In this document: positions 1-64,000 of the stretch, piece after piece | Position numbering within the stretch: position 1 is the first letter of the stretch | Layout of the letters: each line of letters opens with the position of its first letter | Assembly: GCA_963840435.1 (NCBI GenBank) | Contig: CAWIYY010000015.1 | Location: 42,105-106,104 of the forward strand | DNA length: 64,000 nt | Direction: 5' to 3' | Origin: an uncultured Acidimicrobiaceae bacterium | GTDB taxonomy: Bacteria; Actinomycetota; Acidimicrobiia; Acidimicrobiales; RAAP-2 | Program-made: the position numbers and the translations under genes | The notes under the pieces: model-generated | Seen by the model: the letters and a program-made list of their open reading frames with translations, nothing else | What the model was told of the DNA's origin: nothing | Databases searched by the model: none

Positions 1-1
1 G

Positions 2-319
2 ATCCTCAACACGCACCCCGCCCTCCTCCCGGCCTTCCCGGGCTGGCATGCCGTCCGCGACGCCCTGGCGGCCGGCGCCACCGAGACCGGCTGCACCGTG
101 CACCTCGCCACCCTCGAAATGGACGCGGGCCCAATCCTGGCCCAGCAGGCCGTCCCGGTGCACCCTGGCGATACCGAAGAAATGCTGCACGAGCGGATCA
201 AGATCGTCGAACGCTCGCTCTACCCTGCCACGGTGGCTTGGGCGCTGCGGGAGATCGAGGAAGGTCGCGAGATTGATCCGAGTGACTCGTCGACCGCCCT
301 GCGCCTCGCTGACCGGTGA
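2..319 (+). CDS. purN: phosphoribosylglycinamide formyltransferase PurN, C-terminal part (5' end outside window)
   Basis: Open from base 2 in the frame of ORF 98..319. [50 protein letters not shown] is the PurN/formyl-THF transferase catalytic core (NxHPxLLP, TVH, DxGPI). About four-fifths identical by manual count to the PurN domain of ORF 1212..2657. Confidence 0.85.
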
Positions 320-1158
320 GCGGCGAGGCACTGCGCCCGCCCACTCGCCGCTCCATGCGGGCCAGAAAAGCGACCGTGCAGACCTGGCGCATGGCCACCG
401 CCGACCTGCGCGCCAGGCCGAGGATCGTGATCATCGGCGCTCAGCGGAGTGGGACCACCTCGCTGCACTCCTGGCTGTGCTCTCACCCCGACGTAGCGCC
501 ATTGATGGTCAAGGAGGTCCACTACTTCGACGGCGCCTACGAGCGGTCGGAGCGGTGGTACCGATCCCGCTTTCCCATCAGCCCACCCTGGCGCGTCCAT
601 GTCGAGGCCTCCCCGTACATGCTCTTCCACCCGCTGGCCGCGGGCCGGGCCGGCCGGGACCTCCCTGAGTCCACCCGGTTCGTGGTGCTGCTGCGCGAGC
701 CGGCGGACCGGGCCCTCTCGCACTACCAGTTCGAGCGACGGCAGGGTCGGGAGAGCGAGACCTTCGCCCGCGCCCTCGAACTCGAGCAATCCCGCCTCGA
801 AGGAACCGAGGAGGCAGTAGTCCGGGGCGAGCGCAGCCGACCGCACCGCTGGTATTCCTACCGGTCGCGCGGACGCTACGCCGGGCAGCTCGCCCGCTGG
901 TTCGACGCCGTCGACCGCGAGCGGATCCTCATCATGGAGAGCGAGCGGATCTTCGAGGATCCTTCGGCGACCGGCCAACTCCTGGGCTGGCTCGGACTCT
1001 CGCCTGTTGAAGCTCCCTTCCCCACCCTCAACGCCACCTCCGAGCCCAGCACCGCCGATGCCGAGGTGCGCGATCGCCTCCGCACCGAATTCGAGGCTGA
1101 CAACGAGGCGGTGTTCGCACTGCTGGGTCGACGCCTCTGGACCCGACCGGCGACCTGA
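316..1158 (+). CDS. PAPS-dependent sulfotransferase family protein
   Basis: 280-aa ORF. GTG at 316 overlaps the purN stop (GTGA). [18 protein letters not shown] is the 5'-phosphosulfate-binding P-loop of sulfotransferases. Homologous along its full length to the C-terminal half of ORF 1212..2657. The true start could be ATG 355. Confidence 0.8.
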
Positions 1159-1211
1159 GCGCTCCGGGCCGACGTGATTCTGCGTCCGCCCAGTCTCACT
1201 AAATTGGCCGG

Positions 1212-2657
1212 GTGCGTCTGGCGGTCCTCGTGTCGGGCTCGGGGACGATCCTGCGGGCTATGTTCGACGCTGGCCTTCCGATCACGGTGGTCGTGTCGGA
1301 TCGCCCCTGCGCCGCCCTGGAGATCGCCCGCGAAAAGGGCTCCGACGCGGAATTGGTCGACCGGGCCGAGTTCGGCGGCTTCGGTTCGGATTTCGATCGG
1401 GACGGTTTCACGACCGCCGTGACCAAGACACTGCTGGAGTCTCAGGCCGACCTGGTGGCCATGGCGGGCTTCGGCACCGTCCTGACCGCGCCGGTGCACG
1501 AGGCCTTTCCCGGCCGGATCCTCAACACCCACCCCTCCCTCCTTCCAGCGTTTCCCGGTTGGCATGCCGTGCGCGATGCCCTGGCCGCCGGCGTCAGTGA
1601 GACGGGCTGCACCGTCCACCTGGCCACCCTCGAGATGGACGAGGGACCGATCCTGGCCCAGCAGGCGGTGAGGCTGGTACCCGGCGACACGGAGGAATCG
1701 CTGCATGAAGCGATCAAGGTCGCGGAGCGCACGCTCTATCCCGAGACCATCGCCTGGGCGTTGGGCGAGCTGCGGGCCGGACGGGCCATCGAGGCCCGAC
1801 ACGACCCGGTCCGGCCCCCCGCCGAGCGTGGCGTGCGCGGCGCAGCGCGGCTGAGCAACCCGGCTCGCCGCGGTCGGTCGGCCCACGACCATGCCTGGCG
1901 CTTGGCCACGGCCGACCTGCGGCCCTTGCCCGACATCATGATCGTCGGCACGCAGCGGGCGGGGACCACCTCGCTGCGCCGGTGGCTGCGTGAGCACCCG
2001 GCCGCCACCTACGAGGGCGGCGAGGTGCACTTCTTCGACCACAACTATGCCTTTGGCCGGCGCTGGTACCACGCGCAATTTCCGACCTTCCTGCAACCAG
2101 GGCGGCGCATCGAGTCTTCGCCCTATCTGCTCTTTCATCCCCTCGCTCCGGCCCGGGCCGCCGCCATGATGCCCGAGCGCACCCGTTTCGTCGTGCTGCT
2201 CCGCGAGCCGGCCGAACGCGCCATGTCGCACTATCGCCTGGAACGCTCCCTCGGCCGCGAATCCATGTCCTTCGCCCGTGCTCTGGCCGCGGAGGATGAC
2301 CGGCTCGCCGGAGAGACGGAGAAGGTGCTCCGAGGCGAGCGGAGCCGGTCGCACCAGTGGTTCTCCTACCGCGCCCGGGGCCGCTACGCGGAGCAAGTGG
2401 CGCGCTGGTGGGGCGCTGTCGGGCCCGAACGGGTCAAGGTCGTCGAGAGCGAACGCCTCTATGTCGACCCGGCGGTCGGGGTCGATCTGCTCGAGTGGCT
2501 GGGTCTTCCCGCTGCTGTGGAGCCGTTCCCCAACGTCAACGCCTCCCCTGACCCCCGATCCGAGGACAGGGAGGTGCTGGCGGATTTGAGGGACCAATTC
2601 GAGCCGGACAACGAAGCCCTCTTCGAGCTTCTCGGGCGCCGCCTCTGGCGGCGCTGA
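1212..2657 (+). CDS. fusion protein: complete PurN-type formyltransferase domain plus sulfotransferase domain
   Basis: 481-aa ORF. N-terminus RLAVLVSGSGT...[16 protein letters not shown]...[20 protein letters not shown] is PurN. After a linker, IMIVGTQRAGTTSLRRWL...[16 protein letters not shown] is a sulfotransferase. There is no stop between the domains. Confidence 0.8.
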   Translation: MRLAVLVSGSGTILRAMFDAGLPITVVVSDRPCAALEIAREKGSDAELVDRAEFGGFGSDFDRDGFTTAVTKTLLESQADLVAMAGFGTVLTAPVHEAFPGRILNTHPSLLPAFPGWHAVRDALAAGVSETGCTVHLATLEMDEGPILAQQAVRLVPGDTEESLHEAIKVAERTLYPETIAWALGELRAGRAIEARHDPVRPPAERGVRGAARLSNPARRGRSAHDHAWRLATADLRPLPDIMIVGTQRAGTTSLRRWLREHPAATYEGGEVHFFDHNYAFGRRWYHAQFPTFLQPGRRIESSPYLLFHPLAPARAAAMMPERTRFVVLLREPAERAMSHYRLERSLGRESMSFARALAAEDDRLAGETEKVLRGERSRSHQWFSYRARGRYAEQVARWWGAVGPERVKVVESERLYVDPAVGVDLLEWLGLPAAVEPFPNVNASPDPRSEDREVLADLRDQFEPDNEALFELLGRRLWRR

Positions 2658-2835
2658 GCAGGCCCGGCGCGTTGGGGCCAGCAGCCTCCCGGGGTGCGGA
2701 GAGCCACTAGATTGAGGGGCGCGGCAGCCTCGATCCGGGTGCGGGTCGGTTAGCCCAGCCAGGCGTAGTCGGGCGTTGCAACTGGGCGCCGCCGCGGTCG
2801 CCGAAGCGAAAAGGAGCTGACGAGGACATGGTGTT

Positions 2836-4407
2836 GTGAGGGCGCTGCTTTCGGTCTACGACAAGGACGGCCTGGACGAGCTGGCTCGGGGACTCTCGGA
2901 ACTGGGCTGGGAGCTGGTGGCCAGCGGGAACACGTCGGCCAAGCTGAGCGAGGCCGGCATCGCACACCGTGAGGTGGCCGAGGTGACTGGCTCGCCCGAG
3001 ATGTTGGGCGGCCGGGTCAAGACCCTCCACCCCAAGATTCACGGCGGGATCCTCGCCGATCGGTCCAAGCCGGAGCACCTGGCCGACCTGGAGGCGAACG
3101 GCATCGACGGGATTGACCTGGTCGTGGTCAACCTCTATCCCTTCTCCTCGGACCCCTCCATCGAGCTCATCGATGTGGGCGGCCCGACCATGGTGCGAGC
3201 CGCAGCCAAGAACCACGAGCACGTGGGCGTGGTCACCTCGCCCTCCGACTATCCGGTCGTCCTGGAGGAGCTGCGTCGCTCCGGCAAGCTCAGCGCCGCC
3301 ACCAGGCGCCGACTGGCTCGGGCCGCCTTCGCCCACACCGCCGCATACGACGCCGCCATCGTGGCGTGGCTCGACGGCGCCGGGCCCAGCCCCATCGGGC
3401 AACTCGAGGGCGCGACCGAGGCCGACGGGGAAGAAGCCGCGCTGGCGGCGGTCCTGCCCCGGACCTTGCACCTCACCCTCGAGCGAACCGAGGTCCTGCG
3501 TTACGGCGAGAACCCCCACCAGCGCGGCTCGCGCTATCGCACGGTCGGTGCCCGCAGCTGGTGGGACGACATGGTCCAGCACGGGGGCAGCCCGCTGTCG
3601 TACCTCAACCTCTTCGACGGCGATGCCGCATGGCGCCTGGTGCACGAGCTGGCCTCCGATTCGGGCGAGCGAGCCGTGGCCATCATCAAGCACGCCAACC
3701 CGTGCGGTGCCGCTGTGGCCGGCGACCTGGTCGCCGCCTACGAGCGGGCGCTCGAGTGCGACCCCCTGTCGGCCTTCGGCGGCGTCGTGGCCATCGGGGG
3801 TGACGTGACGGCCCGGGAGGCGGAGGCCATCGCGGCCGGCCCTCAGGCCGACGTGATCATCGCGGCGTCGTACACCTCCGAGGCCCTCGAAACCCTCATC
3901 GCCCGGCGCAAGGCGACGCGGCTCCTCTCGGGACCGGTGCCCGAGCAGGTGGTGCGACAGCTGCGGAGCCTGGGGTCGAGCGTGCTCGTCCAGGACGCCG
4001 ACGCGTTCGTCTCGCCCCGCCGCGACTGGCAGACCGTGACCAAGCGCCAGCCCACAGAGGACGAGTGGCGCGACCTGGTGCTGGCCTGGCGCGTGTGCGG
4101 TCGTACGACCTCCAACGCCATTGCCGTTGTGACCAACGGACAGGCCGTGGGCGTCGGTGCCGGTCAGCAGTCCCGGGTGGTGGCGGCCGAGATCGCCGTG
4201 CAGAAGGCCGGTGAGCGGGCCAAGGGCGGTGCCGCCGCCAGCGACGCTTTCTTTCCCTTCCCCGACGGGCTGCTCGTCCTGGCCGACGCCGGCGTGACCT
4301 CGGTCGTGCAGCCCGGGGGGTCCGTCAAGGACGCCGAGGTCATCGCCGCGGCTGACGAGGCCGGTCTGGCCATGGTCACGACCGGCGAACGGCACTTCAA
4401 GCACTGA
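2836..4407 (+). CDS. purH: bifunctional AICAR formyltransferase / IMP cyclohydrolase
   Basis: 523 aa. N-terminus RALLSVYDKDGL and C-terminus TGERHFKH are typical PurH. High GC3 frame. Confidence 0.95.
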   Translation: MRALLSVYDKDGLDELARGLSELGWELVASGNTSAKLSEAGIAHREVAEVTGSPEMLGGRVKTLHPKIHGGILADRSKPEHLADLEANGIDGIDLVVVNLYPFSSDPSIELIDVGGPTMVRAAAKNHEHVGVVTSPSDYPVVLEELRRSGKLSAATRRRLARAAFAHTAAYDAAIVAWLDGAGPSPIGQLEGATEADGEEAALAAVLPRTLHLTLERTEVLRYGENPHQRGSRYRTVGARSWWDDMVQHGGSPLSYLNLFDGDAAWRLVHELASDSGERAVAIIKHANPCGAAVAGDLVAAYERALECDPLSAFGGVVAIGGDVTAREAEAIAAGPQADVIIAASYTSEALETLIARRKATRLLSGPVPEQVVRQLRSLGSSVLVQDADAFVSPRRDWQTVTKRQPTEDEWRDLVLAWRVCGRTTSNAIAVVTNGQAVGVGAGQQSRVVAAEIAVQKAGERAKGGAAASDAFFPFPDGLLVLADAGVTSVVQPGGSVKDAEVIAAADEAGLAMVTTGERHFKH

Positions 4408-5270
4408 TGAGCGCCATCCTTCTCGACGGCGAGCCGGTGGCCGCCCGTATACGCGCCGAGGTGGCCGACCGGGTGGCTGTCCTGGCCACCGAAGGCGTGC
4501 ACGTGGGGCTGGGTACCATCCTCGTCGGCGATGACGCGCCGAGCGCCCGCTACGTGGCGATGAAGCACGAGGACTCGGTCAGCGTGGGCATCTACTCGGC
4601 TGGGGAGCACCTCTCCTCGAGCGCCACCCAGAACGAGGTGCTCGGTGCCATCGCGGCCATGAATGCCGATCCGAAGATCAGCGCATTCCTGGTGCAGCTG
4701 CCACTGCCCGACGGGCTCGACGAGGAGAGCGCCCTGCTCGCTGTCGACCCCGACAAGGACGTCGACGGGCTCCATCCGGTCAACCTGGGCCGCCTGGTGC
4801 TCGGGACACCGGGGCCCATGCCGTGCACCCCGTTCGGCATCGTCGAACTGCTCCACGCCTACGACGTTCCCGTCGAGGGCCGGCACGTCGTCATCATCGG
4901 CCGCGGCGTCACCATCGGGCGGCCTCTGGCGAACATGCTCACCTTGAAGCGTCCCGGGTTCAACGCCGCGGTGACAGTCGTGCACACCGGCGTGGAGCGG
5001 GACGACATGGCCGCCCTCACCCGCTCGGCCGACATCGTCGTTGCCGCCGCCGGCCGCCCCCACCTGCTGACGCCGGACATGGTGAAGCCCGGAGCGGCCG
5101 TGGTCTCGGCCGGCACCACCTTCGAAGGCCGGAAGTTGATACCCGACGCGCACCCGGATGTGGCCGAGGTTGCCGGGTTCATCACCCCACGGCTGGGCGG
5201 GGTGGGCCCGATGACGCGTGCCATGCTGTTGCGCAACGCGTTGCGAGCTGCCGAGCTGTCCGCTCGGTGA
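4407..5270 (+). CDS. folD: bifunctional methylenetetrahydrofolate dehydrogenase / methenyl-THF cyclohydrolase
   Basis: 287 aa. ARYVAMKHED, DVDGLHPVNLG and VVIIGRGVTIGRPLA are FolD motifs. The ATG overlaps the purH stop (TGATG). Confidence 0.95.
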   Translation: MSAILLDGEPVAARIRAEVADRVAVLATEGVHVGLGTILVGDDAPSARYVAMKHEDSVSVGIYSAGEHLSSSATQNEVLGAIAAMNADPKISAFLVQLPLPDGLDEESALLAVDPDKDVDGLHPVNLGRLVLGTPGPMPCTPFGIVELLHAYDVPVEGRHVVIIGRGVTIGRPLANMLTLKRPGFNAAVTVVHTGVERDDMAALTRSADIVVAAAGRPHLLTPDMVKPGAAVVSAGTTFEGRKLIPDAHPDVAEVAGFITPRLGGVGPMTRAMLLRNALRAAELSAR

Positions 5271-5307
5271 CAACCCGGCCGGCGGAGGCCGGGGAAGGCA
5301 GGTATTG

Positions 5308-5670
5308 GTGAAGAACGGGGAGTACTCGGAGCGACCTTGGGGCAACTACACGGTGCTCGATGACGATGCTCACGACCACAAGGTCAAGAGGCTCGTCGTG
5401 CACCCGGGGAAGCGTCTCAGCTATCAACGCCACGCCCGCCGGGCGGAACACTGGTTCATCGTGTCCGGCACCGCCACGGTCACCCTCGACGGTGCGGTGA
5501 CCGAGCTGCATCCGGGAGACTCCATCGACATACCCCAGGATGGTGCACACCGGATCGCCAATGAGGGTGACGCCGACGTCGTCCTCATCGAGGTGCAGCA
5601 CGGCACGTACTTCGGCGAAGACGACATCGTCCGCCTCGAAGACGACTACGGCCGGGTGCCTTTGCCGTGA
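5308..5670 (+). CDS. stand-alone cupin, type II phosphomannose-isomerase (ManC C-terminal) like
   Basis: ERPWGNYTVL..KVKRLVVHPGKRLSYQRHARRAEHWFIVSG..IPQDGAHRIAN..IEVQHGTYFGEDDIVRLEDDYGR matches the PMI-type cupin signature. I chose GTG 5308, preceded by GGAAGG, instead of the track ATG 5218, which overlaps folD. Confidence 0.75.
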   Translation: MKNGEYSERPWGNYTVLDDDAHDHKVKRLVVHPGKRLSYQRHARRAEHWFIVSGTATVTLDGAVTELHPGDSIDIPQDGAHRIANEGDADVVLIEVQHGTYFGEDDIVRLEDDYGRVPLP

Positions 5671-6536
5671 CACGGATCACCGATCTCCTGGCAGCCGGGC
5701 CGACCTATTCCTTCGAGTTCTTCCCACCCAAGAACGACAAGGAGCTGGCCACGCTCGCCCGCACCATCGGTGAGCTCCAGCCGCTCGAACCCTCCTTCGT
5801 CTCGGTCACCTACCGGGGTGGAGCGGAGTCACGGCAGCGCACCTTCGACCTGGTTTCGGGCATGCTGCACACGACCAAGCTCAATCCCATGGCGCATCTC
5901 ATCTGCGTGGCCCACACCCGCCTCGAGCTGGCCGACATTCTGGTCTCGCTGCGCAAGGCGGGGGTCGAGAACCTGATGGCCCTCGGCGGCGATCCGCCCG
6001 AGGATCCGACCGCGGGTCCCGGAGAACTGGCCTATGCCACGGAGTTGGTCGAACTGGCCCACGCCATCGGCGGCTTCTCGGTCGGCGTCGCGGCGCACCC
6101 GGCGGGCCATCCGCGCTCGCCGCACCTCGAGAGCGACCGGGACTACCTCGCCGCCAAGCTCGAACGAGCCGATTTCGGGGTGACCCAGTTCTTCTTCGAG
6201 GTGGGCGAATACGAGGGTCTTATCTCGGACCTCGAGGCGCGGGGGGTGGACAAGCCGGTGCTGCCGGGCATCCTGCCGGTCACCTCGCTGTCGACCATGG
6301 GCCGCCTGGGGGCAATGGGCGCGGGGGCGCCGTCGTGGATGGAGCAGCGGTTGCGCGCCGCCGACGAACGCGGTGGAGCTGATGCGGTGCGCAAGGAGGG
6401 GATCGAGCTGGCGACGGAGCTGTGCGCCGGTCTCATGGGCGTGGGCGTGCCGGGTCTGCACTTTTACACCTTCAATGCATCAAACGCGACGCGTGAGATC
6501 TATGCCGCACTGGGGCTGGTTCCGCCGGCGCCTTGA
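5667..6536 (+). CDS. metF: methylenetetrahydrofolate reductase
   Basis: 289 aa with YSFEFFPPKNDKE and FVSVTYRGG as MetF N-terminal motifs. The GTG overlaps the cupin stop (GTGA). Confidence 0.9.
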   Translation: MTRITDLLAAGPTYSFEFFPPKNDKELATLARTIGELQPLEPSFVSVTYRGGAESRQRTFDLVSGMLHTTKLNPMAHLICVAHTRLELADILVSLRKAGVENLMALGGDPPEDPTAGPGELAYATELVELAHAIGGFSVGVAAHPAGHPRSPHLESDRDYLAAKLERADFGVTQFFFEVGEYEGLISDLEARGVDKPVLPGILPVTSLSTMGRLGAMGAGAPSWMEQRLRAADERGGADAVRKEGIELATELCAGLMGVGVPGLHFYTFNASNATREIYAALGLVPPAP

Positions 6537-6575
6537 TGTGAGCCCCCTCGTTGGGGGGAGAGGCCGTCGCCCGCC

Positions 6576-6608
6576 GTTCACTTCCGCGTCACTCGCCGGT
6601 CACGCATT
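6576..6608 (+). promoter_or_regulatory. three phased 11-nt direct repeats resembling an actinobacterial PHO box (PhoP operator)
   Basis: GTTCACTTCCG|CGTCACTCGCC|GGTCACGCATT. Matches to G[G/T]TCAYYYR[G/C]G are 10/11, 9/11 and 8/11 by my count. The site is about 175-205 nt upstream of the beta-helix gene. Confidence 0.45.
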
Positions 6609-6780
6609 GGTGTCCGCAGGGCAACACCGAAGCGACAGATGGGGGAAACCCTGGCGTCGATGCCAAAGAGGCCTACCCCGGCCCGAGTCCGTGTATTAGA
6701 ACGCTGCATGACATTGGCGACTGACCCTTGCGCGTGCGAGAGCAAGGGTCAACTGACGCGGTGCTCGAGGGCGCCGGGGG

Positions 6781-8220
6781 ATGGAGGAACCACACGTGAA
6801 GGTCTTTGGGAGAGCAACAGCGCGCAATCTCGGCGCGCTCGGCATGCTCGGCGCGCTGGTGGGAGGCTTGAGCTTCGCCGCCCCGAGTGTGTCTGGTGCG
6901 TCGAGTGGAGGGACCCTGCTCGTCTCGACAACGGGTTCCAACGTCGGCTCGTGCCGGGTGAACGCCTGCCGGACAATCGGCTACGCCGTGTCGCAGGCCA
7001 CCACAGGCTCGACGATCAGCGTCTCTGCAGGCACGTACGCTGAGCAACTGGTCATCACCAACCAGACTCTTTCGATCAAGGGCACCGGTGGGACGGTCAC
7101 GATTCAGCCCACGGCACTGCCGACCTCCGACACCAACAGCGACACCGGTTTGCCGGCCTATCCGATCGTCGACGTGGTGGGCGGCAGCGTGAACCTGAAG
7201 AACCTCACCATTGACGGCTCGGTCGCCTCCAGTCAGTTCACCAGCTGCAGTGACGATTTCGACGGCGTCTATTACCACAACGCCGGCGGCCTCATGTCGG
7301 GCGACACCGTGGAGAACATCTCCCTGCCCACCACACCGACCAACTTGGACGGGTGTCAGGACGGCAACGACGTCCTGGTGCGCTCCGACACCGGGAGGTT
7401 CGCGAGCGTGACGGTCCAGGGCGGCACCAAGCTGGAGTCGTACCAGAAGAACGGCATCTTCTGCATGGACGCCGGCACCACCTGCAAAGTGGATGACACG
7501 ACGATCACGGGAGTCGGGCCCGACCCCTTCCAGGCGGGCAATGGATTCTCCGCCGTCGACGCCAGCTCCATCACGGCCACTGGAAACGCCATCTCAGGCG
7601 ACTCCTACGCTGGAGCGGGAGGCCCGGGAAACCAGTCCGAAGCCATGTATTTCGGTGACATCGGCACCCTGAGCGTCACCGACAACGTCGTGTCGCAGAG
7701 CGACATCGGCATCTACCTCACCGACGATGGCAGCGGTCCTCGGCCGGGCACGTGGACGGTGAGCGGCAACACGGTCAGCGGCGCCACGGACAACATCGCC
7801 GGCGGGGAGGCGAACTACGGCGACGGGATCCAGGTGGACAGCTCGTCCAATGCGATCACCATCACCAACAACACGGTCAGCGGGAGCGCCGAGAACGGGA
7901 TCTCGCTGCTTAGTGCCGGTTTCGACCGGGTGGCGAACAACCACCTGTCTCACAACGCGGACAACGGGATCTACCTCGGGTCTCCGGGATCGACCTCTTC
8001 GGCCGCGACGACCGGCGCCACCGTCTTCGACAACACGCTGAAGAAGAACGGTAACGACGGGATCCTGACTGACACCGGATCGAGTTCCAACTCGTTGAGC
8101 GGGAACAGCGCCACCAAGAACATCAACGGCTTCGACTACCAGGACCTCGGGACTGGCAACACGTGGTCCAGCAACACCTGCACTCCGGCCCACGACTCGA
8201 GCCCGGCCGGGCTCTGCTAG
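6781..8220 (+). CDS. secreted right-handed parallel beta-helix repeat protein (pectate-lyase/NosD-like fold)
   Basis: Signal peptide (LGALGMLGALVGGLSFAAPSVSGA). TGSTISVSAGTYAEQLVI is followed by many NxxxxG/I-rich beta-helix repeats (ISGDS, VSGNTVSGA, ITNNTVSGS, LSHNADNGIYL). The start may be GTG 6796. Confidence 0.7.
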   Translation: MEEPHVKVFGRATARNLGALGMLGALVGGLSFAAPSVSGASSGGTLLVSTTGSNVGSCRVNACRTIGYAVSQATTGSTISVSAGTYAEQLVITNQTLSIKGTGGTVTIQPTALPTSDTNSDTGLPAYPIVDVVGGSVNLKNLTIDGSVASSQFTSCSDDFDGVYYHNAGGLMSGDTVENISLPTTPTNLDGCQDGNDVLVRSDTGRFASVTVQGGTKLESYQKNGIFCMDAGTTCKVDDTTITGVGPDPFQAGNGFSAVDASSITATGNAISGDSYAGAGGPGNQSEAMYFGDIGTLSVTDNVVSQSDIGIYLTDDGSGPRPGTWTVSGNTVSGATDNIAGGEANYGDGIQVDSSSNAITITNNTVSGSAENGISLLSAGFDRVANNHLSHNADNGIYLGSPGSTSSAATTGATVFDNTLKKNGNDGILTDTGSSSNSLSGNSATKNINGFDYQDLGTGNTWSSNTCTPAHDSSPAGLC

Positions 8221-8267
8221 CCGAGACAGAGAGAACGGGAACGTCGTAGGGAGCAAGGCCTCCTGCG

Positions 8268-8310
8268 AAGGCCCCGGTGGCGCGAAGAAGAACCGCGCTG
8301 CCGGGGCCTT
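8268..8310 (+). terminator. stem-loop after the beta-helix gene
   Basis: AAGGCCCCGGtGGCGCG-aagaagaac-CGCGCtGCCGGGGCCTT, followed by gcccgTTTcg. Confidence 0.5.
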
Positions 8311-8381
8311 GCCCGTTTCGACGGGAGTGAGGTCCCGAAGCTGGACCAGGGCAGGTTGGTGGAGGAATAGGGTTCTTCTCC

Positions 8382-9320
8382 GTGTCGGACGCCGCCCTTT
8401 CTCTCGATGCACTGGCTGTCACTGCGGTGGTCCTCACCCACCGCAGGCCGCGACTTGCAGGTGACGTCGTCCGGAGCCTGCTCCATGACGAGGGTTTCTC
8501 CCCCGGACGGATCGTGGTTGTGGTCAATGGCAGTGGTGGGCTCGACGACCCTGCCCTCGAAGCCTCGGTGCAGATGGTCTGGCTGGAGGAGAACTTCGGG
8601 CCGGCGGCTGGGTTCGGAGCGGGCATCCTGCACGCCTTTGCCGATCCGGGCACCCGCTGGGCCTACCTCTGTGAGGATGACATCGGCCTTTTTGGACTGC
8701 CCACCCCTCGGGTCGCCGAGCTCGTGCGCCGCGTGGAAAGCGACCCCGCCCTCGTTGATACGGGCGCGGTAGTGGCCTATGGGCGGCGGTTCGTGGGCCG
8801 AGGTCATTCGGAGAACGTTGTTCCGGGCGCCGGTGATCCGGAGCTCGTCCCGGTGGATGTGGCGGCCTGGGGGGCCACCCTGCTCAGCCGTCGGGTGCTC
8901 GAGCGAGGCGTGCTCCCCGACACTGAGTGGTATTTCGGCTACGAGGATTTCGATTTCTTCTGCCGGGTCAGGGCCTGCGGTCTCCCGGTCCTTGTGGACT
9001 CGCACTCGGCACGCGTGGCCGCCGAAGTACAGACAAACGAGGGGCGCAATGAGGCGATGGCCGGCGCCCGCCCGAAGGACTCGGAGGAGCCGTGGCGGGC
9101 GTACTACGTTGCCCGGAACTTCTTCCATCTCTCCCGTGCGCATGGCTCGCGCTCATGGACGGCGTGGCACTTCGCGTACTCGGCGCGTCGCATCCAGTTG
9201 GCGTCGAGCGCCGAGGAACGGATGGCAACGGTCCTCGGGCTGCTTGACGGGATGAGAGGCCGGCTGGGAGCCCATCCGCGCTTTCAGCGCAAGACGGGCG
9301 AGTTCGAACAACCCGGGTGA
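8382..9320 (+). CDS. glycosyltransferase family 2 (GT-A)
   Basis: VTAVVLTHRRP...VVVVNGSGG...ENFGPAAGFGAG...LCEDDIG is the typical rhamnosyl/galactofuranosyl-type GT2 layout with an ED(D) metal motif. Confidence 0.75.
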   Translation: MSDAALSLDALAVTAVVLTHRRPRLAGDVVRSLLHDEGFSPGRIVVVVNGSGGLDDPALEASVQMVWLEENFGPAAGFGAGILHAFADPGTRWAYLCEDDIGLFGLPTPRVAELVRRVESDPALVDTGAVVAYGRRFVGRGHSENVVPGAGDPELVPVDVAAWGATLLSRRVLERGVLPDTEWYFGYEDFDFFCRVRACGLPVLVDSHSARVAAEVQTNEGRNEAMAGARPKDSEEPWRAYYVARNFFHLSRAHGSRSWTAWHFAYSARRIQLASSAEERMATVLGLLDGMRGRLGAHPRFQRKTGEFEQPG

Positions 9321-9368
9321 TTTCTCCGGCGTGACGCCGCGTCGGTCGCCCGATCTTTCGTCAGGAGA

Positions 9369-11387
9369 TCATTGTCGGCGGGAGGACTTCGACAGCTGAT
9401 CCTTCTGCATATTCGTCATCACCAGTCCCAACACCGGTGGTCGGCGTTGTGTCAGCAGCCTTTGTGTCCGAAGGCCGTCCTGCACCGTGGTGTGCCAGCT
9501 CTCGCAGACCACGACGACGAGGTCGACCACGGGCAAGAGTGCGGCTCCATCCTGTGTCGAGAGGAGCGGCGCTTCGATCAAGAGCACGTCGACCACGTCG
9601 CGAGCCGCCTCAATGAGACTTCCCGCCTTGAGCGCGAGGCGGGCCGGATTGGAGAACACCGACCCCAAGGCGAGGCTCGACACACCCGGAATCTGGGAGG
9701 GTCGGGCGTTGGCCACCAATTCTGCGGCATCGGTATCGGGCATTTCGCCTTCCCAGCCCCGGAACCCCTTGCCGTCACCCTCGAACTCGGTTCGCATACC
9801 GCCGGTCGTGGCTACCAGCACCCGGTCACCGGCCTCGGCGAACACCGTTGCCAGATTGACGACGGCGAGCGACCGCGACGGTTCGTCATTGGGAGAGGTG
9901 ATCAGGATGGCGAAGCGGTGGCGACGCGGGGTGACGAGGTCAGTGCCCGCCCTGGGTACCGGGTACCGCCCCTCGGTGACTGGACCCTCGTCGGGGCCGC
10001 CTGCCATGGCCGCTCCGGTGGGCGCAGAGACCAAGGGCCGCGCCGGGGCCAGTTCGGCCGGCTCGAGTCCAACTCCGCCCCGTTTGACCCACGTGACAGA
10101 GGGGGCCGTGAGAATGGCGACGTACAGCTTGCGGTATGCCTCGGATATCGGCGAATACGGGTCCACCACGATGTCGACGACCGGGATCACCGAGGTCGAA
10201 TTCGGCCCAGCGGGGATCTCGGAGACGACGGGGAGACGGAAGACCTCCTCGGCCCGCTTGGTGGTCCGGATACGCCGATCGAGGCCGTCGAGCAGCCAGG
10301 TGGCCAGGATCCCGAGAATGAGGCCGACGAGGAAACCGATCCCGAGCCGCACCGAGTGCCGGGCCAGCAGTGACGGCTTCGAGTTGAGCATTGACGCGCT
10401 CTTGGCGGGAGTGATGACTCTGAAGCCGGACTGCGGGGTGCCCTGGGCTAGGAGGAGCTGCTGTCTGGCCTGCGCGTGAGCGAGCTCGTTGATGAGGACA
10501 TTTTTCTCAGCCTTGACCGTCGCCGAGACCCCCGGAGTGGTTGTCGTCGTCAGACCGGGAACCAGTGTCGTGGGCGCTCCTGGGACAGTCGTGGCAGCGA
10601 CCAGCCCTAACCCGGGAAGTGTCGACGGTGTCCCGGCGACGGGCCGGAACGAGGTGAGCTGCGCAGATCGGCCGGGAACCGCCAGGGAGGACTTGGCGGT
10701 CGTACTGGTTGTCGTCGGGGCGGTGGTAACAGGAGGCCGGATCACGGTTCGCCGAACCTTGTGCCGCCTGACGGTCGGTGTGGTGGTCGCCGGCTTGATC
10801 GTGGTCGGCGTCACCGGCTTCTTCGGAAGCGCGTTGATCGCGTTCTCCAGGTTGGTGATGTACAGCTGGTTGATGAACTCCGCGTTCTTGGTCGAATTCG
10901 AGAACTGGAGCTGGGAGTAGCTGTCGAGAGCGGTCACGAAGGCGTTTGTCATGCTGACCGCTTTGGCTTTGGTCGGCTGGAGGACCCCGACCTGGAGGAT
11001 GGCCGAACCGCCCTTCTTCGCACCGCCGCCCGCTCCAGCCTGCTTGGCCGCGGCTTTGGCCTCCTTGCTGATCTGGGCTTTGCCGATCACCACCTCGCTC
11101 TGGAGCTTCTTCGTGACCGGTACTCCGTCGGCCGTCGCTGCCGCGTCGACCACCGCCGGCTCGTGAGCGTAGAACTCGAGCTGCTTCACTCCGAGCTTGG
11201 CTCCCAGGTTGTTCCCCTTGGCGGGTGGGTTGAGCCCCACCTCCGCACTGGCCAGCCAGGTGGGCGTGGGGAACGTGGAGGACGTGTGCACCGGGATGAG
11301 GACCGCAACTACCATGCACACGAGCACGAAGGGGATGAGCACCGGCCAGCGACGGATCGGCGCTCGCAAATAGGAAATCGGCTCCAA
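9369..11387 (-). CDS. polysaccharide co-polymerase (Wzz-like) fused to a degenerate BY-kinase-like P-loop domain
   Basis: 672 aa. N-terminal TM, a periplasmic-type region with a Pro/Thr-rich tract, and a second TM (LGIGFLVGLILGILATWLL). Then DPYSPISEAYRKL and FAILITSPNDEPSRSLAVVNLATVFAEAGDRVLV, which is colinear with CpsD/Wzc kinase domains. Confidence 0.75.
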   Translation of the reverse strand: MEPISYLRAPIRRWPVLIPFVLVCMVVAVLIPVHTSSTFPTPTWLASAEVGLNPPAKGNNLGAKLGVKQLEFYAHEPAVVDAAATADGVPVTKKLQSEVVIGKAQISKEAKAAAKQAGAGGGAKKGGSAILQVGVLQPTKAKAVSMTNAFVTALDSYSQLQFSNSTKNAEFINQLYITNLENAINALPKKPVTPTTIKPATTTPTVRRHKVRRTVIRPPVTTAPTTTSTTAKSSLAVPGRSAQLTSFRPVAGTPSTLPGLGLVAATTVPGAPTTLVPGLTTTTTPGVSATVKAEKNVLINELAHAQARQQLLLAQGTPQSGFRVITPAKSASMLNSKPSLLARHSVRLGIGFLVGLILGILATWLLDGLDRRIRTTKRAEEVFRLPVVSEIPAGPNSTSVIPVVDIVVDPYSPISEAYRKLYVAILTAPSVTWVKRGGVGLEPAELAPARPLVSAPTGAAMAGGPDEGPVTEGRYPVPRAGTDLVTPRRHRFAILITSPNDEPSRSLAVVNLATVFAEAGDRVLVATTGGMRTEFEGDGKGFRGWEGEMPDTDAAELVANARPSQIPGVSSLALGSVFSNPARLALKAGSLIEAARDVVDVLLIEAPLLSTQDGAALLPVVDLVVVVCESWHTTVQDGLRTQRLLTQRRPPVLGLVMTNMQKDQLSKSSRRQ

Positions 11388-11786
11388 CGCTCAGCCTCCG
11401 GAAACGGGGTGTGACCGGAGCCACCCCTTGAGTTTGTCGCCCCTCATGGATGCGAAGAGCACGGCTGCGGATACTAATCGCCGGAATTCCTAGAGAGAAT
11501 TCGCCCCTGCGCAGCTGAATCGGGTCGAGTAAGCTCTCGAGCAGCTGCGGTTGGCAACTGCGGTGCATGGCGATGCAATCAGGTGGCGCTCAGCTCGGCT
11601 GTGGCGAAAGAGGGCAAATACGCGGCGTTCTCGTTTCGATAGCGCGCGGTCGTGACGACTTTGTGATTCGGGTGAAATCCATGCGTTTTGTGTGGGTGCA
11701 GGAGGTGCTTGTTGTGCAAACCGGCCGTGAACACGGCGAAACCGCAAAGTTAATCTTTGATGTCCTGCACATTTCTCCTGCATAGG

Positions 11787-11824
11787 TACTTCAATGACAC
11801 TTGACCGTGCCTGCTACTTCAATG
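11787..11824 (+). repeat. direct repeat TACTTCAATG x2 (28-nt period) in a low-GC divergent intergenic region
   Basis: TACTTCAATG occurs at 11787-11796 and 11815-11824, upstream of the dehydratase gene. Confidence 0.6.
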
Positions 11825-11948
11825 CAATGTGAAAGCGCGTGCGGACCAAATCAGAGGGGGTGGAGGAGGTGCGGGGTGACGTACAAGCACCGGCTGGTTT
11901 CCGACTCGAAGACGAACCGCGCGTCCAGGCCCAGCCCCACCAGGGGTT

Positions 11949-13919
11949 TTGATGGCTGACAGGAGCGAGAGGCCCGCGTCGGGCACCGTGCGCATCAGTC
12001 TTCTGGCCACAAAGGTCCGGTCGAGGATGGTGTTCTTCTTCATGGACGCAGCGGTCGTGGTGGCCGCTTTCGGTATCGCCGAGGTTGTGTCACTGCGAGA
12101 TCGAGCTCCTGCGGACTACTGGCCCAAGTTCCTGTTATTCCTCTTAATTACATTGTTCGTGCAATTGGGTGCCAATCGAGTGTTCGGTTTGTACGGAAGG
12201 ATCTGGCGTCACGCCGGCATCGAGGAGGCCCGCAACATCGCCATGGCCTGCCTGGTAACCCTGGCCATCCTGCTTGCCCTCTATCCCATCGGATTCGAGA
12301 TGCACCTGACCCGGGTGCCCCTGCAGGTGATCCCACTTGGTTGTGCTCTCACCCTCCTCGGGATCGGGCTCCTTCGGTTCCACTCACGTCTGCTCGGCTG
12401 GCAGCGAGCCAACCGGGGCATGGGGATCCGAGTGGCCGTGGTCGGCAGCAAGGATGCGGGAGCCGCCGTCATCCGAGGCATGCTGCGCAACCCTGGCGCC
12501 GGCATGTTCCCCGTCGCGGTCATCGACGACGACGAGCGCACGCACGGGCTGTCGCTCATGGGGGTGCCGGTCGTCGGATCTATCGACGATCTGCCCGCGG
12601 CGATCGAGAAGTTGCAGATCCAGCAGGTGCTCCTGGCCATTCCCAATCCCTCGACGGCGACCGTCGAGCGCTGCGTCCGGGCCAGTGAGGACGCGGAGAT
12701 CGTGATGAAGATCGTGCCGGACTTGTCCGACATCGTCAGCTCCCTCTCCGGCTCCATTTCCGAGCCCTCGGTCTCCATCCGATCGGCTCGCGAACCGCGG
12801 ATCGAGGATCTCCTTGGTCGCCGTGAGGTGGTCACCGATTTGGCGACGGTGAGGAACGCGCTTGACGGTCGGCGGGTTCTGGTCACTGGGGCAGGAGGCT
12901 CAATCGGATCCGAGATCTGCCGACAGGTGTCAGGCTTCGGGCCTGACGTGCTGGTGATGCTCGACCACGACGAGACCCACCTGCACGAAGCGTCGGCGAC
13001 CACCTCGGCAAGTTGCAAGGTGGAGCAGGTCCTGATCGACGTGTCCAACCGCGAAGCGGTGATGGACGCGTTCATCCGCTGGCAGCCCGATGTCGTCTTC
13101 CACGCGGCCGCCCACAAGCACGTCCCCATCCTCGAGACGCACGTCGTCGAGGCGGTCACCACCAACGTGTTGGGAACACGAAATGTGCTCGATGCCGCCA
13201 CTGAAGTTGGGACGGAGCGATTCGTCTTCGTGTCGACGGACAAGGCTGTCCGCCCGTCGAGCGTGATGGGTGCCACAAAACGGGTGGGAGAGCGTCTGCT
13301 GCTCGACCGTGCTCCGGATGGCGCCGCCTTCTGTGCGGTCCGCTTCGGCAATGTCCTCGGCAGTCGGGGCAGCGTCATCCCCACCTTCCAGCGCCAGATC
13401 GCTGCCGGTGGTCCCGTGACAGTGACCGACCCTCACATGACCCGGTACTTCATGAGTGTGGAGGAAGCCGTGCAGCTCGTCCTCCAGTCATCCGTGCTGG
13501 CCGAGGGGGGCGATATCTACATGCTCGAGATGGGTGAACCTGTCTCCATCCTCGATCTGGCGCATCGGATGATCCGACTTTCCGGGCTCCAGCCCGGGCT
13601 CGACATCCGCATCCGGATCACCGGACCTCGAATCGGAGAGAAGCTTCACGAGCAGCTGCACAGCTCGAGCGAGGATCTCTCACCGACGTTGCATCCCTCC
13701 ATCCTGCGCCTTCTCTCGCCAGAGATCGACACGTCGGAGGGACTCAACGAGGGAGTGTCGGAACTGGGACTTGCTGCGGCAGATCGGAACGAGGTTCGAG
13801 CCCGGCGGATTCTCTTCGACATGGTGTCCGAGCACACCGCCGACGAGCGCCTCGAACTGAACGACGTCAGGGGGCGGGAGCCGATCGCGTTCGCGGTCGA
13901 TAATGAAATCTCGGCGTGA
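11949..13919 (+). CDS. membrane-bound UDP-N-acetylhexosamine 4,6-dehydratase (CapD/PglF/WbpM family)
   Basis: 656 aa. Four to five N-terminal TM helices, then VAVVGSKDAGA and VLVTGAGGSIGSEICRQV Rossmann motifs, and STDKAVRPSSVMGATKR. Confidence 0.85.
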   Translation: MMADRSERPASGTVRISLLATKVRSRMVFFFMDAAVVVAAFGIAEVVSLRDRAPADYWPKFLLFLLITLFVQLGANRVFGLYGRIWRHAGIEEARNIAMACLVTLAILLALYPIGFEMHLTRVPLQVIPLGCALTLLGIGLLRFHSRLLGWQRANRGMGIRVAVVGSKDAGAAVIRGMLRNPGAGMFPVAVIDDDERTHGLSLMGVPVVGSIDDLPAAIEKLQIQQVLLAIPNPSTATVERCVRASEDAEIVMKIVPDLSDIVSSLSGSISEPSVSIRSAREPRIEDLLGRREVVTDLATVRNALDGRRVLVTGAGGSIGSEICRQVSGFGPDVLVMLDHDETHLHEASATTSASCKVEQVLIDVSNREAVMDAFIRWQPDVVFHAAAHKHVPILETHVVEAVTTNVLGTRNVLDAATEVGTERFVFVSTDKAVRPSSVMGATKRVGERLLLDRAPDGAAFCAVRFGNVLGSRGSVIPTFQRQIAAGGPVTVTDPHMTRYFMSVEEAVQLVLQSSVLAEGGDIYMLEMGEPVSILDLAHRMIRLSGLQPGLDIRIRITGPRIGEKLHEQLHSSSEDLSPTLHPSILRLLSPEIDTSEGLNEGVSELGLAAADRNEVRARRILFDMVSEHTADERLELNDVRGREPIAFAVDNEISA

Positions 13920-14911
13920 CGCTCACGGAGATCCTTGTCGGGATCGCGGGCCACGGGCTTAATCCGTCACTCCGCCCACTGCTCGAGCAGCCGCTCGACG
14001 CAGAATCCTGGCAGGCCTTCGTCACCAAGCTTGATCAGCTGATGCTGTCGACCTTCGCCCTTGCGGCTTGCGAACAGGGAACCCTGGCCGTCACAGAGCC
14101 GCAGCTCGAGGACCTGAGGACTCGCACGACCCAGGCCACAGAGCGTTGCCAGAGGGCGGCGGGCAGTCTGGAGGCGGTTGTCACAACTCTCGACCAGTAC
14201 GGCCTGGACGCCTGCGTGCTGCACGGCGCGGCCACCTCGGGACTCGACTATCCCGACAGCCACCTCCGGCTCTACGAATCCGTGCACGTCTTGGTCGACC
14301 ACGAACATCACGACGAGGCCGTTGACGTTCTCCGTACTGCCGGGGTGATCCGGCCCCCCAGCGTCCACGCGCGGGCCCGGCGCCGCCGAGACGTCTGGCA
14401 TCGGACGACCAGCGGGGTGGAAGTCGGTCTCTACCGGGCGATCACGCCAGGCCGGTTCGGTGGGGCGATTGAGTCCAAGGACCTGCTGGCGAACCGGGTC
14501 TGGTTCACCCCGAGGACCGCTCCGGACGGAGCCGCCCTCAGCGCATTGGGCACCGAGGAGCGGATGATCGCTGCCTGTATCCATGCGCGCTTCGACCGCT
14601 CGATCTCCAACCTTCTGGTCCAGCGCGACGTCGTGCAACTGGTCTTGCGCGACGATCTCTCTATGCGCCGGGTGGAGCACCTGCGCAACGAGTGGCGGGT
14701 TGAGGCCATTCTGGCCGACGCCGTACGCCGGGCCTGGGAGACCTTTTCCGTGCCCGATGTGGTGCCGATCTCCGCCTGGAGCGGTTTTTACCAGCCGTAC
14801 CGGCGGGACCAGCGCAAGCTCGAGGCCCATCCGCTCCCGGCAACGCATCGCCGCGAGGCCAACCTTGACTACAGCTCCGCCGAGGCTGCGCCTCAGCGGT
14901 TCGAGCCCTGA
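13916..14911 (+). CDS. hypothetical protein, possibly of the uncharacterised nucleotidyltransferase (NTP_transf_5-like) family
   Basis: 331 aa in a high GC3 frame. The GTG overlaps the upstream stop. LHGAATSGLDYPDSHLRLYESVHVLV resembles the LKG..Y....R..D-D-LV core of that family, but without the acidic pair. Confidence 0.45.
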   Translation: MTLTEILVGIAGHGLNPSLRPLLEQPLDAESWQAFVTKLDQLMLSTFALAACEQGTLAVTEPQLEDLRTRTTQATERCQRAAGSLEAVVTTLDQYGLDACVLHGAATSGLDYPDSHLRLYESVHVLVDHEHHDEAVDVLRTAGVIRPPSVHARARRRRDVWHRTTSGVEVGLYRAITPGRFGGAIESKDLLANRVWFTPRTAPDGAALSALGTEERMIAACIHARFDRSISNLLVQRDVVQLVLRDDLSMRRVEHLRNEWRVEAILADAVRRAWETFSVPDVVPISAWSGFYQPYRRDQRKLEAHPLPATHRREANLDYSSAEAAPQRFEP

Positions 14912-14925
14912 AGGACACAGGGCTG

Positions 14926-16254
14926 ATGTCAAACGGACTTCCCTTCCGGGGCGGACACAGAGGAAGCGGCGAGCGCCCACGCAAGGTGGTGATCCTCGGC
15001 CAGGGTTACGTAGGTCTGCCTGTGGCCATGCGATCGGTCGAGGTCGGCCACGATGTCGTCGGTTTCGATCTCGACGAGGCAAGGGTCAAGGCCCTGTCCG
15101 ACGGTGAGTCGTTCGTGACCGATGTCTCCTCGGAGGAAGTAGCAGACGCGCTGGCGACCGGCCGTTATCGGGCGACGAGCGACGAGAACGAGCTCAGCGG
15201 CTTCGACGTGGCGGTGATCGATGTCCCGACCCCCCTGCGTGAGGGCGTACCCGACCTCTCGCACGTCGAGGCGGCCAGCCGGATGCTCGGACGGCATCTC
15301 CGGGTTGGCTCGGTCGTGATCCTCGAGTCAACGACGTATCCCGGAACCACCGAAGAGCTCGTTCGACCGATCCTCGAGTCCGCGTCCGGCTTGATCGCCG
15401 GTACCGACTTCCATCTCGGCTACAGCCCGGAGCGGATCGACCCGGGGAATGAGACCTGGACCTTCATCAACACGCCGAAGGTCGTCTCGGGGGTGAGCAC
15501 GGCCTCGCTTGCCGCGGTCGGCGGCTTCTTTGACTCGCTCGTCGAGACGACCGTGCCGGTGGCGGGGACCCGCGAGGCCGAAATGACGAAGCTGCTCGAG
15601 AACACCTTCCGGCACGTCAACATCGCGCTCGTGAACGAGTTGGCGGTCTACGCCAGCGATCTCGGGATCGATGTGTGGGCCGCATTGGATGCCGCGGCCA
15701 CCAAGCCCTTCGGTTTTCTCTCGTTCAAGCCCGGGCCGGGTGTCGGAGGGCATTGCCTGCCGATCGACCCGAGCTATCTGTCGTGGCGGGTCCGGCGCTC
15801 GCTCGGACAGACGTTCCGTTTCGTCGAGCTCGCGAACGACGTGAACGAGCACATGCCGGACTACGTCGTCAAGCGATTAGCCGAAGGTCTGAACCGGGCG
15901 CGCAAACCCCTCAACGGCAGTCGGGTGCTGGTGCTCGGGTTCGCCTACAAGCGGAACACCGGAGACGCCCGCGAGAGCCCGGGCCGGACGATTGTGCAGT
16001 TGCTCCGCCGCACCGGCGCTGTCGTCCGGGTGGCCGATCCTCACGTCGGCGGACTGGGACTGCTGGAGGACGAGCTCGAGGACGGGACGCCAGCCGCACT
16101 CGTGACGCTCAACGATGCCGAGGTTGATGCAGCGGACGCTGTCGTCCTCGTGACGGACCACGATGTCTTCGATCTCGACCGGGTGGCCGCCCGGGCCGCT
16201 TACGTGCTCGATACTCGGGGCCGGATCTCCGGTCCGAACGTGGAGCGGCTCTAG
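14926..16254 (+). CDS. nucleotide-sugar dehydrogenase (UDP-ManNAc/GlcNAc dehydrogenase-like)
   Basis: VVILGQGYVGLPVA Rossmann motif, GYSPERIDPGN, GGHCLPIDP catalytic Cys motif, AYKRNTGDARESP. Confidence 0.85.
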   Translation: MSNGLPFRGGHRGSGERPRKVVILGQGYVGLPVAMRSVEVGHDVVGFDLDEARVKALSDGESFVTDVSSEEVADALATGRYRATSDENELSGFDVAVIDVPTPLREGVPDLSHVEAASRMLGRHLRVGSVVILESTTYPGTTEELVRPILESASGLIAGTDFHLGYSPERIDPGNETWTFINTPKVVSGVSTASLAAVGGFFDSLVETTVPVAGTREAEMTKLLENTFRHVNIALVNELAVYASDLGIDVWAALDAAATKPFGFLSFKPGPGVGGHCLPIDPSYLSWRVRRSLGQTFRFVELANDVNEHMPDYVVKRLAEGLNRARKPLNGSRVLVLGFAYKRNTGDARESPGRTIVQLLRRTGAVVRVADPHVGGLGLLEDELEDGTPAALVTLNDAEVDAADAVVLVTDHDVFDLDRVAARAAYVLDTRGRISGPNVERL

Positions 16255-17220
16255 GTGGACGTACTCGTCACGGGCGGCGCGGGCTTCATCGGCTCGCACG
16301 TCTGCCGATCCCTCCGTGGAAGCGGCCTGGCTGGGCGCCTCCTCGTGCTCGACGACTTCTCGACCGGGCTCGAATCCAATTTCCGCGGGATCGAGGGTGT
16401 CGAGATCCACCGGGGAAGCGTGCTCGACGAGGCGCTGGTGGCCAGCCTGGTGGGCGAGGTAGGGGCGATTGTGCACCTTGCTGCGGTGCCCGCGGTGGCG
16501 CGGTCCCTGCAGAATCCACGAGGCAGTCACGATGCCAACGCCACGGGAACTGTCGTGGTCCTCGAAGCCGCTCGGCATCATTCGCGCTACGTGATCGTCG
16601 CCTCATCCTCGTCTGTGTACGGGCGGAAGGTGTCCCTTCCAACGTCAGAAGACCATCCGACCAGGCCGGCCAGCCCCTATGCCGCGAGCAAGCTCGCCGC
16701 CGAGTCCTACACGATGTCCTATGCCCGCTCGTTCGGGACAAAGGTCCTCGCCCTGAGGTTCTTCAATGTCTTCGGGCCCTTCCAGCGGGCTGATCACGCC
16801 TACGCCGCCGTGATTCCCGCCTTTGTCGCAGCGGCGCTCGAGGGCAGACCGCTCTCGGTCCACGGCGACGGGACCCAGACCCGAGACTTCACCTATGTTG
16901 GTGATGTGATGGCGGTGATCACTGATGCCCTGTGCCGGGAGGTGACCACCGATTCACCCGTCAATCTGGCCTTCAGTACCAACACATCCCTACTCACGCT
17001 CATCGACGAGCTCGAGGCGCTCCTCGACCGTCCACTCGAGCGCGAGCACGGCCCGTCACGAGGCGGCGACGTCCACGACTCCCAGGCCGATTGCTCCAGG
17101 CTCCAGGCGCTCTTCCCGTCGGTGCACGCGACGCCGCTCCGTGACGGACTGCGCTCGACCGTTGACTGGTTCCGCCAGATCGATGGTGACGCCGCAAACG
17201 CCACGGCGGCGCGGACGTGA
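16255..17220 (+). CDS. NAD-dependent nucleotide-sugar epimerase/dehydratase (SDR)
   Basis: VLVTGGAGFIGSH; SSSSVYG...YAASKLAAE (YxxxK). Confidence 0.85.
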   Translation: MDVLVTGGAGFIGSHVCRSLRGSGLAGRLLVLDDFSTGLESNFRGIEGVEIHRGSVLDEALVASLVGEVGAIVHLAAVPAVARSLQNPRGSHDANATGTVVVLEAARHHSRYVIVASSSSVYGRKVSLPTSEDHPTRPASPYAASKLAAESYTMSYARSFGTKVLALRFFNVFGPFQRADHAYAAVIPAFVAAALEGRPLSVHGDGTQTRDFTYVGDVMAVITDALCREVTTDSPVNLAFSTNTSLLTLIDELEALLDRPLEREHGPSRGGDVHDSQADCSRLQALFPSVHATPLRDGLRSTVDWFRQIDGDAANATAART

Positions 17221-17248
17221 CTCCATCCGTCATCCTGATTCGCCGGCA

Positions 17249-18133
17249 ATGATCTACGTCGCCACCGTCCACTGGAACGACCCGAAGTGGATCGCGCCGC
17301 AGCGAAGAGCACTCGCTGCGCAGATGCAGGAGCCATTTCGCGTGTTCGCCAACCTGCAAGGCATCGAACCCGCCTACGACAGGTACTTCGATTCGGTTAC
17401 CCGGGGCGAGGGGAACCACCCGCAAAAGTTGAACGATCTGGCGGACGCCATCACGAATGAAGCCCAACCCGAGGATCTCATTCTGTTCCTCGACGGAGAC
17501 GCCTTTCCGGTTCGAGGGCTCGATTCCTGGCTGCGCGAGCTCTTGCGCGAGCATCGCCTGGCTGCAGTTCGGCGCGACGAGAACGCTGGCGACATTCAGC
17601 CGCATCCGTGTTTCTGCGTGACCTCAGTCGGGTTCTGGAACGAGATCGGCGGGGACTGGCGCCATGGTTCATGGATCACCGCCGAAGGCGCGACCGCGTC
17701 GGATGTTGGCGGCACCCTGCTGTCAACCTTGAAGGCGCGGTCGATCCCCTGGCGTCCCATCCTGCGCTCCAACGCGGTCAATCTCCATCCGGTCTTCTAC
17801 GGCCTCTACGAGGGTCACATCTATCACCACGGATCGGGTTTCCGACCGGCCATTTCTCGAGCCGACGAGACAAACGTGCCGGTGGCCCAAAACAAGGACT
17901 ACCTGTTCTGGCGCACACGGGCGCACGCCAGATCGCTCCGCGAAATCCGGCCGCGGCATGCCCGGCACTTGTTCCTCATGGCCCGTGACGGCGTGCGGGC
18001 TCGAAAGCTCAATGCCTACATACGTAAAGAGGGGAGGCGGTCGAACGAGATCTACGACCAGCTGTGTTCCGACCCCGATTTCTTCCGACAGTTCGAGCAG
18101 GCCGACACCAGCTCGCTGGTGGCCGGAGGCTGA
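17249..18133 (+). CDS. hypothetical protein, possible GT-A-like glycosyltransferase
   Basis: ATG 17249 (MIYVATVHWNDP). LILFLDGDAFPV is DxD-like. High GC3. No firm family assignment. Confidence 0.45.
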   Translation: MIYVATVHWNDPKWIAPQRRALAAQMQEPFRVFANLQGIEPAYDRYFDSVTRGEGNHPQKLNDLADAITNEAQPEDLILFLDGDAFPVRGLDSWLRELLREHRLAAVRRDENAGDIQPHPCFCVTSVGFWNEIGGDWRHGSWITAEGATASDVGGTLLSTLKARSIPWRPILRSNAVNLHPVFYGLYEGHIYHHGSGFRPAISRADETNVPVAQNKDYLFWRTRAHARSLREIRPRHARHLFLMARDGVRARKLNAYIRKEGRRSNEIYDQLCSDPDFFRQFEQADTSSLVAGG

Positions 18134-18150
18134 ACCCACCCGACCGGGGG

Positions 18151-19089
18151 TCAGTCCTCGAGGCCGTGCAAGGAGAAACCGAGCGCACGCACCTTGGCCA
18201 GTCGTTCGTCGCCGAACTCGTTGCGCATCTGCTCGAGAGTGAACTCCAGCGGGAGCGGGGGGTTCGGGAAGGCCATCAACTCCTCCATCGTGTCCTCCGG
18301 CGCCTCGATCCCGAGAAACTCGACCAATCGGCGGACTTCCTCGCGAGGAGAGCGGCACAGATCGCCATGGTTCACCAGAAGAAACGTCCCCTCAGGCATG
18401 GCTCGCCCCCGTTCGATCGCCAGACTGTTCGAGGCAATCCAGTAGTCCAGCGACCGTACCGGGTTGGCCGACGAACCTCCCTCGATCCCGAACTGAGATC
18501 CCCAACGTGCGACCTGGACCTGGTTGGGGCTGTGCGCCATATAGATCCCGTGGCGGATCACGTGGACGTAGCGCAGCCGGTCCCCGAAGTAGCTGCGAAA
18601 ATGAGGGAGAAAGACGTGGCTGTTTGGCTCCTTCCACCCCCAGAGCGGTGAGTCCTCTCGGACCTGTTCGCGCGAGTGAGCCAGCGTTTCTACTCTGTCT
18701 TCCAGCCACGCGTCGGAGCGGTCGTCCGACAGGTCACCCCGCCTTGCAAAGGCCGAGCAGCGGTGGACCACGGCGGATATGGTCCGCCGATCTTCTCTCG
18801 TAGGCACCAGCAGACCGGTCATTGCCTTCTCGAGTATCGCCAGCGAGTGCCGGATCGGCGTGGCGTCGGGGCCCTCGGGATCAGGATCCCATCTGGGGAG
18901 CTTGCAGAGCAGGGTGAACCATTTGTTGTCCCCGGCTTTGTTCAGATCCGAACCGGTGTACACCTGCAGGCGTCGCATGATCTCGACAACCACTCGCGTG
19001 CCGCTGCCTCCAACGCCGCCAATGACGACGGGGCCTTGCTGTGGCTCGAACCGCGGGGCTGGCTGCGGCCGGCTGAAAACTGGGGTCAC
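18151..19089 (-). CDS. sulfotransferase family protein
   Basis: VVIGGVGGSGTRVVVEIMRRL is a P-loop-like PAPS site. WGWKEPNSHVFLPHF is typical of the Sulfotransfer_3-like group. Confidence 0.7.
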   Translation of the reverse strand: MTPVFSRPQPAPRFEPQQGPVVIGGVGGSGTRVVVEIMRRLQVYTGSDLNKAGDNKWFTLLCKLPRWDPDPEGPDATPIRHSLAILEKAMTGLLVPTREDRRTISAVVHRCSAFARRGDLSDDRSDAWLEDRVETLAHSREQVREDSPLWGWKEPNSHVFLPHFRSYFGDRLRYVHVIRHGIYMAHSPNQVQVARWGSQFGIEGGSSANPVRSLDYWIASNSLAIERGRAMPEGTFLLVNHGDLCRSPREEVRRLVEFLGIEAPEDTMEELMAFPNPPLPLEFTLEQMRNEFGDERLAKVRALGFSLHGLED

Positions 19090-19099
19090 GGAACGCCGA

Positions 19100-21154
19100 C
19101 TAGTCCTGAGGTCTGGCGGAGCCGGCCCCCTGGTGAGCCGAGTCCGCCGGACTCGTCGGATACCAGCGCCGCGTCGATGCGTGGTCAGCCCAGGGAATCG
19201 GATGCCGGCTCGAATCGGCCCGGCGATTCGGGAGGGTAATCACCTCGTCCCAACGCTGCGTGTAGACGGCGTCGAGAGATTGGCTCCGGCGGGCGAAGCT
19301 GTGCCAGCCTGCCGACTGGTGCATTCCATCGCGCTCTGAGCGTTCGACCAGTTCGAGCTTGGTCCGGGTGAACGCCTCCTCCCGATACTGGAAGTGGTGG
19401 ATATTGATCCCTCTCGAGGGTTCGATGAGACGCTCCGACGCGTACGCCGTGTGTGCTCCGTCATTGCTCAAGAGGAACTGGCCGTGCCGATCAAAGCGCT
19501 GCAGAGGATGCTTCCAATGCCCCAGTGAGCAGGGCGGGTTGTTGAGGGGTTCGAAGGTGTAATAGAGCGGTTGAAAGTCGAGCGGATGGAATCGAGGGAC
19601 GTATTCCGGTTTGCGGTCGGGCAGGTGATTCAGGAACGTGGCCCCGACAAGGCGGAACCTGCGGTCCAAGCCTGCCAGGTAGTCCCTGACAGTCGTGCCA
19701 CTCGGACCCTCGGGAAACTCATCGCTGTCGAGCAACATCCACCACACGTGGTCGGCCCCGGAACGCAGTGACTCCCGGGCGACAACCGCATTCACCAGAG
19801 GCTGCACCAACCGTCCGTCGAAGGCCTCCGTTTCGTAGACCTCGGCGATGGTGGCGCCCGCTGCTTCGGCGTTGGCGACGGTGGCATCGCTGCTCGCATT
19901 GTCGACCACGTACACGGCGTCGGCGCCTTGTGTCTGAGCATTGCGGACCGTCGCCTCGATGATGTCCTCGTCCATCCATGACTTGATCACTGCAAAAACG
20001 CGGAAGCCGTCGAGTGGAACCAGAGCCGCCGGGTTGTCCTCGTGCCCCAGGTGGCCTGGCCTGCCTGTCGTGCGCTTTCGGGCAGAGATCGCTCGGCGTG
20101 CAGTTGTCGAGAGAATCTGCAAACGCTCCAGTGCAGGCGGAGACCCGTTTGACGCCGCCGGTTCCGCAGTGTCGCCCTCGGAATCGGCCGACAGCGTCGG
20201 TCCACTCGAAGTCAAGCGCCAGACCGTCTTGGTGGCAGCGAACAGACGGGATCGCTTGATCCACTTCAGTTCGTTCTCGGCCGCGACCCGGGCGAAGACC
20301 ACCATTTCACCGTCCGCCGAGAGCTGAATGAAGTCGTCCACCCAGGACGGTTCGTCGGGAACCGGGGGAGGAGTCCACCGGTTGTGACCACCACGCCGAC
20401 GCACCAGCACTTCCGCAAACGCCCTCTGCTCGGCTACGAGCAGCGGTTCGGCCCCCTCGTCGGAGCGGTGGTGTCGCAGCTCCGGCTCGAAGGCATCCAC
20501 CGCCTGATCAATGCGGTGGTGCGCCGAATGCGCCAGGTCCTGATCCGCCAGGAAGTCACACAACTCGCCGATGGAAGTGCCGGGATCTTGCAGGATGGAC
20601 TGGTAGTCGGCCACGAAGACGGGGAGGCCTTCCACGGCCCTGATCGATTGCTGGACGTAGCGGCGCCACAGCGCCAGTCCGAACGAGATGGGGAAATCGT
20701 TGCGGTGCTCCAGCGACCGCGCGACCTCGAGCGGATCCCGAAGGACCAGGACCGCCACTGGGGGACGATCGAACACCTGGCGCCAGAGCGGCAGGACCAG
20801 ACAGAGCCGCGGGTCCTTCAGCACCATGTGAGCCTCGGTGAATTCCCGCAACGAGAAATCACGCGCGCCGCTCTTGAGCTCTCCCAGCTCGGCGCTCTTG
20901 GAGTCCTCCCATCCGAGAGGTGGGCTCGGTGGCGATGACCAGGTGCCCCCGAGGTATCTGAGGATCCGGTCGTTATAGGTCACGAACCGCCGGCTTTCCC
21001 AGTATCCCCGCTCGTTGTAGGGGCCTGGCGTGATGAGGTCGGTCTCGTCGGGGAGGGCAAATCCGAGCCGAGCGACGGCATTGGCGACGGCCGACGTTCC
21101 GCTTCGGTGCATCCCGATGATGACGACGTGCTGTTGCTCCGACGGCTTCATCAC
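19100..21154 (-). CDS. two-domain protein: N-terminal sulfotransferase plus C-terminal family-2-like glycosyltransferase
   Basis: 684 aa. VVIIGMHRSGTSAVANAVARLG..YNERGYWES is a Stf0-like sulfotransferase. FAVIKSWMDEDIIEATVRN..VYVVDNASSDAT..LLDSDEF is a GT2-like domain with a DxD motif. Confidence 0.7.
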   Translation of the reverse strand: MMKPSEQQHVVIIGMHRSGTSAVANAVARLGFALPDETDLITPGPYNERGYWESRRFVTYNDRILRYLGGTWSSPPSPPLGWEDSKSAELGELKSGARDFSLREFTEAHMVLKDPRLCLVLPLWRQVFDRPPVAVLVLRDPLEVARSLEHRNDFPISFGLALWRRYVQQSIRAVEGLPVFVADYQSILQDPGTSIGELCDFLADQDLAHSAHHRIDQAVDAFEPELRHHRSDEGAEPLLVAEQRAFAEVLVRRRGGHNRWTPPPVPDEPSWVDDFIQLSADGEMVVFARVAAENELKWIKRSRLFAATKTVWRLTSSGPTLSADSEGDTAEPAASNGSPPALERLQILSTTARRAISARKRTTGRPGHLGHEDNPAALVPLDGFRVFAVIKSWMDEDIIEATVRNAQTQGADAVYVVDNASSDATVANAEAAGATIAEVYETEAFDGRLVQPLVNAVVARESLRSGADHVWWMLLDSDEFPEGPSGTTVRDYLAGLDRRFRLVGATFLNHLPDRKPEYVPRFHPLDFQPLYYTFEPLNNPPCSLGHWKHPLQRFDRHGQFLLSNDGAHTAYASERLIEPSRGINIHHFQYREEAFTRTKLELVERSERDGMHQSAGWHSFARRSQSLDAVYTQRWDEVITLPNRRADSSRHPIPWADHASTRRWYPTSPADSAHQGAGSARPQD

Positions 21155-22272
21155 GAGGTGTGGAGCAGCGTCTCGATGATGCGATCCTGATCCGTGGGTG
21201 ACAGAGCTGATCCACTCGGCAGGCAGAGGCCGTCGGCGAAGATGCCCTCGGCGACCGCGCCGCCCAGGACCGTTGCTCCCTTGTAGAGCGGCTGCAGGTG
21301 GAGCGGTTTCCAGACCGGCCGGGATTCGACGTCGATCTGCTCGAGGGCCAATCGGATCTGTTCGCGATCGGCGCCGAAGCGTTCTGGGTCAATGCGGATG
21401 CAGGTCATCCAGTAGTTGGGCACGACCTCGGGGCGAAAGGGCATCATCGCAATGCCGTCGACCTCGTCGAACGCGGCGCGGTAGCGCTCACGTATGGCTT
21501 TTCGTTGTTCGATGCGCCGGTCGAGTCCTCTCAGCTGGCCACGACCCAGTGCCGCGAGCAGGTTGCTCAAGCGGTAGTTGTAGCCCAGGTCGAGGTGCTC
21601 GTAGTGGGCGACAGGTTGTCGGGCCTGGGTGGAGAGGTAGCGGGCCCGTTGGACCAACTGTGGCGAGTTCGACGCCAGCATCCCGCCGCCACTGGTCGTG
21701 ATGATCTTGTTGCCGTTGAACGAGAAGGTGGCGCAGGCGCCGAACCCTCCCGCCGGACGGCCACGGTAGGAGGCGCCCAGCCCTTCAGCGGCGTCTTCGA
21801 CAAGTGGGATCTCGAGGTCCTCACAGGCAGCGGTCAGCACGTCGTAGTCCGGGCAGCCGCCGAGAAGGTCGACAGAGATCACTGCCGCCGGCCGCCGGCC
21901 CAGGCGGGCCCGTTCATAGAGATCGGCCGCCAAGAGGTTGGCGTCGACGTTCCAGTCGGCCGGGTCCGAGTCGACAAAGACGGGTTCTGCCCCGACATAG
22001 CAGGCCGCATTGGCCGTCGCCACGAACGTCAGGGTGGGCACGATCACCTGGTCGCCAGGTTGCACGCCGACCAGGAGGAGGGCCAAATGGAGTGCAGCGG
22101 TGCCACTCGAGAGGGCCGCCGCATCGGTCACACCGACCCGATCGGCCAACTCCCGCTCGAACGCGTCGACATGGGGTCCCAGCGGTGCGATCCAATTCGA
22201 GTCGAAAGCGTCGAGGAGGAGCTCGCGCTCCTCAGAACCGGTGTCGGGAGGTGAGAGAAAGATCCGGGCCAT
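21151..22272 (-). CDS. DegT/DnrJ/EryC1/StrS-family PLP aminotransferase (PglE/WbpE-like sugar aminotransferase)
   Basis: Start set to ATG 22272 (MARIFLSPPDTGSEERELL..SNWIAPLGPHV..FE). The track ORF extends upstream into an Arg/Gly-rich non-homologous stretch that overlaps the next gene. Confidence 0.9.
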   Translation of the reverse strand: MARIFLSPPDTGSEERELLLDAFDSNWIAPLGPHVDAFERELADRVGVTDAAALSSGTAALHLALLLVGVQPGDQVIVPTLTFVATANAACYVGAEPVFVDSDPADWNVDANLLAADLYERARLGRRPAAVISVDLLGGCPDYDVLTAACEDLEIPLVEDAAEGLGASYRGRPAGGFGACATFSFNGNKIITTSGGGMLASNSPQLVQRARYLSTQARQPVAHYEHLDLGYNYRLSNLLAALGRGQLRGLDRRIEQRKAIRERYRAAFDEVDGIAMMPFRPEVVPNYWMTCIRIDPERFGADREQIRLALEQIDVESRPVWKPLHLQPLYKGATVLGGAVAEGIFADGLCLPSGSALSPTDQDRIIETLLHTS

Positions 22273-22274
22273 GT

Positions 22275-23258
22275 TCAAGACGGTCCCGCGCCGGTGGGCT
22301 GCTGAGGTGAGGACATGAACCCAGCCTGGAATCCCACGGCGATGAGTGCCAAAACGCTGACTCCTGTGATCGCCACGGCCGGGACGGTTTTCAAGTCGCT
22401 GGCCACGATGGCCAACCCTGTGAGTATGACGCCCGTCAGGGCATAGGCCCCAACCGCCGCCTTTGTGCTCCAGCCTCGCCGCAGCAGCTGGTCGTATGGG
22501 TGGTCGCGGTCGCCGGCGAGCAGCGAGGTTCCGGCGCGCCACCGGCGAACCACCGCGAAGACCAGTTCGGCGGCCGGAAGAAGGACCAGAGGAAGAGCAC
22601 CGATTCCTACCGGCAACGACTCGCCTGGCGCCCAGCACAGCGCCAGCAGAGCGGCAATCGCCGTTCCGATCAGATAGGAGCCGCCGTCACCGAGGTAGAT
22701 CCTGGCCGGAGGCCAGTTGAAGACCAGGAACGCGGCCATGGCCCCCGCCAGAGCGACCGCGAGATACCGACCGTGGCTGCCGAGGACCACTGCGAATCCC
22801 ACTGCACTGGCCAGGGTGACCGAGCCACAGAGGCCGTCGAGCCCGTCCATGAGATTGAAACCGTTCACGAGCACGACTGTGGCCACGACAATCAGGATGA
22901 AGCTCACGATCCCCGTGAAGCGGGTGGCCAGCATGAGGGCGAGGACCACGGCGGTGAGGAGTTCGGCGGCCAGGCGTGCGGCGGGAGGAAGTGGCCGCAC
23001 ATCGTCGCTCGTGCCAATGGCGAGCGCCATCCCGAGGGGGATGAGCAGCAGGGGCCGGTAGGCGACGGTGCCGACAAGGAGCCCGAGGGCGACTGCGACT
23101 CCACCGAGATAGGGCGTTGCCGAGGCTTGGGGCTTGAGCGGCCCCGGCTGGTCGATCAATTGCACGCGCCTGGCCACTCGCCACGCCAGGGGGGTGGCCA
23201 CCAACGTGACCGCGCAGGCGCCAATCCCCACCGCGACGGTGTCTGTCAAGGAGGGCAT
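22275..23258 (-). CDS. polyprenyl-phosphate N-acetylhexosamine-1-phosphate transferase (MraY/WecA/WbpL superfamily)
   Basis: 327 aa and polytopic. IDQPGPLKPQASATPYLGG and NGFNLMDGLDGL are signature motifs. Confidence 0.85.
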   Translation of the reverse strand: MPSLTDTVAVGIGACAVTLVATPLAWRVARRVQLIDQPGPLKPQASATPYLGGVAVALGLLVGTVAYRPLLLIPLGMALAIGTSDDVRPLPPAARLAAELLTAVVLALMLATRFTGIVSFILIVVATVVLVNGFNLMDGLDGLCGSVTLASAVGFAVVLGSHGRYLAVALAGAMAAFLVFNWPPARIYLGDGGSYLIGTAIAALLALCWAPGESLPVGIGALPLVLLPAAELVFAVVRRWRAGTSLLAGDRDHPYDQLLRRGWSTKAAVGAYALTGVILTGLAIVASDLKTVPAVAITGVSVLALIAVGFQAGFMSSPQQPTGAGPS

Positions 23259-23914
23259 ATGGCTGAGATGTCGGCTCGCAGGAGCAGCGATTCGGTTCCC
23301 GGGTGCAACTCGAAACGCTCCGCTTCGACGAAGCCCGCCTCGAGGTAGACCCTGATCGCCGTCTCGTTCGTCGCCGCCACCACCACACGGGCCGTGCTCG
23401 AACCCGCCTCAGCCGCCGCGGCATGGAAGGAACGGACGAGCTGCGCACCGGCGCCTCGCCGTCGAGCCGTGGCCGCCACGGCGAGCGAGAGCAACTCCGT
23501 CTCGGATCTCTCCACGTGCTCACCCATTCCCTTCGGCTGCTTCGGGTCGTCCTTTGCCCCATAGCGCAAGGTTTCGACGACCCGGGGGATCGAGCGCACG
23601 AGGCGCGGGGCCGAGGTCATCCCGGCGACCAAGCCGTCGCGGAGGAGGAAATCGCCATAGAGGCGGCGCACCGAAGTGGCACCGGCGACAAACCCGATCA
23701 CGATCCCGGGTCCTGGATCGCAGGCCACCAGGAGAAAGCCGTGCGGGGACTTGGCGATCCGGGCGTAGAGCCGGCGGAGGAAGCGGGGCCCCAGCGAGGC
23801 AAGGAATCCCTCAGTGATCGCCCTGACATGGAGGTCCGCCACGCTGCCTGCGTCCTGCGACGTGGCGGCCCTCACGACGACCTCGCTCGGGGGTTCCCCG
23901 TTGCCACCTGACAT
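23246..23914 (-). CDS. GNAT-family N-acetyltransferase
   Basis: Start set to ATG 23914. LAVAATARRRGAGAQLV is the Q/RxxGxG/A acetyl-CoA motif. First gene of the minus-strand operon 23914 to 18151. Confidence 0.7.
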   Translation of the reverse strand: MSGGNGEPPSEVVVRAATSQDAGSVADLHVRAITEGFLASLGPRFLRRLYARIAKSPHGFLLVACDPGPGIVIGFVAGATSVRRLYGDFLLRDGLVAGMTSAPRLVRSIPRVVETLRYGAKDDPKQPKGMGEHVERSETELLSLAVAATARRRGAGAQLVRSFHAAAAEAGSSTARVVVAATNETAIRVYLEAGFVEAERFELHPGTESLLLRADISAICPP

Positions 23915-24117
23915 TGGACCCTCGACCCCGATGAGATTGCCGGACCGGATCACGTTAGCCTCCGAGTGCCGGCGTCCCGGCGGCGGCAATCCCGCTGTTC
24001 ACCTGGCCCTTTCCTTCCTTTAGCTGTTCGCTCGATCCCCCGGCTCCGGCGCCAGAGACCCGGTTCGGCCGGACCGGAGGGGTGTTGCGCCCGCCCGCAG
24101 CGCCATTCCAAACGCAA

Positions 24118-24135
24118 GGTGAACGTGAGGTGAAC
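24118..24135 (-). promoter_or_regulatory. PHO-box-like operator: two GTTCACC cores exactly 11 nt apart
   Basis: The plus strand reads GGTGAACgtgaGGTGAAC. The reverse complement is GTTCACCtcacGTTCACC. It sits in the divergent region between the GNAT operon and the Ig-repeat gene and is followed by AT-rich TAAATATTAAAT. Confidence 0.5.
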
Positions 24136-24325
24136 TAAATATTAAATGTTGATGATCTGGTGACAATCTGCCGATAGACCCTATGCATCGGCGGTGACGC
24201 CGACCCATAGTTGCGTGTAGGCGGGCTGGCAAACCCAATTCCGTCTTGGCGATAAGGCATTTCCACTTATTGGGGGAACGCGGCACTCGAAGGTGCCGTT
24301 TCCGGGACCACGGAGGCAAATAGGT

Positions 24326-26125
24326 ATGGCGAGAAGATTCGGTGCAGTACCTCTGCGGCTGGCGATCGGATCAGTAGTGGCCTTGTCGGGCCTCGCGCTG
24401 CTGGCAGCACCCGCGTCGGCAACCCCAGGAGTGACCACCACGACTGTGACGGAGTCGGCAGGAGCGGTGACTGGCTCTCCGGTCACGTTCACGGCGACGG
24501 TGACCAAGGGGGCGATGGTCCCGACCGGGACAGTGACCTTCACGGTCACGGGCAAGGACTCAGCGCCCTTCACATGCGATGGTGGGAACATCGCAAACCT
24601 GGGGCCCAATGGGAGCGGTCCCGGCTCGGTGGCCACGTGCGCCTTCAGTGGCGGTCTCCAGGCGAGTGATTCGCCCTACACGGTCGATGCGAGTTACAGC
24701 GGAGGCGGAACGCTCGGCCCGAGCAACGGTTCGCTCAGTCCCGCCACGATCACCCGGGGCTCGACGAGTACGGGCCTCCTTTCGTCGTCAAATCCGACGG
24801 TAACCGGTCAATCGGTCACCTTCACGGCGACGGTGGACCCGACGAGCCCATCGACCGGGTCCCCGAGCGGGTCGGTCACCTTTGCCATCGACGGAACGGG
24901 CGGCGGCAACGTGGTTTGCGACACGACCGGCGACGTGGTGCCCCTCAGCGGCGGCACGGCCTCGTGCGCCATTTCTGCGGGCCTATCTGCACAGTTCAGC
25001 CCGTACTCGGTGAGCGCTGCCTACTCCGGTGACACGAACTTCAAGCCGAGCACCGGCACGCTGTCCCAGACGGTGTCAAAGGCTGCCGTGACCCTCGGAC
25101 TGACGAGTTCGGTCGCACAGCCCGACACGGGGCAACCGATCAGCTTCACTGCGAGCGTCACTTCGGCGACTCCTCCGGGGTCCGGCAATCCAACTGGCAA
25201 CATCGTCTTCACGGTCATGGGGAACAACGTGTTGCCGGGTCAGCCCGGCTACACGGAGACCTGTGCCGGGGGTGACACGCAGCCGCTCTCAGGTGGCAGC
25301 GCCACGTGCAACTTCCCGACCGGACTGATCTCGAATCCGATCACCTTCACGGTGACGGCAACGCTCAAAGACGCAAACTTCTCGTCCTCCTCGGCTTCGC
25401 TCGTGCAGGACGTGAACAAGGCGCCAACGACGACGAGCATTAGCGGCGTGCCGGGCTCCATCGTTGCGTCGCAGCCATTCACCTTCACGGTCACCATCCA
25501 GACCAACGCTCCTGGTGGGAACCCGCCGACCGGCAACCTCGAATGGGCCGTGTGCGTGCACAACGCGCCCACGTGCTCGGGTCTGCCGGGTGGGACCTTC
25601 ACCCTGGGGAAGGCGACGAAGAAGGACATTGCGAACAATGAGCGGGTCCTCACCTACTCGGTTCCAGGCGTCTTGAGGCCCGGCTTCTACACCATCAACG
25701 CCAACTTCTCGGGTGACTCGGACTACACGCAAAGCAGTTCGGCAACCGGATTCATCCTGGTGAACAAGGCGCCGACGAGCATGCAGATCGTGCTTCAGCG
25801 CAACCCCTTGAAGCAGGGGAGCACCCCGGTCATCCGGGCCGCCGTGATCCCCAGCGCGGAGGCCAGCACGGGCCTAGGCGCCCCTCAGGGCACCGTCACC
25901 TTCACGATCACCGGTGCATCGGGCGACACGGTCAACTGTGAAGGGGGTTCGAACGTGATCACGATCAGCACCACCTCGTCGAACCAGGGCAAGGGGACGT
26001 GCACCATTGCGCCAGCCGACGTCACGGTCGCCGACAGCCCCTACGTGGTCGGGGTGCAGTACTCGGGCGACAGCAACTACGAACCCATAAGCGGCACCCA
26101 GATGGTCCACATCGTCAACCCGTAA
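24326..26125 (+). CDS. secreted protein made of about six bacterial Ig-like repeats
   Basis: ATG 24326 after GGAGG. Signal peptide ends LLAAPASA. Recurrent ~95-aa units carry VTFTATV / VTFTVTG / ITFTVTA / VTFTITG and C..G....C...L......Y.V.A.Y.GD.N patterns. Confidence 0.7.
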   Translation: MARRFGAVPLRLAIGSVVALSGLALLAAPASATPGVTTTTVTESAGAVTGSPVTFTATVTKGAMVPTGTVTFTVTGKDSAPFTCDGGNIANLGPNGSGPGSVATCAFSGGLQASDSPYTVDASYSGGGTLGPSNGSLSPATITRGSTSTGLLSSSNPTVTGQSVTFTATVDPTSPSTGSPSGSVTFAIDGTGGGNVVCDTTGDVVPLSGGTASCAISAGLSAQFSPYSVSAAYSGDTNFKPSTGTLSQTVSKAAVTLGLTSSVAQPDTGQPISFTASVTSATPPGSGNPTGNIVFTVMGNNVLPGQPGYTETCAGGDTQPLSGGSATCNFPTGLISNPITFTVTATLKDANFSSSSASLVQDVNKAPTTTSISGVPGSIVASQPFTFTVTIQTNAPGGNPPTGNLEWAVCVHNAPTCSGLPGGTFTLGKATKKDIANNERVLTYSVPGVLRPGFYTINANFSGDSDYTQSSSATGFILVNKAPTSMQIVLQRNPLKQGSTPVIRAAVIPSAEASTGLGAPQGTVTFTITGASGDTVNCEGGSNVITISTTSSNQGKGTCTIAPADVTVADSPYVVGVQYSGDSNYEPISGTQMVHIVNP

Positions 26126-26136
26126 ATGGTCAATAC

Positions 26137-26172
26137 CATGTAATTGGCATGTAATTACATGGAAACATGTAT
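26137..26172. promoter_or_regulatory. AT-rich motif cluster CATGTAATT-gg-CATGTAATTACATG-gaaa-CATGTAT
   Basis: Perfect 14-bp palindrome CATGTAATTACATG at 26148-26161, flanked by two further CATGTA(A/T)T copies. It lies in a ~90-nt low-GC island upstream of pstC. Confidence 0.5.
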
Positions 26173-26217
26173 TTAGTAGGTAACCTAAAGTTTACTGCAA
26201 CGACAGATTCCGGTAAC

Positions 26218-26281
26218 TCACGGCCGTTAGCGTGATCGGGTGCTCGAGCCAGAGTCCACCCAGATCACCTAACGGCCGTGA
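26218..26281 (+). promoter_or_regulatory. long imperfect hairpin that includes the pstC start codon
   Basis: TCACGGCCGTTAGcGTGATCGGGTG (26218-26242) pairs with CACCCaGATCACCTAACGGCCGTGA (26257-26281). The GTG start at 26278 lies in the 3' arm. Confidence 0.5.
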
Positions 26282-27267
26282 CTACTGAAACCCTGGTTCG
26301 CCCCAACACCGAGGCCCCGCGTCCCATCGTCATTCCGAACGATCGGTCGACCGAGGACAAGATCTTCCGAGGGGTGGCCCGAGCGGCAGGGTTCACTGTC
26401 TTCGCCATCCTCTTCCTCATCGGGTTCTTCCTGCTTCTTCGAGGGCTCCCGGCACTGCGGGCAGTGGGGTGGAAGTACTTCACGACGTCGGGCTACAGCA
26501 CTCTCCACAAGCCGTACCACTACGGGGCGGCTGCCCAGATGTTCGGGACCGTCTTGATCGCCCTTATCGCGGTGATCGTCGGTGTGCCTGTCGCCATCGG
26601 GACGGCGTTGTTCCTGACCGAGTACGCACCCCTCCGGGCCCGCCGAGCGCTGATCGCGATGGTCGACCTGGGCGCAGCCGTCCCCAGCATCATCTTCGGG
26701 CTCTGGGCGCTCCATGTGTTCCAACCTCAGATCACGGGGTCGACGACTTGGATCGTGCACCACTTGTCTTTCATCCCGATCTTCAAGGCGTCGACGCCGC
26801 CCTTCAACGGCTCCTTCTTCATTGCAGGTCTGATCGTCGGCATGATGATCGTGCCGATCGTGGCGTCGGTCTCCCGTGAGGTGTTCAGTCTCGCTCCACC
26901 CGGCGAACGGGAGGGAGCGCTGGCGCTGGGGGCAACTCGCTCCCAGATGATCAGGACGGTTGTCCTGCCCTTCGGGCGCGGGGGCATGATCGGCGCCTCC
27001 ATGCTCGGACTGGGACGGGCTCTCGGCGAGACGATCGCGGTCTACGTGATCTTGGGTCTCGACTTCACGATCTCACCGCATATCATGGAACACGGCGGCA
27101 CGTCGGTGGCGTCCTTCATCGCCGCAGAGTTCGGTGCAGGTGGGAAACTGGGTACGGCGGATCTGCTGATGCTGGGCTTCGTCCTCTTTACGTTCACTCT
27201 GATCGTCAACCTCGTGGCATCCATGATCGTCAACCGTTCTCGCAGCGGAAAGGGCGTCGACCTGTGA
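26278..27267 (+). CDS. pstC: phosphate ABC transporter permease PstC
   Basis: 329 aa, six-TM pattern, FLTEYAP and EAS/EGALALGAT permease loop. Followed by pstA and pstB with overlapping junctions. Confidence 0.9.
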   Translation: MTTETLVRPNTEAPRPIVIPNDRSTEDKIFRGVARAAGFTVFAILFLIGFFLLLRGLPALRAVGWKYFTTSGYSTLHKPYHYGAAAQMFGTVLIALIAVIVGVPVAIGTALFLTEYAPLRARRALIAMVDLGAAVPSIIFGLWALHVFQPQITGSTTWIVHHLSFIPIFKASTPPFNGSFFIAGLIVGMMIVPIVASVSREVFSLAPPGEREGALALGATRSQMIRTVVLPFGRGGMIGASMLGLGRALGETIAVYVILGLDFTISPHIMEHGGTSVASFIAAEFGAGGKLGTADLLMLGFVLFTFTLIVNLVASMIVNRSRSGKGVDL

Positions 27268-28433
27268 GCCTGACCGTCACCAATGGGGCCGCACCCGGGG
27301 ACCAGGTCACGCTGGCGACCAACGGCTCTCGCGGGATCGTCTCGCCGCCCCGCCGCACCCGTGACTTCGGCGCCAAAGGTCTGGCGCTCCTGGCCGCGTC
27401 CATCCTGTCCTCGTTCGCGGTCGTGTGGATCTTCTTCTACGAGCTCACGCTCCTTTCGGGCGCGTTCGGTTTCATCCTGTGCTGGTACGCCTGCTTCCTC
27501 GTCGTCTATTGGCTCGTGACGAACCTGAGCATCGACCGGGCCGCGGCCACCGACCGGGTCCTCACCGCAGTGGTTGCCTCGTGTGCTGCCCTGATCATCG
27601 GTCTACTCGGGTACATCATCGGCTGGGTCTTCGTGCGTGGTGTCGCGCATTTCACGGTCGGTTTTCTCTACCGCTCCATGCGCTACTACCAGCCCGCTGA
27701 TCCGCACCTCTTCAGCGACGTGGGCGTGAGCCAGGCGATCATCGGAACCCTCGAGCAGGTCGGCTTGGCTGCACTCATGGCAGTACCACTCGCCTTCTTG
27801 ACGGCCATCTTCCTCAATGAGGTCGGGGGGTGGGGCACCAGGTTCGTGCGGACAATCGTTACTGCGATGAGTGGCGTTCCATCCGTCGTGGCGGGTGTGT
27901 TCATCTACGCCGTTTTCATCGTGCCCCATGTGCTCGGCTATTCCGGCTTCGCCGCGTCGATGGCGCTCTTCGTCTTGATGCTGCCCTCCATCACGCGGAC
28001 CACTGAAGAGGTGCTGCGGGTGGTGCCCGGGGGGCTGCGCGAGGCCTCGTTGGCTCTCGGTGCGTCGGAGTGGCGCACCGTCCGCCAGGTGGTCCTGCCC
28101 ACCGCCCGCTCGGGACTCATCACCGCCGTTGTCCTGGGGATCGCCATCGCCGCCGGAGAGACGGCACCGCTGATCTTCACGGCGTTCGGGAACAGCAATC
28201 TGAACTACGACCCATTCCACGGGCCTCAGGCCGCGCTGCCCCTGGTGCTCTACGAGGACATCGCGACCGCGCAGCCGGCAGTAGTGCAGTTGGCGTTCAC
28301 GGCAGGGTTCGTCCTGCTGAGCCTCGTCCTCATCCTCTTCGTCATTGCGCGGCTGTTCGGCCGGCGGTCGACCCGTAAGGGTCGGGTTCGCCACGCCTTA
28401 GCCGCGCCCATCCGCTGGGTCAGGAGCATCTGA
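27264..28433 (+). CDS. pstA: phosphate ABC transporter permease PstA (long N-terminal extension)
   Basis: 389 aa. [21 protein letters not shown] is the PstA EAA loop. GTGA overlap with pstC. Confidence 0.9.
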
Positions 28434-29275
28434 TGGACACGTTCACCGATATCCGCCCGTCGTCTGATGCGGAACATCCGATCGTCGCTCCGGTCGGCCA
28501 ATCCGCTCAGCTCCAGGCACACGGGGTCTGCGCCTGGTTCAGCGGTCGTCTGGTGCTCGAGTCGGTCACGCTCAACATGGAGCGTTCACGGGTGACGGCC
28601 CTGATCGGCCCGTCAGGCTGTGGCAAATCGACCTTCCTCCGCATCCTCAACCGGATGCACGAGCTGGTGCCGGGGGCCCAGCTGGCCGGACGGGTCGAGC
28701 TCGACGGGGTGGACGTCTACGGCGGAGGTTTGCGGGCCACCGAGGCCCGCAAACAGATCGGCATGGTGTTCCAGAAGCCGAACCCGTTCCCGGCAATGAC
28801 GATCGAGGAGAACGTGCTCTCCGGCCTCAAGTTCAATCGGACAAAGCTGTCGTCGGCCGGCAAGCGGCTCGTGGTCGAGGAGATGCTGACCAAGGCCGGC
28901 TTGTGGAACGAAGTCAAGGATCGGCTGAACGAGCTGGGCGGCGGTCTCTCGGGCGGTCAGCAACAGCGGCTGTGTATCGCTCGCGCCCTTGCCGTACGCC
29001 CTCGGGTCCTCCTCATGGACGAACCCTGCTCCGCTCTGGACCCGACGTCGACCAACCGAATTGAGGAGACCATCCGAGAGATCGCCGATGAGGTCACGGT
29101 CGTGATCGTGACGCACAACATGCAGCAGGCTCAGCGGGTCTCGCACACGTGCGCATTCTTTCTGGCGGCGGAGGGCCAGCCGGGGCGGGTCATCGAATCC
29201 GGAGACACCGAGATGATGTTCGGAAACCCCTCCGATCCTCGAACCAGCGACTACGTCAACGGGAGGTTCGGATGA
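28433..29275 (+). CDS. pstB: phosphate ABC transporter ATP-binding protein PstB
   Basis: GPSGCGKST Walker [13 protein letters not shown] (PstB-specific), [20 protein letters not shown]. Confidence 0.95.
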
Positions 29276-30945
29276 GGCGTGTCGTCAGGTTCTCATGCCT
29301 CCTGGCCGCGCTGACCTTCGCGGCTTCGATCGCCTCGTTCGGCCTGAGCAGCCTGGGGTCCGGTTCAGCTGGTGCGGCGTATCCCCTGCTGACATCAACG
29401 GGGTCGAGTTTCGCCGGCGTCGCCATTTCAGAATGGCAGGGGCAGTTCAACGAGCTCGATGCCGGCAACATCAACTTCACCGTCACGTCCTCCGTCGTCG
29501 GCATGAACGACTTCTGCCAGAACACGGTCAACTTTGGCGCGACCGACATCGCCTACAGCACGAATCAGTCGAACTGCACGACGAGCCAGGTTCCCTACCC
29601 GTTCCAGTACATGCCCGACGTCGCCGGCGGACTGGCCTTCGAATACAACCTCACCGGGCAGAACGGCGAGGCGGTCAACAACCTGATTCTGAACGCAACG
29701 TTGCTCGAAGGGATCTTCACCGGTGCCATCACGAACTGGGACGATCCTTCCATCGCTGCGCTGAACCCCGACGTTCGCTTGCCGAACGAGGCCATCACGG
29801 CCTTCTACCGGGGAGACCCTTCCGGTGAGAACTACCTCCTCAGCGACTACTTCCTGCACACGAATCCGGGACCGATCACTGCGTTCCAGCAGTTGGCCGG
29901 AGTGCCCTCGACGCCAGGTCAGCCCTCGGCGACCTGGGCGGCCTTCCCCAACGGCAAGCCGACCAGCCTGCAGGGCCTGGTCAGTGTCGGCTCGGCAGAC
30001 AGCGCGGCGCAGGGCCCGAAGCAGACGCAAGGCGGCATCTCCTACGTCGAGACCGCCTATGCAAAGCAGGCTGACTTACCCGTGGCCTCGGTCGTCAACC
30101 AAGCCGGGTATGCCGTCCAGCCTGCGTCCTACAACGTCGCCGTCGCCCTGACCGGCGCCATCTTGTACCAGGACCTCACCCAGAACCTGGCCGGGGTCTA
30201 CACGAACCCGAATCCCAACGCCTATCCCATCTCGGCATACAGCTATTTCATCGCCCAGTGCGTGCCGTCCCAGGCGGCGACTCAGAACTTCGCTTGCGAC
30301 AGCTCAGGAAACGTCACACAGGTCACATCACAAGGTCAGGAGATGGCCGCATTCATCACCTTCGTGGCCTGCCTCGGCCAGGCGAATATGGCAAAACTTG
30401 GGTATTCGCCGATACCACCGAACCTGGTGGAAGACGATTTCCAGGCGGCGGGCCGGCTTGAGGGCGGGGTAGAACCACCGGCACCCACGCCGCAGAACTG
30501 CGACAACCCGTACATCACGGGGGCACTCCAACCGGTGGGTCAACCGACGGTGGTGGGGTCGGCCAATCCGGGATCGGCAGGGGCTGCATCAACCGCTGCC
30601 ACCACCGCTGCCGCCACGGCCGCCGCGGCAGCCGCGGCCCAGCACGCCCAAAACGGTGGGTTGAACGCGCCGCAGAGCGTCACGGGTTCTGGTGCGTCGG
30701 CGACCGCCACGGCCGGTGGTCCATCCAAAGCCACGAAGAAGAAAGCAGTGAACGCGCTGACCGACCCTGCCCTGGCCTACGACCGCCAGGACGGTTTGAT
30801 CGGCGCCGCCAACAGTGGGCTGGACAGCTGGTCGCCCACTGTCGTGGCTCTGTGGTCGCTGATCTTCGCCGTCTTCCTCGTGGGGGTGCCGTTGAGCGTG
30901 TGGTTCTGGCAACGAAGGCGAAAAGACTCGGGAGGCATGACGTGA
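29272..30945 (+). CDS. pstS: PstS-type phosphate-binding protein with Ala-rich linker and C-terminal transmembrane anchor
   Basis: ATG 29272 overlaps the pstB stop. Colinear with E. coli PstS: [59 protein letters not shown]. The C-terminus [32 protein letters not shown] is a TM helix plus a basic tail. Confidence 0.75.
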
Positions 30946-33662
30946 GAACGACACGGATCCGCGTTGCGGTCCGGCTAGCCGTCGCGTTCGCCATCGGTGC
31001 GGTGTGCCTACTGGCGTTCGCTCCAGGCCACACCAACGCCTCGGCTTCGAGTGTCGGAAGTGCAGAAACGGTGCTCCCTCACGCCTCCGCCTCGTGCCCT
31101 CCCGAGGCCAACTCGTGTGTGCAGATGCCGTTCGACGCTACGAATCCCAATGTCGCCACCATCTGCCCGGCTGGCTGCACGCTGACGGCAGGACCGGTCA
31201 GTGCGCTCGGGCAGGGACAGTCGGTCTATGTCGACGTGTCGGGTCTCGCGACCGGTGAGGAAGTCGCGCTTGCCATGTGCACCCTGCCGACAGGGACCAC
31301 GCCCGTGGCGCAACCACAATGCGCGTCGTATCTACCGGCGGGGCCGAGTTGTACCGAGAACTGCTCCGGGACGCCCAGCCCCCTCGAGTGGCAATACGAC
31401 ACCGCAGCATCGGCCGACACCGTCATGTCGATCGGGACCCAATACGACCCGAACGTCTCCGGCCAGACGCCCATTACCTCGCAGACATCCACCCAATACC
31501 AGTCGGGAGATCCGAATGCCTTCGGGTCTTTCTTCTGCGACAACGGGCCGGCCAATCCGTGCGGAATTGAGGTCATGGATCTCGGCCCCAACACGCAGGA
31601 CGTGGTGGGTGACGGTTTCCCGCCCCGTGTCGCCTTCAATTCCACGACCGCCAACACCGTCGTGATCCCGCTCAACTGGGCCGCCACCGGCTCGGGGTGC
31701 GGATCGGCGCCCATCATGCAGGTGGATGCCTCGTACAGCGCGGCCCAGTTCCTGCCTGCCGCCGGAGAGGCGACCTGCAATGGCACGGACGGTGTCGCCG
31801 TGCTGCCGACAAGCGTTCCATCGGTCGACGATCCCACGTGCACGTCCGGAACGGGCTCGTGTCCGATCGGGGACGTGATCAGTGGGAACACAGCAGCGTC
31901 GTTCACGGACGACCCGAACGACCCGGCCACACTGGCCGAGCTTCAGGCCGCCGGAGGGAAGTTCGCCTACATCCCGATCGCGGTCTCGGCGACAGAGATC
32001 GCGTTCGAGGGCGAGGCGGGTCAGAACGGATCTGGTGGCTCGATCTATCCCCTGAGCAATTACAACCTGACCCCGGCGCAGACTGCCGGCATCATGACGC
32101 AGCAGTGGACGTCCCCGATAGCGCAGCCCGGCTCGCCCGAGGACGATATCTGTGGACAGTTGGGTGCGACGGCTCCGTGCACAGAGACGCCGAACATAAC
32201 GCAGTCCCCACAGACTGTGTATGAAGTCAACGGCCAATCCGCCAACGTCGACGTCGAGGGCGTGGACGGCGGGGTACCCACGCCGGCCACATTCCCGTTC
32301 CTGAGTTATACCGGCACCTACGGCGATGGGTCGTTCAAGAGTCCACTGAAGAACTATCCGCAACTCACCGGCTACGCGCTGCTCAATCCGTGGCCAGGCG
32401 ACACCGGCCTCAGCACGGAATCGGTGACAGAATCAAACCTCGACGCGATGTTTCCGTCCACCGCGAGCGGCGCCTCCTATGAGACCTCGGGTTGGATCTG
32501 TGGCGCACCGGACAAGTCCTATTCGGTCACGCTTCCCGGCGGGACGCAGGCGACGGTGAGTGATCTCGAGAGCGGTCCGCAGCTCTTGGCGAACGGCGAG
32601 CAGGATCCGATCGAAATGACCCAAGTCGACGGTGTGTGGACGCTCAACCCCAGCGTGACCGAGAACTTTCAAGCGAATCCGAGCGGCTGCGAAGCGCTGT
32701 CCAGCCTCCCCACGGACTTCGCGCCACAGACGTCGGCCGGTGGTGGGATCACCACCTATGCGCCTTCGAGCCAGCCCCTGACGGCGGCGCACGCCATCTC
32801 GGGAAATGCCAGCAAGGGGCTCTTGGGGTTTGCCTTCACCGCTATGGACAGTTCGGAGGCGGACTTCTATGGCCTCCTCCCTGCCAACCTGCAGAACGCC
32901 TCGGGAGCTTTCGTTGCCCCGTCAGCACCGGCCATCACGGCGGCTCTGAACGATGCGACCCCGGCGAAGAACGGCACACTGATCCCGAGCTTCACCAACG
33001 CAACGGACGCGGCTGCCTATCCAATGCCGATGGTCACCTACGCGCTGATCTCGACCAGTCCGCAACCAAGCACTGCTCAGGCCGCTCAGCTCACCGACAT
33101 GCTGACCAACCTGGTGAAGTACTCCAATACAGGCGGTGCCGGTACCAGCGAGCCACTGCCTCCGGGTTACGTCCCGCTCCCGACCAACCTCTACCAGCAG
33201 GCGCTGGGGGAGATTGCCAGCGATGTCATCGCCCCCGACGGTCAGCCCGTTGGCGGCGAGGCCGCAGCGCCGCCACTGCATTCCGCATCTGGCTCCGCTC
33301 CCGGCGCGTCGACCTTGCCCGACGATTCATCGAGCGAGTTCTCGCCTGATTCGTTCGGTGGCGAACTCGGGGCACCTTTCGGCCTGGCCGTCGAGAAGGC
33401 GGCTGGGAACAGTCCGGCAAAAGACTCCTCAGGTTCCCCGTCCGGCGGCGGGGGCTTGAACCCGATCGGGCGCTTCATCGCCGTGACACTGGGTGACAAC
33501 CGGTTCCTGGTTCCCGGTCTACTTCTGTTGGCCCTGATCTGTCTGGTCGCTGGACCGCTGCTTTACATGTCTCCATCGCTACGGAAAAAACCGGCTACTG
33601 CCACGGATGGGGGTGTGGACGGCGTGGGCGGCGAGGGTGACGGCCCGCCGCCCGTGGAGTGA
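30942..33662 (+). CDS. large (906 aa) surface protein with PstS/PBP-like segments and a C-terminal transmembrane anchor
   Basis: GTG 30942 overlaps the upstream stop (GTGA). Signal peptide. AGGKFAYIPIAVSATEIAF and AAAYPMPMVTYALIS...PPGYVPLP resemble PstS-fold segments. C-terminal FLVPGLLLLALICLVAGPLLYM followed by LRKK. Confidence 0.6.
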   Translation: MRTTRIRVAVRLAVAFAIGAVCLLAFAPGHTNASASSVGSAETVLPHASASCPPEANSCVQMPFDATNPNVATICPAGCTLTAGPVSALGQGQSVYVDVSGLATGEEVALAMCTLPTGTTPVAQPQCASYLPAGPSCTENCSGTPSPLEWQYDTAASADTVMSIGTQYDPNVSGQTPITSQTSTQYQSGDPNAFGSFFCDNGPANPCGIEVMDLGPNTQDVVGDGFPPRVAFNSTTANTVVIPLNWAATGSGCGSAPIMQVDASYSAAQFLPAAGEATCNGTDGVAVLPTSVPSVDDPTCTSGTGSCPIGDVISGNTAASFTDDPNDPATLAELQAAGGKFAYIPIAVSATEIAFEGEAGQNGSGGSIYPLSNYNLTPAQTAGIMTQQWTSPIAQPGSPEDDICGQLGATAPCTETPNITQSPQTVYEVNGQSANVDVEGVDGGVPTPATFPFLSYTGTYGDGSFKSPLKNYPQLTGYALLNPWPGDTGLSTESVTESNLDAMFPSTASGASYETSGWICGAPDKSYSVTLPGGTQATVSDLESGPQLLANGEQDPIEMTQVDGVWTLNPSVTENFQANPSGCEALSSLPTDFAPQTSAGGGITTYAPSSQPLTAAHAISGNASKGLLGFAFTAMDSSEADFYGLLPANLQNASGAFVAPSAPAITAALNDATPAKNGTLIPSFTNATDAAAYPMPMVTYALISTSPQPSTAQAAQLTDMLTNLVKYSNTGGAGTSEPLPPGYVPLPTNLYQQALGEIASDVIAPDGQPVGGEAAAPPLHSASGSAPGASTLPDDSSSEFSPDSFGGELGAPFGLAVEKAAGNSPAKDSSGSPSGGGGLNPIGRFIAVTLGDNRFLVPGLLLLALICLVAGPLLYMSPSLRKKPATATDGGVDGVGGEGDGPPPVE

Positions 33663-34696
33663 TGGACATCGCTACCTCGGCGCACGACGCCGATCAACTG
33701 TCCGTCTCGACCCAGGAGGGAAGCCCCGAGCCCGACGTGGGGACCCCCGAGTCGCCTGAGAGCGGCGGGAACGGGGTGTCGGGACCGGACAGCTCCGCTA
33801 CTGCACCACCTGGTGTCGGCGAGTCGTCCCGGGCCCTCCTGGCCGCTCTTGGACGCGCCCTCGCGGTGTTGTCCCGACCACGGGTGGCCGGAGTCCTGAT
33901 CGGCGGACTGGGCGTCCTCATTCTGCTATTGCTCGGCTACATCTACGTGTTCACGCCGCTGAGTGCCGCTCGGTCGCAGCACTCGTTGTTGCAACAGATC
34001 CAAGCCCAGCCGGCTCAGACCTATCAACTGGCCGAGGGCAAGGCGCCACCGGAGGGCAGCCCTCTGGGCGTGCTCGAGATCCCGGCGCTCCATCTGGACC
34101 AAGCGATGGTGCAGGGAACCGACTCTCAGGATTTGCAGAAGGGTCCCGGACACATGCCGACCTCGTCGCTCCCCGGTCAACGGGGCAATGCGGTGATCGC
34201 CGGACGCCGTGCCACCTACGGGGCGCCGTTCGGATCTATCGGTTCGCTTCGCAGGGGCCAGATGATCAAAGTGATCGACGGTCTTGGCACGTTCCACTAC
34301 AGGGTCACGAGCGTGATCTACGTGCAGGGTGGCGCCCACGACGTCGTGACCCAGTCGGCCAACAATCGTCTCACGCTTGTCACTGCCGGGTCGGGTTTCT
34401 GGCCACAGGGCCGGCTCGCCGTCATCGCATCGCTCCAGGGAAAGCCCTTCCCTCATCTGAGCGCGACCCACTTTGCGGCACCGACATCGGAACTGGGACT
34501 CTCTGGCGATGCGGCTTCGGGATTGCTCTTCGTTCTGTGGAGCCTGTTGTTTCTTATGATTCTTTCGGTGTCGGTCTGGCTCCTGCGCCGCTGGTCACAA
34601 CCGGTCGTGGTGCTGCTCCTGTCCGTGCCCGTGCTCCTGCTTGTTGCCATTTTCGCCTGTGAGAGCTTCGTCGGTGCCTTGCCGGCAACGGTCTGA
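33659..34696 (+). CDS. class-E-sortase-like membrane protein lacking the catalytic His and Cys (pseudo-sortase)
   Basis: LEIPALHLDQAMVQGTDSQDLQKGPGHMPTSSLPGQRGNAVIAGRRATYGAPF...NNRLTLVTAGSGF...GRLAVIASL is colinear with SrtE-type sortases. AGHR is replaced by AGRR (R183, nt 34205-34207) and TLxTC by TLVTA (A243, nt 34385-34387). Confidence 0.75.
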   Translation: MMDIATSAHDADQLSVSTQEGSPEPDVGTPESPESGGNGVSGPDSSATAPPGVGESSRALLAALGRALAVLSRPRVAGVLIGGLGVLILLLLGYIYVFTPLSAARSQHSLLQQIQAQPAQTYQLAEGKAPPEGSPLGVLEIPALHLDQAMVQGTDSQDLQKGPGHMPTSSLPGQRGNAVIAGRRATYGAPFGSIGSLRRGQMIKVIDGLGTFHYRVTSVIYVQGGAHDVVTQSANNRLTLVTAGSGFWPQGRLAVIASLQGKPFPHLSATHFAAPTSELGLSGDAASGLLFVLWSLLFLMILSVSVWLLRRWSQPVVVLLLSVPVLLLVAIFACESFVGALPATV

Positions 34697-34703
34697 GGCG
34701 ATC

Positions 34704-35228
34704 ATGAGCTCGTTCAAATGTCAGCCGAGGCGCCGGGCCGCCTTGTTGGCCGTGTCGGGGGCCGCACTTGCGCTGGCTGCCTGCAGCTCGCCCAGTGCCA
34801 CCGCATCGGGCCAACATCACGCGGACGGCCGGACCTCCACGAGTTCGACAGGAGCTTCGGCCATTGATGCGCCCATGAAAGTCAGCTTCGGCACCGGCTC
34901 CATTGGCCAGCCCGATCCCACGACCACGGTGCCGAACGAACGCGGCAATCCCATTCCCCCGATCCTTGCCCCGGGGCAGAACATCATCATCTCTTCGTCC
35001 GGTTGCATGCCCGAGACCCTCGAAGCCAATGTGAGCGCACCGGTCGTGTGGACCAACCTCTCGGGCAAGCCACAGCGGGTCATCTTCGAGAATTTCCCGG
35101 TCGACTCCGGAACGATCCCGGCTGGGGGCACGTTCACCTGGACAACCGCCGACGCCGTTGCTATGGAGTACAAGCTTGAGCCGTCGGGCAAGCTCTGCAA
35201 GCTGCTGATGAACCCGGTGCAGCCCTGA
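34704..35228 (+). CDS. lipoprotein of unknown function
   Basis: ATG 34704, 8 nt after the sortase-like gene. Signal peptide with lipobox ALALAAC. High GC3. Confidence 0.55.
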   Translation: MSSFKCQPRRRAALLAVSGAALALAACSSPSATASGQHHADGRTSTSSTGASAIDAPMKVSFGTGSIGQPDPTTTVPNERGNPIPPILAPGQNIIISSSGCMPETLEANVSAPVVWTNLSGKPQRVIFENFPVDSGTIPAGGTFTWTTADAVAMEYKLEPSGKLCKLLMNPVQP

Positions 35229-35610
35229 TTGTTCTGCGGGAGCTGAAGTTCGCGCACCGTTTACCTCTGACTCATACGGTGTCCCCGTAGGCAGGAGCAC
35301 GAGGATAGTGACACCTGCAGTGCAAGTGCCCAGACGATGGGCGCTGGAGCTGCACTTTTGCGCCGCGACTTGGCCAAAAGCCAAACGGACGCATGGGGTA
35401 AGGAAGTGATCACCAATAGTTCTTCGCCCCGGTGTCGGGAATTCGCGGAACGTTTACGTTGCAACCGTAACGTGCACCACGGCGATGGGTCCCGAACGCC
35501 TCCGCACTTCGCAGATGCTGGACGGATCCTGTCCCCAGGGACCAAGCGCCACCAACCGGTGTCGGAATGCCGGTACGGAGATGAACCAACCAAAAGGAGA
35601 CCCAACCAAA

Positions 35611-37461
35611 ATGCTGAAGAAGCTGATGGCGCGCCAGCGCGCGCTGAAGCTAGGCGCAGGGTTGCTGGGGGCGTCCGTATTGGCAGTGGGCTTTGCTAGC
35701 CCAGCCTTTGCGACGGCGTCGTCCGGCGGCAACGTTGCCTCGGCGAACTACAACATCTATCAGGGCGGATCGAACACGACCTACCTGATGATGCAGCAGC
35801 TGGCGGACCTGTTCAACCAGGCACCCGGTTGCGACCTGGCCGTGGTGAGCGGCAAGATCCAGCCTCTCGACTACGAGTGCCCCGGCACCGGGTCCAGCTT
35901 GTCTGTGCCGATCACGACGGCCGCGACGGGCGCCACGACGAAGAAGAGCGAGACGATAACGCTCGTACCGGCGACCACCAACGCGAACATCTTCGCCAAC
36001 GACCCGATCAGCGACTCGGGTGGTGCCATCAAGGCGGGAACGATCGTCACCAGCGTGAACCAGAGCACGAACACCATCACAATCAGCGTCGCAGCGAAGA
36101 AGACGGTGGCGTCCGACAGTCTCACGGTGACCACCACCCCGGCGGTCGGTGAGAACGGCTTCACGACGTTCTCGCAGGAAAACCCCTTCAACGACCTCCT
36201 CATTGAAGAGCCTGCGTTGGGATCCTCCAACGGCATCCAGGAGCTCGAGGACCAGAATGGCCACGCCGCCGGCGCGTTGTCGGCCGGCGTCAACGTTGCG
36301 CCGCTTGACGTTGCCCGCTCCTCTCGTGCGCCGAACCTGACCTCATCCAGCTCCAATGGCGACGACAAGGGTCTCAACTTCGTCGCCTACGCGATGGACG
36401 CTGTGACGTGGGTCCACTGGACCAAGGTGAAGGGTACGGCGACCCCGTCGTCCACCCTCACCAACTTGACCGTCCCGCAACTCACCGCCATCTGGCAGAA
36501 CAAGCCCTGCACCTCACTGATCGATGGCACGAACGAGCCCTCGGCCAACTGGGGATGCTACGGCGGGAGCAAGAACGCACCCATCGCGCTCTACATCGCG
36601 CAGAACGGATCTGGGACGGAGTCCACCTGGCAGAGCCTGCTCGGCCTGACTGCTGGCAGCCCCGCGCCCAAGTTCCCCTTCGGCGGTGAGGACCCGAACC
36701 ACATCATCTTCGAGAACGAGACGGCGTCGATCCTGAACAACGGGGACGAAGCCAATGCCATCTTCTTCTTCTCCTTCGGGAAGTTCGAGACCATCTGTGC
36801 GCCGAACCCGTCCTTCTGCTCGGGTTCCTCCACCAGCTCGATGGCCTTGGGGAAGATCGGCGGCATCGCGGCGAGCAAGACCACCATTGCGGCCCAGCTC
36901 CCAGGGGCCAACACGACGGGGTCGAACCCGCAGCTGTTCCCGGGCGACCGTCTGCTCTTCAACGTGTACTCCGATGGCTCCAACCCGCAGATCAACGCTT
37001 CCTCGCCAGCTTCGCTCAATGCGGTCAGCGAGGACGGGTTCCTGTGTAAGCCTTCGAGCAACACGGACATCGACCCGAACACGGGCTTGACCTACCGCAG
37101 CGAGATCAACAAGGTGATCTCCGCGCAGGGTTTCTTCCCGCTGCCACTGATGGTGGAGAACGGTCAGAACGGACAGCAGAACGAGGCGGCATTCGGGCCC
37201 TTCGGCACGACGTCGACGCTCAACACTCCTCCCGGTATCCCGAACCCGGCGTGGAGCGACGGCCTTTCTGCCTCTAACTACAACGCGGCCAACGAGACCA
37301 CTCCGGCTCCGAACCAGGACACGGATGACTCGGCGGTCAACGGAACCAGCTACACGAACGTCTACTTCGACGGCAGCTCGACCACCACCCAGGTGGCCTC
37401 GCCGAGCAGCCCGGTCGGGTACTGCCTGACCGAATCGACGGACGGCAACAACACCAACTAG
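35611..37461 (+). CDS. secreted PstS-superfamily (PBP_like_2-type) substrate-binding protein, enlarged
   Basis: ATG 35611, 10 nt after AAAGGAGA. Signal peptide ends ASPAFA. GGSNTTYLMMQQLADLF, LGSSNGIQEL, LDVARSSR and IAQNGSGTESTW are colinear with B. subtilis-type PstS motifs (GSGtG, D..aSR, R.dGSGT). Confidence 0.65.
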   Translation: MLKKLMARQRALKLGAGLLGASVLAVGFASPAFATASSGGNVASANYNIYQGGSNTTYLMMQQLADLFNQAPGCDLAVVSGKIQPLDYECPGTGSSLSVPITTAATGATTKKSETITLVPATTNANIFANDPISDSGGAIKAGTIVTSVNQSTNTITISVAAKKTVASDSLTVTTTPAVGENGFTTFSQENPFNDLLIEEPALGSSNGIQELEDQNGHAAGALSAGVNVAPLDVARSSRAPNLTSSSSNGDDKGLNFVAYAMDAVTWVHWTKVKGTATPSSTLTNLTVPQLTAIWQNKPCTSLIDGTNEPSANWGCYGGSKNAPIALYIAQNGSGTESTWQSLLGLTAGSPAPKFPFGGEDPNHIIFENETASILNNGDEANAIFFFSFGKFETICAPNPSFCSGSSTSSMALGKIGGIAASKTTIAAQLPGANTTGSNPQLFPGDRLLFNVYSDGSNPQINASSPASLNAVSEDGFLCKPSSNTDIDPNTGLTYRSEINKVISAQGFFPLPLMVENGQNGQQNEAAFGPFGTTSTLNTPPGIPNPAWSDGLSASNYNAANETTPAPNQDTDDSAVNGTSYTNVYFDGSSTTTQVASPSSPVGYCLTESTDGNNTN

Positions 37462-37501
37462 CAGTCCCCGCAGTAACTGCATTGCACTGAAGGGCCGTAG
37501 C

Positions 37502-37533
37502 CCGGGCTGCGGGGTTCATTCCCCGCAGCCCGG
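37502..37533 (+). terminator. 13-bp perfect stem-loop after the PstS-like gene
   Basis: CCGGGCTGCGGGG-ttcatt-CCCCGCAGCCCGG, 41 nt after the stop at 37461. No U-tract. Confidence 0.6.
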
Positions 37534-37572
37534 TGCCGGCTCTCAAGGTGTGCAAGTGATCCGAAGTACCGA

Positions 37573-37601
37573 GGAGGCCCGGCCGAGGAGGCCGGGCCTC
37601 C
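37573..37601 (+). terminator. second 12-bp perfect stem-loop
   Basis: GGAGGCCCGGCC-gagga-GGCCGGGCCTCC. Confidence 0.45.
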
Positions 37602-37696
37602 TGCGCGCTCGGACTCCACAGTCCCCGCAGCCATGCTCGGCAGCTCCGTACCCTGAGCGCCCATCGCGGCAAGGCGGAAGAAGTACAGTCGCCGGA

Positions 37697-38467
37697 GTGG
37701 CCAGGCACGCCAAGCGTCGCCGCAAGTCCCCGGGCCCGGGTGATCGGGACTGGAGCGACGAGCGCCGCTTCGACACGGACCTGCGCGCCGTCGAGCCCTC
37801 ACCGGAGAGTGTCGCCGCCGAACCCGATTGGTTTTCGCCTTCTGTGGCCGGCGAGGACGTGTATGCAGCGCGCCAGGAGGTTCCGCTCGCCGCGATGTTG
37901 ATGCTCGGGGAGCACGCCTGGCAGCGGATCGACGGGATGGGGATGGCCCGACAGGCTCTCGAGGCGCCATCGACCGGCGACCAGCGTGTCGACCTGAGCA
38001 ACGAGGAGCGCTTTCTGCTGGCCAACGGGCGCGCCTGGTGCCTCGTCGTGCATTCTGATCTCGGGCACGGGGGCCGGCGCGACGATCCGATCGTCCTGGC
38101 TGACGCCCAGCGCCATGTCGAGCAGGCGCAGGCGGTGGCCGAGCGTGACGTCCACCGGGCCCAGGTCCAGATGACCACGGCCCTCATCGCTTTCCGCCGA
38201 GATGGGCCGCACCGCGCGCTGCATCAGGCACAAACGGCCGTAGACGCGTTCGCGGTGTTGCCCGACACCGAGCGCAGCGGGCAGAGCCAGGGGGTGGCCA
38301 GCCTGGCCGTGCTCACCTTGGCGCTGGTCACTGCGGCTTCTGGGACAACAGAATCCGGGCTGAACCTGGCCCGGGCTGCCGGGGCTCTCCGACCGCCTCT
38401 CGACGTGGATCAGGCCGCCTTCGGGGCGCTCTTAAAGGAGCTGTCGGAGTGGATTCCGGCGCATTGA
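37697..38467 (+). CDS. hypothetical protein
   Basis: The frame of ORF 37550..38467 has strong GC3 bias from ~37700 onward. I moved the start to GTG 37697 because the 5' part of the track ORF is occupied by the two hairpins. No recognisable motif. Confidence 0.4.
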   Translation: MARHAKRRRKSPGPGDRDWSDERRFDTDLRAVEPSPESVAAEPDWFSPSVAGEDVYAARQEVPLAAMLMLGEHAWQRIDGMGMARQALEAPSTGDQRVDLSNEERFLLANGRAWCLVVHSDLGHGGRRDDPIVLADAQRHVEQAQAVAERDVHRAQVQMTTALIAFRRDGPHRALHQAQTAVDAFAVLPDTERSGQSQGVASLAVLTLALVTAASGTTESGLNLARAAGALRPPLDVDQAAFGALLKELSEWIPAH

Positions 38468-38684
38468 ACCGGCCCGCGGACTAGGCCACCCACCTGGGGC
38501 TCTATAGTTCACCTACCTGTTACGCCGCTGTTGCGGGTGGTTCATCTGTTCCACCTAGTCTCGGCGGCTGACATGCGGCCGGTTGCAACCATGAGTCGGC
38601 CGCCCATCGGGGCCGTGTACCCCGGATCGTCCGGCGAACGCAACGTCGCCGAAGGGACGAAACCGGGCGGAGGGCAGTCACAGC

Positions 38685-40466
38685 ATGACGACACAGCGAG
38701 ACAGGGGCAAGCGCTGGCCGTTCACGTGGCACCGCAGCCGAGCCGCGTCGCGGGGCTCAGTGTCGATGCTCGACACCATGCAGCTGACCGCGATCATGAC
38801 GGATCCGACGCCTCGCACGGTTCCACCCGAACATGGCGGGGCCAACGAACTCCTCGGTGTCGTGAAGTCCGACGGAGAGTTCAAACACTCGGTGGGCTGG
38901 CTGAGTGCACCGCGCCATCTTTCGGAAGCCGTACGCCAACGGATTCAGGCGCGACAGAACCTCTCCGTGCGTCGGCTGGTACTGGCCATCGGCAGCCTGA
39001 TCCTCATCACCGCTGGTCTCGTGGCAGCGACCATGATCGCCACGACGAGTGCAACGCCGCCCCAGACATCGCACTCGAGTTTCGGCGCCGTGGCCCATCG
39101 ACTCGTTATGAGCCCGAGCCATTTGGAACTGGGACCGGCCACCACGAATCCCCTACCCGCGAAGCCGCTTGTGGAGCTGGCCAATCCGACATCGGCCCAC
39201 GAGGTCTTCGGGTATGTCCCTTACTGGTCGCTCCCGGACTGGCAGAGCTTCCCTTACGGAGACTTCTCGACGGTCGCGTACTTCAGTTTGAACGTAAATC
39301 CCAACGGCTCAATTGAGCAGTCGGGCCCGGGCTGGAATGGCTACAACAGCGAGGACTTCGTGAACATGATCGATGCCGCCCACCAGGCGGGCGACCGCGT
39401 CGTGCTGACGGCCAACGATTTCTCCCAGGCTTCGCTCTACACGCTGACCCACGATCCAAACGCCGGCATCGTGCTCGGAACGGAGTTGCTCGAGGTGGTG
39501 CAGACCAAGGACCTCGACGGCGTAAACCTCGACCTCGAAGGCACTGGCAGTGCCGACCAAGCTGGTCTGGACCACCTGGTCGGCCAGGTCGACTTCATGT
39601 TGCACAGCGCCGATCCCCACTATCAGCTCACGATGTCCACGTACGCCTCATCGGCCGGCGATCCGAACGGCTTCTACGACATCTCGGGCCTCTCGCGATG
39701 GGTCAACGCCTTCTTCGTGATGGCCTATGACGTCAGCCAGGGATCGACGGGGGCCGGCGGTGGAAGCGACGAGGCTGACATCGACCAGTACGTGTCGAAG
39801 GTCGGCGCCTCCAAGGTGATCCTCGGGTTGCCCCTCTTCGGCGACGACGAACCAACCAGCGGGCCTGCGCTCGGTGACCCCTCGACCGGTCCGCCCGTCC
39901 CGGTGACCTACGCCCAGGCCATGGGAGACGGTCCCACCTACTGGAATGCAGCGACGGACACGGCCTGGACGTCCTACCAGTCGGGCGGTCAGTGGCATCA
40001 GGTCTTCTTCGACAACGCCAACACCCTCGAAGGACAAGTCCAGCTTGCGGCCCGGTCGAACTTGCTCGGGACCGGCGTCTGGGCTCTCGGAATGGAAGGA
40101 AGTGACAACTCGGTGCTCAGCTTGCTCAACGGGCGACCCGTATCCCTGCGCACGCCCCCGGCGGGCTTGACCACATCGGCTGCGACGGCTCGCACCAGCC
40201 CGAAGAAGGCCAAGGCAGGCGGCGGGGGGCAGAGCGCCACATCTTCGACGACGGTCCCCTCCGTTGCCGGAAGCGGAGGACACCGCCGTCGCGGGAACCG
40301 ATCGACGACATCGACCCGCCCGTCGACCACGACGTCCAGTGCACCGGGCACGACGACCTCGACGACCTCCGGATCCCTGCCGACGTCGAGCTCGACGACG
40401 ACCCTGACCACAGGGGACTCGGGCAGTGCCGGGAGCACCACCACGTCCACGGCGATCCCGCAGTGA
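38685..40466 (+). CDS. membrane-anchored glycoside hydrolase family 18 (chitinase-like) protein with Ser/Thr-rich tail
   Basis: TM LVLAIGSLILITAGLVAATMIA. FGYVPYWS...VAYFSL...LDGVNLDLEG is the GH18 DGxxxDxE catalytic motif. The last ~130 aa are S/T/G/P-rich. Start uncertain. Confidence 0.7.
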   Translation: MTTQRDRGKRWPFTWHRSRAASRGSVSMLDTMQLTAIMTDPTPRTVPPEHGGANELLGVVKSDGEFKHSVGWLSAPRHLSEAVRQRIQARQNLSVRRLVLAIGSLILITAGLVAATMIATTSATPPQTSHSSFGAVAHRLVMSPSHLELGPATTNPLPAKPLVELANPTSAHEVFGYVPYWSLPDWQSFPYGDFSTVAYFSLNVNPNGSIEQSGPGWNGYNSEDFVNMIDAAHQAGDRVVLTANDFSQASLYTLTHDPNAGIVLGTELLEVVQTKDLDGVNLDLEGTGSADQAGLDHLVGQVDFMLHSADPHYQLTMSTYASSAGDPNGFYDISGLSRWVNAFFVMAYDVSQGSTGAGGGSDEADIDQYVSKVGASKVILGLPLFGDDEPTSGPALGDPSTGPPVPVTYAQAMGDGPTYWNAATDTAWTSYQSGGQWHQVFFDNANTLEGQVQLAARSNLLGTGVWALGMEGSDNSVLSLLNGRPVSLRTPPAGLTTSAATARTSPKKAKAGGGGQSATSSTTVPSVAGSGGHRRRGNRSTTSTRPSTTTSSAPGTTTSTTSGSLPTSSSTTTLTTGDSGSAGSTTTSTAIPQ

Positions 40467-41257
40467 GGGGGGAGCACCCGAAGCACCAGAGGGCGGGCCT
40501 CTTCGACAGGCACAGGGTGGCGCTGACCTTTGCCGGCCTGACTGCCGTGCTGGGCCTGGCCGCGTCTGCGTGCGGAAGCAGTGGACCGTCCGAGGGGGCA
40601 CTGGCCGGGAAGTCGGCCACCGCCGTGCTCTCCATCTCGATCAAGGCGTACCACCGCCAGCAATCGGTGAGCTTCGTCACCCGTACTGTTGCCGGCACGG
40701 CCAGCACGATCCAGGTCGGGGAGACGAGCGCCAAAGCCGCCACCGAGTCCGTCCGATCGGGCACGACCCCGGTCCTCGACGCCGTCCTGGTCAACGGGAC
40801 AGGCTACCTGCGGGCCGGCACGCAATTCCTCGAGCAGCAGTTGAGCATGTCCGCGCAAGTGGCAACCGCCCATGCCGGGCAGTGGATCTCGTTCGAGAAG
40901 GGGAACCCTGGCTACTCCGCCGTGACGCAATCGCTTACTCCTGGTGAAGCCATCTTCCAGTTCGTGCCCGACGAACCCGATCTCCGCGTCGCTGGCGCCA
41001 CGACGTTCCAGGGTCAGAGCGTGGTCGCCGTCACCGGAAGCCCGGCAACGGCGCCACCCGCAGGGACGACTGCGACCGTCACCATGTTCGTCTCGTCCAC
41101 TGCCCCCTACCTGCCACTGGGCGCCACCCTCCAGGTGAATGACAACGGTGGGAAGAACGTCGAGCGGGCCGCTTCGGTCTACGGGAGATACAACAAGAAG
41201 GTGGATCCAAAAGCCCCGACGGGCGCCGTCCCCATCACGTCGCTGGTTTCGTCCTGA
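40463..41257 (+). CDS. lipoprotein of unknown function
   Basis: Lipobox LGLAASAC. Overlaps the GH18 stop. High GC3. Confidence 0.55.
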   Translation: MRGEHPKHQRAGLFDRHRVALTFAGLTAVLGLAASACGSSGPSEGALAGKSATAVLSISIKAYHRQQSVSFVTRTVAGTASTIQVGETSAKAATESVRSGTTPVLDAVLVNGTGYLRAGTQFLEQQLSMSAQVATAHAGQWISFEKGNPGYSAVTQSLTPGEAIFQFVPDEPDLRVAGATTFQGQSVVAVTGSPATAPPAGTTATVTMFVSSTAPYLPLGATLQVNDNGGKNVERAASVYGRYNKKVDPKAPTGAVPITSLVSS

Positions 41258-41389
41258 TCGGCTCGACATTGTCCTGGTCAGACGCAGGGTCATGGCTCTC
41301 GATTCCCCTCACGATCCGGTGCGGTCTCTTCGACGGCTTCCCGCTCCACGTAGTAGAAGTGCGGGTCACCATGGGACGACGTTCCTGCC

Positions 41390-42508
41390 ATGTGCATCGA
41401 CCAGCGCTCAGCGTCTGTCCTCCGGCCGAGGGAAGATCATGAACGCACTGGGCTGCTCGGAACACCAAGGAGAGGCAAGGAATTGACTTCGCCGGCTCAC
41501 CGATCGGAGTCGAGCGCGTCGGATGCGCTCGAGGCAACTCCCGAGAACCTCGACGCGGTCCTCGCCGTCATGCGTTGCCCTGAATGTGGCGGGCGCATGC
41601 TGCCCGAGCGGCCCGACGTGGTCTGTGTCAACGGTCACGTGCTTCCGGTGGTCGACGGCTATCTCGACGCCACCGGGGCTCGAGCCGTGGCCAGCGCAGC
41701 GACGGCCAAGACGTTCGAGAGCTTCGGCTACGAATGGACAACCTTCTCTGACGTGCTGGAGGAGGACAAGCTCTACGCGGCGCACTACCTGCGTGACCTG
41801 GACCTACCCGGGCTGGCAGGCCGTCTCGGACTCGATGCCGGCTGCGGGCGAGGTCGCTACACGCGCTTCTTGGCGCCGCACCTGAGCCAGCTGGTTGCCT
41901 TGGACGGATCCGACGCCGTGCGCTCGGCCGCCGCCAACATGCGTGACCTGAAGAACACGGTTGTGCTGCGCTCCGACCTCCGTCGGGCCCCGTTCGCTGA
42001 CGAGAGCTTTGGTTTCGTGGCTTCCTATGGCGTTCTCCATCACCTAGAGGATCCCCGGGCGGGATTCGACTACCTGGTCGGACTGCTCGCTCCGGGCGGC
42101 GTCATGACCCTTTATCTCTACAGCCGTCCCGAACGGCGGGGTCCGCGCGGGATGGGTCTCGCCGCCGCGGCTTGGCTTCGCCGCTACACGGTGCGCATGC
42201 CGCATCCGCTCCTCCGCGCCCTGTGCTATCCGCTGGCTGCGCTCTTGTGGCTCGGCATCGTGCTCCCTGGGAAGTTGGGCGATGTGGCGCACGTCGAGAA
42301 GCTGTCCTCGCTCCCCATGGCGACTTACCGCGGCAAGCCGGCGCGCACCCTTGTCCTCGACTCTTTCGACCGCTTGAGCGCACCCGTGGAACACCGCTAC
42401 ATCTGGGCCGATCTGGCCCCCTGGTTCGAAGAGGCCGGGCTCGTGGTGGACGCTCACCGCGACGAGTCGGGCTGGTTCGTGGTCGCGCACCGTCCGCCTC
42501 TCGGTTGA
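41390..42508 (+). CDS. class I SAM-dependent methyltransferase with N-terminal Trm112-like zinc ribbon
   Basis: MRCPECGGRM...VCVNGHV (CxxC...C.xH) and GLDAGCGRGRYTRFLA (SAM motif I). Start uncertain, possibly near 41480-41570. Confidence 0.7.
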   Translation: MCIDQRSASVLRPREDHERTGLLGTPRRGKELTSPAHRSESSASDALEATPENLDAVLAVMRCPECGGRMLPERPDVVCVNGHVLPVVDGYLDATGARAVASAATAKTFESFGYEWTTFSDVLEEDKLYAAHYLRDLDLPGLAGRLGLDAGCGRGRYTRFLAPHLSQLVALDGSDAVRSAAANMRDLKNTVVLRSDLRRAPFADESFGFVASYGVLHHLEDPRAGFDYLVGLLAPGGVMTLYLYSRPERRGPRGMGLAAAAWLRRYTVRMPHPLLRALCYPLAALLWLGIVLPGKLGDVAHVEKLSSLPMATYRGKPARTLVLDSFDRLSAPVEHRYIWADLAPWFEEAGLVVDAHRDESGWFVVAHRPPLG

Positions 42509-42527
42509 CGCTCGGGTCCCTGGGCGG

Positions 42528-42960
42528 TCAGGAACGGCGTCTCTCGAGGGCCGAGAGCATGGCGACCTCGATCAGATCGACCTCGTCGTGGAGCGACAGC
42601 CGCTCCTCGGCCGCATGTCGACAGCGCTGACCGAGCTCGGGGTCGTCACTGTGCCAATCGAGCACCTCGAGCAGATGCCGGACCAGATCGTCGGGGTCAT
42701 CGGGTGCGGCCAGCCGGCGCCGCATCCAGTGGGTGAGGATCTCGGGGGAGCCCGCCGACCGCAGTCGCCACCACCGGGACGCGCCGACCCGGCCGAGGCG
42801 GCGCGTCCCGTCGACGAGCTGCGCTCCCTGGGGCTGGAACTCCCGGTCGAAGCGATGGCCACGCCGGGCCAGTCTCTGGGCGTTGGTCAGGTGGGTCCGC
42901 TCCAGGCCACCCGCCGAGTCGAGGTGGTTTGCCGTGGTCGGGATCCGCACCGGGCCACAA
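42528..42960 (-). pseudogene. probable frameshifted, 5'-truncated remnant of a GT4 glycosyltransferase
   Basis: One minus frame reads VPVVATAVGGLP (ORF 42697..42960). Another continues PEILTHW...LAAPDDPDDLVRHLLEVLDWHSDDPELGQRCRHAAEERLS (ORF 42528..42950). Together they form a GT4 C-terminus split at about nt 42748, and no N-terminal half is present. Confidence 0.35.
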
Positions 42961-43144
42961 TTCGGATCTCGTCGAGGGTCGGAAGAAAGGGAGGGCTCGT
43001 GCGGCCTCCCGGGCGGGCGGGCCGTCGCGGTTCGCCCTCCGGTCGCGCAGTCGACACCTGCCGTTCAGCCGAGACCCCTGGTGAGGACGCGGCGGGGAGG
43101 TGGATCCGGTACCGTGCCATGAGGGGCATGGAAAGGAGAACTCG

Positions 43145-43450
43145 GTGGAGGCTCACCAGGAGCAAGAGGGCTGGTTCACCGATCCGTTCGGGCGGCACGA
43201 GGCCCGGTGGCTTTCCGACGGTACACCGACCAAGTTGGTGCGAGACGGCGGGGTGGAGTCCTATGACGAACCGCCTGACGAGGAGCCGACGACGGCGCCG
43301 GAACGCATCGAGCCCGATGTGGTCGCCAAGGATGGCGCGGACCTGATCCGGGCCGGTGACGGCTCAGGACTGGATGATCTCGGCTCGCTGACCGAGCGGA
43401 TGGAGGACGCCGCGCTCGAAGGCGGAGCCCACCCCCAAGCGCGGATCTGA
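43145..43450 (+). CDS. small DUF2510-like protein
   Basis: GTG 43145, 7 nt after AAAGGAG. GWFTDPFGRHEARWLSDGTPTKLV resembles the GWY.DP.G....RYWDG..WT motif. Confidence 0.5.
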   Translation: MEAHQEQEGWFTDPFGRHEARWLSDGTPTKLVRDGGVESYDEPPDEEPTTAPERIEPDVVAKDGADLIRAGDGSGLDDLGSLTERMEDAALEGGAHPQARI

Positions 43451-43463
43451 GGCCTGGCCGGGA

Positions 43464-45416
43464 TCAGGTGGCGGGCCAGCGCTCGAGCCAGGCCTGCAGC
43501 ATGAGCACGCCCCAGAGCTCGGAGGTGAGGTCGCGCCGCTTGGCCTGGTGGAGCTCCCACGCCCTGCGCACGGGTTCCGGGTGGAGCAGGCCGTGGCGCC
43601 GGAGCGCAGACTCCGAGAGCAAGTCCTCGGCCCACGGTCGTAGCGGTCCGCGCAGCCAGTTGCCGATCGGCACGCCGAAACCCATCTTTGGCCGGTCGAC
43701 CAACGACGCCGGCACGTGGCGGTAGAGGATCTGGCGCAACATCCACTTCGCGGTGCCGTCACGCCGCTTCGAGGTCGGCGGCAATCGCCAGGCCGCCTCG
43801 AGCACGGTCCGATCGAGGAACGGGGTACGGGACTCGAGCGAGACGGCCATCGTCGCTCGGTCCACCTTGGTCAGGATGTCGTCGGGGAGATAGGTCACCA
43901 GATCTGTCTGCAGGAGCCGGTCCATCACGTCTCGTCCTCCGGCCGCTCCGATCCGGCCGTCCGCGACCGGGACGGGAGCCGAGGCGCCCGGCACCAGCGA
44001 GACCGCGTCCTCCCAGTGCGAGACCAACGCCCGATAGGCGCTGTCGACACTCGAAGACTCGAGCACTCGTCCCACCTTGGCCACCTTGTTCGAGGGCAGG
44101 CGCACCTGCCAGCGGGCAGGGAGGTGCGCTGCCACTGAGTCGATCGCGCCAGGAGGGATTCGCCGCAAGGTCCCTCCCGCACCGCGGCGAACGGGGAGTG
44201 GTACGGGACCTGCGGCACGCCAGACCCGGTCCAGCCAGGCGTGTCGGTTGTACCCGGCGAAGAGCTCGTCACCCCCGTCGCCCGACAACGCGACCGTCAC
44301 TGCCTGCCGGGCCACCTTCGCCACGAGGTGCGTGGGGAGCTGCGAGCTGTCAGAGAAAGGTTCGTCCCAGATGTCGGGCACCAGGGGGACGATGTCGAAC
44401 ACGTCCTGCGCCGTCATGTCCACTGTCGTATGTGCGGTCCCGAGGTGAGCGGCGACGGCGCTGGCCGATGCCGCCTCGTCAAAGGCTTCATCCTCGAATG
44501 ACACGGTGAAGGTTCGGACAGGCTGGCCGGAATACTGCTGCATCAGGGCCACGGTCAGGCTCGAGTCGATGCCCCCCGAGAGCAGCGCACCCACCGGCAC
44601 CTCGGCCACGGTGCGGGCCGCCACCGAGGCCGAAAGCGCGGCCTCCACCACCTCGATGGCCTCGCGGTCGTCGTCGAGCACTCGGACCCGGCATGCTGCG
44701 TCGATCGCTTCGGCAGCGGACCAATACGGCACCTGCTCGGGCAGGCGCCCTGGCACCGCACCGGCTTCGACGCAGACGCGGGTGCCGGGAGCCAGCTTGG
44801 ACAGGCCCCGATAGATGCAGGTGGGCGTGGGAACGTAGCTGAGGCGGAGGTACTCAGCCACCGCATCGCGATCGACGCGGGCCTCGAATGTTGGCAGGAC
44901 GTGGAATGCCTTGAGCTCCGAGGCGAACCCGAAGACGGCGCCCGCCCAGCCGTAGTAGAGAGGCTTCTCCCCGAAACGGTCTCGAGCAAGGTGGAGGCGT
45001 CGGTCGCGCCGATCCCAGGCGGCGAAGGCGAACATTCCTTCAATGCGCTCGAGCGTGCCCTCGAGACCCCACTGGTCGAGTCCGCCGACCAGCACCTCGG
45101 TGTCCGACGTACCGCGGACGATGACGCCCGAGGCCTCCAGCTCGGAGCGCAAGAGCGCCGTGTTGTAGAGCTCGCCGTTGTAGCTCACGACCCAACGCCC
45201 GGAGGCCGACGTCATCGGTTGCTGACCTTGCGTGCCCCGGCCGACCACCTCGAGGCGTCGATGACCCAGCGCCACCCCGGCCTCAGCATCGACCCACGTA
45301 CCGGCGTCGTCTGGGCCACGGTGGACCAGCGTCGAGGCCATGTCCCGAGCCCGCTCGTGCAGCGCGTCGGGACCGCTGGCCCTGGAGCTGTCGAGGAGTC
45401 CGGCGATCCCGCACAT
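43464..45416 (-). CDS. asnB: glutamine-hydrolysing asparagine synthase family amidotransferase
   Basis: Start set to ATG 45416 (MCGIAGLL, Ntn Cys2). LLSGGIDSSLTVALM is the PP-loop. The track ORF extends 119 codons further upstream without homology. Confidence 0.9.
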   Translation of the reverse strand: MCGIAGLLDSSRASGPDALHERARDMASTLVHRGPDDAGTWVDAEAGVALGHRRLEVVGRGTQGQQPMTSASGRWVVSYNGELYNTALLRSELEASGVIVRGTSDTEVLVGGLDQWGLEGTLERIEGMFAFAAWDRRDRRLHLARDRFGEKPLYYGWAGAVFGFASELKAFHVLPTFEARVDRDAVAEYLRLSYVPTPTCIYRGLSKLAPGTRVCVEAGAVPGRLPEQVPYWSAAEAIDAACRVRVLDDDREAIEVVEAALSASVAARTVAEVPVGALLSGGIDSSLTVALMQQYSGQPVRTFTVSFEDEAFDEAASASAVAAHLGTAHTTVDMTAQDVFDIVPLVPDIWDEPFSDSSQLPTHLVAKVARQAVTVALSGDGGDELFAGYNRHAWLDRVWRAAGPVPLPVRRGAGGTLRRIPPGAIDSVAAHLPARWQVRLPSNKVAKVGRVLESSSVDSAYRALVSHWEDAVSLVPGASAPVPVADGRIGAAGGRDVMDRLLQTDLVTYLPDDILTKVDRATMAVSLESRTPFLDRTVLEAAWRLPPTSKRRDGTAKWMLRQILYRHVPASLVDRPKMGFGVPIGNWLRGPLRPWAEDLLSESALRRHGLLHPEPVRRAWELHQAKRRDLTSELWGVLMLQAWLERWPAT

Positions 45417-45825
45417 CAGGAGACCCTCATCGGCTCGAGCGCGGCGCCGCCGCGCATTCCGCCCGGAACACCCAGAGCCTGGTCGACCCAGACTCCCGGT
45501 TTCTGCGTCGAAAAGGCTGACCAGGGCGTGGCCGCGGTCAGTGCCACCGAGCTCATCGACCGGGGCCCGGGCGAAGACCTGCGCCCCCGCCCCGGTGCGG
45601 TCGGAATGACGTGGAGTACTCGCGGTCCGGGACGTGCCGGGCTGGCCGAGGACTCTGGCGCGGTGAGCCCCATGATGGAGGGCATTCTGCTCGGATTGGG
45701 GACCGAATGGCCAGCGACGTGCAATTTCATCTAACTTTTTGTGGATGTCGGCGATTTTTCGCGTGCCGATCACGGAGCTGTAGGGAGGCTGGTGAGGTGG
45801 ACCAAACAGTCCCGCCTCGTACGCC

Positions 45826-46686
45826 GTGAGCAGGCTCCGCGAGACCGGGGTTCAGATCTTCTCGAAGCTCCCGCCCCAGGCCCGGCTGGCCATTCTCCAC
45901 GCCCGGGGCCGGTACGCGCCCTGGGAGGAGGGATTCGACTTCACCCCCCCGCCGCGGGCGCCCGGCGAGGTCGTCGGCGCACCTGATTTCGTCGGGATCG
46001 GTGTGCAGAAGGCGGGGACGACCTGGTGGTACGAGCTCATCGCGGCGCATCCGCAGGTGTCCGCCCGCGCGGACCTGCACAAAGAACGCCACTTCTTCGA
46101 TCGCTTCGCCGCCCAGCCCTTCGGCCCCGACGACATCCGTGGGTATCACGGCTGGTTCCCGCGGCGGCCCGGTACACAGGCAGGCGAGTGGACGCCGGAC
46201 TATATGCACCTGCCCTGGGTGCCGGCCCTGTTGGCCCAGGCCGCGCCCGAGGCACGACTCCTCGTGATACTGCGCGACCCGGTCGAGCGGCTTCATTCGG
46301 GGATCGCTCATCACCGGACCCACCGGGGACGGGTCACGGCCGACGTGTGGGCCGATGCCGTTGCCCGCGGTTTCTACGACCAGCAGCTGGCCGGCTGGGC
46401 CGCCTTCTTCGCACCTGACCGTTTCCTCGTTCTCCAGTACGAGCTGTGCGTCGCCGATCCGGTGGGCGAACTGAATCGGACCTACCGCTTTCTCCACCTG
46501 GAGCCCTTCGTCCCGGAGGATCTGGCTCGCCGGGTCAGCGCCACCGCCGACCGGTTCGGCCTTCAGGACGATGTGCGCCGGAGGCTGGTCGATCTCTATG
46601 AGCCGAGTGTGATCGCCCTGGCCAAGAACCAGCCCGAACTCGACCTCGAGCGCTGGCCGAACTTCGCCGAGGTGGTGAGCCGGTGA
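45826..46686 (+). CDS. sulfotransferase family protein
   Basis: DFVGIGVQKAGTTWWYELI P-loop and LVILRDPVERLHSG (3'-PB-like). Same architecture as ORF 316..1158. Confidence 0.75.
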   Translation: MSRLRETGVQIFSKLPPQARLAILHARGRYAPWEEGFDFTPPPRAPGEVVGAPDFVGIGVQKAGTTWWYELIAAHPQVSARADLHKERHFFDRFAAQPFGPDDIRGYHGWFPRRPGTQAGEWTPDYMHLPWVPALLAQAAPEARLLVILRDPVERLHSGIAHHRTHRGRVTADVWADAVARGFYDQQLAGWAAFFAPDRFLVLQYELCVADPVGELNRTYRFLHLEPFVPEDLARRVSATADRFGLQDDVRRRLVDLYEPSVIALAKNQPELDLERWPNFAEVVSR

Positions 46687-48173
46687 TCCATCTGTTGCTC
46701 AGTGCCACTCCAGCAGCCAACGCCGCGGCCGCTTCCAACGGCTCCAACGTGGTCTCCACGGACTACCCGGTGGCCATCGTGACCGCGCTGGTACTCGGGT
46801 ACCTGGGCTACCTCATCGCCGACCGGGTGGCTCGTGGGGATTCGTATCCGAACTTGCGCAAAGTGATGCGGGCCAGTGTCATCCTTCACCTGCTGGCCGC
46901 CCCCTTGCAGATCTTCGTGGTCGATCACTATTACGGCGGCATCTCGGACTGGTTGCGCTATACCCACCAGGGAGCGCTGCTGTCCGACAATTGGCGCAAC
47001 TTCGCGTTCACCGTTCAGGGGGTCGGCCTTCCTCGGATCGTCGGCGATGGTGCCGTCTCCCTCTACGGCGGGATCATCATGACGGTGGTGGGACCGAACC
47101 GGCTGGCTGCCTTCTTCGCGGCCACCTTCATCTCCTTCCTGGGCACCATGTTCTTCTATTTGGCCTTCAGGACTACCTTCCCCGAAGCGAATCGTGGCCG
47201 CTACGCCCTGCTGGTGTTCCTGTTCCCGTCGATCATCTTCTGGACAGCCGACGTGAGCAAGGAATCGGCCATGCTCTTCGCCCTCGGCCTCATGGCCTAC
47301 GGAGTTGCCCTGATACTGACCGGTCGGGCGTTGGGCTATGTATGGGGCGTCGCGGGCGGTGTCATCGCCTATGTGGTCCGTCCCGACGAACTGGTCATCC
47401 TGGTGGTCGCGTTCGCGCTGGCCATGGTGGTGCGGGGCCTCTTCCGCCAGGGCCGGACGTTCCGCCATCCGATCCGCATCGTCGCGGCCGTCGTGGTCAT
47501 CGCCGGATTCGTGGTCCTCACGGGGATCGAGGCTTCCCACTTCCTGCACCAGGCGACAGGCGCAAACTCGCTCAGCGGCACCTTGAGCAAGGTGGGGGCC
47601 AACAATCAGGGCACGGGCGCCGGCTTCGGCAGCAGCCAGGTCGGCTACTCGAGCAACCCGCTCTCCTTCCCCCGTGACGTCTACACGGTCCTCTTCGACC
47701 CGCTGCCAATCTCGGCTCGCAGCGTGACCCAGCTCGCCGCCGCCGCCGAGAACGTGCTGATCCTGGTCGTGATCGTCCTGTCCTTCCGCCAGTTGCGCTG
47801 CCTCCTTCGCGTCTCGTTGCAGCGGCCCTACGTGTTCGTGTGCCTGGTCTACAGCCTGATTTTCATCTACGCGTTCGCGGCGCTCGGCAACCTTGGCCTG
47901 ATCACGAGGGAACGCACGCTGATGCTGCCGTTCCTCTTCGTCCTGCTGTCGATCCCCATTGCCCCCGACGGCGAGTCCCCCTATCCGTGGCAGCTGCCAC
48001 GGCGGCTACGCAGAACTGCCACGGGCTCGACCCGGCAGGCGCAGACGTCGAGTGATGAGGAGAGCGAGTGGGCGGTAAGCGCCGGCGCGGTGGCCCAGGA
48101 ATGGTCGGCCGATCCCGTCGACGAGACCGATTCGGCTGATTGGTCACCAGCAGAGTGGGTGCCCGACATTTAG
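46683..48173 (+). CDS. polytopic integral membrane protein (polymerase/ligase-like role is a guess)
   Basis: 496 aa with about 10-12 hydrophobic segments and an acidic C-terminal tail. GTGA overlap with the sulfotransferase gene. Confidence 0.55.
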   Translation: MIHLLLSATPAANAAAASNGSNVVSTDYPVAIVTALVLGYLGYLIADRVARGDSYPNLRKVMRASVILHLLAAPLQIFVVDHYYGGISDWLRYTHQGALLSDNWRNFAFTVQGVGLPRIVGDGAVSLYGGIIMTVVGPNRLAAFFAATFISFLGTMFFYLAFRTTFPEANRGRYALLVFLFPSIIFWTADVSKESAMLFALGLMAYGVALILTGRALGYVWGVAGGVIAYVVRPDELVILVVAFALAMVVRGLFRQGRTFRHPIRIVAAVVVIAGFVVLTGIEASHFLHQATGANSLSGTLSKVGANNQGTGAGFGSSQVGYSSNPLSFPRDVYTVLFDPLPISARSVTQLAAAAENVLILVVIVLSFRQLRCLLRVSLQRPYVFVCLVYSLIFIYAFAALGNLGLITRERTLMLPFLFVLLSIPIAPDGESPYPWQLPRRLRRTATGSTRQAQTSSDEESEWAVSAGAVAQEWSADPVDETDSADWSPAEWVPDI

Positions 48174-48384
48174 CCAGGGCGCAACGTCCGTGACCGTCGG
48201 CGTTCCCATCACATCGCGGGCGCCCGTCACTGTCCGGATTGGCGCAACTCGCTGACAACTGGTGGCGCAGAGTTGCGGACGGCAACGCCGTGTTGTGCAA
48301 ACAGGCGTTCTTTTCCGCTCTCGCCACATGTAAATAGGCAATTGGACCCATATCCCGTGACGACCGCGGCGCCGAAGGATCGGT

Positions 48385-49968
48385 GTGCGGAGATTTCTCT
48401 ACGTCATCATCCTCGTCCTCAGCTTCGGTCTCGTCGCCCTGCCGGCCGGCGCCACCACGCCCGCCACGGTGTCACCGCCAGCCACGATCACGGCCAATTG
48501 CACCAAGGACGTCGCCAATGGCATGCAGCGCTGGCTGGCGTCGTTGCCGGCCAACACGACCGTGGTTGCACCGGCGGGTGCGTGCTACCTCATCAACGGT
48601 GGCATCACCGTCTTCGCGGCTCAGGGCCTGACCATCGCCGGTGGCACCTGGGAGGACGAGACGGCTCCGGTGCCGGGAGCACCTTCGGACGATATGAACC
48701 CGGCCCTGTGGTTCAGGGGTGGGTCGAACGTCACGCTGGAGAATCTGACCGTCGACGGCTCCAGCCCCGGGGGTTACACCGTGGCCGGCGCCTTCGGCGC
48801 CGGCATCCGCTCGGACGGCGTCATCGGGTTCCGGGTGACGGACGTGAACGTGGACAACGTCTGGGGTGACGGCCTGGAGCTGACCCCGCTGCGGGGTTCC
48901 AACGACACGTCGGGCGTCATCGTCAACCCGACGGAGAACGTCTCTGTGTACGGGCTCAACGTGAATGGGGCAGGTCGCCAGGGCGTGACCCTGGCCAGCG
49001 TCGCGGGAGCCACCTTGACCGACGTGCATCTCCAGCACATCGGGTTTGACTTCTTCGATGTCGAGGCCGACCAGGGCAATGAGGGCGCGGTGAACGTCAC
49101 CATCAACGACTGTGAGACCGGAGGTGCCGGTGGCCTGTTCTTCGCCAACATGGGCGCAAGCGCCGGCGCGGCCTTCACTCGGAACATCACAGTCGAGAAC
49201 TGCACCATGGACGCGCCGACTGCCGGCGAAGCAGTCCTGGTCCAGGCGCCGACCATGGAGGTAAATCCCCGCGGGCCGATCACGTTCCTCAACGACACAC
49301 TTCGGTGCGGGTCGAGCGTGTACGTCTCGTGCATCCAGGCCACCGATGCCGACATCGTCGTGGCCAACTCCACGGTGCTGGTGCCGGGCGGCACCGTGCA
49401 TGAGCCCGTGTTCAACGCCAACGAGAGCAGCGGCCTCGATTTTTCGGGCGACTCGGTGTCAGGTTATGGCGCGCCGGGATCGAAGGACACCACAAGCAAC
49501 GTGAGCATCACTGGCGGGCAGTGGTCGCCCTACAGCCCGCCCCACCCTTCGCCGGGCCCGGGGCCAGTGCATGGGGCGCCGCCATTCAACACTCCGAGTG
49601 GGACTTCAGCGGGCAACGCTCCGTCGTCGACGACCACAAGCACCATCGCAGCCACGACCACGTCGACCGGCCCGACGAGGTTGCACGGTGTGGTCCCGGT
49701 GCTCTCGGGCAAGACCACGGATTCGGGCAACCGCAAGGGCACCGGTTCACCGGCCGGGGGCGCGACCACCGCCGCCGTGCTGACGTCTGACAGCAATGAC
49801 CCCCTGACCTCTCCGCTCCTGCGCTCCTTCCTTCTCCTCGACCTGGGCGCAGGAGCCGTGGCCTCTGGCTTGCTCCTGGTGCGCCGGCGGCGACACCTCG
49901 GCGTCGTGCCCGCCACCCACTCGGTGCAGGACTTGCTCGGCCGGCCGCGTCGCTCCGAGTCGGCCTGA
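48385..49968 (+). CDS. right-handed beta-helix repeat protein with C-terminal transmembrane anchor
   Basis: Signal peptide VLSFGLVALPAGA. Repeats NVTLENLTVDGS, VTDVNVDNVWGDG and NVSVYGLNVNGAGRQG. S/T/P linker, then LLLDLGAGAVASGLLLVRRRR. Confidence 0.7.
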   Translation: MRRFLYVIILVLSFGLVALPAGATTPATVSPPATITANCTKDVANGMQRWLASLPANTTVVAPAGACYLINGGITVFAAQGLTIAGGTWEDETAPVPGAPSDDMNPALWFRGGSNVTLENLTVDGSSPGGYTVAGAFGAGIRSDGVIGFRVTDVNVDNVWGDGLELTPLRGSNDTSGVIVNPTENVSVYGLNVNGAGRQGVTLASVAGATLTDVHLQHIGFDFFDVEADQGNEGAVNVTINDCETGGAGGLFFANMGASAGAAFTRNITVENCTMDAPTAGEAVLVQAPTMEVNPRGPITFLNDTLRCGSSVYVSCIQATDADIVVANSTVLVPGGTVHEPVFNANESSGLDFSGDSVSGYGAPGSKDTTSNVSITGGQWSPYSPPHPSPGPGPVHGAPPFNTPSGTSAGNAPSSTTTSTIAATTTSTGPTRLHGVVPVLSGKTTDSGNRKGTGSPAGGATTAAVLTSDSNDPLTSPLLRSFLLLDLGAGAVASGLLLVRRRRHLGVVPATHSVQDLLGRPRRSESA

Positions 49969-50020
49969 TTTCCCCGCCAGGCTCCGGTCACGTCGGCCCG
50001 CACGGCACGCCCGTGCACCC

Positions 50021-51229
50021 TCATCCCGCCGAGGTCGATCGGCGCCGGGGCGATCCCGCCCGGCGCAGGAGGCGCTCGTAAACCTCGAGGGTGATCCCGA
50101 CCACCTTGCGGTCGTCGAAGGCGGCCCGGGCCCGAGTCACGGCCGCCCGGCTCATGGCCTGGCGACGCACCGGGTCCTTCGCCAGCATCTGCACCGCGGT
50201 CGCCAGAGCGGCTCCGTCGTGCGCCGGCACCAGCAGGCCGGTGGTGCCGTCATCGACCACTTGTCGGCAGCCTCGGATGTCGGTGGCCACCACCGGCACA
50301 CCGCAGGCGGTCGCTTCCATAGCCGAGCGGGGGAATCCCTCGCGATAGGACGGCAGCACGAAGAGGTCCATGCCGGGGTAGAGCTCCTCGACGTCCCTGC
50401 GCTCCCCGAGAAAGGAAACGTTGCCGATCTCCTCGGCGACCCGCACATCGGCGTCCGAAAGTGCGTTGCTCTTGGCGGGTTCCCTCGGCCCGATCACGAC
50501 GATGGCGACGTCGGGGCAACTGCGTTGGAGCCGCCGGGCCGCGTCGAAGAGTTCGGCGAACCCTTTTTCCCACACCAGTCGTCCCACCACGCCGACGAGC
50601 ACTCGCCCATCGTCCACGCCCATTGCACGGCGCGCCCCGGCTACAACCTCGGGAGGCTGCGGCTTGAAACGCTCGAGATCGATGCCGTTGCCGAGCAGTA
50701 CCAACTTGTCCGCCGGGACCCGAAGCCGGGCGAGCGTGTCCATGTCCTCAACGTTCTGTACAAGCTCGGCCTGCGAGCACACGGAGACGGCGCGCTCGAG
50801 CCCGTAGACCAACGTCCGGCGCAGGAGCGGATCCTCGCTCGTGGCATAGAGGCCGTGCACCGTGTTGACCACGACGGGCACCCCCGCCAACCGCGCGGCG
50901 AGGCGCCCGTAGACACCGGGTTTCGGGTTGTGGGTGTGCACGATGTCGGGTCGCAGCCGGCGGAACATCCTGACCAACTCGCCAAGCGCCTGTACGTCCT
51001 GGCCCACCGAGTTCGACCGGGTCGCGTGCTGGACCGATTCGTGCCGGATCCCCCACGCCGCTAGCTCGCCGGCGTAGGGGCCGGGGGCTGAGGCCCCGAT
51101 GACCTCCATGCCGGCGTCGCTGAAGGCCCGGAGCTGCGGGCCGAGCAGGAGGGCCAGGCTCATGTCCGTCGTGGCCAGGTGCACCAGCCGCCGCCCGGCC
51201 AGGGGCCCGGCACCCTCGGGAGATGTCAC
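50021..51229 (-). CDS. GT4-family glycosyltransferase
   Basis: SYREGFPRSAMEATACGVPVVATDIRGCRQVVDDGTTGLLVP is the GT4 E-x7-E region. Confidence 0.85.
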   Translation of the reverse strand: MTSPEGAGPLAGRRLVHLATTDMSLALLLGPQLRAFSDAGMEVIGASAPGPYAGELAAWGIRHESVQHATRSNSVGQDVQALGELVRMFRRLRPDIVHTHNPKPGVYGRLAARLAGVPVVVNTVHGLYATSEDPLLRRTLVYGLERAVSVCSQAELVQNVEDMDTLARLRVPADKLVLLGNGIDLERFKPQPPEVVAGARRAMGVDDGRVLVGVVGRLVWEKGFAELFDAARRLQRSCPDVAIVVIGPREPAKSNALSDADVRVAEEIGNVSFLGERRDVEELYPGMDLFVLPSYREGFPRSAMEATACGVPVVATDIRGCRQVVDDGTTGLLVPAHDGAALATAVQMLAKDPVRRQAMSRAAVTRARAAFDDRKVVGITLEVYERLLRRAGSPRRRSTSAG

Positions 51230-52440
51230 CGCCTGCCTGCGTGTCCGGGCGCCGCCGGCACGAGCTCGTCGTAAATCCCTTCGACCTGGCGCACGAAGCG
51301 AGTCGCTTCGAAGAGGGTCGATCTCTGGAGAGAGCCGGCCGCCAACCTCCGGCGCAACTCGGCGTCGCCGGCCGCCGCGCCAATGGCATCGGCCAGGGCA
51401 AGGGGCTCCTCGGGCGGGACGATCAGGGCGTCGATGCTGTCGGTCCAGAGGTTCGGGATCTCGCCGACGCTCGTCATCACGATGGGCACACCCATGGCAG
51501 CCGCTTCCATCAGGACGACCGGCAGGCCTTCTTGGCGCGAGGGCAGGACGAAGAGATCGGCCGCGCTGAGCAGCCGCAGGATGTCGGACCGCTCGCCGAG
51601 GAACCGGAAGTGGTCGCCCAGTCCCAGGGCGGTGCGCTGGCCCTCGAGCTCGTCACGGAACGGACCGATCCCCGCCGCCACGAAGCGCACCGGGACGCGC
51701 CGGTCGACGAGGGTGCGAGCGGACCGCAGGAGGACGTCGTATGCCTTCTCGCGTCGCAGGTTGGCCACTGTCAACACCAAGAGCTCGCCGTCGGAGACAC
51801 CGAATTCTCGTCGGACCTCGGGGCGAGCCGACTCGCGAGCGGCTCGAGCCTGCTGTACCGGCTCCATTTCGATCCCGTGGATCACGACTGTGGCCCGCCT
51901 GCGGAGCGCAGGCGGAAGGGAATCCTTGGCGGCCTGCGAAATGATGAGCAAGCGATCGTCTAACCCGATGGTGGCCCGGTTGAGCGCTTTGAGGGCGATT
52001 GCCATCTTGTCCCACATGTTGTGTTCGGTGTAGACGAGCGCCGGTCGTCGCCGCGGTGTCATGCTGGCCGCCGCCACCATCCGGCCCAGGGTCGCCGCGT
52101 AGGGCAAGTGGGAATGCATGAGGTCGAAGTCGCCCGTGCGGAGCAGTGTGCGCAGCCGCCCGGTCCACCCCAGGTCGCGGTTCGACGCCGCGCCGAGCGA
52201 ATGCACTGCGACTCCAGCGTCGATCAACTCGGAGACGAGCGAGTTGGAGTCCTCGAGGATGTAGGCCACCTCGTAGTCGAAGCGCTGACGGTCCCGGAGA
52301 CGCACCATGTTGACGAGCAGCCGTTCGGCGCCGCCGGCGCCCAAACCCTTGATCAGGAGAAGAACCCGCCGCCGCGCTGCTGGCGCGGCCACGGCGCCCG
52401 TCTCCTTGTCAGCTTGAGTATCCGTGTCCACTGGCTGCAC
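51226..52440 (-). CDS. GT4-family glycosyltransferase
   Basis: PSRQEGLPVVLMEAAAMGVPIVMTSVGEIP. Overlaps the downstream GT4 by 4 nt. Confidence 0.85.
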   Translation of the reverse strand: MQPVDTDTQADKETGAVAAPAARRRVLLLIKGLGAGGAERLLVNMVRLRDRQRFDYEVAYILEDSNSLVSELIDAGVAVHSLGAASNRDLGWTGRLRTLLRTGDFDLMHSHLPYAATLGRMVAAASMTPRRRPALVYTEHNMWDKMAIALKALNRATIGLDDRLLIISQAAKDSLPPALRRRATVVIHGIEMEPVQQARAARESARPEVRREFGVSDGELLVLTVANLRREKAYDVLLRSARTLVDRRVPVRFVAAGIGPFRDELEGQRTALGLGDHFRFLGERSDILRLLSAADLFVLPSRQEGLPVVLMEAAAMGVPIVMTSVGEIPNLWTDSIDALIVPPEEPLALADAIGAAAGDAELRRRLAAGSLQRSTLFEATRFVRQVEGIYDELVPAAPGHAGRR

Positions 52441-52811
52441 TCGTCAGGGTCCTCCGCTGCGCCGAGTGGACAGTAACGCATGGCTCAATGCGTCCGGATC
52501 GGCTTGTTGCACCAGACATGAACCTTTGCCGATCTGCTCGCGAAACTGGGAGCGTTGGCCCGAGGGTGCTTGTCCTGTGACCCCGTCTCGCCACGCGAGC
52601 TCGACGGCCCCTTCCCTTTCGAGGGGTGCCCAACGGACTCACGGTGCTCGCAACGGTGGTCGTCGGAGGACCTGAGAGCTCGGCTGATGGGTTCCCGAAT
52701 GGCGGCCCGCACGGTGCCAGACGCGCTCCTGGCCATGGTCCTTCCCAGGGGCGTCGCCGCCCTGAGCACGCCAATTAGGCACTCCCGCCTCCGGCCCATA
52801 GCATCCGGACC

Positions 52812-54008
<1,197 letters not shown>

Positions 54009-54072
54009 CCGGGCATCGCCTCCCCAGAATCCAGCCCTTCGACGCGTTACGCCAGAGAGAAAGGTCAGCCCC

Positions 54073-55068
54073 ATGGCCAAGTCACCCGTCCATGTCACCG
54101 TCACCGGCGCCGCCGGCCAGATCGGTTACTCGCTCCTGTTCCGTATCGCCTCGGGCCAGCTCCTCGGAGCGGACCAGCCGATCGTGCTGCGCCTCCTCGA
54201 GATCGAGCCGGCCATGAAAGTGCTCGACGGCGTCGTCATGGAGATCGACGACTGCGCGTTTCCCCTGGTGCACGACATTGTGCCCACCTCTGACCTCAAG
54301 ACGGCCTTCGACGGGACGTCCTGGGCCCTCCTCGTGGGCTCGATCCCGCGCAAGGCAGGCATGGAGCGCGGTGACCTGCTCAGCGTGAACGGCGGCATCT
54401 TCAAGCCGCAAGGCCGGGCCATCGCCGAGAACGCCGCCTCCGACGTGCGCATCCTGGTCGTGGGCAATCCGTGCAACACGAACTGCCTCATCGCCCGCTC
54501 GAACGCGCCCGAGGTGCCAGCTGAGCGCTGGTTCGCCATGACGCGGCTCGACGAGAACCGGGCCAAGGCTCAGCTGGCCGCCAAGGCGAACGCACCCGTG
54601 GCCGACGTGACCAACGTGGCGATCTGGGGCAACCACTCGGCCACCCAGTACCCCGACTTCGCCAATGCCAAGATCGGCGGCCGGGCCACCACCGACGTCA
54701 TCACCGACCGCGAGTGGCTCGAGGGCGAATTCATCACGACGGTGCAGAAGCGCGGCGCCGCCATCATCGAGGCCCGAGGGTCGTCCTCGGCCGCCTCGGC
54801 CGCCTCGGCCGCGGTCGACACGGTGGTGAGCCTGTGCACCACCACCCCGGCTGATGACTGTTTCTCCGTTGCGGTTTGCAGCTCGGGCCAGTATGGCGCC
54901 CCCGAGGGCCTGCAGTTCGGCTTCCCGATCGTCGCCGACGGCAAGGGCGGTTGGTCCGTGGTCGAGGGCTTCTCGCACAGCGCGTTCGCCCAGGACCGCA
55001 TCAAGATCACAACCGACGAGCTTGAGGCCGAGCGCAACGACGTCAAGAATCTCGGGCTGATCGGGTAG
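54073..55068 (+). CDS. mdh: malate dehydrogenase
   Basis: [48 protein letters not shown]. Confidence 0.95.
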
Positions 55069-55081
55069 TACCCCCGGTACG

Positions 55082-55106
55082 CTGCGGGGCTTGAGGAGTC
55101 CCGCAG
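55082..55106 (+). terminator. stem-loop after mdh
   Basis: CTGCGGG-gcttgaggagt-CCCGCAG, 14 nt after the stop. Confidence 0.4.
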
Positions 55107-55164
55107 TGCCACGCAGCCGCCGCCGTCACCGGCTGTTCGCAGCCGTGAAACGGCGGCGAAACAC

Positions 55165-56817
55165 ATGCCTGGCACCCTGAGGTCCGTGGGAGACCTGTTC
55201 GAGGGCTATGGCGCAGCGGCCCAGGGTCTGACCCAGGCCGCCTTCGACGAAATGGTCGACGGGGCCGGGCAGACCCGGGAGCCCTACTCCGGCGTGGCCG
55301 CCTCACTCGCCCAGATGGGACCCGACGACGTCTCGGCCCGGGCCTCCCGGCTGGCGAGGGCCTTCATGGACCAGGGGGTGACCTTCGACCTCGACGGCGA
55401 GGAGCGACCGTTCCCCCTCGACGTGGCGCCCCGGATCTTCACCGCTTCGGAGTGGTCCAAGGTCTCGGATGGCGTGGCCCAGCGGGTCCGCGCCCTCGAG
55501 CTCTTCCTGGCCGACGTGTACGGGGCGGCCAGGATCGTCAGTGACGGGCTGATCCCCCACGAGATCGTCACGAGCTCGCCTGGGTTCGTCCGCGCCGCCC
55601 ACGGCCTCTCACCGCCGAACGGGGTCCGTATCCACGTCGCCGGGATCGACGTGATCCGCGACGAGGACGGCGAGTTTCGCGTGCTCGAGGACAACCTGCG
55701 CAGCCCCTCCGGCGTGAGCTATGTCCTGGCCAACCGGGCCGCCATGGCCCGCGTCCTGCCCGAGCTCTTCTGGGGCCAGCCCATTCAGATGGTCACCGAC
55801 TACCCGGCCCGCTTGATCAACGCGCTGCGCCGGGCTGCGCCCTCGTCGGTGGCCGACCCGACAGTCGTGGTCCTGACCCCGGGAGTGCACAACTCGGCTT
55901 TCTACGAGCACGCGTTGCTGGCCCGCCTCATGGGCGTGCATCTGGTCGAGGGGCGGGACCTGGTGTGTCACGGCACCGACGTCTTCCTGCGCACGACCGA
56001 GGGCGAGGTGCCCGTCCACGTGATCTACCGGCGGATCGACGACGATTACCTCGATCCACTCCAGTTTCGTCCCGATTCCCTGGTGGGCTGTCCCGGGATC
56101 ATCAACGCGGCGCGGGCCGGTCGTGTCTCCATTGCCAATGGCGTGGGCAATGGGGTCGCCGACGACAAGCTCGTCTACACCTACGTGCCGGCGATGATCC
56201 GCTACTACCTGGGGGAGGAGCCGATCCTCCGGAACGTCGAGACGATGCACCTCCAGGACGATTCGGTGCGCAAGGACGCGCTGGGACGGCGCGAGGAGCT
56301 CGTCTTCAAGCGGGTCGACGGCTCGGGCGGCAAGGGGCTGGTCATCGGCCCGGCCGCCAGCGGGGCCGAGCTCGACGAGCTCGCGCTCGAGGTTGAGGCC
56401 GACCCCCGCCACTGGATCGCCCAGCGGGTGGTGGCGCTCTCGACGTCACCCACCTGGGTCGAGCGCACGATGGTGCGCCGCCACGTCGACTTGCGCCCCT
56501 TCGCGGTCAACGATGGCGAGGACATCTGGGTCCTCCCAGGTGGTCTGACCCGAGTGGCCCTCCAAGAGGGCGGCCTCGTCGTGAACTCGAGCCAAGGAGG
56601 GGGTTCCAAAGACACGTGGGTCGTGGGCGGCGGGCTGACCATGCCTGTCCTGCCCCCGCGCCGCGACGCGCTGCTGGTTGCCGGCCCACCGATGGACGCC
56701 GGCCCACTGCCCGAGTCCGACTTCGGGGTGCAGCAACAACAGCAGCAGCAACAACAACGACAACAGGAGCAGCAGCAGCCCGAGCACCACCTGCCGCGGC
56801 ACGGGTCCGAGCCGTGA
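55165..56817 (+). CDS. circularly permuted ATP-grasp type 2 protein (DUF404/DUF407) with poly-Gln C-terminal tail
   Basis: 550 aa. PFPLDVAPRIF, VLEDNLRSPSGVSYVL and IANGVGNGVADDKLVY are typical of the family. Ends GVQQQQQQQQQRQQEQQQPEHH. Confidence 0.85.
   Translation: MPGTLRSVGDLFEGYGAAAQGLTQAAFDEMVDGAGQTREPYSGVAASLAQMGPDDVSARASRLARAFMDQGVTFDLDGEERPFPLDVAPRIFTASEWSKVSDGVAQRVRALELFLADVYGAARIVSDGLIPHEIVTSSPGFVRAAHGLSPPNGVRIHVAGIDVIRDEDGEFRVLEDNLRSPSGVSYVLANRAAMARVLPELFWGQPIQMVTDYPARLINALRRAAPSSVADPTVVVLTPGVHNSAFYEHALLARLMGVHLVEGRDLVCHGTDVFLRTTEGEVPVHVIYRRIDDDYLDPLQFRPDSLVGCPGIINAARAGRVSIANGVGNGVADDKLVYTYVPAMIRYYLGEEPILRNVETMHLQDDSVRKDALGRREELVFKRVDGSGGKGLVIGPAASGAELDELALEVEADPRHWIAQRVVALSTSPTWVERTMVRRHVDLRPFAVNDGEDIWVLPGGLTRVALQEGGLVVNSSQGGGSKDTWVVGGGLTMPVLPPRRDALLVAGPPMDAGPLPESDFGVQQQQQQQQQRQQEQQQPEHHLPRHGSEP
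56731..56778 (+). repeat. imperfect CAG/CAA trinucleotide tract (16 codons: Q9-R-Q2-E-Q3)
   Basis: cagcaacaacagcagcagcaacaacaacgacaacaggagcagcagcag, in frame at the 3' end of the ATP-grasp gene. Confidence 0.9.
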
Positions 56818-57758
56818 CCCGGGCCCTGCTGAGCCGGGTGGCCGAGAACATCTTCTGGGTCGGCCGCTATGTGGAACGGGCCGAGGGCACCGCCCGCATC
56901 CTCGACGTCTCGGTGTACCAGGCCCTGGAGCAGAGCGACGTCGAGGGATCGAACGCGGCCCGCAGGTTGCTCGCCGTCATGGGCCTGCCCGACAGCGGTA
57001 CCGAGACGCTCTGGCAGGCGACCGAGCGCCTGGCCACAGACCCGAACCAGCGCACGTCCATCGCCGGCGCGCTCGCTGCGGCACGCGAGAACACCAGGGC
57101 CGTCCGCCATGTCGTGCCGGTCGAGTTCTGGGAGCACATCAACGCCACCTGGTCCCAGCTGGCCCAGCAGTGGGAGGTGAGCCGGGTGGCCGGACCCGCC
57201 CTGTATCTGTCGTTCGTCAAGACGCAGTGCGCCGGGATGATGGGCCTGGCCGACACCATGATGAGCCGCGACCAGACGTGGCTGTTCTTCACCCTGGGCC
57301 GCTGCCTCGAGCGGACCGACGTCGTGGCTCGCCAGCTGACCACGGTCGCCTTCGACGAGGTCCACGACAGTGGCCTGGTCATGCTGCTGCGCTCATGTGG
57401 CGGCTACGAGCCGTACCTGCGCCTGTCCCAGGGCGTGGTCGAGCCAGGCCGCGTGCTCGACTTCCTCCTGCGCGACCGCCTGTTCCCCCGCTCGGCCTTC
57501 GCGTCGCTCACCCTGGCCGAGGAGTGTCTCGACCAGATCAACGCCGGACGCGACGAAACATGGGAGGACGCCCGCGGCCTGGTTGGCTTGGCCCGGGCCG
57601 AGCTGGAGTACTCCGCCCCGGCCACCCTTGCCCGGGGGCTCGAAGCCCGGCTCGAGCGCCTGCAATCCGCCATCTCGTCCGTGTCCGACGCGGTGACGGC
57701 GCGGTACTTCGCCCAGGACCTGCCCACGCAGTGGCGCAGCGGGGGAGTGGTGGTGTGA
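56814..57758 (+). CDS. alpha-E domain protein (DUF403)
   Basis: GTG 56814 overlaps the upstream stop. LLSRVAENIFWVGRYVERAE is the hallmark N-terminus of alpha-E proteins. Confidence 0.85.
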   Translation: MTRALLSRVAENIFWVGRYVERAEGTARILDVSVYQALEQSDVEGSNAARRLLAVMGLPDSGTETLWQATERLATDPNQRTSIAGALAAARENTRAVRHVVPVEFWEHINATWSQLAQQWEVSRVAGPALYLSFVKTQCAGMMGLADTMMSRDQTWLFFTLGRCLERTDVVARQLTTVAFDEVHDSGLVMLLRSCGGYEPYLRLSQGVVEPGRVLDFLLRDRLFPRSAFASLTLAEECLDQINAGRDETWEDARGLVGLARAELEYSAPATLARGLEARLERLQSAISSVSDAVTARYFAQDLPTQWRSGGVVV

Positions 57759-58597
57759 TCCGGTCCGAAGGGTGGCGTCTTCGGGTGGTCCACGAGACGC
57801 GCTTCGACTACGACTCACCGGCCCGGGCCTCCTACAACGAGCTTCGCCTCACCCCGCGCACCGAGCTCCGCCAGACCGCGCTCGAGACGAGGATCCTCAC
57901 GACGCCCGGCGCCCAGCAGTACTCCTACGTGGACTACTGGGGAACCCATGTCGTGGCGTTCAACGTCGACCGTCGCCACGAGGTCCTCTCCATCACCGGC
58001 AACGCCTTGGTCGACACCCAGACGTCGGAGCCACCGGACGACTGCAGCTGGGACGAGGTCGGCGACGCCGCGCTGACCATGGCAGACCATCTCGCGCACA
58101 AGCTCTACACCCAGCCCAGCCCCGAATTGGCTGCGATCGCAGCAGAGCTGCGCAGGGCGCGACCGCTGGAAACGGCGCGGGCCGTGTTCGACTACACCAA
58201 CGCCGCGTTGCGCTACGTGCGCGGCGTTACCGGCGTGCACACGTCGGCCAACGAGGCCTATGCCGACGGTGCCGGAGTGTGCCAGGACTTCGCCCATCTC
58301 TCCCTCGCTCTGACCAGATCCGTCGGCCTGCCCAGTCGCTATGTCTCGGGGTACTTCCACCCCGACCGTGACGCAGCCATCGGTGAGGAGGTCTCGGGCG
58401 AGAGCCACGCCTGGGTGGAGGTCTGGACCGGAAGGTGGTGGGGCTACGACCCCACCAACGGTCTCGAGGTTGGTGAGCGCCACGTCGCGATCGGCCGCGG
58501 CCGCGACTACTCCGACGTGCCGCCGGTCAAGGGGATCTACGCGGGCAACGCGGAGAACGCCATGCGAGTGGCGGTGCGCATGACACGGACACACTGA
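57755..58597 (+). CDS. transglutaminase-like cysteine protease-fold protein
   Basis: Start taken as the GTG overlapping the alpha-E stop (VIRSEGWRLRVVHETRFDY). GAGVCQDFAHL (catalytic Cys), SHAWVEVW (His) and GYDPTNG (Asp). Confidence 0.85.
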   Translation: MIRSEGWRLRVVHETRFDYDSPARASYNELRLTPRTELRQTALETRILTTPGAQQYSYVDYWGTHVVAFNVDRRHEVLSITGNALVDTQTSEPPDDCSWDEVGDAALTMADHLAHKLYTQPSPELAAIAAELRRARPLETARAVFDYTNAALRYVRGVTGVHTSANEAYADGAGVCQDFAHLSLALTRSVGLPSRYVSGYFHPDRDAAIGEEVSGESHAWVEVWTGRWWGYDPTNGLEVGERHVAIGRGRDYSDVPPVKGIYAGNAENAMRVAVRMTRTH

Positions 58598-58598
58598 C

Positions 58599-59258
58599 GT
58601 GTTGACCCGGATACGTATCTGGCTGCCCGACGCGCCAGGTGTCCTGGGTGCCGTTGCCGCGGAGATCGGCGCCGTGCAGGGCAACGTCGTCGGTCTCGAC
58701 GTGCTCGAGCGCGAGGCAGGTGTGGCCATCGACGAGCTCGTCGTGGAGTTACCCGACGAGGCTGGCGCCGTCGACGCCGTCTGCCGAGGGGTGCGCAACG
58801 TGCCCGGAGTGGGGGTGGAGGAGGTCACGGAGCTCTTCACCGAGGCACCCGATCGAGAGGACACGGTGCTGACCGCGGCCACCGCCATCGTGGCTGCAGG
58901 CACGCCCATCGCCGCTCTTGATGCGCTCACCGGCCGCCTGATGGCGCTCTTCGACCTGTCCTGGCTGGCCCTGGCCGACGAGGAGTGGCGAGGCTACGTG
59001 GAGACGCACGGCCCCGACGTTCCCTCGGTCCAGTGGGTGGCAGCGTTCGCCGAGGGGTCGCGCAGCGGATCCGATCCGGCCAATGACACCATCCGATCGG
59101 GGGTGTTCGTCGAACCGATCACTGACGCCGGACTCGCGGTCTGCGGCGGCCGGCCCGCGGCCATCCGGCGTCGAGAGCGGCGCGAGATCGCCATGTTGGT
59201 CATGGTGGCGGCCCGCTTCGTGCTGGCCCTGGGCGGGGAAGGTCGGAGCACGGTCTGA
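58599..59258 (+). CDS. hypothetical protein with ACT-like N-terminal domain
   Basis: RIRIWLPDAPGVLGAVAAEIGAVQGNVVGLDVLE resembles an ACT beta-alpha-beta start. It begins 2 nt after the transglutaminase stop. Confidence 0.45.
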   Translation: MLTRIRIWLPDAPGVLGAVAAEIGAVQGNVVGLDVLEREAGVAIDELVVELPDEAGAVDAVCRGVRNVPGVGVEEVTELFTEAPDREDTVLTAATAIVAAGTPIAALDALTGRLMALFDLSWLALADEEWRGYVETHGPDVPSVQWVAAFAEGSRSGSDPANDTIRSGVFVEPITDAGLAVCGGRPAAIRRRERREIAMLVMVAARFVLALGGEGRSTV

Positions 59259-59291
59259 CGACGCCGGCGCCCCCCAGTACTGTCCCGGGTC

Positions 59292-60350
59292 ATGGTGCGC
59301 ATCGGGTTCGTAGGGTCTGGGCTCATCGCGTGGGCCCACGCTCTCGGACTCAAGGCGATGATCGACGGGGGTGTGGTCGACGCGTCCATCGTGACGGTCC
59401 ATGATCCGCGGGAGCGCCAGGCCCAGCGCTTTCTCGACGTCGTCGGGGCGGATGGCGCCCGGTTGGCGGCCGATGCCGCGGAGGTGGCCGAACTGGCCGA
59501 CGTGGTCTGGGTCTGCACGCCGACCTCGTCCCACCGTCAGGCCCTCGATGCCGCCCTCGCCGCCGGCCGGCCCGTGTTCTGCGAGAAGCCGCTCGACCGC
59601 GATCTGGCCGGCGCGCGGTCGATGGCTGAGTCCGCGGCGACCACGGGTCTGGCCACCCAGTGCGGCCTGGTCCTGCGCAGCGCCCCCGTGTTCCGTGCCC
59701 TGCGCGACCTCGTGGCCGGCGGGACGCTGGGGGCGCCCATGGCGGCCATCTTTCGGGACGACCAGTTCTTCCCCATCCAAGGCCACTACGCCTCCACTTG
59801 GCGCTCTGATCTGGAGCAGGCGGGCGGCGGCTGCCTGATTGAGCACTCCATCCACGATGTCGACATCTTGCGCTACTGCTTCGGAGAGGTTCGCCAGGTC
59901 TCGGCCCGAACCGCCAACTTCGCCGGGTACGAGGGGATCGAGGACCTGGCCGCCGTCATCATGAGTTTCGAGTCGGGCTTCGAGGCGCAGCTCACGAGCG
60001 TGTGGCACAACATCTTGAGCCGGGGCTCCACCCGCCGCATCGAGGTCTTCTTCCGCGACGCCATGGTCTGGCTCGACGATGAGTTCCGTGGGCCTTTGCA
60101 CATGCAGACCGGAGACGGCGCCGTGGTGCGCGCCTGCCCTTCACCGGAATGGGTCGATGCCCTGCCGCTCCCCGACGACGAGGTGGGCCTGGCCCTGCGG
60201 TCCTACGTCGAGGCCGACCGAGCCTTCGTCGACGCCGTCACTGCAGGCACCGCACCGGAGCCGAGTATGGCCGAGGCGGTGGAGGCGCACCGCCTGGTGG
60301 ACGCCGCCTACCGTTCCGCCGCGGGCGGAGCACCCGTGTTGCTCGACTGA
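59292..60350 (+). CDS. Gfo/Idh/MocA-family oxidoreductase
   Basis: VRIGFVGSGLIAWAHA Rossmann motif and VFCEKPL motif. Confidence 0.85.
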   Translation: MVRIGFVGSGLIAWAHALGLKAMIDGGVVDASIVTVHDPRERQAQRFLDVVGADGARLAADAAEVAELADVVWVCTPTSSHRQALDAALAAGRPVFCEKPLDRDLAGARSMAESAATTGLATQCGLVLRSAPVFRALRDLVAGGTLGAPMAAIFRDDQFFPIQGHYASTWRSDLEQAGGGCLIEHSIHDVDILRYCFGEVRQVSARTANFAGYEGIEDLAAVIMSFESGFEAQLTSVWHNILSRGSTRRIEVFFRDAMVWLDDEFRGPLHMQTGDGAVVRACPSPEWVDALPLPDDEVGLALRSYVEADRAFVDAVTAGTAPEPSMAEAVEAHRLVDAAYRSAAGGAPVLLD

Positions 60351-60456
60351 CGTCTCCGCCGAGACATCGGTCGACCGTGTCGTGCCCTCACGATCATCGG
60401 GCCGCACAGTTGCGCCCCGCGCAGACTGGCCGTCTCGGTCTCTAGTGTCTGAGGTC

Positions 60457-60969
60457 ATGGACACCGTGGCCCTGTTGCAAGAGATCTATGGACGGGTGCC
60501 CCCGCTCGTTGCCGATGCAGTGGAGGGACTCGACGCCGCCCAGCTGGCCTGGGCTCCATCGCCGGAATCCAACTCGATCGGGTGGTTGGTCTGGCACCTG
60601 ACCCGGATTCAGGACCATCACGTCGCCGAGCTGCTCGAGTCGGATCAGATCTGGGTCGCCGGGGACTGGGCACCCCGGTGCGGGCTCGAGCCTGATCCCT
60701 CCAACACCGGGTACGGGCACACGGCCGCCGAGGTCCACTCCGTCCGTCCCGATGGGCCCGAAGTACTGGTCGACTACCTGCGAGCGGTCGATGCCCGGAC
60801 CACCGGCTTTCTCGAGGGTCTGACCGAGGCCGACCTGGAGCGGGTGGTGGACCGGCGCTGGACGCCACCCGTGACCCTCGGTGTTCGGCTGGTGAGCGTG
60901 GCCGACGACTGTCTCCAGCATGTCGGGCAGGCGGCCTACGTCCGCGGCCTGCTATTGGGGAACGGCTGA
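60457..60969 (+). CDS. DinB-family (DUF664/mycothiol-dependent-enzyme-like) protein
   Basis: ATG 60457. AEGLDAAQLAWAP...NSIGWLVWHLTRIQDHH is the DinB helix-bundle His motif. Confidence 0.75.
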   Translation: MDTVALLQEIYGRVPPLVADAVEGLDAAQLAWAPSPESNSIGWLVWHLTRIQDHHVAELLESDQIWVAGDWAPRCGLEPDPSNTGYGHTAAEVHSVRPDGPEVLVDYLRAVDARTTGFLEGLTEADLERVVDRRWTPPVTLGVRLVSVADDCLQHVGQAAYVRGLLLGNG

Positions 60970-61017
60970 TGCGCGATCCCGGATCTCCCAGCGGCAAAGA
61001 CGAGGTGCCGGACTGGT

Positions 61018-61842
61018 TCAGAGAGGTTTCGTGGGCATGCGCACGTATTCGACGTGCTGGTGGACGGTCTCGTACCCCAGCCTGAGGTAGATCGGGGCGC
61101 CCATCGGAGACGCTTGGAGCGACACCGACGAGGCCCCGCGGCTGAAGGCCAGGTTCGTGACCCAGACCGTGACCAGTGCGCCGAGTCCCGAGGTGCGCGC
61201 CCCGGGTCGGGTGCCGACCCACTGCACGGTGGCGGCGCCGTCGCTCTCGTAGACCAGTGCGGTGGCGACCGGCTCGCTCTCGTTCGAGGCGAGCACGATG
61301 TGGACCGCAGGATCCTCCAGGACGGCGTCCGGATTGTCGAAGAGCTCTGGGTGCACCTCGGCTGGCATGCCGTAGGTGGCATAGGCAGCCGAGTTCACCT
61401 CCGCGAACTGCCGCACGCCTTCCGGGTCCTCGACCTGGTGGAGCACGATGCCCGGCGGTGCCGGCTGCACGGGCAGAGGTCCGCCACAGACCATGTCTGG
61501 CGTGTCCGACCCGAAGAGCTCGAGTCCCGCCGCCAGGCAGGCGGCACGCAGGTCCTCGTCCTCGCCGTTGTCGCGTACCGACACGGTGTAGCCCCGCCCG
61601 AGAGCGCTGAAGAAAGCGTCGGCCCGCTCAACCAGCTCTCTGGGTGACACGTCGGGCTCTCGGCGAAACGCCGAGTTGGCAATCATCGGGATCCACGTGC
61701 CGCCTGCGCACAGCACAATGCCGTCGCGATCTTCGAGCGAGCCCGCGGTACTGAAACGCGTCAGCGCCCGGCTGTAGGCAATCAGCGTGCGGTGGACGAG
61801 CTCCACGTGGTTTCCCGAGTGGACGTCGAGCCCGTCGGTCAT
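61018..61842 (-). CDS. GNAT-family acetyltransferase
   Basis: Start set to ATG 61842. VQWVGTRPGARTSGLGALV (R/QxxGxG/A) followed by YLRLGY. Confidence 0.65.
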   Translation of the reverse strand: MTDGLDVHSGNHVELVHRTLIAYSRALTRFSTAGSLEDRDGIVLCAGGTWIPMIANSAFRREPDVSPRELVERADAFFSALGRGYTVSVRDNGEDEDLRAACLAAGLELFGSDTPDMVCGGPLPVQPAPPGIVLHQVEDPEGVRQFAEVNSAAYATYGMPAEVHPELFDNPDAVLEDPAVHIVLASNESEPVATALVYESDGAATVQWVGTRPGARTSGLGALVTVWVTNLAFSRGASSVSLQASPMGAPIYLRLGYETVHQHVEYVRMPTKPL

Positions 61843-62172
61843 CACGCAATAGTGACGTGTCCGAGCTGTTCCGGACCAATCAGGCGGACGCCAGGTGGCA
61901 TTCCAACGGGTCCGGCGACGTGGCCCGGTTCCTCGCTCTCCAGGCATGGACGTCGAAGGCCGAGTGAGGCGTCATGGCCGCCCCGGATTTCGTTGAAGAA
62001 CAGCCATGAGCCCGAGTCGGAGACGCCCGCCGTGGATTTGTGGTCGATCCCGGCGACGCTTTTGGGATTCCAGTTGGGCCCGTCGAGTGCCACGTCTTCG
62101 AAGCACGCAACTGCCACGGGCTTGGCCGGTCGGTTGCAGCGAGCAAGCAGTGTGCGGTCCGAGCCGCCGAGC

Positions 62173-62649
62173 TCAGCGGATCTCGAACACCGGGTGCTTC
62201 GGCGCAACCGCCGCCCACTCCTCGTCAGTGGCGTCCGGGGTGATGCCGTCGAAGAACATGCCCACCTCGAACTTCCACTTGCGCAGGTAGGCCCGGAGCA
62301 CCGGCACGGCCTCGGCCGGTGGGATCTCGGTCGCCCGGCAGATCTGGCGCCGCCGCCCCAGGATCAACACCATGTGCCCGTCGGAGTGGCGCACGTTGCG
62401 CACCCACTGGGTCTCGCCCCGGGGCGACACCAGGTACTGGGTTCCGTTCAGGTTCAACAGGTTGACCGGGGTGTGATGCAGATCGCCGCTGGTCCGACCC
62501 CGGTGCTCGAGCACCCGGGAGCCCAGGACGCTCACGCCCAGCCGGGTCAGGCCGGCCACCACGTTGTTGAAGATGTGCGTGGTGAACCAGTCCGGGCGCT
62601 TGTAGTGGGCCGCAGCCGGCGTCTCGAGGGCGATGGTGTTGGTGCTCAT
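62173..62649 (-). CDS. deazaflavin (F420)-dependent nitroreductase family (DDN-like) protein
   Basis: Start set to ATG 62649. HRGRTSGDLHHTPVNLL..YLVSPRGETQWVRNV is typical of the DDN/PNPOx-like family. Confidence 0.75.
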   Translation of the reverse strand: MSTNTIALETPAAAHYKRPDWFTTHIFNNVVAGLTRLGVSVLGSRVLEHRGRTSGDLHHTPVNLLNLNGTQYLVSPRGETQWVRNVRHSDGHMVLILGRRRQICRATEIPPAEAVPVLRAYLRKWKFEVGMFFDGITPDATDEEWAAVAPKHPVFEIR

Positions 62650-62666
62650 GATGACCTCCTCGGTGT

Positions 62667-62737
62667 TGTTCTCCATGAACATTGATCTTAAGAGTGAACA
62701 TTGTTCTTGTCAAGTACTTGTGTTCTCCATTGAGAAC
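62667..62737. promoter_or_regulatory. three palindromes built on GAACA/TGTTC (GAGAAC/GTTCTC) half-sites; candidate TetR operators
   Basis: TGTTCtccatGAACA (62667-62681), GAACAtTGTTC (62696-62706) and GTTCTCcattGAGAAC (62722-62737), in the 104-nt divergent region between the DDN-like and TetR genes. Confidence 0.6.
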
Positions 62738-62753
62738 GTCCACACTGGGAGGC

Positions 62754-63467
62754 ATGCCGGCAGCGTCCGCACCACGTACGGCCCGGGCCCGGGTCCGGGA
62801 GGAGATGACGGGGGAGATCCTGTCCATGGCCCGGGAACAGTTGGCCCGCGACGGCGCCGCCGCCCTGTCGCTGCGCTCCATCGCCCGGGACCTGGGTATG
62901 GCTCCCTCGGCCCTCTACCGGTACTTCGACGGGCGTGACGCCCTCCTCAGCGCCCTCATCCTGGCCGCCTACGAGTCCCTGGCCCAGTGCGCCGAAGAGG
63001 GGGCCCAGCGCGCCGCGAGCAGCGGAGGATCCGACATCGAGCGGTTCGCGCTGGTGCCCGGGGCCATCCGGCGCTGGGCGCTGGCCCGCCCCCACGAGTG
63101 GGGCCTCCTCTTCGGGACGCCCGTGCCCGGGTACGAGGCACCCGAGGACACGGTCGCCCCCTACGCCCGGACGGCCGCCGCCATGGTGCGCCCGGTCGTC
63201 GAGGCCAGGCACGCCGGGCGTCTCCGCCCGTCCAGGCCCGGTGGAGCGGTCTCCACAGAGCTGGCGCAGGCCCTGGACCCCATCACCGAGGGCCTCTTCC
63301 CCGGCATGCCGGCGGAGACGGTCCTGCTGGTGGCCCAGGCCTGGTCCACCACGATCGGCGCCATCAGCCTCGAGGTGTTCGGGCACTGGCGCGGCACCAT
63401 CCTCGACCCCGGCCTGTACTTCGAACGCACCATCGCCGACATCGCCGTCTCCGTCGGCCTCAGCTGA
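62754..63467 (+). CDS. TetR-family transcriptional regulator
   Basis: ILSMAREQLARDGAAALSLRSIARDLGMAPSALYRYF is the TetR HTH. Start uncertain, because GGGAGG lies only 1 nt before ATG 62754. Confidence 0.85.
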   Translation: MPAASAPRTARARVREEMTGEILSMAREQLARDGAAALSLRSIARDLGMAPSALYRYFDGRDALLSALILAAYESLAQCAEEGAQRAASSGGSDIERFALVPGAIRRWALARPHEWGLLFGTPVPGYEAPEDTVAPYARTAAAMVRPVVEARHAGRLRPSRPGGAVSTELAQALDPITEGLFPGMPAETVLLVAQAWSTTIGAISLEVFGHWRGTILDPGLYFERTIADIAVSVGLS

Positions 63468-63486
63468 TCCGTTCGCCGGATCCGAT

Positions 63487-63801
63487 TCAGCGCAGCCGGG
63501 CCCGCAACGAATCCACCTGGGCCTCGAACGCTTCGTACTCGGTGGCGGTGAGCGTGTCCTTCAGCGCGACGAGCAGGCCCCCGACCAGGGCGACCACGTC
63601 GGCCAGCTCCTGGCTGGGCTCCTGCATCCGGATCTGGGAGAAGGGGAGTGCGATGGCGACCCGGCTGGTCGGACCTGCCGACGGTGCCGCCACCTGGGCG
63701 TCGCCCTTGTGCGTGCCCTTCGCCTTCTTCCCGGGCTTGTCCGGCTTGCCGCGCTTGCCGGATCCCTCGGGCTTCGGCAGCGGTGACATGGCGGTCGACA
63801 C
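63487..63801 (-). CDS. hypothetical protein (Lys-rich N-terminus, helical C-terminus)
   Basis: 104-aa ORF in a high GC3 frame. No recognisable motif. Confidence 0.35.
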   Translation of the reverse strand: MSTAMSPLPKPEGSGKRGKPDKPGKKAKGTHKGDAQVAAPSAGPTSRVAIALPFSQIRMQEPSQELADVVALVGGLLVALKDTLTATEYEAFEAQVDSLRARLR

Positions 63802-63814
63802 GCGGACGGGCAGC

Positions 63815-63997
63815 TCAGCCCAGGACGGGCAGCTTCACCTCGATGCCGTTGTGGGCCAGGAAGGCCAGCTTGTGCTCGAGGGCGTGCTGCCAATCGACCA
63901 TGTCCTTGTCGAACTGCGTGCGATCGCCTTCTTCGCACGCGTGCTCGAGCTCGTCGAACGCGAGGTCTTCGGCGTCCAACAGGCTGCGGTACTTCAA
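63815..63997 (-). CDS. hypothetical protein, probably 5'-truncated by the window edge
   Basis: The frame is open to the window end, the sequence is acidic and helical, and the stop lies 13 nt upstream of the next minus-strand ORF. Confidence 0.3.
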   Translation of the reverse strand: MKYRSLLDAEDLAFDELEHACEEGDRTQFDKDMVDWQHALEHKLAFLAHNGIEVKLPVLG

Positions 63998-64000
63998 AAG

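Follow-up and report, generated by a model that had tools for sequence, protein, structure and literature searches.

We present here the analysis of a 64,000-nucleotide stretch of DNA (the window) from an uncultured Acidimicrobiaceae bacterium, at the start of which two tandem copies of a unit composed of purN and a sulfotransferase (ST) gene stand directly 5′ of purH, folD, a small cupin gene, and metF (Table 1). As originally predicted, copy 1 consists of two overlapping genes, and copy 2 is a true in-frame fusion encoding 481 amino acids (aa), a single open reading frame that recurs in orthologs; the four genes that follow were confirmed by coordinates and profile matches. The copy 1 purN is truncated by the window start, with about the first 102 codons outside the window and its 3′ end at positions 2 to 319. 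This fragment matches Pfam Formyl_trans_N (8.6e-25, profile positions 104 to 180), scores 106 bits against TIGR00639 (as a partial sequence, below the 150.1 cutoff set for the whole domain), and is 81% identical to a full-length, 207-aa ortholog in the related locus L001, which scores 170.1 bits against the same model. L001 carries ATGA at the position aligned with the GTGA overlap of the window. A programmed frameshift at this junction was rejected, as there is no slippery heptamer before the TGA and a stop in the ST frame lies two codons upstream. The fusion gene reads without interruption through Formyl_trans_N (aa 1 to 180, 2.1e-36), Sulfotransfer_1 (aa 240 to 437, 8e-9), and Sulfotransfer_3. 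The cupin gene holds the same position in most related loci that reach beyond folD. A riboswitch or leader 5′ of purH or folD was rejected, with no Rfam match at gathering score across the whole window and only a chance microRNA match (E 0.19) in positions 1 to 7000; neither a promoter (sigma-70) nor a terminator consensus was found in the latter interval.

Table 1. Coordinates of the features described, as positions in the window
Feature	Position	Strand	Remarks
purN copy 1 (PurN_1), 3′ part	1..319	+	C-terminal 105 aa, frame 2 (2-316), TGA 317-319
GTGA start/stop overlap, purN copy 1/ST_a	316..319	+	Translational-coupling-type junction, read from sequence
ST_a, free-standing 280-aa heparan-sulfate-type PAPS sulfotransferase	316..1158	+	Pfam matches
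Spacer, 53 bp, ST_a to fusion gene	1159..1211	.	ORF coordinates
purN copy 2 fused to ST_b, single 481-aa ORF	1212..2657	+	GTG start, TGA stop
PurN domain of fusion, aa 1-190	1212..1781	+	S8-G-S-G-T12 loop, N105/H107/D143 catalytic, E172
Arg-rich linker, aa 191-232	1782..1907	+	From free-standing ST N-terminal tail; WRxATA helix at its end
ST_b domain, aa 233-481 + stop	1908..2657	+	5′-PSB G246-T-Q-R-A-G-T-T-S254, E271-x-H273-F-F-D276, 3′-PB R331-E-P-x-x-R-x-x-S339
purH	2836..4407	+	NF002049 611 bits vs cutoff 402
folD	4407..5270	+	FolD equivalog models ≤342 bits, under their individual cutoffs; Pfam THF_DHG_CYH in L001 ortholog
Small cupin (mannose-6-phosphate isomerase C-terminal type)	5308..5670	+	PF01050 1.3e-35
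metF	5667..6536	+	TIGR00676 234.5 bits, under cutoff 293.7; Pfam MTHFR in L001 ortholog

Both halves of the fusion were assigned to families by profile, sequence, and fold searches. By family, the PurN in the N-terminal half is orthodox, scoring 159.9 bits against TIGR00639 (equivalog cutoff, 150.1), compared with 37.2 bits against the ArnA model (cutoff, 777) and 19.2 bits against the dTDP-4-amino-4,6-dideoxyglucose formyltransferase model (cutoff, 238). Its best PDB matches are all PurNs, with E-values of 1e-36 against 1e-6 to 1e-5 for sugar formyltransferases; the match to M. tuberculosis PurN 3da8 (4.5e-37) is at 45% identity, and Foldseek gives target-normalised TM scores of 0.74 to 0.89 with PurN structures. 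Thirteen fusion orthologs all have N105, H107, and D143, which align with the catalytic residues Asn106, His108, and Asp144 of E. coli PurN. The GAR-binding elements, namely, the S8-G-S-G-T12 phosphate loop and E172 of the C-terminal helix (equivalent to Glu173), are also invariant and are the same in PurN::PurH fusions and unfused PurNs of the order, and five motif blocks (SGSGTIL, AGFGTVL, [14 protein letters not shown], EMDxGPILAQ, and LHExIKxxERxLYP) are identical in ST-, PurH-, and SucD-fused and unfused PurNs. The fusion is followed by purH in the window and in all loci of the clade, and L001, L005, and L011 have sucC and sucD upstream.

The C-terminal half looks like a competent, glycan-type PAPS sulfotransferase of the 3-OST/NDST kind, with its catalytic motifs intact. 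Sulfotransfer_1 (PF00685; gathering threshold, 22) matches the fusion with 35.7 bits and the free-standing ST_a with 42.0 bits (9.3e-11), and Sulfotransfer_3 (gathering threshold, 27) matches them with 35.0 and 39.3 bits (1.1e-9), respectively. The best PDB matches of ST_a are 3rnl, 3-OST-3/1/5, and NDST1; the fused domain, ST_b, matches 3-OST-3 (1.4e-17) and NDST1 (1.6e-13) by sequence and, in Foldseek, 3rnl (E 3e-13, TM 0.75) and 3-OST-3 (6xl8; E 2e-12, TM 0.73), with target-normalised TM scores. The 5′-PSB, E271/H273/D276, and 3′-PB residues of ST_b listed in Table 1 are invariant (alignment A5), as are the PAPS motifs (G246-x-Q-R-x-G-T-T-S254 and R331-E-P-x-x-R-x-x-S339), the 5′-PSB having Arg in the position of the Lys of the animal enzymes. 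The catalytic E-x-H-x-x-D motif, present as kEvHyfD, aligns with aEpHffD of 1T8T; the catalytic residues of 3-OST-3 are Glu184, His186, and Asp189. Neither a signal peptide nor a transmembrane segment was found in the ST sequence. Heparan sulfate, which would not be expected in the organism, cannot be the acceptor.

In the AF2 model (pTM, 0.66), both domains have pLDDT values above 90 (PurN mostly), and linker residues 207 to 220 fall below 50. The linker has a pI of 12, differs in length and sequence among orthologs (alignment A5), and reaches dN/dS values of 0.56 to 0.88 at long distance. It is predicted to be disordered, and the PurN and ST domains look independent of each other. The original prediction took the junction peptide WRxATAxLRPLP, found in both copies, as evidence that the PurN-ST association predates the duplication. 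This peptide is actually an N-terminal helix conserved across the free-standing ST family, even in members whose genes are remote from any purN (alignment A1), and its conservation is therefore uninformative on the association.

The predicted tandem duplication of the purN-ST unit is visible in the DNA as collinear direct repeats (1-276/1517-1792, 76%; 383-493/1894-2004, 75%; and 1088-1140/2596-2648, 77%). Across the junction, the repeat spacing changes from 1516 to 1511 nt, and this net difference of 5 nt puts ST_b in the PurN frame. The two copies share 78% protein identity in PurN and 53% in ST, and their synonymous divergence is equal (dS, 1.00 and 1.06), which fits a single old duplication of the whole unit. 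A recent tandem duplication was rejected, since the PurN_1 sequences of the window and L001 cluster together apart from the fused PurNs and the paralogs have a dS of about 1. The grouping of ST_a, ST_b, and ST_up in one clade suggests that there was a single insertion. Orthologs of ST_a are found in L001, L003, L005, L006, L011, and L080, and its dN/dS is 0.18 to 0.24; that of PurN_1 is 0.10 (against L001). The fused PurN is present in every clade member examined and is the sole PurN between sucCD and purH in L009, L010, L011, and L080 (10 kb fetched on each side), and only remnants of the unfused PurN_1 are left in L005 and L006. "Only PurN" holds within 10 kb of the locus, and purT or a second purN may lie elsewhere. 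The lineage of the window and L001 is unusual in retaining two intact PurN copies. In two assemblies of one strain, copy 1 toggles between separate and fused states by a 1-nt indel.

The fusion is a real, conserved gene and not an assembly error. Frameshifts do occur in related long-read MAG loci (L003, L005, L008, and L049), even in purH, and copy 1 has the 1-nt difference described above; that a sequencing or assembly indel deleted the stop between two separate genes is nevertheless barely conceivable, as the same in-frame fusion is found in about 20 clusters of full-length orthologs, 63 to 92% identical (including P0001 to P0017), in assemblies (ENA, NCBI, Logan, and JGI) whose samples and platforms are independent. 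The fusion is in frame in L001, L003, L006, L009, L010, L011, and L080, the last an Illumina JGI contig. The linker is open in all fusion orthologs despite its sequence divergence, and both flanking domains are under purifying selection (dN/dS, 0.12 to 0.23 for PurN and 0.16 to 0.25 for ST). The domain architecture is a new one and is extremely rare. Of 1.84 billion representative proteins, those that cover both domains fall into one 50%-identity cluster, and the carriers are about nine species-level Acidimicrobiaceae MAGs. These belong to a small group of uncultured soil Acidimicrobiales, and ST-rich purN loci come from soil and peat. In agreement with the original prediction, database and literature searches found no characterised protein of this architecture, and the literature search found no report of a PurN-sulfotransferase fusion or of sulfotransferases from Acidimicrobiia. 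Annotation pipelines call the fusion plain "PurN," which masks the sulfotransferase.

Among the matches listed for the closest PurNs, purH directly follows purN in 70 of the 71 informative metagenome loci; the scan patterns lay in PurN and returned PurN-only loci, so that this result informs ancestral gene order and not fusion counts. In the neighborhood of the closest ST relatives (75 loci), purN or purH lies within 10 kb in only 9 cases, and no relative outside the fusion clade is adjacent to purN. The suggestion that the fusion was recruited from the purine operon thus has the direction reversed, as it is the ST that appears to have entered the conserved purN-purH junction. The partners are probably linked by adjacency, not function.

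At least four sulfotransferases lie with glycan genes in the locus and window, and in soil and peat Acidimicrobiales 4 to 6 sulfotransferase genes are packed around purN, beside a 45-kb glycan island. Two other sulfotransferases of the window were rejected as close paralogs, that at 45826-46686 being only 30% identical to ST_b and that at 18151-19089 having no significant similarity. The window also encodes a PglF/CapD-like dehydratase, a DegT aminotransferase, and a GNAT protein; no PAPS-synthesis genes were seen within its 64 kb. The recurrent neighbors of free-standing ST relatives are envelope and glycan genes, plus aroE from one shared-synteny group. A heparan-sulfate-type ST has been described in an actinomycete exopolysaccharide (EPS) cluster, wps-1, for which a sulfated polysaccharide was proposed, not verified (PMC13390465). 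The literature still treats sulfated polysaccharides as unverified outside cyanobacteria (PMC8205485, PMC13390465), and the ST-rich purN loci are therefore good candidates for finding one. This context is a more interesting lead than the fusion itself.

Our preferred reading, to which we give a probability of about 0.62, is that gene adjacency gave rise to a truly bifunctional fusion protein of 481 aa, whose two chemistries do not act on one substrate. A heparan-sulfate-type, PAPS-dependent ST gene would have inserted between purN and purH in the ancestor of a small Acidimicrobiaceae clade, and its translation would have become coupled to that of purN through a stop/start overlap of 4 nt, a state that copy 1 still shows. 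The purN-ST unit would then have been duplicated in tandem, and a small indel, not divisible by 3, would have deleted the stop in one copy, with the ST's own Arg-rich N-terminal tail joining PurN to ST as what is now a flexible linker. The PurN domain, assigned by family, would by homology still act as GAR transformylase in purine synthesis, and the ST domain would be an independent sulfotransferase of the cytoplasm. The most likely acceptor of the ST domain is a sugar in an intermediate, for the envelope or an exopolysaccharide, produced by the neighboring ST-rich glycan genes. The benefit of the fusion would be fixed 1:1 co-expression from the purine/folate operon, with no coupled single-substrate reaction. 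Persistence of the fusion to 63% identity could also mean a selective advantage beyond a neutral adjacency model.

With the same origin of the fusion, the acceptor could instead be a small metabolite, lipid, natural product, or protein, a reading that we consider possible but on the doubtful side. Bacterial sulfotransferases modify lipo-oligosaccharides in rhizobia and mycobacteria (PMC8205485), and fusions of the ST family to methyltransferases (P0035) and other domains also exist. One ortholog group sits amid housekeeping genes (ftsW/rodA-like, aroE, and mltG) outside a glycan cluster, and a 2OG-Fe(II) oxygenase is encoded at the same locus in L001 and L011; the surroundings are nonetheless mostly genes for glycosyltransferases, nucleotide-sugar enzymes, and beta-helix proteins, the 3-OST-type E-x-H-x-x-D motif is conserved, and all of the closest solved structures whose acceptor is known are of carbohydrate sulfotransferases. 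In two-copy genomes, PurN_1 might be the working GAR transformylase and the fused PurN a redundant passenger, kept as a scaffold, dimerisation module, or expression handle for the ST. All orthologs have the same catalytic and substrate motifs in the fused domain, its own dN/dS is low as given above, and it is PurN_1, not the fused copy, that is lost in relatives; these points make the passenger role unlikely, even though both copies are intact in the window and L001, purifying selection on PurN_1 is strong, and PurN_1 has the higher TIGR00639 score (170 bits for the L001 ortholog against 160 for the fused PurN).

The original prediction proposed a bifunctional N-formyl/sulfo modifier of an amino sugar. 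The PurN-like domain would then be re-tasked as an amino-sugar N-formyltransferase and the ST would sulfate the same sugar or glycan, such as the 4-amino-4,6-dideoxy-hexose that the PglF-like and DegT genes of the window would be expected to produce. This is very unlikely. Sugar N-formyltransferases do share the fold, with ArnA and dTDP-/GDP-sugar formyltransferases as weak matches, but the domain passes the PurN cutoff, comes nowhere near those of the sugar enzymes, and is placed with PurN, retaining the GAR phosphate loop SGSGT and E172 and the active-site motifs of PurN::PurH, unfused, and housekeeping PurNs. The dehydratase, aminotransferase, and GNAT genes would suit such a pathway, and the second PurN in the window and L001 could serve purine synthesis; however, the fused copy is universally kept and is often the sole PurN in the fetched flanks, the unfused copy is the one that decays, and dN/dS gives no sign of acceleration. 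Metabolic coupling, the fallback reading of that prediction, may apply, with no evidence favoring it. We think it quite unlikely that the activities are functionally linked in a broader sense (N-formylation and O- or N-sulfation of one sugar or metabolite, or a PAPS/PAP-binding domain that tunes GAR transformylase or purine flux to sulfur or envelope status) or that the purN locus is the core of a multi-ST pathway to a glycosaminoglycan-like sulfated polymer in Actinomycetota.

Under the adjacency reading, the fusion is most likely a clean, datable example of the merging of overlapping, translationally coupled genes, as two-gene, fused, indel-polymorphic, and pseudogenised states are all present among close relatives. 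On this reading, "Rosetta-stone" fusions need not imply shared function. The architecture is new; the mechanism is probably ordinary.

Known PurNs (TIGR00639; M. tuberculosis 3DA8, E. coli 1CDE, and the human GART domain) share with the fused domain the fold, the catalytic Asn/His/Asp residues, the SGxG(S/T) loop, the C-terminal E-x-x-Y-P helix, and the position upstream of purH; unlike them, the fused protein has a C-terminal 290-aa extension (linker plus sulfotransferase), and its PurN is a second, paralogous copy in the window's lineage. ST_b has the PAPS motifs and E-x-H-F-F-D in common with the heparan sulfate 3-O-sulfotransferases and the NDST N-sulfotransferase domain (PF00685; 1T8T, 6XL8, 1ZRH, 3BD9, and 1NST) and with 3RNL, an uncharacterised bacterial ST, at target-normalised fold TM scores of about 0.7 to 0.75 and sequence E-values of 1e-13 to 1e-17. 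It differs from the heparan sulfate enzymes as a cytoplasmic bacterial protein in which Arg replaces the PSB Lys, and Lys215 of 3-OST-3, a basic residue of the substrate cleft, is not conserved. WpsH of the Actinoplanes missouriensis wps-1 cluster is a heparan-sulfate-sulfotransferase-domain protein beside EPS genes and an ST of another family (PMC13390465), likened to ST_a and ST_b by context, not sequence; unlike the fusion, it is free-standing, within a Wzx/Wzy cluster, and has no purN link. ArnA, Fmt, FDH, and the sugar N-formyltransferases likewise have, on the same polypeptide as a formyl-THF transferase fold, a second domain with a sugar-related catalytic or binding role. The two ArnA domains serve a single pathway and act on the same UDP-sugar, and the ArnA formyltransferase has a dedicated subdomain at its C terminus, whereas the formyltransferase of the fusion is a plain PurN and no shared substrate is indicated. 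Other Acidimicrobiales PurN fusions (PurN::PurH, SucD::PurN, and DedA-like::PurN) belong to the same PurN lineage at 64 to 78% identity, and every PurN part passes TIGR00639. While the ST partner of the present fusion has no known purine or folate link, PurN::PurH unites two steps of one pathway, and PurH and SucD are the usual chromosomal neighbors of PurN.

The window opens with a tandem PurN and sulfotransferase (ST) module whose second copy is one fused protein, PurN_2::ST_b, and open reading frames, profile matches, and DNA repeats all bear out the original prediction in this respect. Copy 1 stands in part: ST_a is present in full, and purN is seen as its 3′ half only, the window beginning inside the gene. 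In profile searches, the PurN_1 fragment matches Formyl_trans_N (8.6e-25) and the PurN equivalog TIGR00639 over their C-terminal halves. Its TGA overlaps the GTG of ST_a, which a 53-bp spacer separates from the fusion gene. The duplication is visible in the DNA as three collinear direct repeats (75 to 77% identity) spaced 1516, 1511, and 1508 nt apart; the spacing falls by 5 nt across the junction, which places ST_b in the PurN_2 frame. Downstream follow purH (NF002049, 611 bits), folD, a small PF01050-type cupin gene, and metF. Positions 1 to 7000 of the window contain no Rfam family and no consensus for a terminator or promoter, so the block from purN/ST to metF looks like one operon. The cupin gene between folD and metF is kept in most related loci reaching that far.

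Features of the window and of related loci (L-numbers)
Feature	Location	Strand	Description
PurN_1, 3′ part	2-316, frame 2; TGA 317-319	+	105 residues ([16 protein letters not shown] ... RLADR)
ST_a	316-1158	+	280-aa ORF; Sulfotransfer_1 (9.3e-11) and Sulfotransfer_3
PurN_2::ST_b	1212-2657	+	Single 481-aa ORF; Formyl_trans_N, residues 1-180 (2.1e-36); Sulfotransfer_1, 240-437 (8e-9); Sulfotransfer_3
Cupin	5308-5670		~120 aa, mannose-6-phosphate-isomerase C-terminal type (PF01050, 1.3e-35); overlaps metF start by 4 nt
Surface-glycan island	6781-52440		~45 kb, between metF and icd/mdh
Island sulfotransferase	18151-19089	-	
Island sulfotransferase	45826-46686		
Island ORF, no Pfam match	9369-11387	-	
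Island ORFs, no Pfam match	30852-33662; 35485-37461; 46683-48173		
Sortase gene	33659-34696		
Copy-1 junction, L001	8460-9919		Separate genes with ATGA overlap
Copy-1 junction, L002	4733-6193		486-aa fusion
PurN_1 remnants	L006:8121-8423; L005:8309-8419; L003:163-255		Upstream of ST_a
Group II intron maturase-type ORF	L012:7016-8458		PF08388, 3.9e-11; directly upstream of frameshifted ST_a
Further ST genes	L010:5166-9236		Three, upstream of purN
Further ST genes	L001:4942-8220		Two, upstream of purN
Sulfotransfer_4 gene	L009:10793-11545		Between fusion and purH
DXD glycosyltransferase	L006:11123-12004		Between fusion and purH
Free-standing ST group	L015, L017, L026, L027, L030, L038, L041, L048, L052 (around 7800-12900)		Between FtsW/RodA-family gene and aroE-mltG

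The single read-through frame claimed for copy 2 recurs in independent assemblies, Illumina included. Among 5.8 billion proteins searched, the Formyl_trans_N + Sulfotransfer architecture recurred in about 20 clusters at 92 to 63% identity, derived from JGI, ENA, NCBI, and Logan assemblies. In-frame fusion orthologs were found in loci L001, L003, L006, L009, L010, and L011, and the fusion is also in frame in the Illumina JGI contig L080. Values of dN/dS (NG86) are 0.12 to 0.23 for the PurN part and 0.16 to 0.25 for the ST part, climbing to 0.56 to 0.88 in the linker alone, at long distance. Indel errors do occur in this material: purH is broken across reading frames in the related long-read MAG loci L003, L005, L008, and L049, which indicates long-read assembly errors, and frame-based claims from single assemblies of this soil survey therefore need caution. 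Such noise cannot account for a fusion frame that is open across the divergence found here, and an assembly or sequencing artefact was rejected as the source of the fusion, given the number of diverged clusters and the purifying dN/dS.

As predicted, profile search places the N-terminal half in the Formyl_trans_N/PurN family. The fused half passes the TIGR00639 cutoff (159.9 versus 150.1) and scores 37 bits against ArnA (cutoff, 777) and 19 bits against the dTDP-aminosugar formyltransferase model (cutoff, 238). By sequence and fold, its best PDB matches are all GAR transformylases, with M. tuberculosis PurN (3DA8) at 45% identity and the human GART and E. coli enzymes also matched. ST-fused PurNs, PurN_1, PurN::PurH, SucD::PurN, and the free PurNs of the order share identical versions of the five active-site blocks, among them SGSGT (the phosphate loop), N105/H107, D143, and the helix bearing E172. 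The suggested role as a sugar N-formyltransferase is not borne out by equivalog score, PDB matches, or active-site blocks. Several relatives have no PurN other than the fused one between sucCD and purH (10 kb examined on each side). We conclude from these comparisons that the fused PurN is probably the lineage's ordinary GAR transformylase.

The C-terminal half is likewise placed in a sulfotransferase family by profile search. Its nearest solved relatives are the uncharacterised bacterial 3RNL and the heparan sulfate enzymes 3-OST-3, -5, and -1 (1e-17 to 1e-14); the NDST1 sulfotransferase domain also matches (1e-13), and Foldseek agrees. The PAPS-binding 5′-PSB loop and 3′-PB motif and a 3-OST-type E-x-H-F-F-D motif are invariant, with Arg in the 5′-PSB loop where animal enzymes have Lys. 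Neither a signal peptide nor a membrane segment was found in the ST, so it is predicted to be a cytoplasmic PAPS sulfotransferase, working where PAPS is available. The peptide at the junction, WRxATAxLRPLP, whose conservation in both copies had been read as placing the association before the duplication, turned out to be the N-terminal helix conserved throughout the free-standing ST family and tells nothing about the fusion. Gene context points to a glycan as acceptor: recurrent neighbours of free-standing ST relatives include FtsW/RodA, MltG, GT2, GT4, AsnB, and UDP-sugar dehydrogenase, beside aroE. The window's glycan island with its two further sulfotransferases, the additional ST genes around purN in relatives, and a heparan-sulfate-type ST in an EPS cluster of Actinoplanes (PMC13390465) point the same way. 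In one ortholog group, the free-standing ST is a lone gene of opposite orientation, flanked by an FtsW/RodA-family gene and by aroE-mltG, a further case of the family lodged among housekeeping genes.

The PurN_1 genes of the window and L001 cluster together (87% identity where they overlap), outside the fused PurN_2 clade; the split between the copies is therefore older than that between these species. For the window's own copies, dS is 1.00 for PurN_1/PurN_2 and 1.06 for ST_a/ST_b, and non-synonymous divergence is 0.15 versus 0.37, respectively; the equal dS is consistent with a single, old duplication of the entire unit in which the ST evolved faster. The order PurN_1/ST_a/PurN_2::ST_b is found in the window and L001, decayed PurN_1 remnant/ST_a/fusion in L005 and L006, frameshifted ST_a plus fusion in L012, fusion/ST_a in L011 and L080, and ST_up (a third ST paralog)/another ST/fusion in L008 to L010. 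Across relatives, the fused gene is the constant element and the unfused PurN_1 is dispensable. The L006 remnant retains the first 12 residues and residues 136 to 206, with an internal deletion, and the fused PurN downstream of the PurN_1 remnants is intact. In L001 and L002, two assemblies of one strain, the copy-1 junction differs by a 1-nt indel and two substitutions, which may be either a real polymorphism or an assembly error; fusion and fission are therefore one mutation apart.

When 1.84 billion 50%-identity representatives were scanned exhaustively with HMMER, a single one, P0012, spanned both domains (match, 17 to 480), alongside one that is truncated; the remaining top matches cover one half each. 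ST relatives are encoded by 562 stretches in GTDB species representatives. Among the best 75 of these 562 loci, which were fetched, the ST adjoins purN/purH in nine MAGs only, all "uncultured Acidimicrobiaceae" from a single soil survey, and the others (ST identity, ≤55%) have neither purN nor purH directly beside it. Of 71 informative metagenome loci bearing the nearest PurNs among the matches listed (59 to 78% identity), 70 place purH immediately behind purN (gaps of 9 to 190 nt), and folD, cupin, and metF continue in most of those reaching far enough. Since this adjacency is so general and that of the ST clade-restricted, purN-purH-folD-cupin-metF is the inferred ancestral order, into which the sulfotransferase would have inserted once. 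ST_a, ST_b, and ST_up form one clade versus all other family members. PurN::ST is an architecture without earlier description and of extremely restricted distribution. PurN is unusually fusion-prone in Acidimicrobiales (proteins P0024 to P0118, P0063, and P0111), with about 19 PurN::PurH, 3 SucD::PurN, and 2 DedA/UptA-like::PurN clusters; the PurN part exceeded the TIGR00639 cutoff in one tested example per fusion type. PurN usually lies next to the genes for PurH and SucD.

A functional link between the domains is an unlikely alternative, and nothing positive supports such coupling. The AF2 model of the fusion (pLDDT, 91; pTM, 0.66) predicts both domains confidently, and the segment connecting them has a pLDDT below 50 at residues 207 to 220. 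Orthologs differ in the length and sequence of the Arg-rich linker (pI 12), whose counterpart in the free-standing ST is the N-terminal tail. This disordered, variable linker, the other PurN fusions, and the clade-restricted ST adjacency favor fusion by proximity, with co-expression the only obvious gain. Most likely, one chain would carry two independent enzymes, an ordinary mechanism. The interest of the fusion lies in its rarity and its neat series of evolutionary intermediates, set against a probably mundane mechanism, and the sulfotransferase-rich glycan locus is a more promising lead.

In relatives, up to five ST genes stand in a row around purN, the additional ones belonging to other subfamilies, and a variable array rich in sulfotransferases occupies the interval from sucD to purH. 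The window's surface-glycan island encodes GT2, GT4, a PglF-like dehydratase, DegT aminotransferase, GNAT, UDP-sugar dehydrogenase, epimerase, and GH18, together with secreted beta-helix/NosD-like proteins, AsnB, a methyltransferase, a sortase, and two further sulfotransferases. Four island ORFs of 496 to 936 aa have no Pfam match; one lies on each side of the sortase gene, and these two may encode its surface-protein substrates. The island is a candidate sulfated-glycan pathway in Acidimicrobiales. Sulfated glycan polymers have been called unverified outside cyanobacteria (PMC8205485, PMC13390465), and a heparan-sulfate-type ST is contained in an Actinoplanes EPS cluster (PMC13390465).

Follow-up and report, generated by a model that had tools for sequence, protein, structure and literature searches.

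The window analysed here is a stretch of 64,000 nucleotides from an uncultured soil bacterium of the Acidimicrobiaceae. Locus I (6781-23914 of the window) is a genuine glycan gene cluster that is kept across the lineage, and Pfam and NCBIfam profile searches gave family assignments for its 13 genes (Table 1). The gene content was mostly as the initial annotation had described it, apart from the sulfotransferase count and details of the pathway type. The G+C content over 6-42 kb of the window was 0.62-0.67, against about 0.70 before the drop, and such a dip is typical of variable surface-glycan regions.

Table 1. Genes and domains of locus I, the second glycan cluster and further sulfotransferase domains in window coordinates.
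Feature	Position	Strand	Length (aa)	Basis
Further sulfotransferase domain	316-1158			
Further sulfotransferase domain	1212-2657			
Secreted right-handed beta-helix/NosD-like protein	6781-8220	+	479	Beta_helix 2.3e-15, NosD 1.6e-11
GT2-like glycosyltransferase	8382-9320	+	312	weak Glycos_transf_2 4e-4, GlfT1 1.5e-6
Wzz/PCP-like co-polymerase, degenerate C-terminal tyrosine-kinase-like domain	9369-11387	-	672	sub-threshold NCBIfam
Membrane-anchored PglF/WbpM-type UDP-HexNAc 4,6-dehydratase	11949-13919	+	656	Polysacc_synt_2 2.8e-105, CoA_binding_3 4.8e-13
NTP_transf_5 family nucleotidyltransferase (predicted)	13916-14911	+	331	PF14907 4.9e-17
NDP-sugar 6-dehydrogenase, UDP-N-acetylhexosamine type	14926-16254	+	442	three UDPG_MGDP_dh Pfam domains
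Extended-SDR NDP-sugar epimerase/dehydratase	16255-17220	+	321	Epimerase 2.5e-55
Orphan GT-A fold glycosyltransferase	17249-18133	+	294	fold, DGD motif
ST1, stand-alone PAPS-type sulfotransferase	18151-19089	-	312	Sulfotransfer_3 41.4 bits (gathering 27)
Sulfotransferase-GT-A fusion, bifunctional	19100-21151	-	683	motifs, Pfam GT match, fold
DegT/LegC/PglE-type sugar 4-aminotransferase	21151-22272	-	373	PF01041 1.8e-94
WecA/WbpL-type polyprenyl-phosphate HexNAc-1-phosphate transferase (PNPT)	22275-23258	-	327	PF00953 (Glycos_transf_4) 1.6e-27
GNAT-domain protein	23246-23989	-	up to 247	GNAT families, residues 144-227, E ~1e-8
Second glycan cluster	41390-52440	.		Pfam, NCBIfam
Methyltransferase, second cluster	41390-42508			
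AsnB-type amidotransferase, second cluster	43464-45773	-		
Sulfotransferase ST3, second cluster	45826-46686			
11-TM protein, second cluster	46683-48173			
Beta-helix protein, second cluster	48385-49968			
Two GT4 enzymes, second cluster	50021-52440	-		

The GNAT, PNPT, DegT, fusion and ST1 genes form a tightly packed minus-strand operon with overlapping stop and start codons; in the sequence TGATG, the stop codon of DegT and the ATG that starts the fusion share letters. The plus-strand run from the PglF-type dehydratase gene to the orphan GT-A gene is convergent with this operon. As read from the gene order, both sulfotransferase genes are translationally coupled with priming and aminosugar genes in one operon. 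The entire arrangement was syntenic in seven further MAGs or contigs (55-98% amino-acid identity).

The dehydratase, aminotransferase, dehydrogenase, epimerase and WecA/WbpL-type priming transferase proposed earlier were all confirmed, as was the GNAT domain, whose ORF reaches up to 23989 and not only 23914. The dehydratase has about four N-terminal TM segments, and the PseB and FnlA models were under their cutoffs. The dehydrogenase scored 388 bits against TIGR03026 (cutoff 190); its nearest models were UDP-ManNAc dehydrogenase and TviB, and Ugd was far weaker. For the epimerase, the LegB, GalE, RmlB and TviC models scored alike and all under cutoffs. The best NCBIfam model for DegT was the LegC family (350 bits, cutoff 420), with PseC also under its cutoff (241 bits). 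PNPT has about 10 TM segments and matched WecA under the cutoff (TIGR02380, 1.2e-22). The GNAT protein, with a faint WecD match (4e-4), is presumed to be an aminosugar N-acyltransferase; in each of 37 related loci its gene lay beside those of PNPT and DegT. The nucleotidyltransferase was kept in L001-L004, L006, L008 and L079.

The Pgl pathway for diNAcBac in Campylobacter and Neisseria runs PglF-PglE-PglD-PglC, where PglD is a left-handed beta-helix protein and PglC a phosphoglycosyltransferase. Locus I resembles it in having a membrane-anchored PglF-type 4,6-dehydratase, a DegT-family 4-aminotransferase and then an N-acetyltransferase. However, it differs in its GNAT acetyltransferase, its polytopic PNPT (PF00953), its sulfotransferases and the lack of an oligosaccharyltransferase. 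Thus, of the bacillosamine-type priming pathway in the initial annotation, the dehydratase and aminotransferase stand, whereas the acetyltransferase is not of the PglD type and the priming enzyme not of the PglC type, and none of the results places the diamino sugar at the start of the chain. Other comparisons are offered by Pseudomonas aeruginosa WbpM/WbpL, Vi TviB/TviC and the wbg genes of Plesiomonas shigelloides O17/Shigella sonnei, Gram-negative LPS or capsule systems whose unsulfated polymers contain a 6-deoxy-aminosugar and a HexNAc-uronic acid. The WbpM-type dehydratase, WbpL/WecA-type PNPT, UDP-HexNAc 6-dehydrogenase and 4-epimerase are shared with them, but the equivalog models were all under cutoffs, and locus I has sulfotransferases.

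The earlier claim of GT2 enzymes held for the fusion, which carries a Glyco_tranf_2_4 domain, and less well for the 8382-9320 product, whose Glycos_transf_2 match was under the gathering score. The strand and length of the latter agree with a called gene in L079, and in 18 related loci its homologues (55-61% identity) are neighbours of genes homologous to AsnB and ST3. The orphan glycosyltransferase had no Pfam or NCBIfam family match. It has 1064 homologues, one of them a 100% identical 294-aa protein in NCBI/ENA. Its D82-G83-D84 motif is invariant, and its AF2 model (pLDDT 82) matched glycogenin (1e-5), a Leptospira GT (6p61), TarS and BcsA in Foldseek. The Wzz-like assignment was supported by sub-threshold matches (TIGR01007, 6e-9; EpsF, XrtA chain-length and CspC types) and a two-TM topology (residues 15-33 and ~340-368). 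Its Walker A position reads SPNDEPSRS and not GxGK[ST], and the C-terminal tyrosine cluster is absent; by these residues it is a pseudo-kinase. The beta-helix protein 6781-8220 has a single N-terminal hydrophobic segment and a paralogue in the second cluster, and homologues adjoin the locus in L003, L004 and L008. It is a candidate member of the locus, perhaps with a part in processing or modifying the glycan.

The stand-alone sulfotransferase of the initial annotation was upheld by Pfam. PF13469 was present in 119 of the 120 listed ST1 homologues (among 758 matches), the motifs GGxGGSGT, WGWKxP and R178...S186 showed little or no variation among 20 homologues, and a PDB match was 4gox, an olefin-synthase sulfotransferase domain (1.5e-5). 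The adjacent gene had been described as a sulfotransferase-GT2 fusion at 19100-21154, and the two genes together as carrying three sulfotransferase domains. Motifs, AF2 and Foldseek show two, with one sulfotransferase domain (residues ~9-230) and one GT-A domain (~380-660) in the fusion, separated by a helical/low-complexity linker. The Glyco_tranf_2_4 match (residues 395-480) scored 33.4 bits against a gathering score of 27.5, and VDNxSxD and DSDEF are invariant among homologues. ST1 and the fusion both lack TM segments and signal sequences.

The fusion sulfotransferase domain scored under the Pfam gathering values (Sulfotransfer_1, 18.3 versus 22; Sulfotransfer_3, 16.6 versus 27). A sequence search of PDB chains gave no match with it, unlike the comparison of its fold: the AF2 model (pLDDT 83-95 over residues 10-220) matched three solved sulfotransferases in Foldseek, namely 4gox (4.8e-5), human TPST2 (3ap1, 2e-4) and Stf9. 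The sulfotransferase motifs GMHRSGTS, KDPR and RDPxxVAxS, with the 5'-PSB and 3'-PB among them, are invariant among homologues, and PF13469 is present in homologues at 60-65% identity. Profile-profile comparison with the ST1 family was weak (E 3.7e-4, probability 36%). On the motifs, the PF13469-bearing homologues and the modelled fold, the N-terminus of the fusion is a sulfotransferase. Both P-loop proteins are assigned to the sulfotransferase superfamily, although only ST1 passes Pfam. The characterised bacterial carbohydrate sulfotransferases include NodH, which is also recognised via PF13469, KpsS, LpsS and Stf0 (PMC11625862). These enzymes and the solved folds 4gox and 2z6v share the PAPS-type P-loop fold and 5'-PSB/3'-PB with locus I. 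A full-text literature search found no description of a sulfotransferase-glycosyltransferase fusion.

Since TPST2 gave the best rmsd (4.0 over 225 columns) and the GT part matched the peptide S-glycosyltransferases SunS and ThuS besides the GT-A enzymes GpgS, K4CP and SpsA, the sulfotransferases could act on non-glycan acceptors. Examples would be a TPST/RaxST-like action on tyrosine residues in secreted proteins or peptides, with the fused GT-A glycosylating the same peptide in the manner of SunS/ThuS, or an action on small molecules. However, at 11-16% identity the fold matches are remote, and the sulfotransferase fold itself is a generic one; translational coupling ties the genes to those of sugar-nucleotide and lipid-carrier enzymes, other proteins join the same sulfotransferase subfamily to GT14, GT2 and GT4 domains, and neither a precursor-peptide gene nor RiPP machinery was seen. 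We consider non-glycan acceptors very improbable. It is even less credible that the host makes an ordinary unsulfated glycan and that the sulfotransferase genes are inactive relics. The absence of cysDNC from the window would agree with this, as would the decaying or variable gene content of the DegT-to-fusion interval, which holds up to three additional genes in relatives and fragments in L079, but in both enzymes every catalytic and PAPS-binding motif is intact and shows no change among homologues at 54-89% identity, and the ORFs are full length with coding-type GC3 values.

We surveyed 79 loci, picked solely via the sulfotransferase motif of the fusion. The GNAT-PNPT-DegT trio was found in 37-40 of them. 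In 15 of the 79, the PAPS-synthesis genes cysD-cysN-cysC immediately adjoin the trio; in the two loci checked with NCBIfam, at least one match each to CysD (NF003587), CysN (TIGR02034) and CysC (TIGR00455) was above the curated cutoff. Wzm/Wzt-like (ABC-2) exporters occurred in 16-20 loci. The loci with these linkages are more distant relatives (sulfotransferase domain 33-41% and DegT 59-67% identical), and neither linkage was present within ±10 kb in the closest relatives. Among the window ORFs scanned there were no PAPS-synthesis, Wzx/Wzy or Wzm/Wzt genes, in agreement with the earlier report on Wzx and PAPS synthesis. This bears on the original proposal of a Wzx/Wzy-dependent polysaccharide with a bacillosamine-type first sugar and three sulfotransferase domains. 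The PglF-type dehydratase, DegT, acetyltransferase, priming enzyme and Wzz-like protein are all there, but the domain count, the GNAT and PNPT types, the lack of Wzx or Wzy also in the related loci examined and the ABC-2 exporters of relatives make that version improbable.

Three more sulfotransferase domains lie in the window outside locus I, and one of them (ST3) belongs to the second glycan cluster. In about 20 related MAG loci, homologues of this cluster share a locus with the trio and a fusion-type sulfotransferase. The cluster probably belongs to the same system as locus I and probably adds steps to the same glycan through the third sulfotransferase, the amidotransferase, the methyltransferase and the GT4 enzymes. 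The homologues of its 11-TM protein showed faint PMT_2 (GT-C) similarity. This similarity would suit a product that is not a long polysaccharide but a short, lipid-carried sulfated oligosaccharide, destined for a glycolipid, a peptidoglycan-linked linkage unit or a protein-linked glycan and resembling diNAcBac-based Pgl glycans or sulfated haloarchaeal N-glycans. The lack of Wzy, Wzx and an ABC exporter in the window, the accompaniment of the priming enzyme by just three GT-A enzymes, the degenerate kinase domain of the PCP and the sortase and Ig-like-rich surface proteins that neighbour locus I fit as well. However, a PCP-like chain-length protein is kept beside the locus, Wzm/Wzt polymer exporters are linked to the core genes in relatives, and no oligosaccharyltransferase or ligase of the LCP or O-antigen type was detected in the window. 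A short oligosaccharide is thus rather unlikely.

The list of known sulfated bacterial glycans in the initial annotation was too short, with Cobetia, Vibrio, Pontiella and the predicted Actinoplanes wps-1 missing. The xss (synechan) cluster of Synechocystis sp. PCC 6803 underlies a sulfated extracellular polysaccharide, whose sulfation was inferred from staining and genetics (PMC8205485). Like locus I, it has two sulfotransferases of different subfamilies among glycosyltransferases and a PCP protein; unlike locus I, it is cyanobacterial, has Wzx, Wzy and eight separate glycosyltransferases, and lacks both the fusion and the PglF/DegT aminosugar branch (PMC8205485). The wps-1 EPS cluster of Actinoplanes missouriensis also lies in the Actinomycetota and has two sulfotransferases and a Wzz-like protein, and its sulfated product is likewise only predicted (PMC13390465, 2026). 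However, it has Wzx and Wzy but no fusion enzyme, comes from a different class, and its sulfotransferases carry different InterPro family annotations (Gal/GlcNAc/GalNAc-type and heparan-sulfate-type). Locus I thus differs in detail from known sulfated-polysaccharide clusters, and its sulfated product is predicted.

The earlier prediction of a sulfated surface polysaccharide was strengthened by superfamily membership, the operon, conservation in related MAGs and the 15 cysDNC-linked loci. Since relatives place PAPS-synthesis and ABC exporter genes beside the same core genes, the likeliest product is a sulfated surface glycan. Judged by family membership, the PglF-type dehydratase, DegT and GNAT would make a 4-amino-4,6-dideoxy-HexNAc derivative, acylated or not, from UDP-GlcNAc, and the dehydrogenase and SDR epimerase would yield a UDP-HexNAc-uronic acid. 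The WecA-type PNPT would start the chain on polyprenyl phosphate, and three soluble GT-A enzymes (the 8382-9320 product, the orphan enzyme and the C-terminal domain of the fusion) would extend it. The N-terminal domain of the fusion and ST1 would use PAPS to sulfate the lipid-linked glycan, so that the fusion would physically couple one glycosyl transfer with one sulfation. The acceptor specificity given here to every locus I enzyme is a predicted one. The window encodes neither PAPS synthesis nor export, and export would most likely follow an ABC-transporter-dependent route, since relatives link the same core to cysDNC and a Wzm/Wzt ABC-2 exporter; the PCP-like pseudo-kinase would be an accessory in the host lineage. 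On balance, we favour the view that locus I is a lineage-specific form of a glycan-assembly system widespread in uncultured soil Acidimicrobiaceae, which would build an acidic, N-acetylated, aminosugar-rich glycan on polyprenyl phosphate and sulfate it in the cytoplasm.

We searched the predicted glycan gene cluster (locus I) with Pfam and NCBIfam profiles and found 13 genes in 6781-23989 (see the table). The G+C content of the window is about 66%, and the criterion GC3 > 0.74 (codon-position G+C) separated real genes from many spurious ORFs. G+C was 0.62-0.67 across positions 6000-42000 versus 0.69-0.70 in the flanking housekeeping regions, and the lower value fits a variable region of surface-structure genes. 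Locus I is laid out as two tightly packed convergent operons with a divergent PCP gene. The stop codon of the DegT gene overlaps the start codon of the fusion gene in TGATG, and in the 560-bp stretch between the divergent genes (11388-11948) a promoter scan gave no signal above chance. The gene content described in the initial annotation is largely real: most of its family assignments were recovered by the profile searches.

Genes of locus I as obtained by profile search
Feature	Position	Strand
Right-handed beta-helix protein, secreted	6781-8220	+
GT2, weak match	8382-9320	+
PCP/Wzz-like protein	9369-11387	-
PglF/WbpM-type dehydratase	11949-13919	+
NTP_transf_5 protein	13916-14911	+
6-dehydrogenase, UDP-HexNAc-type	14926-16254	+
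SDR epimerase/dehydratase	16255-17220	+
Protein without family match	17249-18133	+
ST1, Sulfotransfer_3 protein	18151-19089	-
Fusion, sulfotransferase and GT-A, 683 aa	19100-21151	-
DegT aminotransferase	21151-22272	-
PNPT, WecA-type	22275-23258	-
GNAT	23246-23989	-

The stand-alone sulfotransferase ST1 scored 41.4 bits with Sulfotransfer_3 (gathering score 27) and matched PDB entry 4gox (1.5e-5). The motifs GGxGGSGT and WGWKxP and the residues R178/S186 are conserved in 20 homologues. ST1 is thus unambiguously predicted to belong to the PAPS-dependent sulfotransferase superfamily.

For the fusion, the N-terminal half alone (about 20460-21151) scored 18.3 bits with Sulfotransfer_1 (gathering score 22) and 16.6 bits with Sulfotransfer_3 (gathering score 27), and no Pfam profile match of this domain reached its curated threshold. 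A 2024 review reported that Pfam under-detects bacterial sulfotransferases (PMC11625862), and the sub-threshold score fits this report. PF13469 is present in homologues of the fusion at 60-65% identity. An alignment of 25 full-length homologues (54-89% identity) splits the protein into three parts, namely the N-terminal domain, a conserved helix with a low-complexity linker, and one GT-A domain. In the N-terminal domain, GMHRSGTS, KDPR and RDPxxVAxS (R138-D-P...S146) are invariant in all 25 sequences. Motifs of this type are the 5'-phosphosulfate-binding (5'-PSB) and 3'-phosphate-binding (3'-PB) signatures of PAPS sulfotransferases.

The AlphaFold/AF2 model of the fusion is confident in both domains, with a pLDDT of 83-95 over the sulfotransferase domain. 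Foldseek searches against PDB found the sulfotransferases 4gox (4.8e-5), TPST2 3ap1 (2e-4) and Stf9 2z6v (4.8e-3). The N-terminal domain is therefore modelled as a sulfotransferase fold that carries 5'-PSB (xRSGT) and 3'-PB (RDPxxxxxS) motifs. Sequence searches against PDB chains gave zero matches with either the single sequence or the 25-sequence profile, and only the fold search was informative. When the fusion and ST1 families were compared profile to profile, the match was weak (E 3.7e-4, probability 36%) and is of supporting use only.

The C-terminal domain is a GT-A, GT2-like glycosyltransferase by profile, fold and DxD motif. It scored 33.4 bits with Glyco_tranf_2_4 (threshold 27.5), its VDNxSxD and DSDEF motifs are invariant, and its Foldseek matches include SunS/ThuS, GpgS, K4CP and SpsA. 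The count for locus I is therefore two sulfotransferase domains, one in the fusion and one in ST1; the alignment, the AlphaFold model and Foldseek do not bear out the three that had been counted initially. Of the P-loop proteins read as sulfotransferases from the start, ST1 passed the profile check; the fusion domain fell below the Pfam threshold, with a fold and motifs that fit sulfotransferases.

Five sulfotransferase domains were found in the whole window: besides the two of locus I, they lie at 316-1158, at 45826-46686 (ST3) and in the C-terminal half of the ORF at 1212-2657. Those at 316-1158 and 1212-2657 are Sulfotransfer_1-type domains just upstream of locus I. In the 1212-2657 ORF, which is followed by purH and folD, the sulfotransferase spans residues 240-437 and the N-terminal half is PurN (TIGR00639, 160 bits, above cutoff). 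Either two genes have been read here as a single ORF, or the protein is an unusual PurN-sulfotransferase fusion.

The aminosugar branch of locus I resembles Pgl, WbpM and LegC chemistry. The dehydratase, with Polysacc_synt_2, CoA_binding_3 and TM segments, has the make-up of a PglF-type membrane 4,6-dehydratase. The DegT protein (1.8e-94) resembles LegC and PseC and has the features of a PglE-type aminotransferase. The scores of both proteins stayed below the equivalog cutoffs, so any exact product is tentative. A PglD-type left-handed beta-helix acetyltransferase was ruled out because the acetyltransferase of locus I is a GNAT, and a PglC-type phosphoglycosyltransferase because the initiating enzyme is PF00953 of the WecA type. 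Thus, the proposal of bacillosamine-type priming keeps its dehydratase and aminotransferase and loses its PglD and PglC steps, and it was too specific as worded.

The homologue search placed the protein without a family match (17249-18133) among more than 1000 hypothetical proteins, and a 294-aa NCBI/ENA protein is 100% identical to it. Because it is modelled as a GT-A fold (pLDDT 82) and its DGD motif is invariant, locus I is considered to encode three GT-A enzymes and a priming enzyme. The PCP-like protein has the two-TM topology of Wzz, and its PCP and kinase profile matches were sub-threshold. It reads SPNDEPSRS at the Walker A position and IEAP at Walker B, and the C-terminal tyrosine cluster is missing. 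These losses rule out an intact PCP-2/BY-kinase co-polymerase, and the protein is predicted to be PCP-like with a pseudo-kinase domain.

We then considered export and PAPS supply. No Wzx flippase or Wzy polymerase was matched by Pfam or NCBIfam among the scanned ORFs of the window, so a Wzx/Wzy framing is too specific. The earlier remark that neither a flippase nor a PAPS-synthesis gene is visible held for the same ORFs, and the window lacks cysDNC, Wzm/Wzt and WbsX genes. The only polytopic Wzx/Wzy candidate is 46683-48173 (496 aa, about 11 TM segments), which has no Pfam or NCBIfam family. In the representative library 2818 homologues were found for it, 3 of 28 homologues gave faint PMT_2 (GT-C) matches, and an early Asp (D89) is invariant. 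It could be a GT-C-type enzyme that is still uncharacterised. The ABC transporter at 26278-30945 was ruled out as a sulfate importer or glycan exporter because it is the PstC, PstA, PstB, PstS phosphate system. In 29149-34696, pstC, pstA and pstB are followed by a long PstS (598 aa) and then by a protein of 936 aa, which has part of a PstS-like domain and ends in a C-terminal TM segment. A sortase gene comes after it, and this protein may be a surface-anchored phosphate-binding protein.

To describe the wider family, 79 loci (given L numbers below) were recovered by a genome scan with the fusion's sulfotransferase motif alone, and all were compared with proteins of the window and of three of these loci; features were counted within ±10 kb of the sulfotransferase. 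The best genome-collection matches to the window were uncultured Acidimicrobiaceae MAGs of the MFD series. The closest relative, L079, is a JGI metagenome contig with 88-98% protein identity to the window. The gene order GNAT, PNPT, DegT, fusion, ST1 / GT-A, epimerase, dehydrogenase, NTP_transf_5, PglF / PCP, GT2 is kept in L001-L004, L006, L008 and L079. Between DegT and the fusion, L002 (7560-10954) carries two Branch/GT14-like genes and a stand-alone fusion-type sulfotransferase, and L079 (1137-3466) carries one Branch gene and short fragments. This extra segment is cleanly absent from the window, and therefore it differs among lineages. In L007 (10055-14044), the fusion and ST1 pair is flanked by mdh and a circularly permuted ATP-grasp gene and adjoins homologues of the window's GT4 pair. 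The pair is fragmented, which may reflect pseudogenes or assembly/long-read frameshifts.

The GNAT-PNPT-DegT trio was found in 37-40 of the 79 loci, and DegT is 59-67% identical in the more distant ones. A GT2 homologous to 8382-9320 occurred in 18/79 and a WbsX-type glycosyltransferase between DegT and the sulfotransferase in 30/79. The second glycan cluster of the window (41390-52440) comprises a methyltransferase, an AsnB/XrtA-type amidotransferase, ST3, the 11-TM protein, a beta-helix protein and two GT4. Homologues of its methyltransferase, AsnB, ST3 and GT4 were present in 16-23 of the 79 loci, and they share one locus with the trio in about 20 related MAG loci. Judging from this co-location, a single system seems to have been split into the two clusters of the window.

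The cysD-cysN-cysC genes lie directly upstream of the trio in 15/79 loci (L039 2021-5549, L064 1936-4757 and 13 further loci), all from Acidimicrobiaceae. In L039 and L064 all three genes exceed the curated cutoff of one or more NCBIfam models (CysD NF003587, CysN TIGR02034, CysC TIGR00455). A Wzt-like ATPase was found in 20 loci and a Wzm-like ABC-2 permease in 16. These TagH/galactan-export-like genes lie at most 10 kb from the fusion-type sulfotransferase in L013 (14984-17255) and about 15-19 further loci. Of the parts of a WecA-primed, ABC-dependent pathway, the window has the PNPT, and Wzm/Wzt occur in 16-20 related loci with the same sulfotransferase subfamily. This repeated linkage to PAPS synthesis and ABC-type export is the strongest indirect support for the predicted sulfation.

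Building on synteny and on the assigned families, folds and motifs, we infer substrates, step order, polymer length and destination as follows. With the PNPT as primer, the glycan would be assembled on polyprenyl phosphate on the cytoplasmic side. The PglF/DegT/GNAT branch would supply a 4-amino-4,6-dideoxy-HexNAc derivative, the dehydrogenase/epimerase branch would supply a HexNAc-uronic acid, and the three GT-A enzymes would extend the chain. ST1 and the fusion would sulfate it in the cytoplasm, and the architecture of the fusion would couple one glycosyl transfer to one sulfation. The export machinery would be encoded elsewhere, most likely as Wzm/Wzt.

Animals and algae are well-known sources of sulfated polysaccharides. 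Among bacteria, chemically documented cases come from few genera, with only about six reported as producers in the 2024 review (PMC11625862), and in Actinomycetota such polysaccharides have so far only been predicted (PMC13390465). In function, locus I comes nearest to the xss (synechan) cluster of Synechocystis (PMC8205485) and to wps-1 of Actinoplanes, a predicted cluster (PMC13390465). Both clusters have Wzx/Wzy and separate sulfotransferases, whereas locus I has the fusion, with no Wzx/Wzy in the window. The main point of the initial annotation, a sulfated glycan, stands as a prediction from family, fold, motifs and the relatives' cysDNC and ABC export genes. Locus I would be a variant of the known sulfated-polysaccharide clusters, and this reading from gene content depends entirely on future biochemical confirmation.

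In other metagenomic proteins, the fusion's sulfotransferase subfamily is joined to Branch/GT14 (PF02485), GT2 (PF00535), GT4 (PF00534) and methyltransferase domains, and sulfotransferase-glycosyltransferase fusions are therefore recurrent. Our full-text literature search found no paper describing such a fusion, and a search on sulfotransferases in Acidimicrobiia found nothing relevant. We speculate, as a rather unlikely reading, that the fusion and its sister GT14/GT2/GT4 fusions are undescribed bifunctional 'glycosyl-sulfo-transferases', in which one enzyme adds a sugar to a lipid-linked chain and sulfates it. The cysDNC-linked, ABC-exported system centred on these enzymes would then build a glycosaminoglycan-like sulfated coat on abundant uncultured soil Acidimicrobiaceae, and this coat would supply ester-sulfate to soil directly from microbes.

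As the fusion shows, a large bacterial sulfotransferase subfamily is missed by Pfam thresholds. Together with some 40 related loci, locus I suggests that an entire family of uncultured soil actinobacteria carries a dedicated sulfated-glycan system, in many cases accompanied by a PAPS operon. If this is true, it would offer compact bifunctional enzymes for sulfated-glycan engineering, and it would bear on soil aggregation, on water and metal binding and, in our own interpretation, on the origin of organic ester-sulfate in soil.

Follow-up and report, generated by a model that had tools for sequence, protein, structure and literature searches.

Does a perfect pair of PHO-box-type repeats, lying between two divergent gene clusters of an uncultured Acidimicrobiaceae bacterium, belong to the glycan operon on its left or to the phosphate uptake genes on its right? 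The pair is found in a 64,000-nucleotide (nt) stretch of a single contig (here called the window), which has a G+C content of about 66%.

A perfect repeat pair between divergent genes

On the minus strand, positions 24118-24135 contain GTTCACCtcacGTTCACC, a perfect GTTCACC-N4-GTTCACC; the interval reads GGTGAACgtgaGGTGAAC on the plus strand and GTTCACCtcacGTTCACCttgc on the minus strand. The AT-rich sequence TAAATATTAAAT follows directly, at 24136-24147 of the plus strand. The distances given for the pair in a first-pass annotation of this DNA were borne out: it lies 202 nt from the ATG of a GNAT acetyltransferase gene (23916), 191 nt from the ATG of an Ig-like gene on the other side (24326), and 2.1 kb from pstC (26278).

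The 18-nt pattern occurs once in the 64-kb window, and none of 100 dinucleotide-preserving shuffles contained any match to it. The 7-mer GTTCACC by itself was found 22 times in the window, versus 8.9 expected. In a scan of the window that applied simple weights to pairs of units spaced by 11 nt, 24118-24135 scored 25 and the runner-up scored 22. The six top-scoring repeat pairs are all intergenic, as are 15 of the 26 best, versus the 12% of the window that is intergenic. The pair at 24118-24135 is far beyond chance.

Genes on either side of the pair

The first gene of the rightward cluster (plus strand) encodes a secreted Ig-like repeat protein (24326-26125) with a signal peptide and four stretches that match Pfam Big_3_5 (E = 2.9e-34). 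It is followed by pstC (26278-27267; NCBIfam TIGR02138, 244 bits, cutoff 196), pstA (27264-28433; NCBIfam TIGR00974, 225 bits, cutoff 193), pstB (28433-29275), and the gene for a 557-amino-acid (aa) PstS-like protein with a C-terminal membrane anchor (29272-30945). The best NCBIfam matches of the last two are PstB (320 bits, below the cutoff of 343) and PstS (167 bits, below the cutoff of 205). Then come genes for a 936-aa protein with a PstS-like segment (30852-33662), a sortase (33659-34696; Pfam Sortase), a small lipoprotein (34704-35228), and a secreted protein of 616 aa (35611-37461), all on the same strand. The Ig-like gene precedes pstC in all related loci, and no terminator-like site was found between the two genes. 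We regard the Ig-like gene as the head of an atypical pst cluster, a role that the first-pass annotation had overlooked, as it had the PHO array that belongs to pstC itself.

The leftward glycan operon (18151-23916, minus strand; Pfam assignments) comprises genes for the GNAT acetyltransferase (23246-23916), a GT4 priming transferase of the WecA/TagO type (22275-23258), a DegT aminotransferase (21151-22371), a 684-aa protein with a GT2 domain (19100-21154), and a sulfotransferase (18151-19089; Sulfotransfer_3, E = 2.6e-10). The N terminus of the 684-aa protein has a weak match to Sulfotransfer_1 that falls below the cutoff (E = 0.0015). The window holds at least three more sulfotransferases besides this last gene product of the glycan operon (18151-19089).

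A longer, conserved array extends from the pair

Related loci were collected by scanning species-representative genomes with PstC. The scan gave 11 Acidimicrobiaceae or Acidimicrobiales loci, in which PstC is 78 to 93% identical, and one distant Frankiaceae locus (L012); the closest relatives of the window are metagenome-assembled Acidimicrobiaceae genomes. Gene order is kept in the related loci, with DegT, GT4, and GNAT on one strand and Ig, PstCAB, the PstS-like protein, the 936-aa protein, and the sortase on the opposite strand. The glycan operon and the Ig-pst cluster are divergent in all 11 related loci and directly adjacent in most.

When nine intergenic regions were aligned and scanned for units in register, the reported pair proved to form the core of an extended array with 11-nt phasing. 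Five in-phase units occupy 24103-24157 on the minus strand; read from 24157 to 24103, they are GATCATCaaca, TTTAATAttta, GTTCACCtcac, GTTCACCttgc, and GTTTGGAatgg, and the reported pair makes up units 1 and 2. Pairwise identity within the array is 0.57 to 0.65, and the segment 24136-24157 aligns without gaps. The position, strand, and 11-nt phase of the array are kept in nine loci that cover the same range of PstC identity (78 to 93%). The earlier report of two GTTCACC repeats 11 nt apart is confirmed, and a related pair lies at the equivalent position and on the same strand in the eight other loci. L010 and L005 have strong GTTCAC units at flanking positions of the array.

The array has the features of a Pho-type operator

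In Streptomyces, the PhoP operator consists of 11-nt GTTCACC units, with a minimum of two (PMC2275107). The unit consensus is G G/T TCAYYYR G/C G, with a conserved 7-nt core, GTTCACC; there is no gap between units, G1 and T2 are both present, and outer units have no A2 and no C1 (PMC2275107). In agreement with these sequence rules, the two units in the window, GTTCACCTCAC and GTTCACCTTGC, are adjacent, carry perfect cores at 11-nt spacing, and both have G1 and T2. With its weaker flanking units, the array at 24103-24157 is reminiscent of those Streptomyces PhoP operators in which a core is extended by further units (PMC2275107).

The same motif recurs at the promoters of phosphate-scavenging genes. 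An array precedes pstC in all 12 loci, 8 of which were found by a strict pattern and the other 4 by eye. In the window this array lies at 26179-26233 on the plus strand and consists of GGTAACCtaaa, GTTTACTgcaa, cgacagattcc, and GGTAACTcacg (26179-26222), followed after 5 nt by TAGCGT (26228-26233). Upstream of the gene for the 616-aa secreted protein are two pairs directed toward that gene on the plus strand. The first, at 35248-35280, reads GTTCGCGcacc and GTTTACCtctg (35248-35269), followed by 5 nt and TACGGT, and its repeats are kept in all related loci. The second, nearer the gene at 35441-35473, reads ATTCGCGgaac and GTTTACGttgc, followed by 5 nt and TAACGT; it came from a composite scan of the window only. 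A four-unit array at 38507-38561 (plus strand; GTTCACCtacc, TGTTACGccgc, TGTTGCGggtg, and GTTCATCtgtt, then 5 nt and TAGTCT) lies upstream of a gene assigned to GH18 by Pfam (38685-40466); it is known from the window alone, and the related loci stop short of the GH18 region. These four gene-directed arrays (at 26179, 35248, 35441, and 38507) share one geometry, in which the last unit is followed by 5 nt and then TAnnnT.

A second PHO-like site that had been reported at 6576 is also present. It has three 11-nt units at 6576-6608 on the plus strand (GTTCACTtccg, CGTCACTcgcc, and GGTCACGcatt) and lies upstream of a gene for a secreted beta-helix protein (6796-8220); no TAnnnT was found at the usual distance from this site in the window. 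Several units of the island read GGTAACC or TGTAACC, which we take to resemble a GTnAC motif.

Outside the immediate relatives, the Frankiaceae locus L012 has GTTCATGctgcGTTCACC upstream of pstS, and in Microlunatus phosphovorus GTTCACnnnnnGTTCaC precedes the phosphate genes pit, pstS, ppk, and ppgk (PMC6754071). No response-regulator domain was found among the window open reading frames (ORFs) that were scanned. Because the same motif precedes pstC, the 616-aa gene, and the GH18 gene, each time directed toward the gene and followed by 5 nt and TAnnnT, a Pho-type operator is well supported. The sequence rules, the phylogenetic footprint, and the recurrence before pstC in all 12 loci uphold the earlier reading of the pair as a PHO-box-type operator, and the site is very probably an operator for a phosphate starvation response regulator.

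The array is tied to the Ig-pst side

The array could be an activating operator of the GNAT-GT4-DegT-sulfotransferase operon, in which case phosphate starvation would induce a phosphate-free sulfated glycan, alone or bidirectionally with the Ig gene. Several observations favor such an arrangement. The units point toward the GNAT operon, as the units at the pstC and 616-aa-gene promoters point toward theirs; the divergent layout of glycan operon and Ig-pst cluster is present in all 11 related loci; and the operon contains a sulfotransferase, with at least three more in the window. There are also precedents in Streptomyces coelicolor PhoP (PMC3479208) and in Bacillus (PMC4415409). A sulfated, phosphate-free, or anionic glycan is, however, a supposition from domain matches.

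The first-pass annotation had placed the pair in front of the sulfotransferase operon. Comparison of the loci points the other way. The most conserved element of the intergenic region is CATAGT (24206-24211, plus strand), of which ATAGT is invariant in nine loci; we infer that it is the −10 element of the Ig-gene promoter. In seven loci CATAGT is separated from the two best units by exactly 70 and 81 nt, and in the two others, L010 (36/58/69) and L005 (36/47/69/80), the same register is shifted by 1 nt. The block between the array and CATAGT is conserved, with pairwise identities of 0.53 to 0.82, versus 0.24 in the spacer on the GNAT side.

The GNAT gene has a −10-like hexamer of its own, TAACGT (23952-23957, minus strand), about 36 nt upstream of its ATG (23916). 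It reads TAWCGT in all nine loci and is a putative −10 element; the stretch from TAWCGT to the ATG appears to be noncoding, because it is conserved with frame-breaking indels. The distance from the array to this hexamer varies from 110 to 191 nt across the loci, and the DNA between them, at 24% pairwise identity, has many indels. Thus, the array does not hold a constrained position in the promoter of the glycopolymer operon. In L005, a gene for a 452-aa beta-helix lipoprotein, homologous to 48385-49968 of the window, lies between the GNAT gene and the array. There, the GNAT −10-like element abuts the start codon of the beta-helix gene and the array is 1.3 kb from the GNAT operon, but the array stays upstream of the Ig gene. 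A beta-helix gene is likewise at that position in L008, L011, and L013.

The array at 24103-24157 also lacks the usual activating geometry, in which units on the coding strand reach the −35 region and the last one is followed by 5 nt and TAnnnT: none of the units, in any locus examined, has a TAnnnT 5 nt beyond it on the minus strand. A metagenome scan with DegT gave relatives at 55 to 65% identity only, which we used as distant controls. These loci have a GNAT-like ORF, GT4 (about 50% identical), and DegT in the same order, away from an Ig/pst cluster, and no strong repeat pair was found upstream of these modules.

The fixed spacing to the Ig side, the variable spacing to the GNAT side, the gene order of L005, the absence of TAnnnT on the minus strand, and the repeat-free distant modules together tie the array to the Ig/pst side. 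Activation of the glycan operon by the array is, in our judgment, unlikely, although it deserves a place among the alternatives, and a sulfate-for-phosphate envelope switch driven by the array, which had been proposed from the pair, finds no support in the comparative evidence. Bidirectional control, or a repressive effect on the glycan operon, could still take place.

A weaker second site, site B, is nearer the GNAT promoter. The GNAT −10-like element is 39 nt from this lone, perfect GTTCACC unit (GTTCACCtggc; 23997-24007, plus strand), which is inverted relative to unit 2 and points away from the GNAT gene. A PHO-like unit 39 to 41 nt from that element is present in five of the nine loci (the window, L002, L003, L004, and L009), which would be compatible with some Pho control of the glycan operon. 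L002 to L004 have a second unit at 51 to 52 nt; the window has a single unit at site B.

Proposed mechanism

On balance, the repeat pair is probably the high-affinity core of a Pho-regulon operator, a head-to-tail array in the promoter region of the Ig gene, and the Ig gene would head a conserved phosphate capture island that also comprises pstCAB, membrane-anchored PstS-like proteins, and the sortase. The regulator would be an OmpR/PhoB-family phosphate starvation response regulator equivalent to Streptomyces PhoP. At low phosphate, the phosphorylated regulator would bind units 1 and 2, spread cooperatively over the weaker flanking units, and activate the Ig gene from about −60 to −115 relative to a start predicted to lie a few nucleotides after CATAGT (24206-24211). 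Transcription would read through from the Ig gene into pstCAB, boosted by the PHO promoter of the usual type that pstC itself appears to have, and the downstream secreted-protein and GH18 genes would be induced from their own arrays. Any effect on the leftward glycan operon would be secondary and, if there is one, would more likely be exerted via the weaker site B, beside the promoter of that operon. The sequence itself shows a conserved, phased motif at a fixed spacing; the identity of the regulator, the sign of the regulation, and the transcript starts are what we infer.

Some observations count against this explanation. Whereas the four gene-directed arrays of the island face their genes, the units here face away from the Ig gene, and the array is unusually far upstream of the putative −10 element. 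CATAGT is not accompanied by a good −35 element and, in close relatives, is half of an imperfect palindrome. In addition, the ORFs scanned in the window revealed no response-regulator gene, and pst induction can be explained without the upstream array, given the PHO promoter that pstC itself has.

Alternative explanations

A promoter scan found a leftward sigma-70-like promoter within the region (TTGTCA at 24166-24161, a 16-nt spacer, and TAATAT at 24144-24139; 0.2 matches expected by chance). The start predicted for it, at about 24132, falls inside unit 1, so the array could be a repressor site placed over this promoter. Low phosphate would then shut off the glycan operon, as PhoP~P does at Bacillus tagA/tagD; teichoic acid genes are repressed by Bacillus PhoP (PMC4415409), and the glycan operon has a TagO/WecA-type GT4 at its start. 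However, TAATAT is found only in the closest relatives and is lost in L006, L007, L009, L010, and L005, all of which keep the repeat units. The GNAT gene, moreover, has its own conserved −10-like element about 36 nt from the ATG, and a promoter 215 nt upstream is not needed. We consider repression through this promoter quite improbable.

There is a similarly small probability that the site belongs to a different OmpR-family regulator that does not sense phosphate, such as a relative of GlnR, AfsQ1, MtrA, or PolR, which recognize similar 11-nt repeats. The GGTAACC and TGTAACC units, which we take to be GTnAC-like, would fit such a regulator. Actinobacterial regulators share or compete for sites, as GlnR does with PhoP (PMC3561978), and PolR of Microlunatus binds GTTCACnnnnnGTTCaC (PMC6754071). 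However, the motif is concentrated before pstC and before genes for secreted and binding proteins and is conserved in 12 loci, for which a phosphate regulator is the simplest explanation.

Finally, the chance that the pair is a fortuitous repeat or the functionless remnant of a repeat element is close to nil: the 7-mer is over-represented in the window and recurs in terminator-like hairpins of L008, L011, and L013, but no shuffle gave the pair, and the comparative data effectively refute this reading, since position, phase, and strand are kept in nine diverged loci while the flank on the GNAT side is not.

Comparison with known systems

As a probable Pho-regulon operator, the array is most like the PHO boxes of S. 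coelicolor (Sola-Landa et al. 2008, PMC2275107). Both have 11-nt direct repeats with a GTTCACC core and at least two adjacent units; in both, weaker extension units flank a strong core (the class III operators of S. coelicolor), and the boxes occur before pst genes. The locus described here differs in belonging to the class Acidimicrobiia, in an uncultured lineage represented by metagenomes only, with a predicted regulator and a predicted binding site. The geometry differs as well: the nearest predicted promoter is about 60 to 115 nt downstream of the array, the units face away from that promoter, and they overlap no −35 region. As far as we can tell, a GTTCACC-type Pho operator in Acidimicrobiia would be new, and nothing relevant was found in the full-text literature on Acidimicrobiia with sulfotransferase and phosphate. 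The operator type itself is already known; the upstream array that faces away from the gene it is assigned to is also new, as is the unusual makeup of the pst cluster.

In M. phosphovorus, a non-Streptomyces actinobacterium, the identical repeat GTTCACnnnnnGTTCaC also stands before phosphate transport genes. Experiments there assigned the sites to PolR, a regulator of the DevR-like kind, and PhoP was suggested to share them (PMC6754071).

S. coelicolor PhoP activates SCO4873-4881 and SCO6021-6025, which are proposed to make a phosphate-free wall polymer at low phosphate (Allenby et al. 2012, PMC3479208). These clusters resemble the present locus in having a PHO operator in a divergent promoter region beside glycosyltransferase and sugar-modifying genes (PMC3479208). 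For the S. coelicolor clusters, both the binding of PhoP and the dependence of expression on phoP were measured; in the window, genome comparison ties the operator to the other side of the divergent pair. Gene content also differs, with sulfotransferases and a diamino-sugar module in the window versus NeuAB-type genes in the S. coelicolor clusters.

The Bacillus PhoP motif consists of TTAACA-type repeats. In Bacillus subtilis, PhoP represses tagAB and tagDEF and activates tuaA-H (Liu et al. 1998, as cited in PMC4415409), a switch between teichoic and teichuronic acids. This system likewise has a Pho regulator at a divergent promoter of wall glycopolymer genes and offers a precedent for both activation and repression. 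The motif and the phylum differ, however, and no teichoic or teichuronic acid genes were identified in the window.

The phosphate uptake genes themselves resemble a canonical pstSCAB operon in part: PstC and PstA score above the equivalog cutoffs, the next two proteins have PstB and PstS as best matches, and a PHO array lies directly upstream. In contrast to the canonical operon, the order here is C-A-B-S, with an Ig-repeat gene first, and the 557-aa PstS-like protein has a C-terminal membrane anchor in place of a lipobox. The 936-aa protein with a PstS-like segment, the sortase, and the lipoprotein come after, and PstB and PstS fall below the curated cutoffs.

Implications

If the operator reading is correct, the range of the GTTCACC-type Pho operator, which covers Streptomyces and a few cultured actinobacteria, would widen to include uncultured Acidimicrobiaceae of soils. 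The sites also provide a testable map of a phosphate starvation island, with at least four putative PHO promoters of the usual arrangement and one upstream array that points away, set around an atypical pst cluster that also encodes Ig-repeat proteins, PstS-like proteins with a tail anchor, and a sortase.

A more far-reaching and rather doubtful possibility is that one Pho-type regulator, acting through sites A (the array) and B, coordinates phosphate capture at the surface with remodeling of a glycan by the sulfotransferase and diamino-sugar genes in soil Acidimicrobiaceae. If so, this would amount to a sulfate-for-phosphate surface switch in a Gram-positive lineage, and bidirectional control, if demonstrated, would provide a first hint that sulfated glycans can take the place of phosphate polymers in Actinomycetota. 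A plausible envelope switch can be read into a site that lies between divergent genes; it is conservation of spacing and variants in gene order that can assign the site to one side.

Other features of the locus

Searches with individual proteins added little to the gene assignments. The possibility that the 616-aa protein is a third PstS was dropped after a BLASTP comparison with the two PstS-like proteins and a Pfam scan gave it no support, and neither this protein nor the Ig protein had a match in PDB sequence searches. Exact-protein searches gave no match for GT4 and the UDP-glucose dehydrogenase and, for PstB, one 1.4-kb JGI contig only. Antisense ORFs proposed at 34817-37082 by a GC3-based gene caller were rejected when reading of the sequence indicated plus-strand genes there. 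The leader of the Ig gene was considered as an RNA element and set aside; it is conserved and has small hairpins, with almost no covariation, and an Rfam search over 23000-27000 gave a single sub-threshold chance match.

In L008, L011, and L013, the 7-mer is also found between tandem Ig genes, within terminator-like hairpins. PHO-like matches at these positions were rejected as operators; some of them are GC-rich hairpins, two with a T run, and have the appearance of terminators.

Further PHO arrays and the possible reach of the Pho island

In the window, the arrays of PHO units (11-nt repeats with the core GTTCACC, a putative operator for the Pho response regulator) that point towards pstC and the genes downstream of the pst cluster are followed, after 5 nt, by a TAnnnT hexamer. 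An array of four units, then 5 nt, then TAGTCT, is found at 38507-38561, upstream of a gene encoding a GH18-domain membrane protein (38685-40466), and its architecture is the same as that of the pstC promoter. The Pho island may therefore extend at least as far as 40.4 kb in the window. Other intergenic PHO-like repeats are a set of three units at 6576-6608, upstream of a gene for a secreted beta-helix protein; a pair at 11711-11732, in the divergent region before a gene for a PglF/CapD-like dehydratase; and a pair at 52502-52523, between a GT1 gene and icd. In all three, the 5-nt-spaced TAnnnT is missing. Among the related loci, L012, from a metagenome-assembled Frankiaceae genome, has GTTCATGctgcGTTCACC at 8703-8724, upstream of a conventional pstS-pstCAB operon, and adds a third actinobacterial order to those with the motif.

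Directly upstream of the pstC array, an AT-rich run (26137-26174) is made up of CATGTAATT-like repeats, two copies of which are 11 nt apart, and contains the palindrome CATGTAATTACATG (26148-26161). The run is kept in L002-L004, L006, and L009, and its predicted fold is no more stable than that of shuffled sequence (z = -1.5); it may consist of extra weak units or be the site of another regulator.

The atypical pst cluster and the Ig-like genes

The pst cluster (26278-37461) is atypical in its make-up, which is kept in 11 related loci. It starts with pstC, pstA, and pstB, in that order, followed by genes for two proteins that each have a C-terminal membrane anchor. The first of these is PstS-like, is 557 aa long, and has a signal peptide and no lipobox; the second, of 936 aa, has a PstS-like segment at its C-terminal end. 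Downstream are the genes for a sortase, for a small lipoprotein, and for a secreted protein of 616 aa and unknown fold. No obvious LPXTG motif was found in any protein of the cluster. Part of this region (34817-37082) is rich in Thr, Ser, and Gly, and the ORFs picked there by third-position GC content were antisense; the true genes, at 34704-35228 and 35611-37461, lie on the + strand. Automated gene calls in such regions need care.

The leader of the Ig-like-repeat gene that heads the cluster (24212-24325) is conserved, with AGGCGG...GGCGA, a CGGCAC...GTGCCG hairpin, and UUCCGGGACCACGGAGGCAA. It has almost no covariation and no match in Rfam.

Ig-like paralogs are in tandem upstream of pstC in L008, L011, and L013, with four of them read in L013. 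After most of them come inverted repeats of the form GGGGGTGAACGCAGG...CCTGCGTTCACCCCC (L013 5670-5715, 7165-7225, and 8510-8565; L008 5475-5515; L011 7165-7210), two of which have a T-run behind them. These repeats look like terminators whose stems carry the PHO core in inverted form.

Neighboring glycan genes

In L005, a beta-helix lipoprotein gene (6447-7805) lies between the Ig gene and the GNAT gene, the first gene of the leftward glycan operon. A beta-helix gene is also in this position in L008, L011, and L013 (2211-3926 in L013). The window homolog of the L005 protein, 42% identical, is 24 kb away at 48385-49968.

The window has at least four sulfotransferase-domain genes plus one below threshold (together 316-1158; 1212-2657, a formyltransferase fusion; 18151-19089; 19100-21154; and 45826-46686). 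The glycan island in which they lie spans ~45 kb and is an insertion, with purH/folD/metF on one side and icd/mdh on the other.
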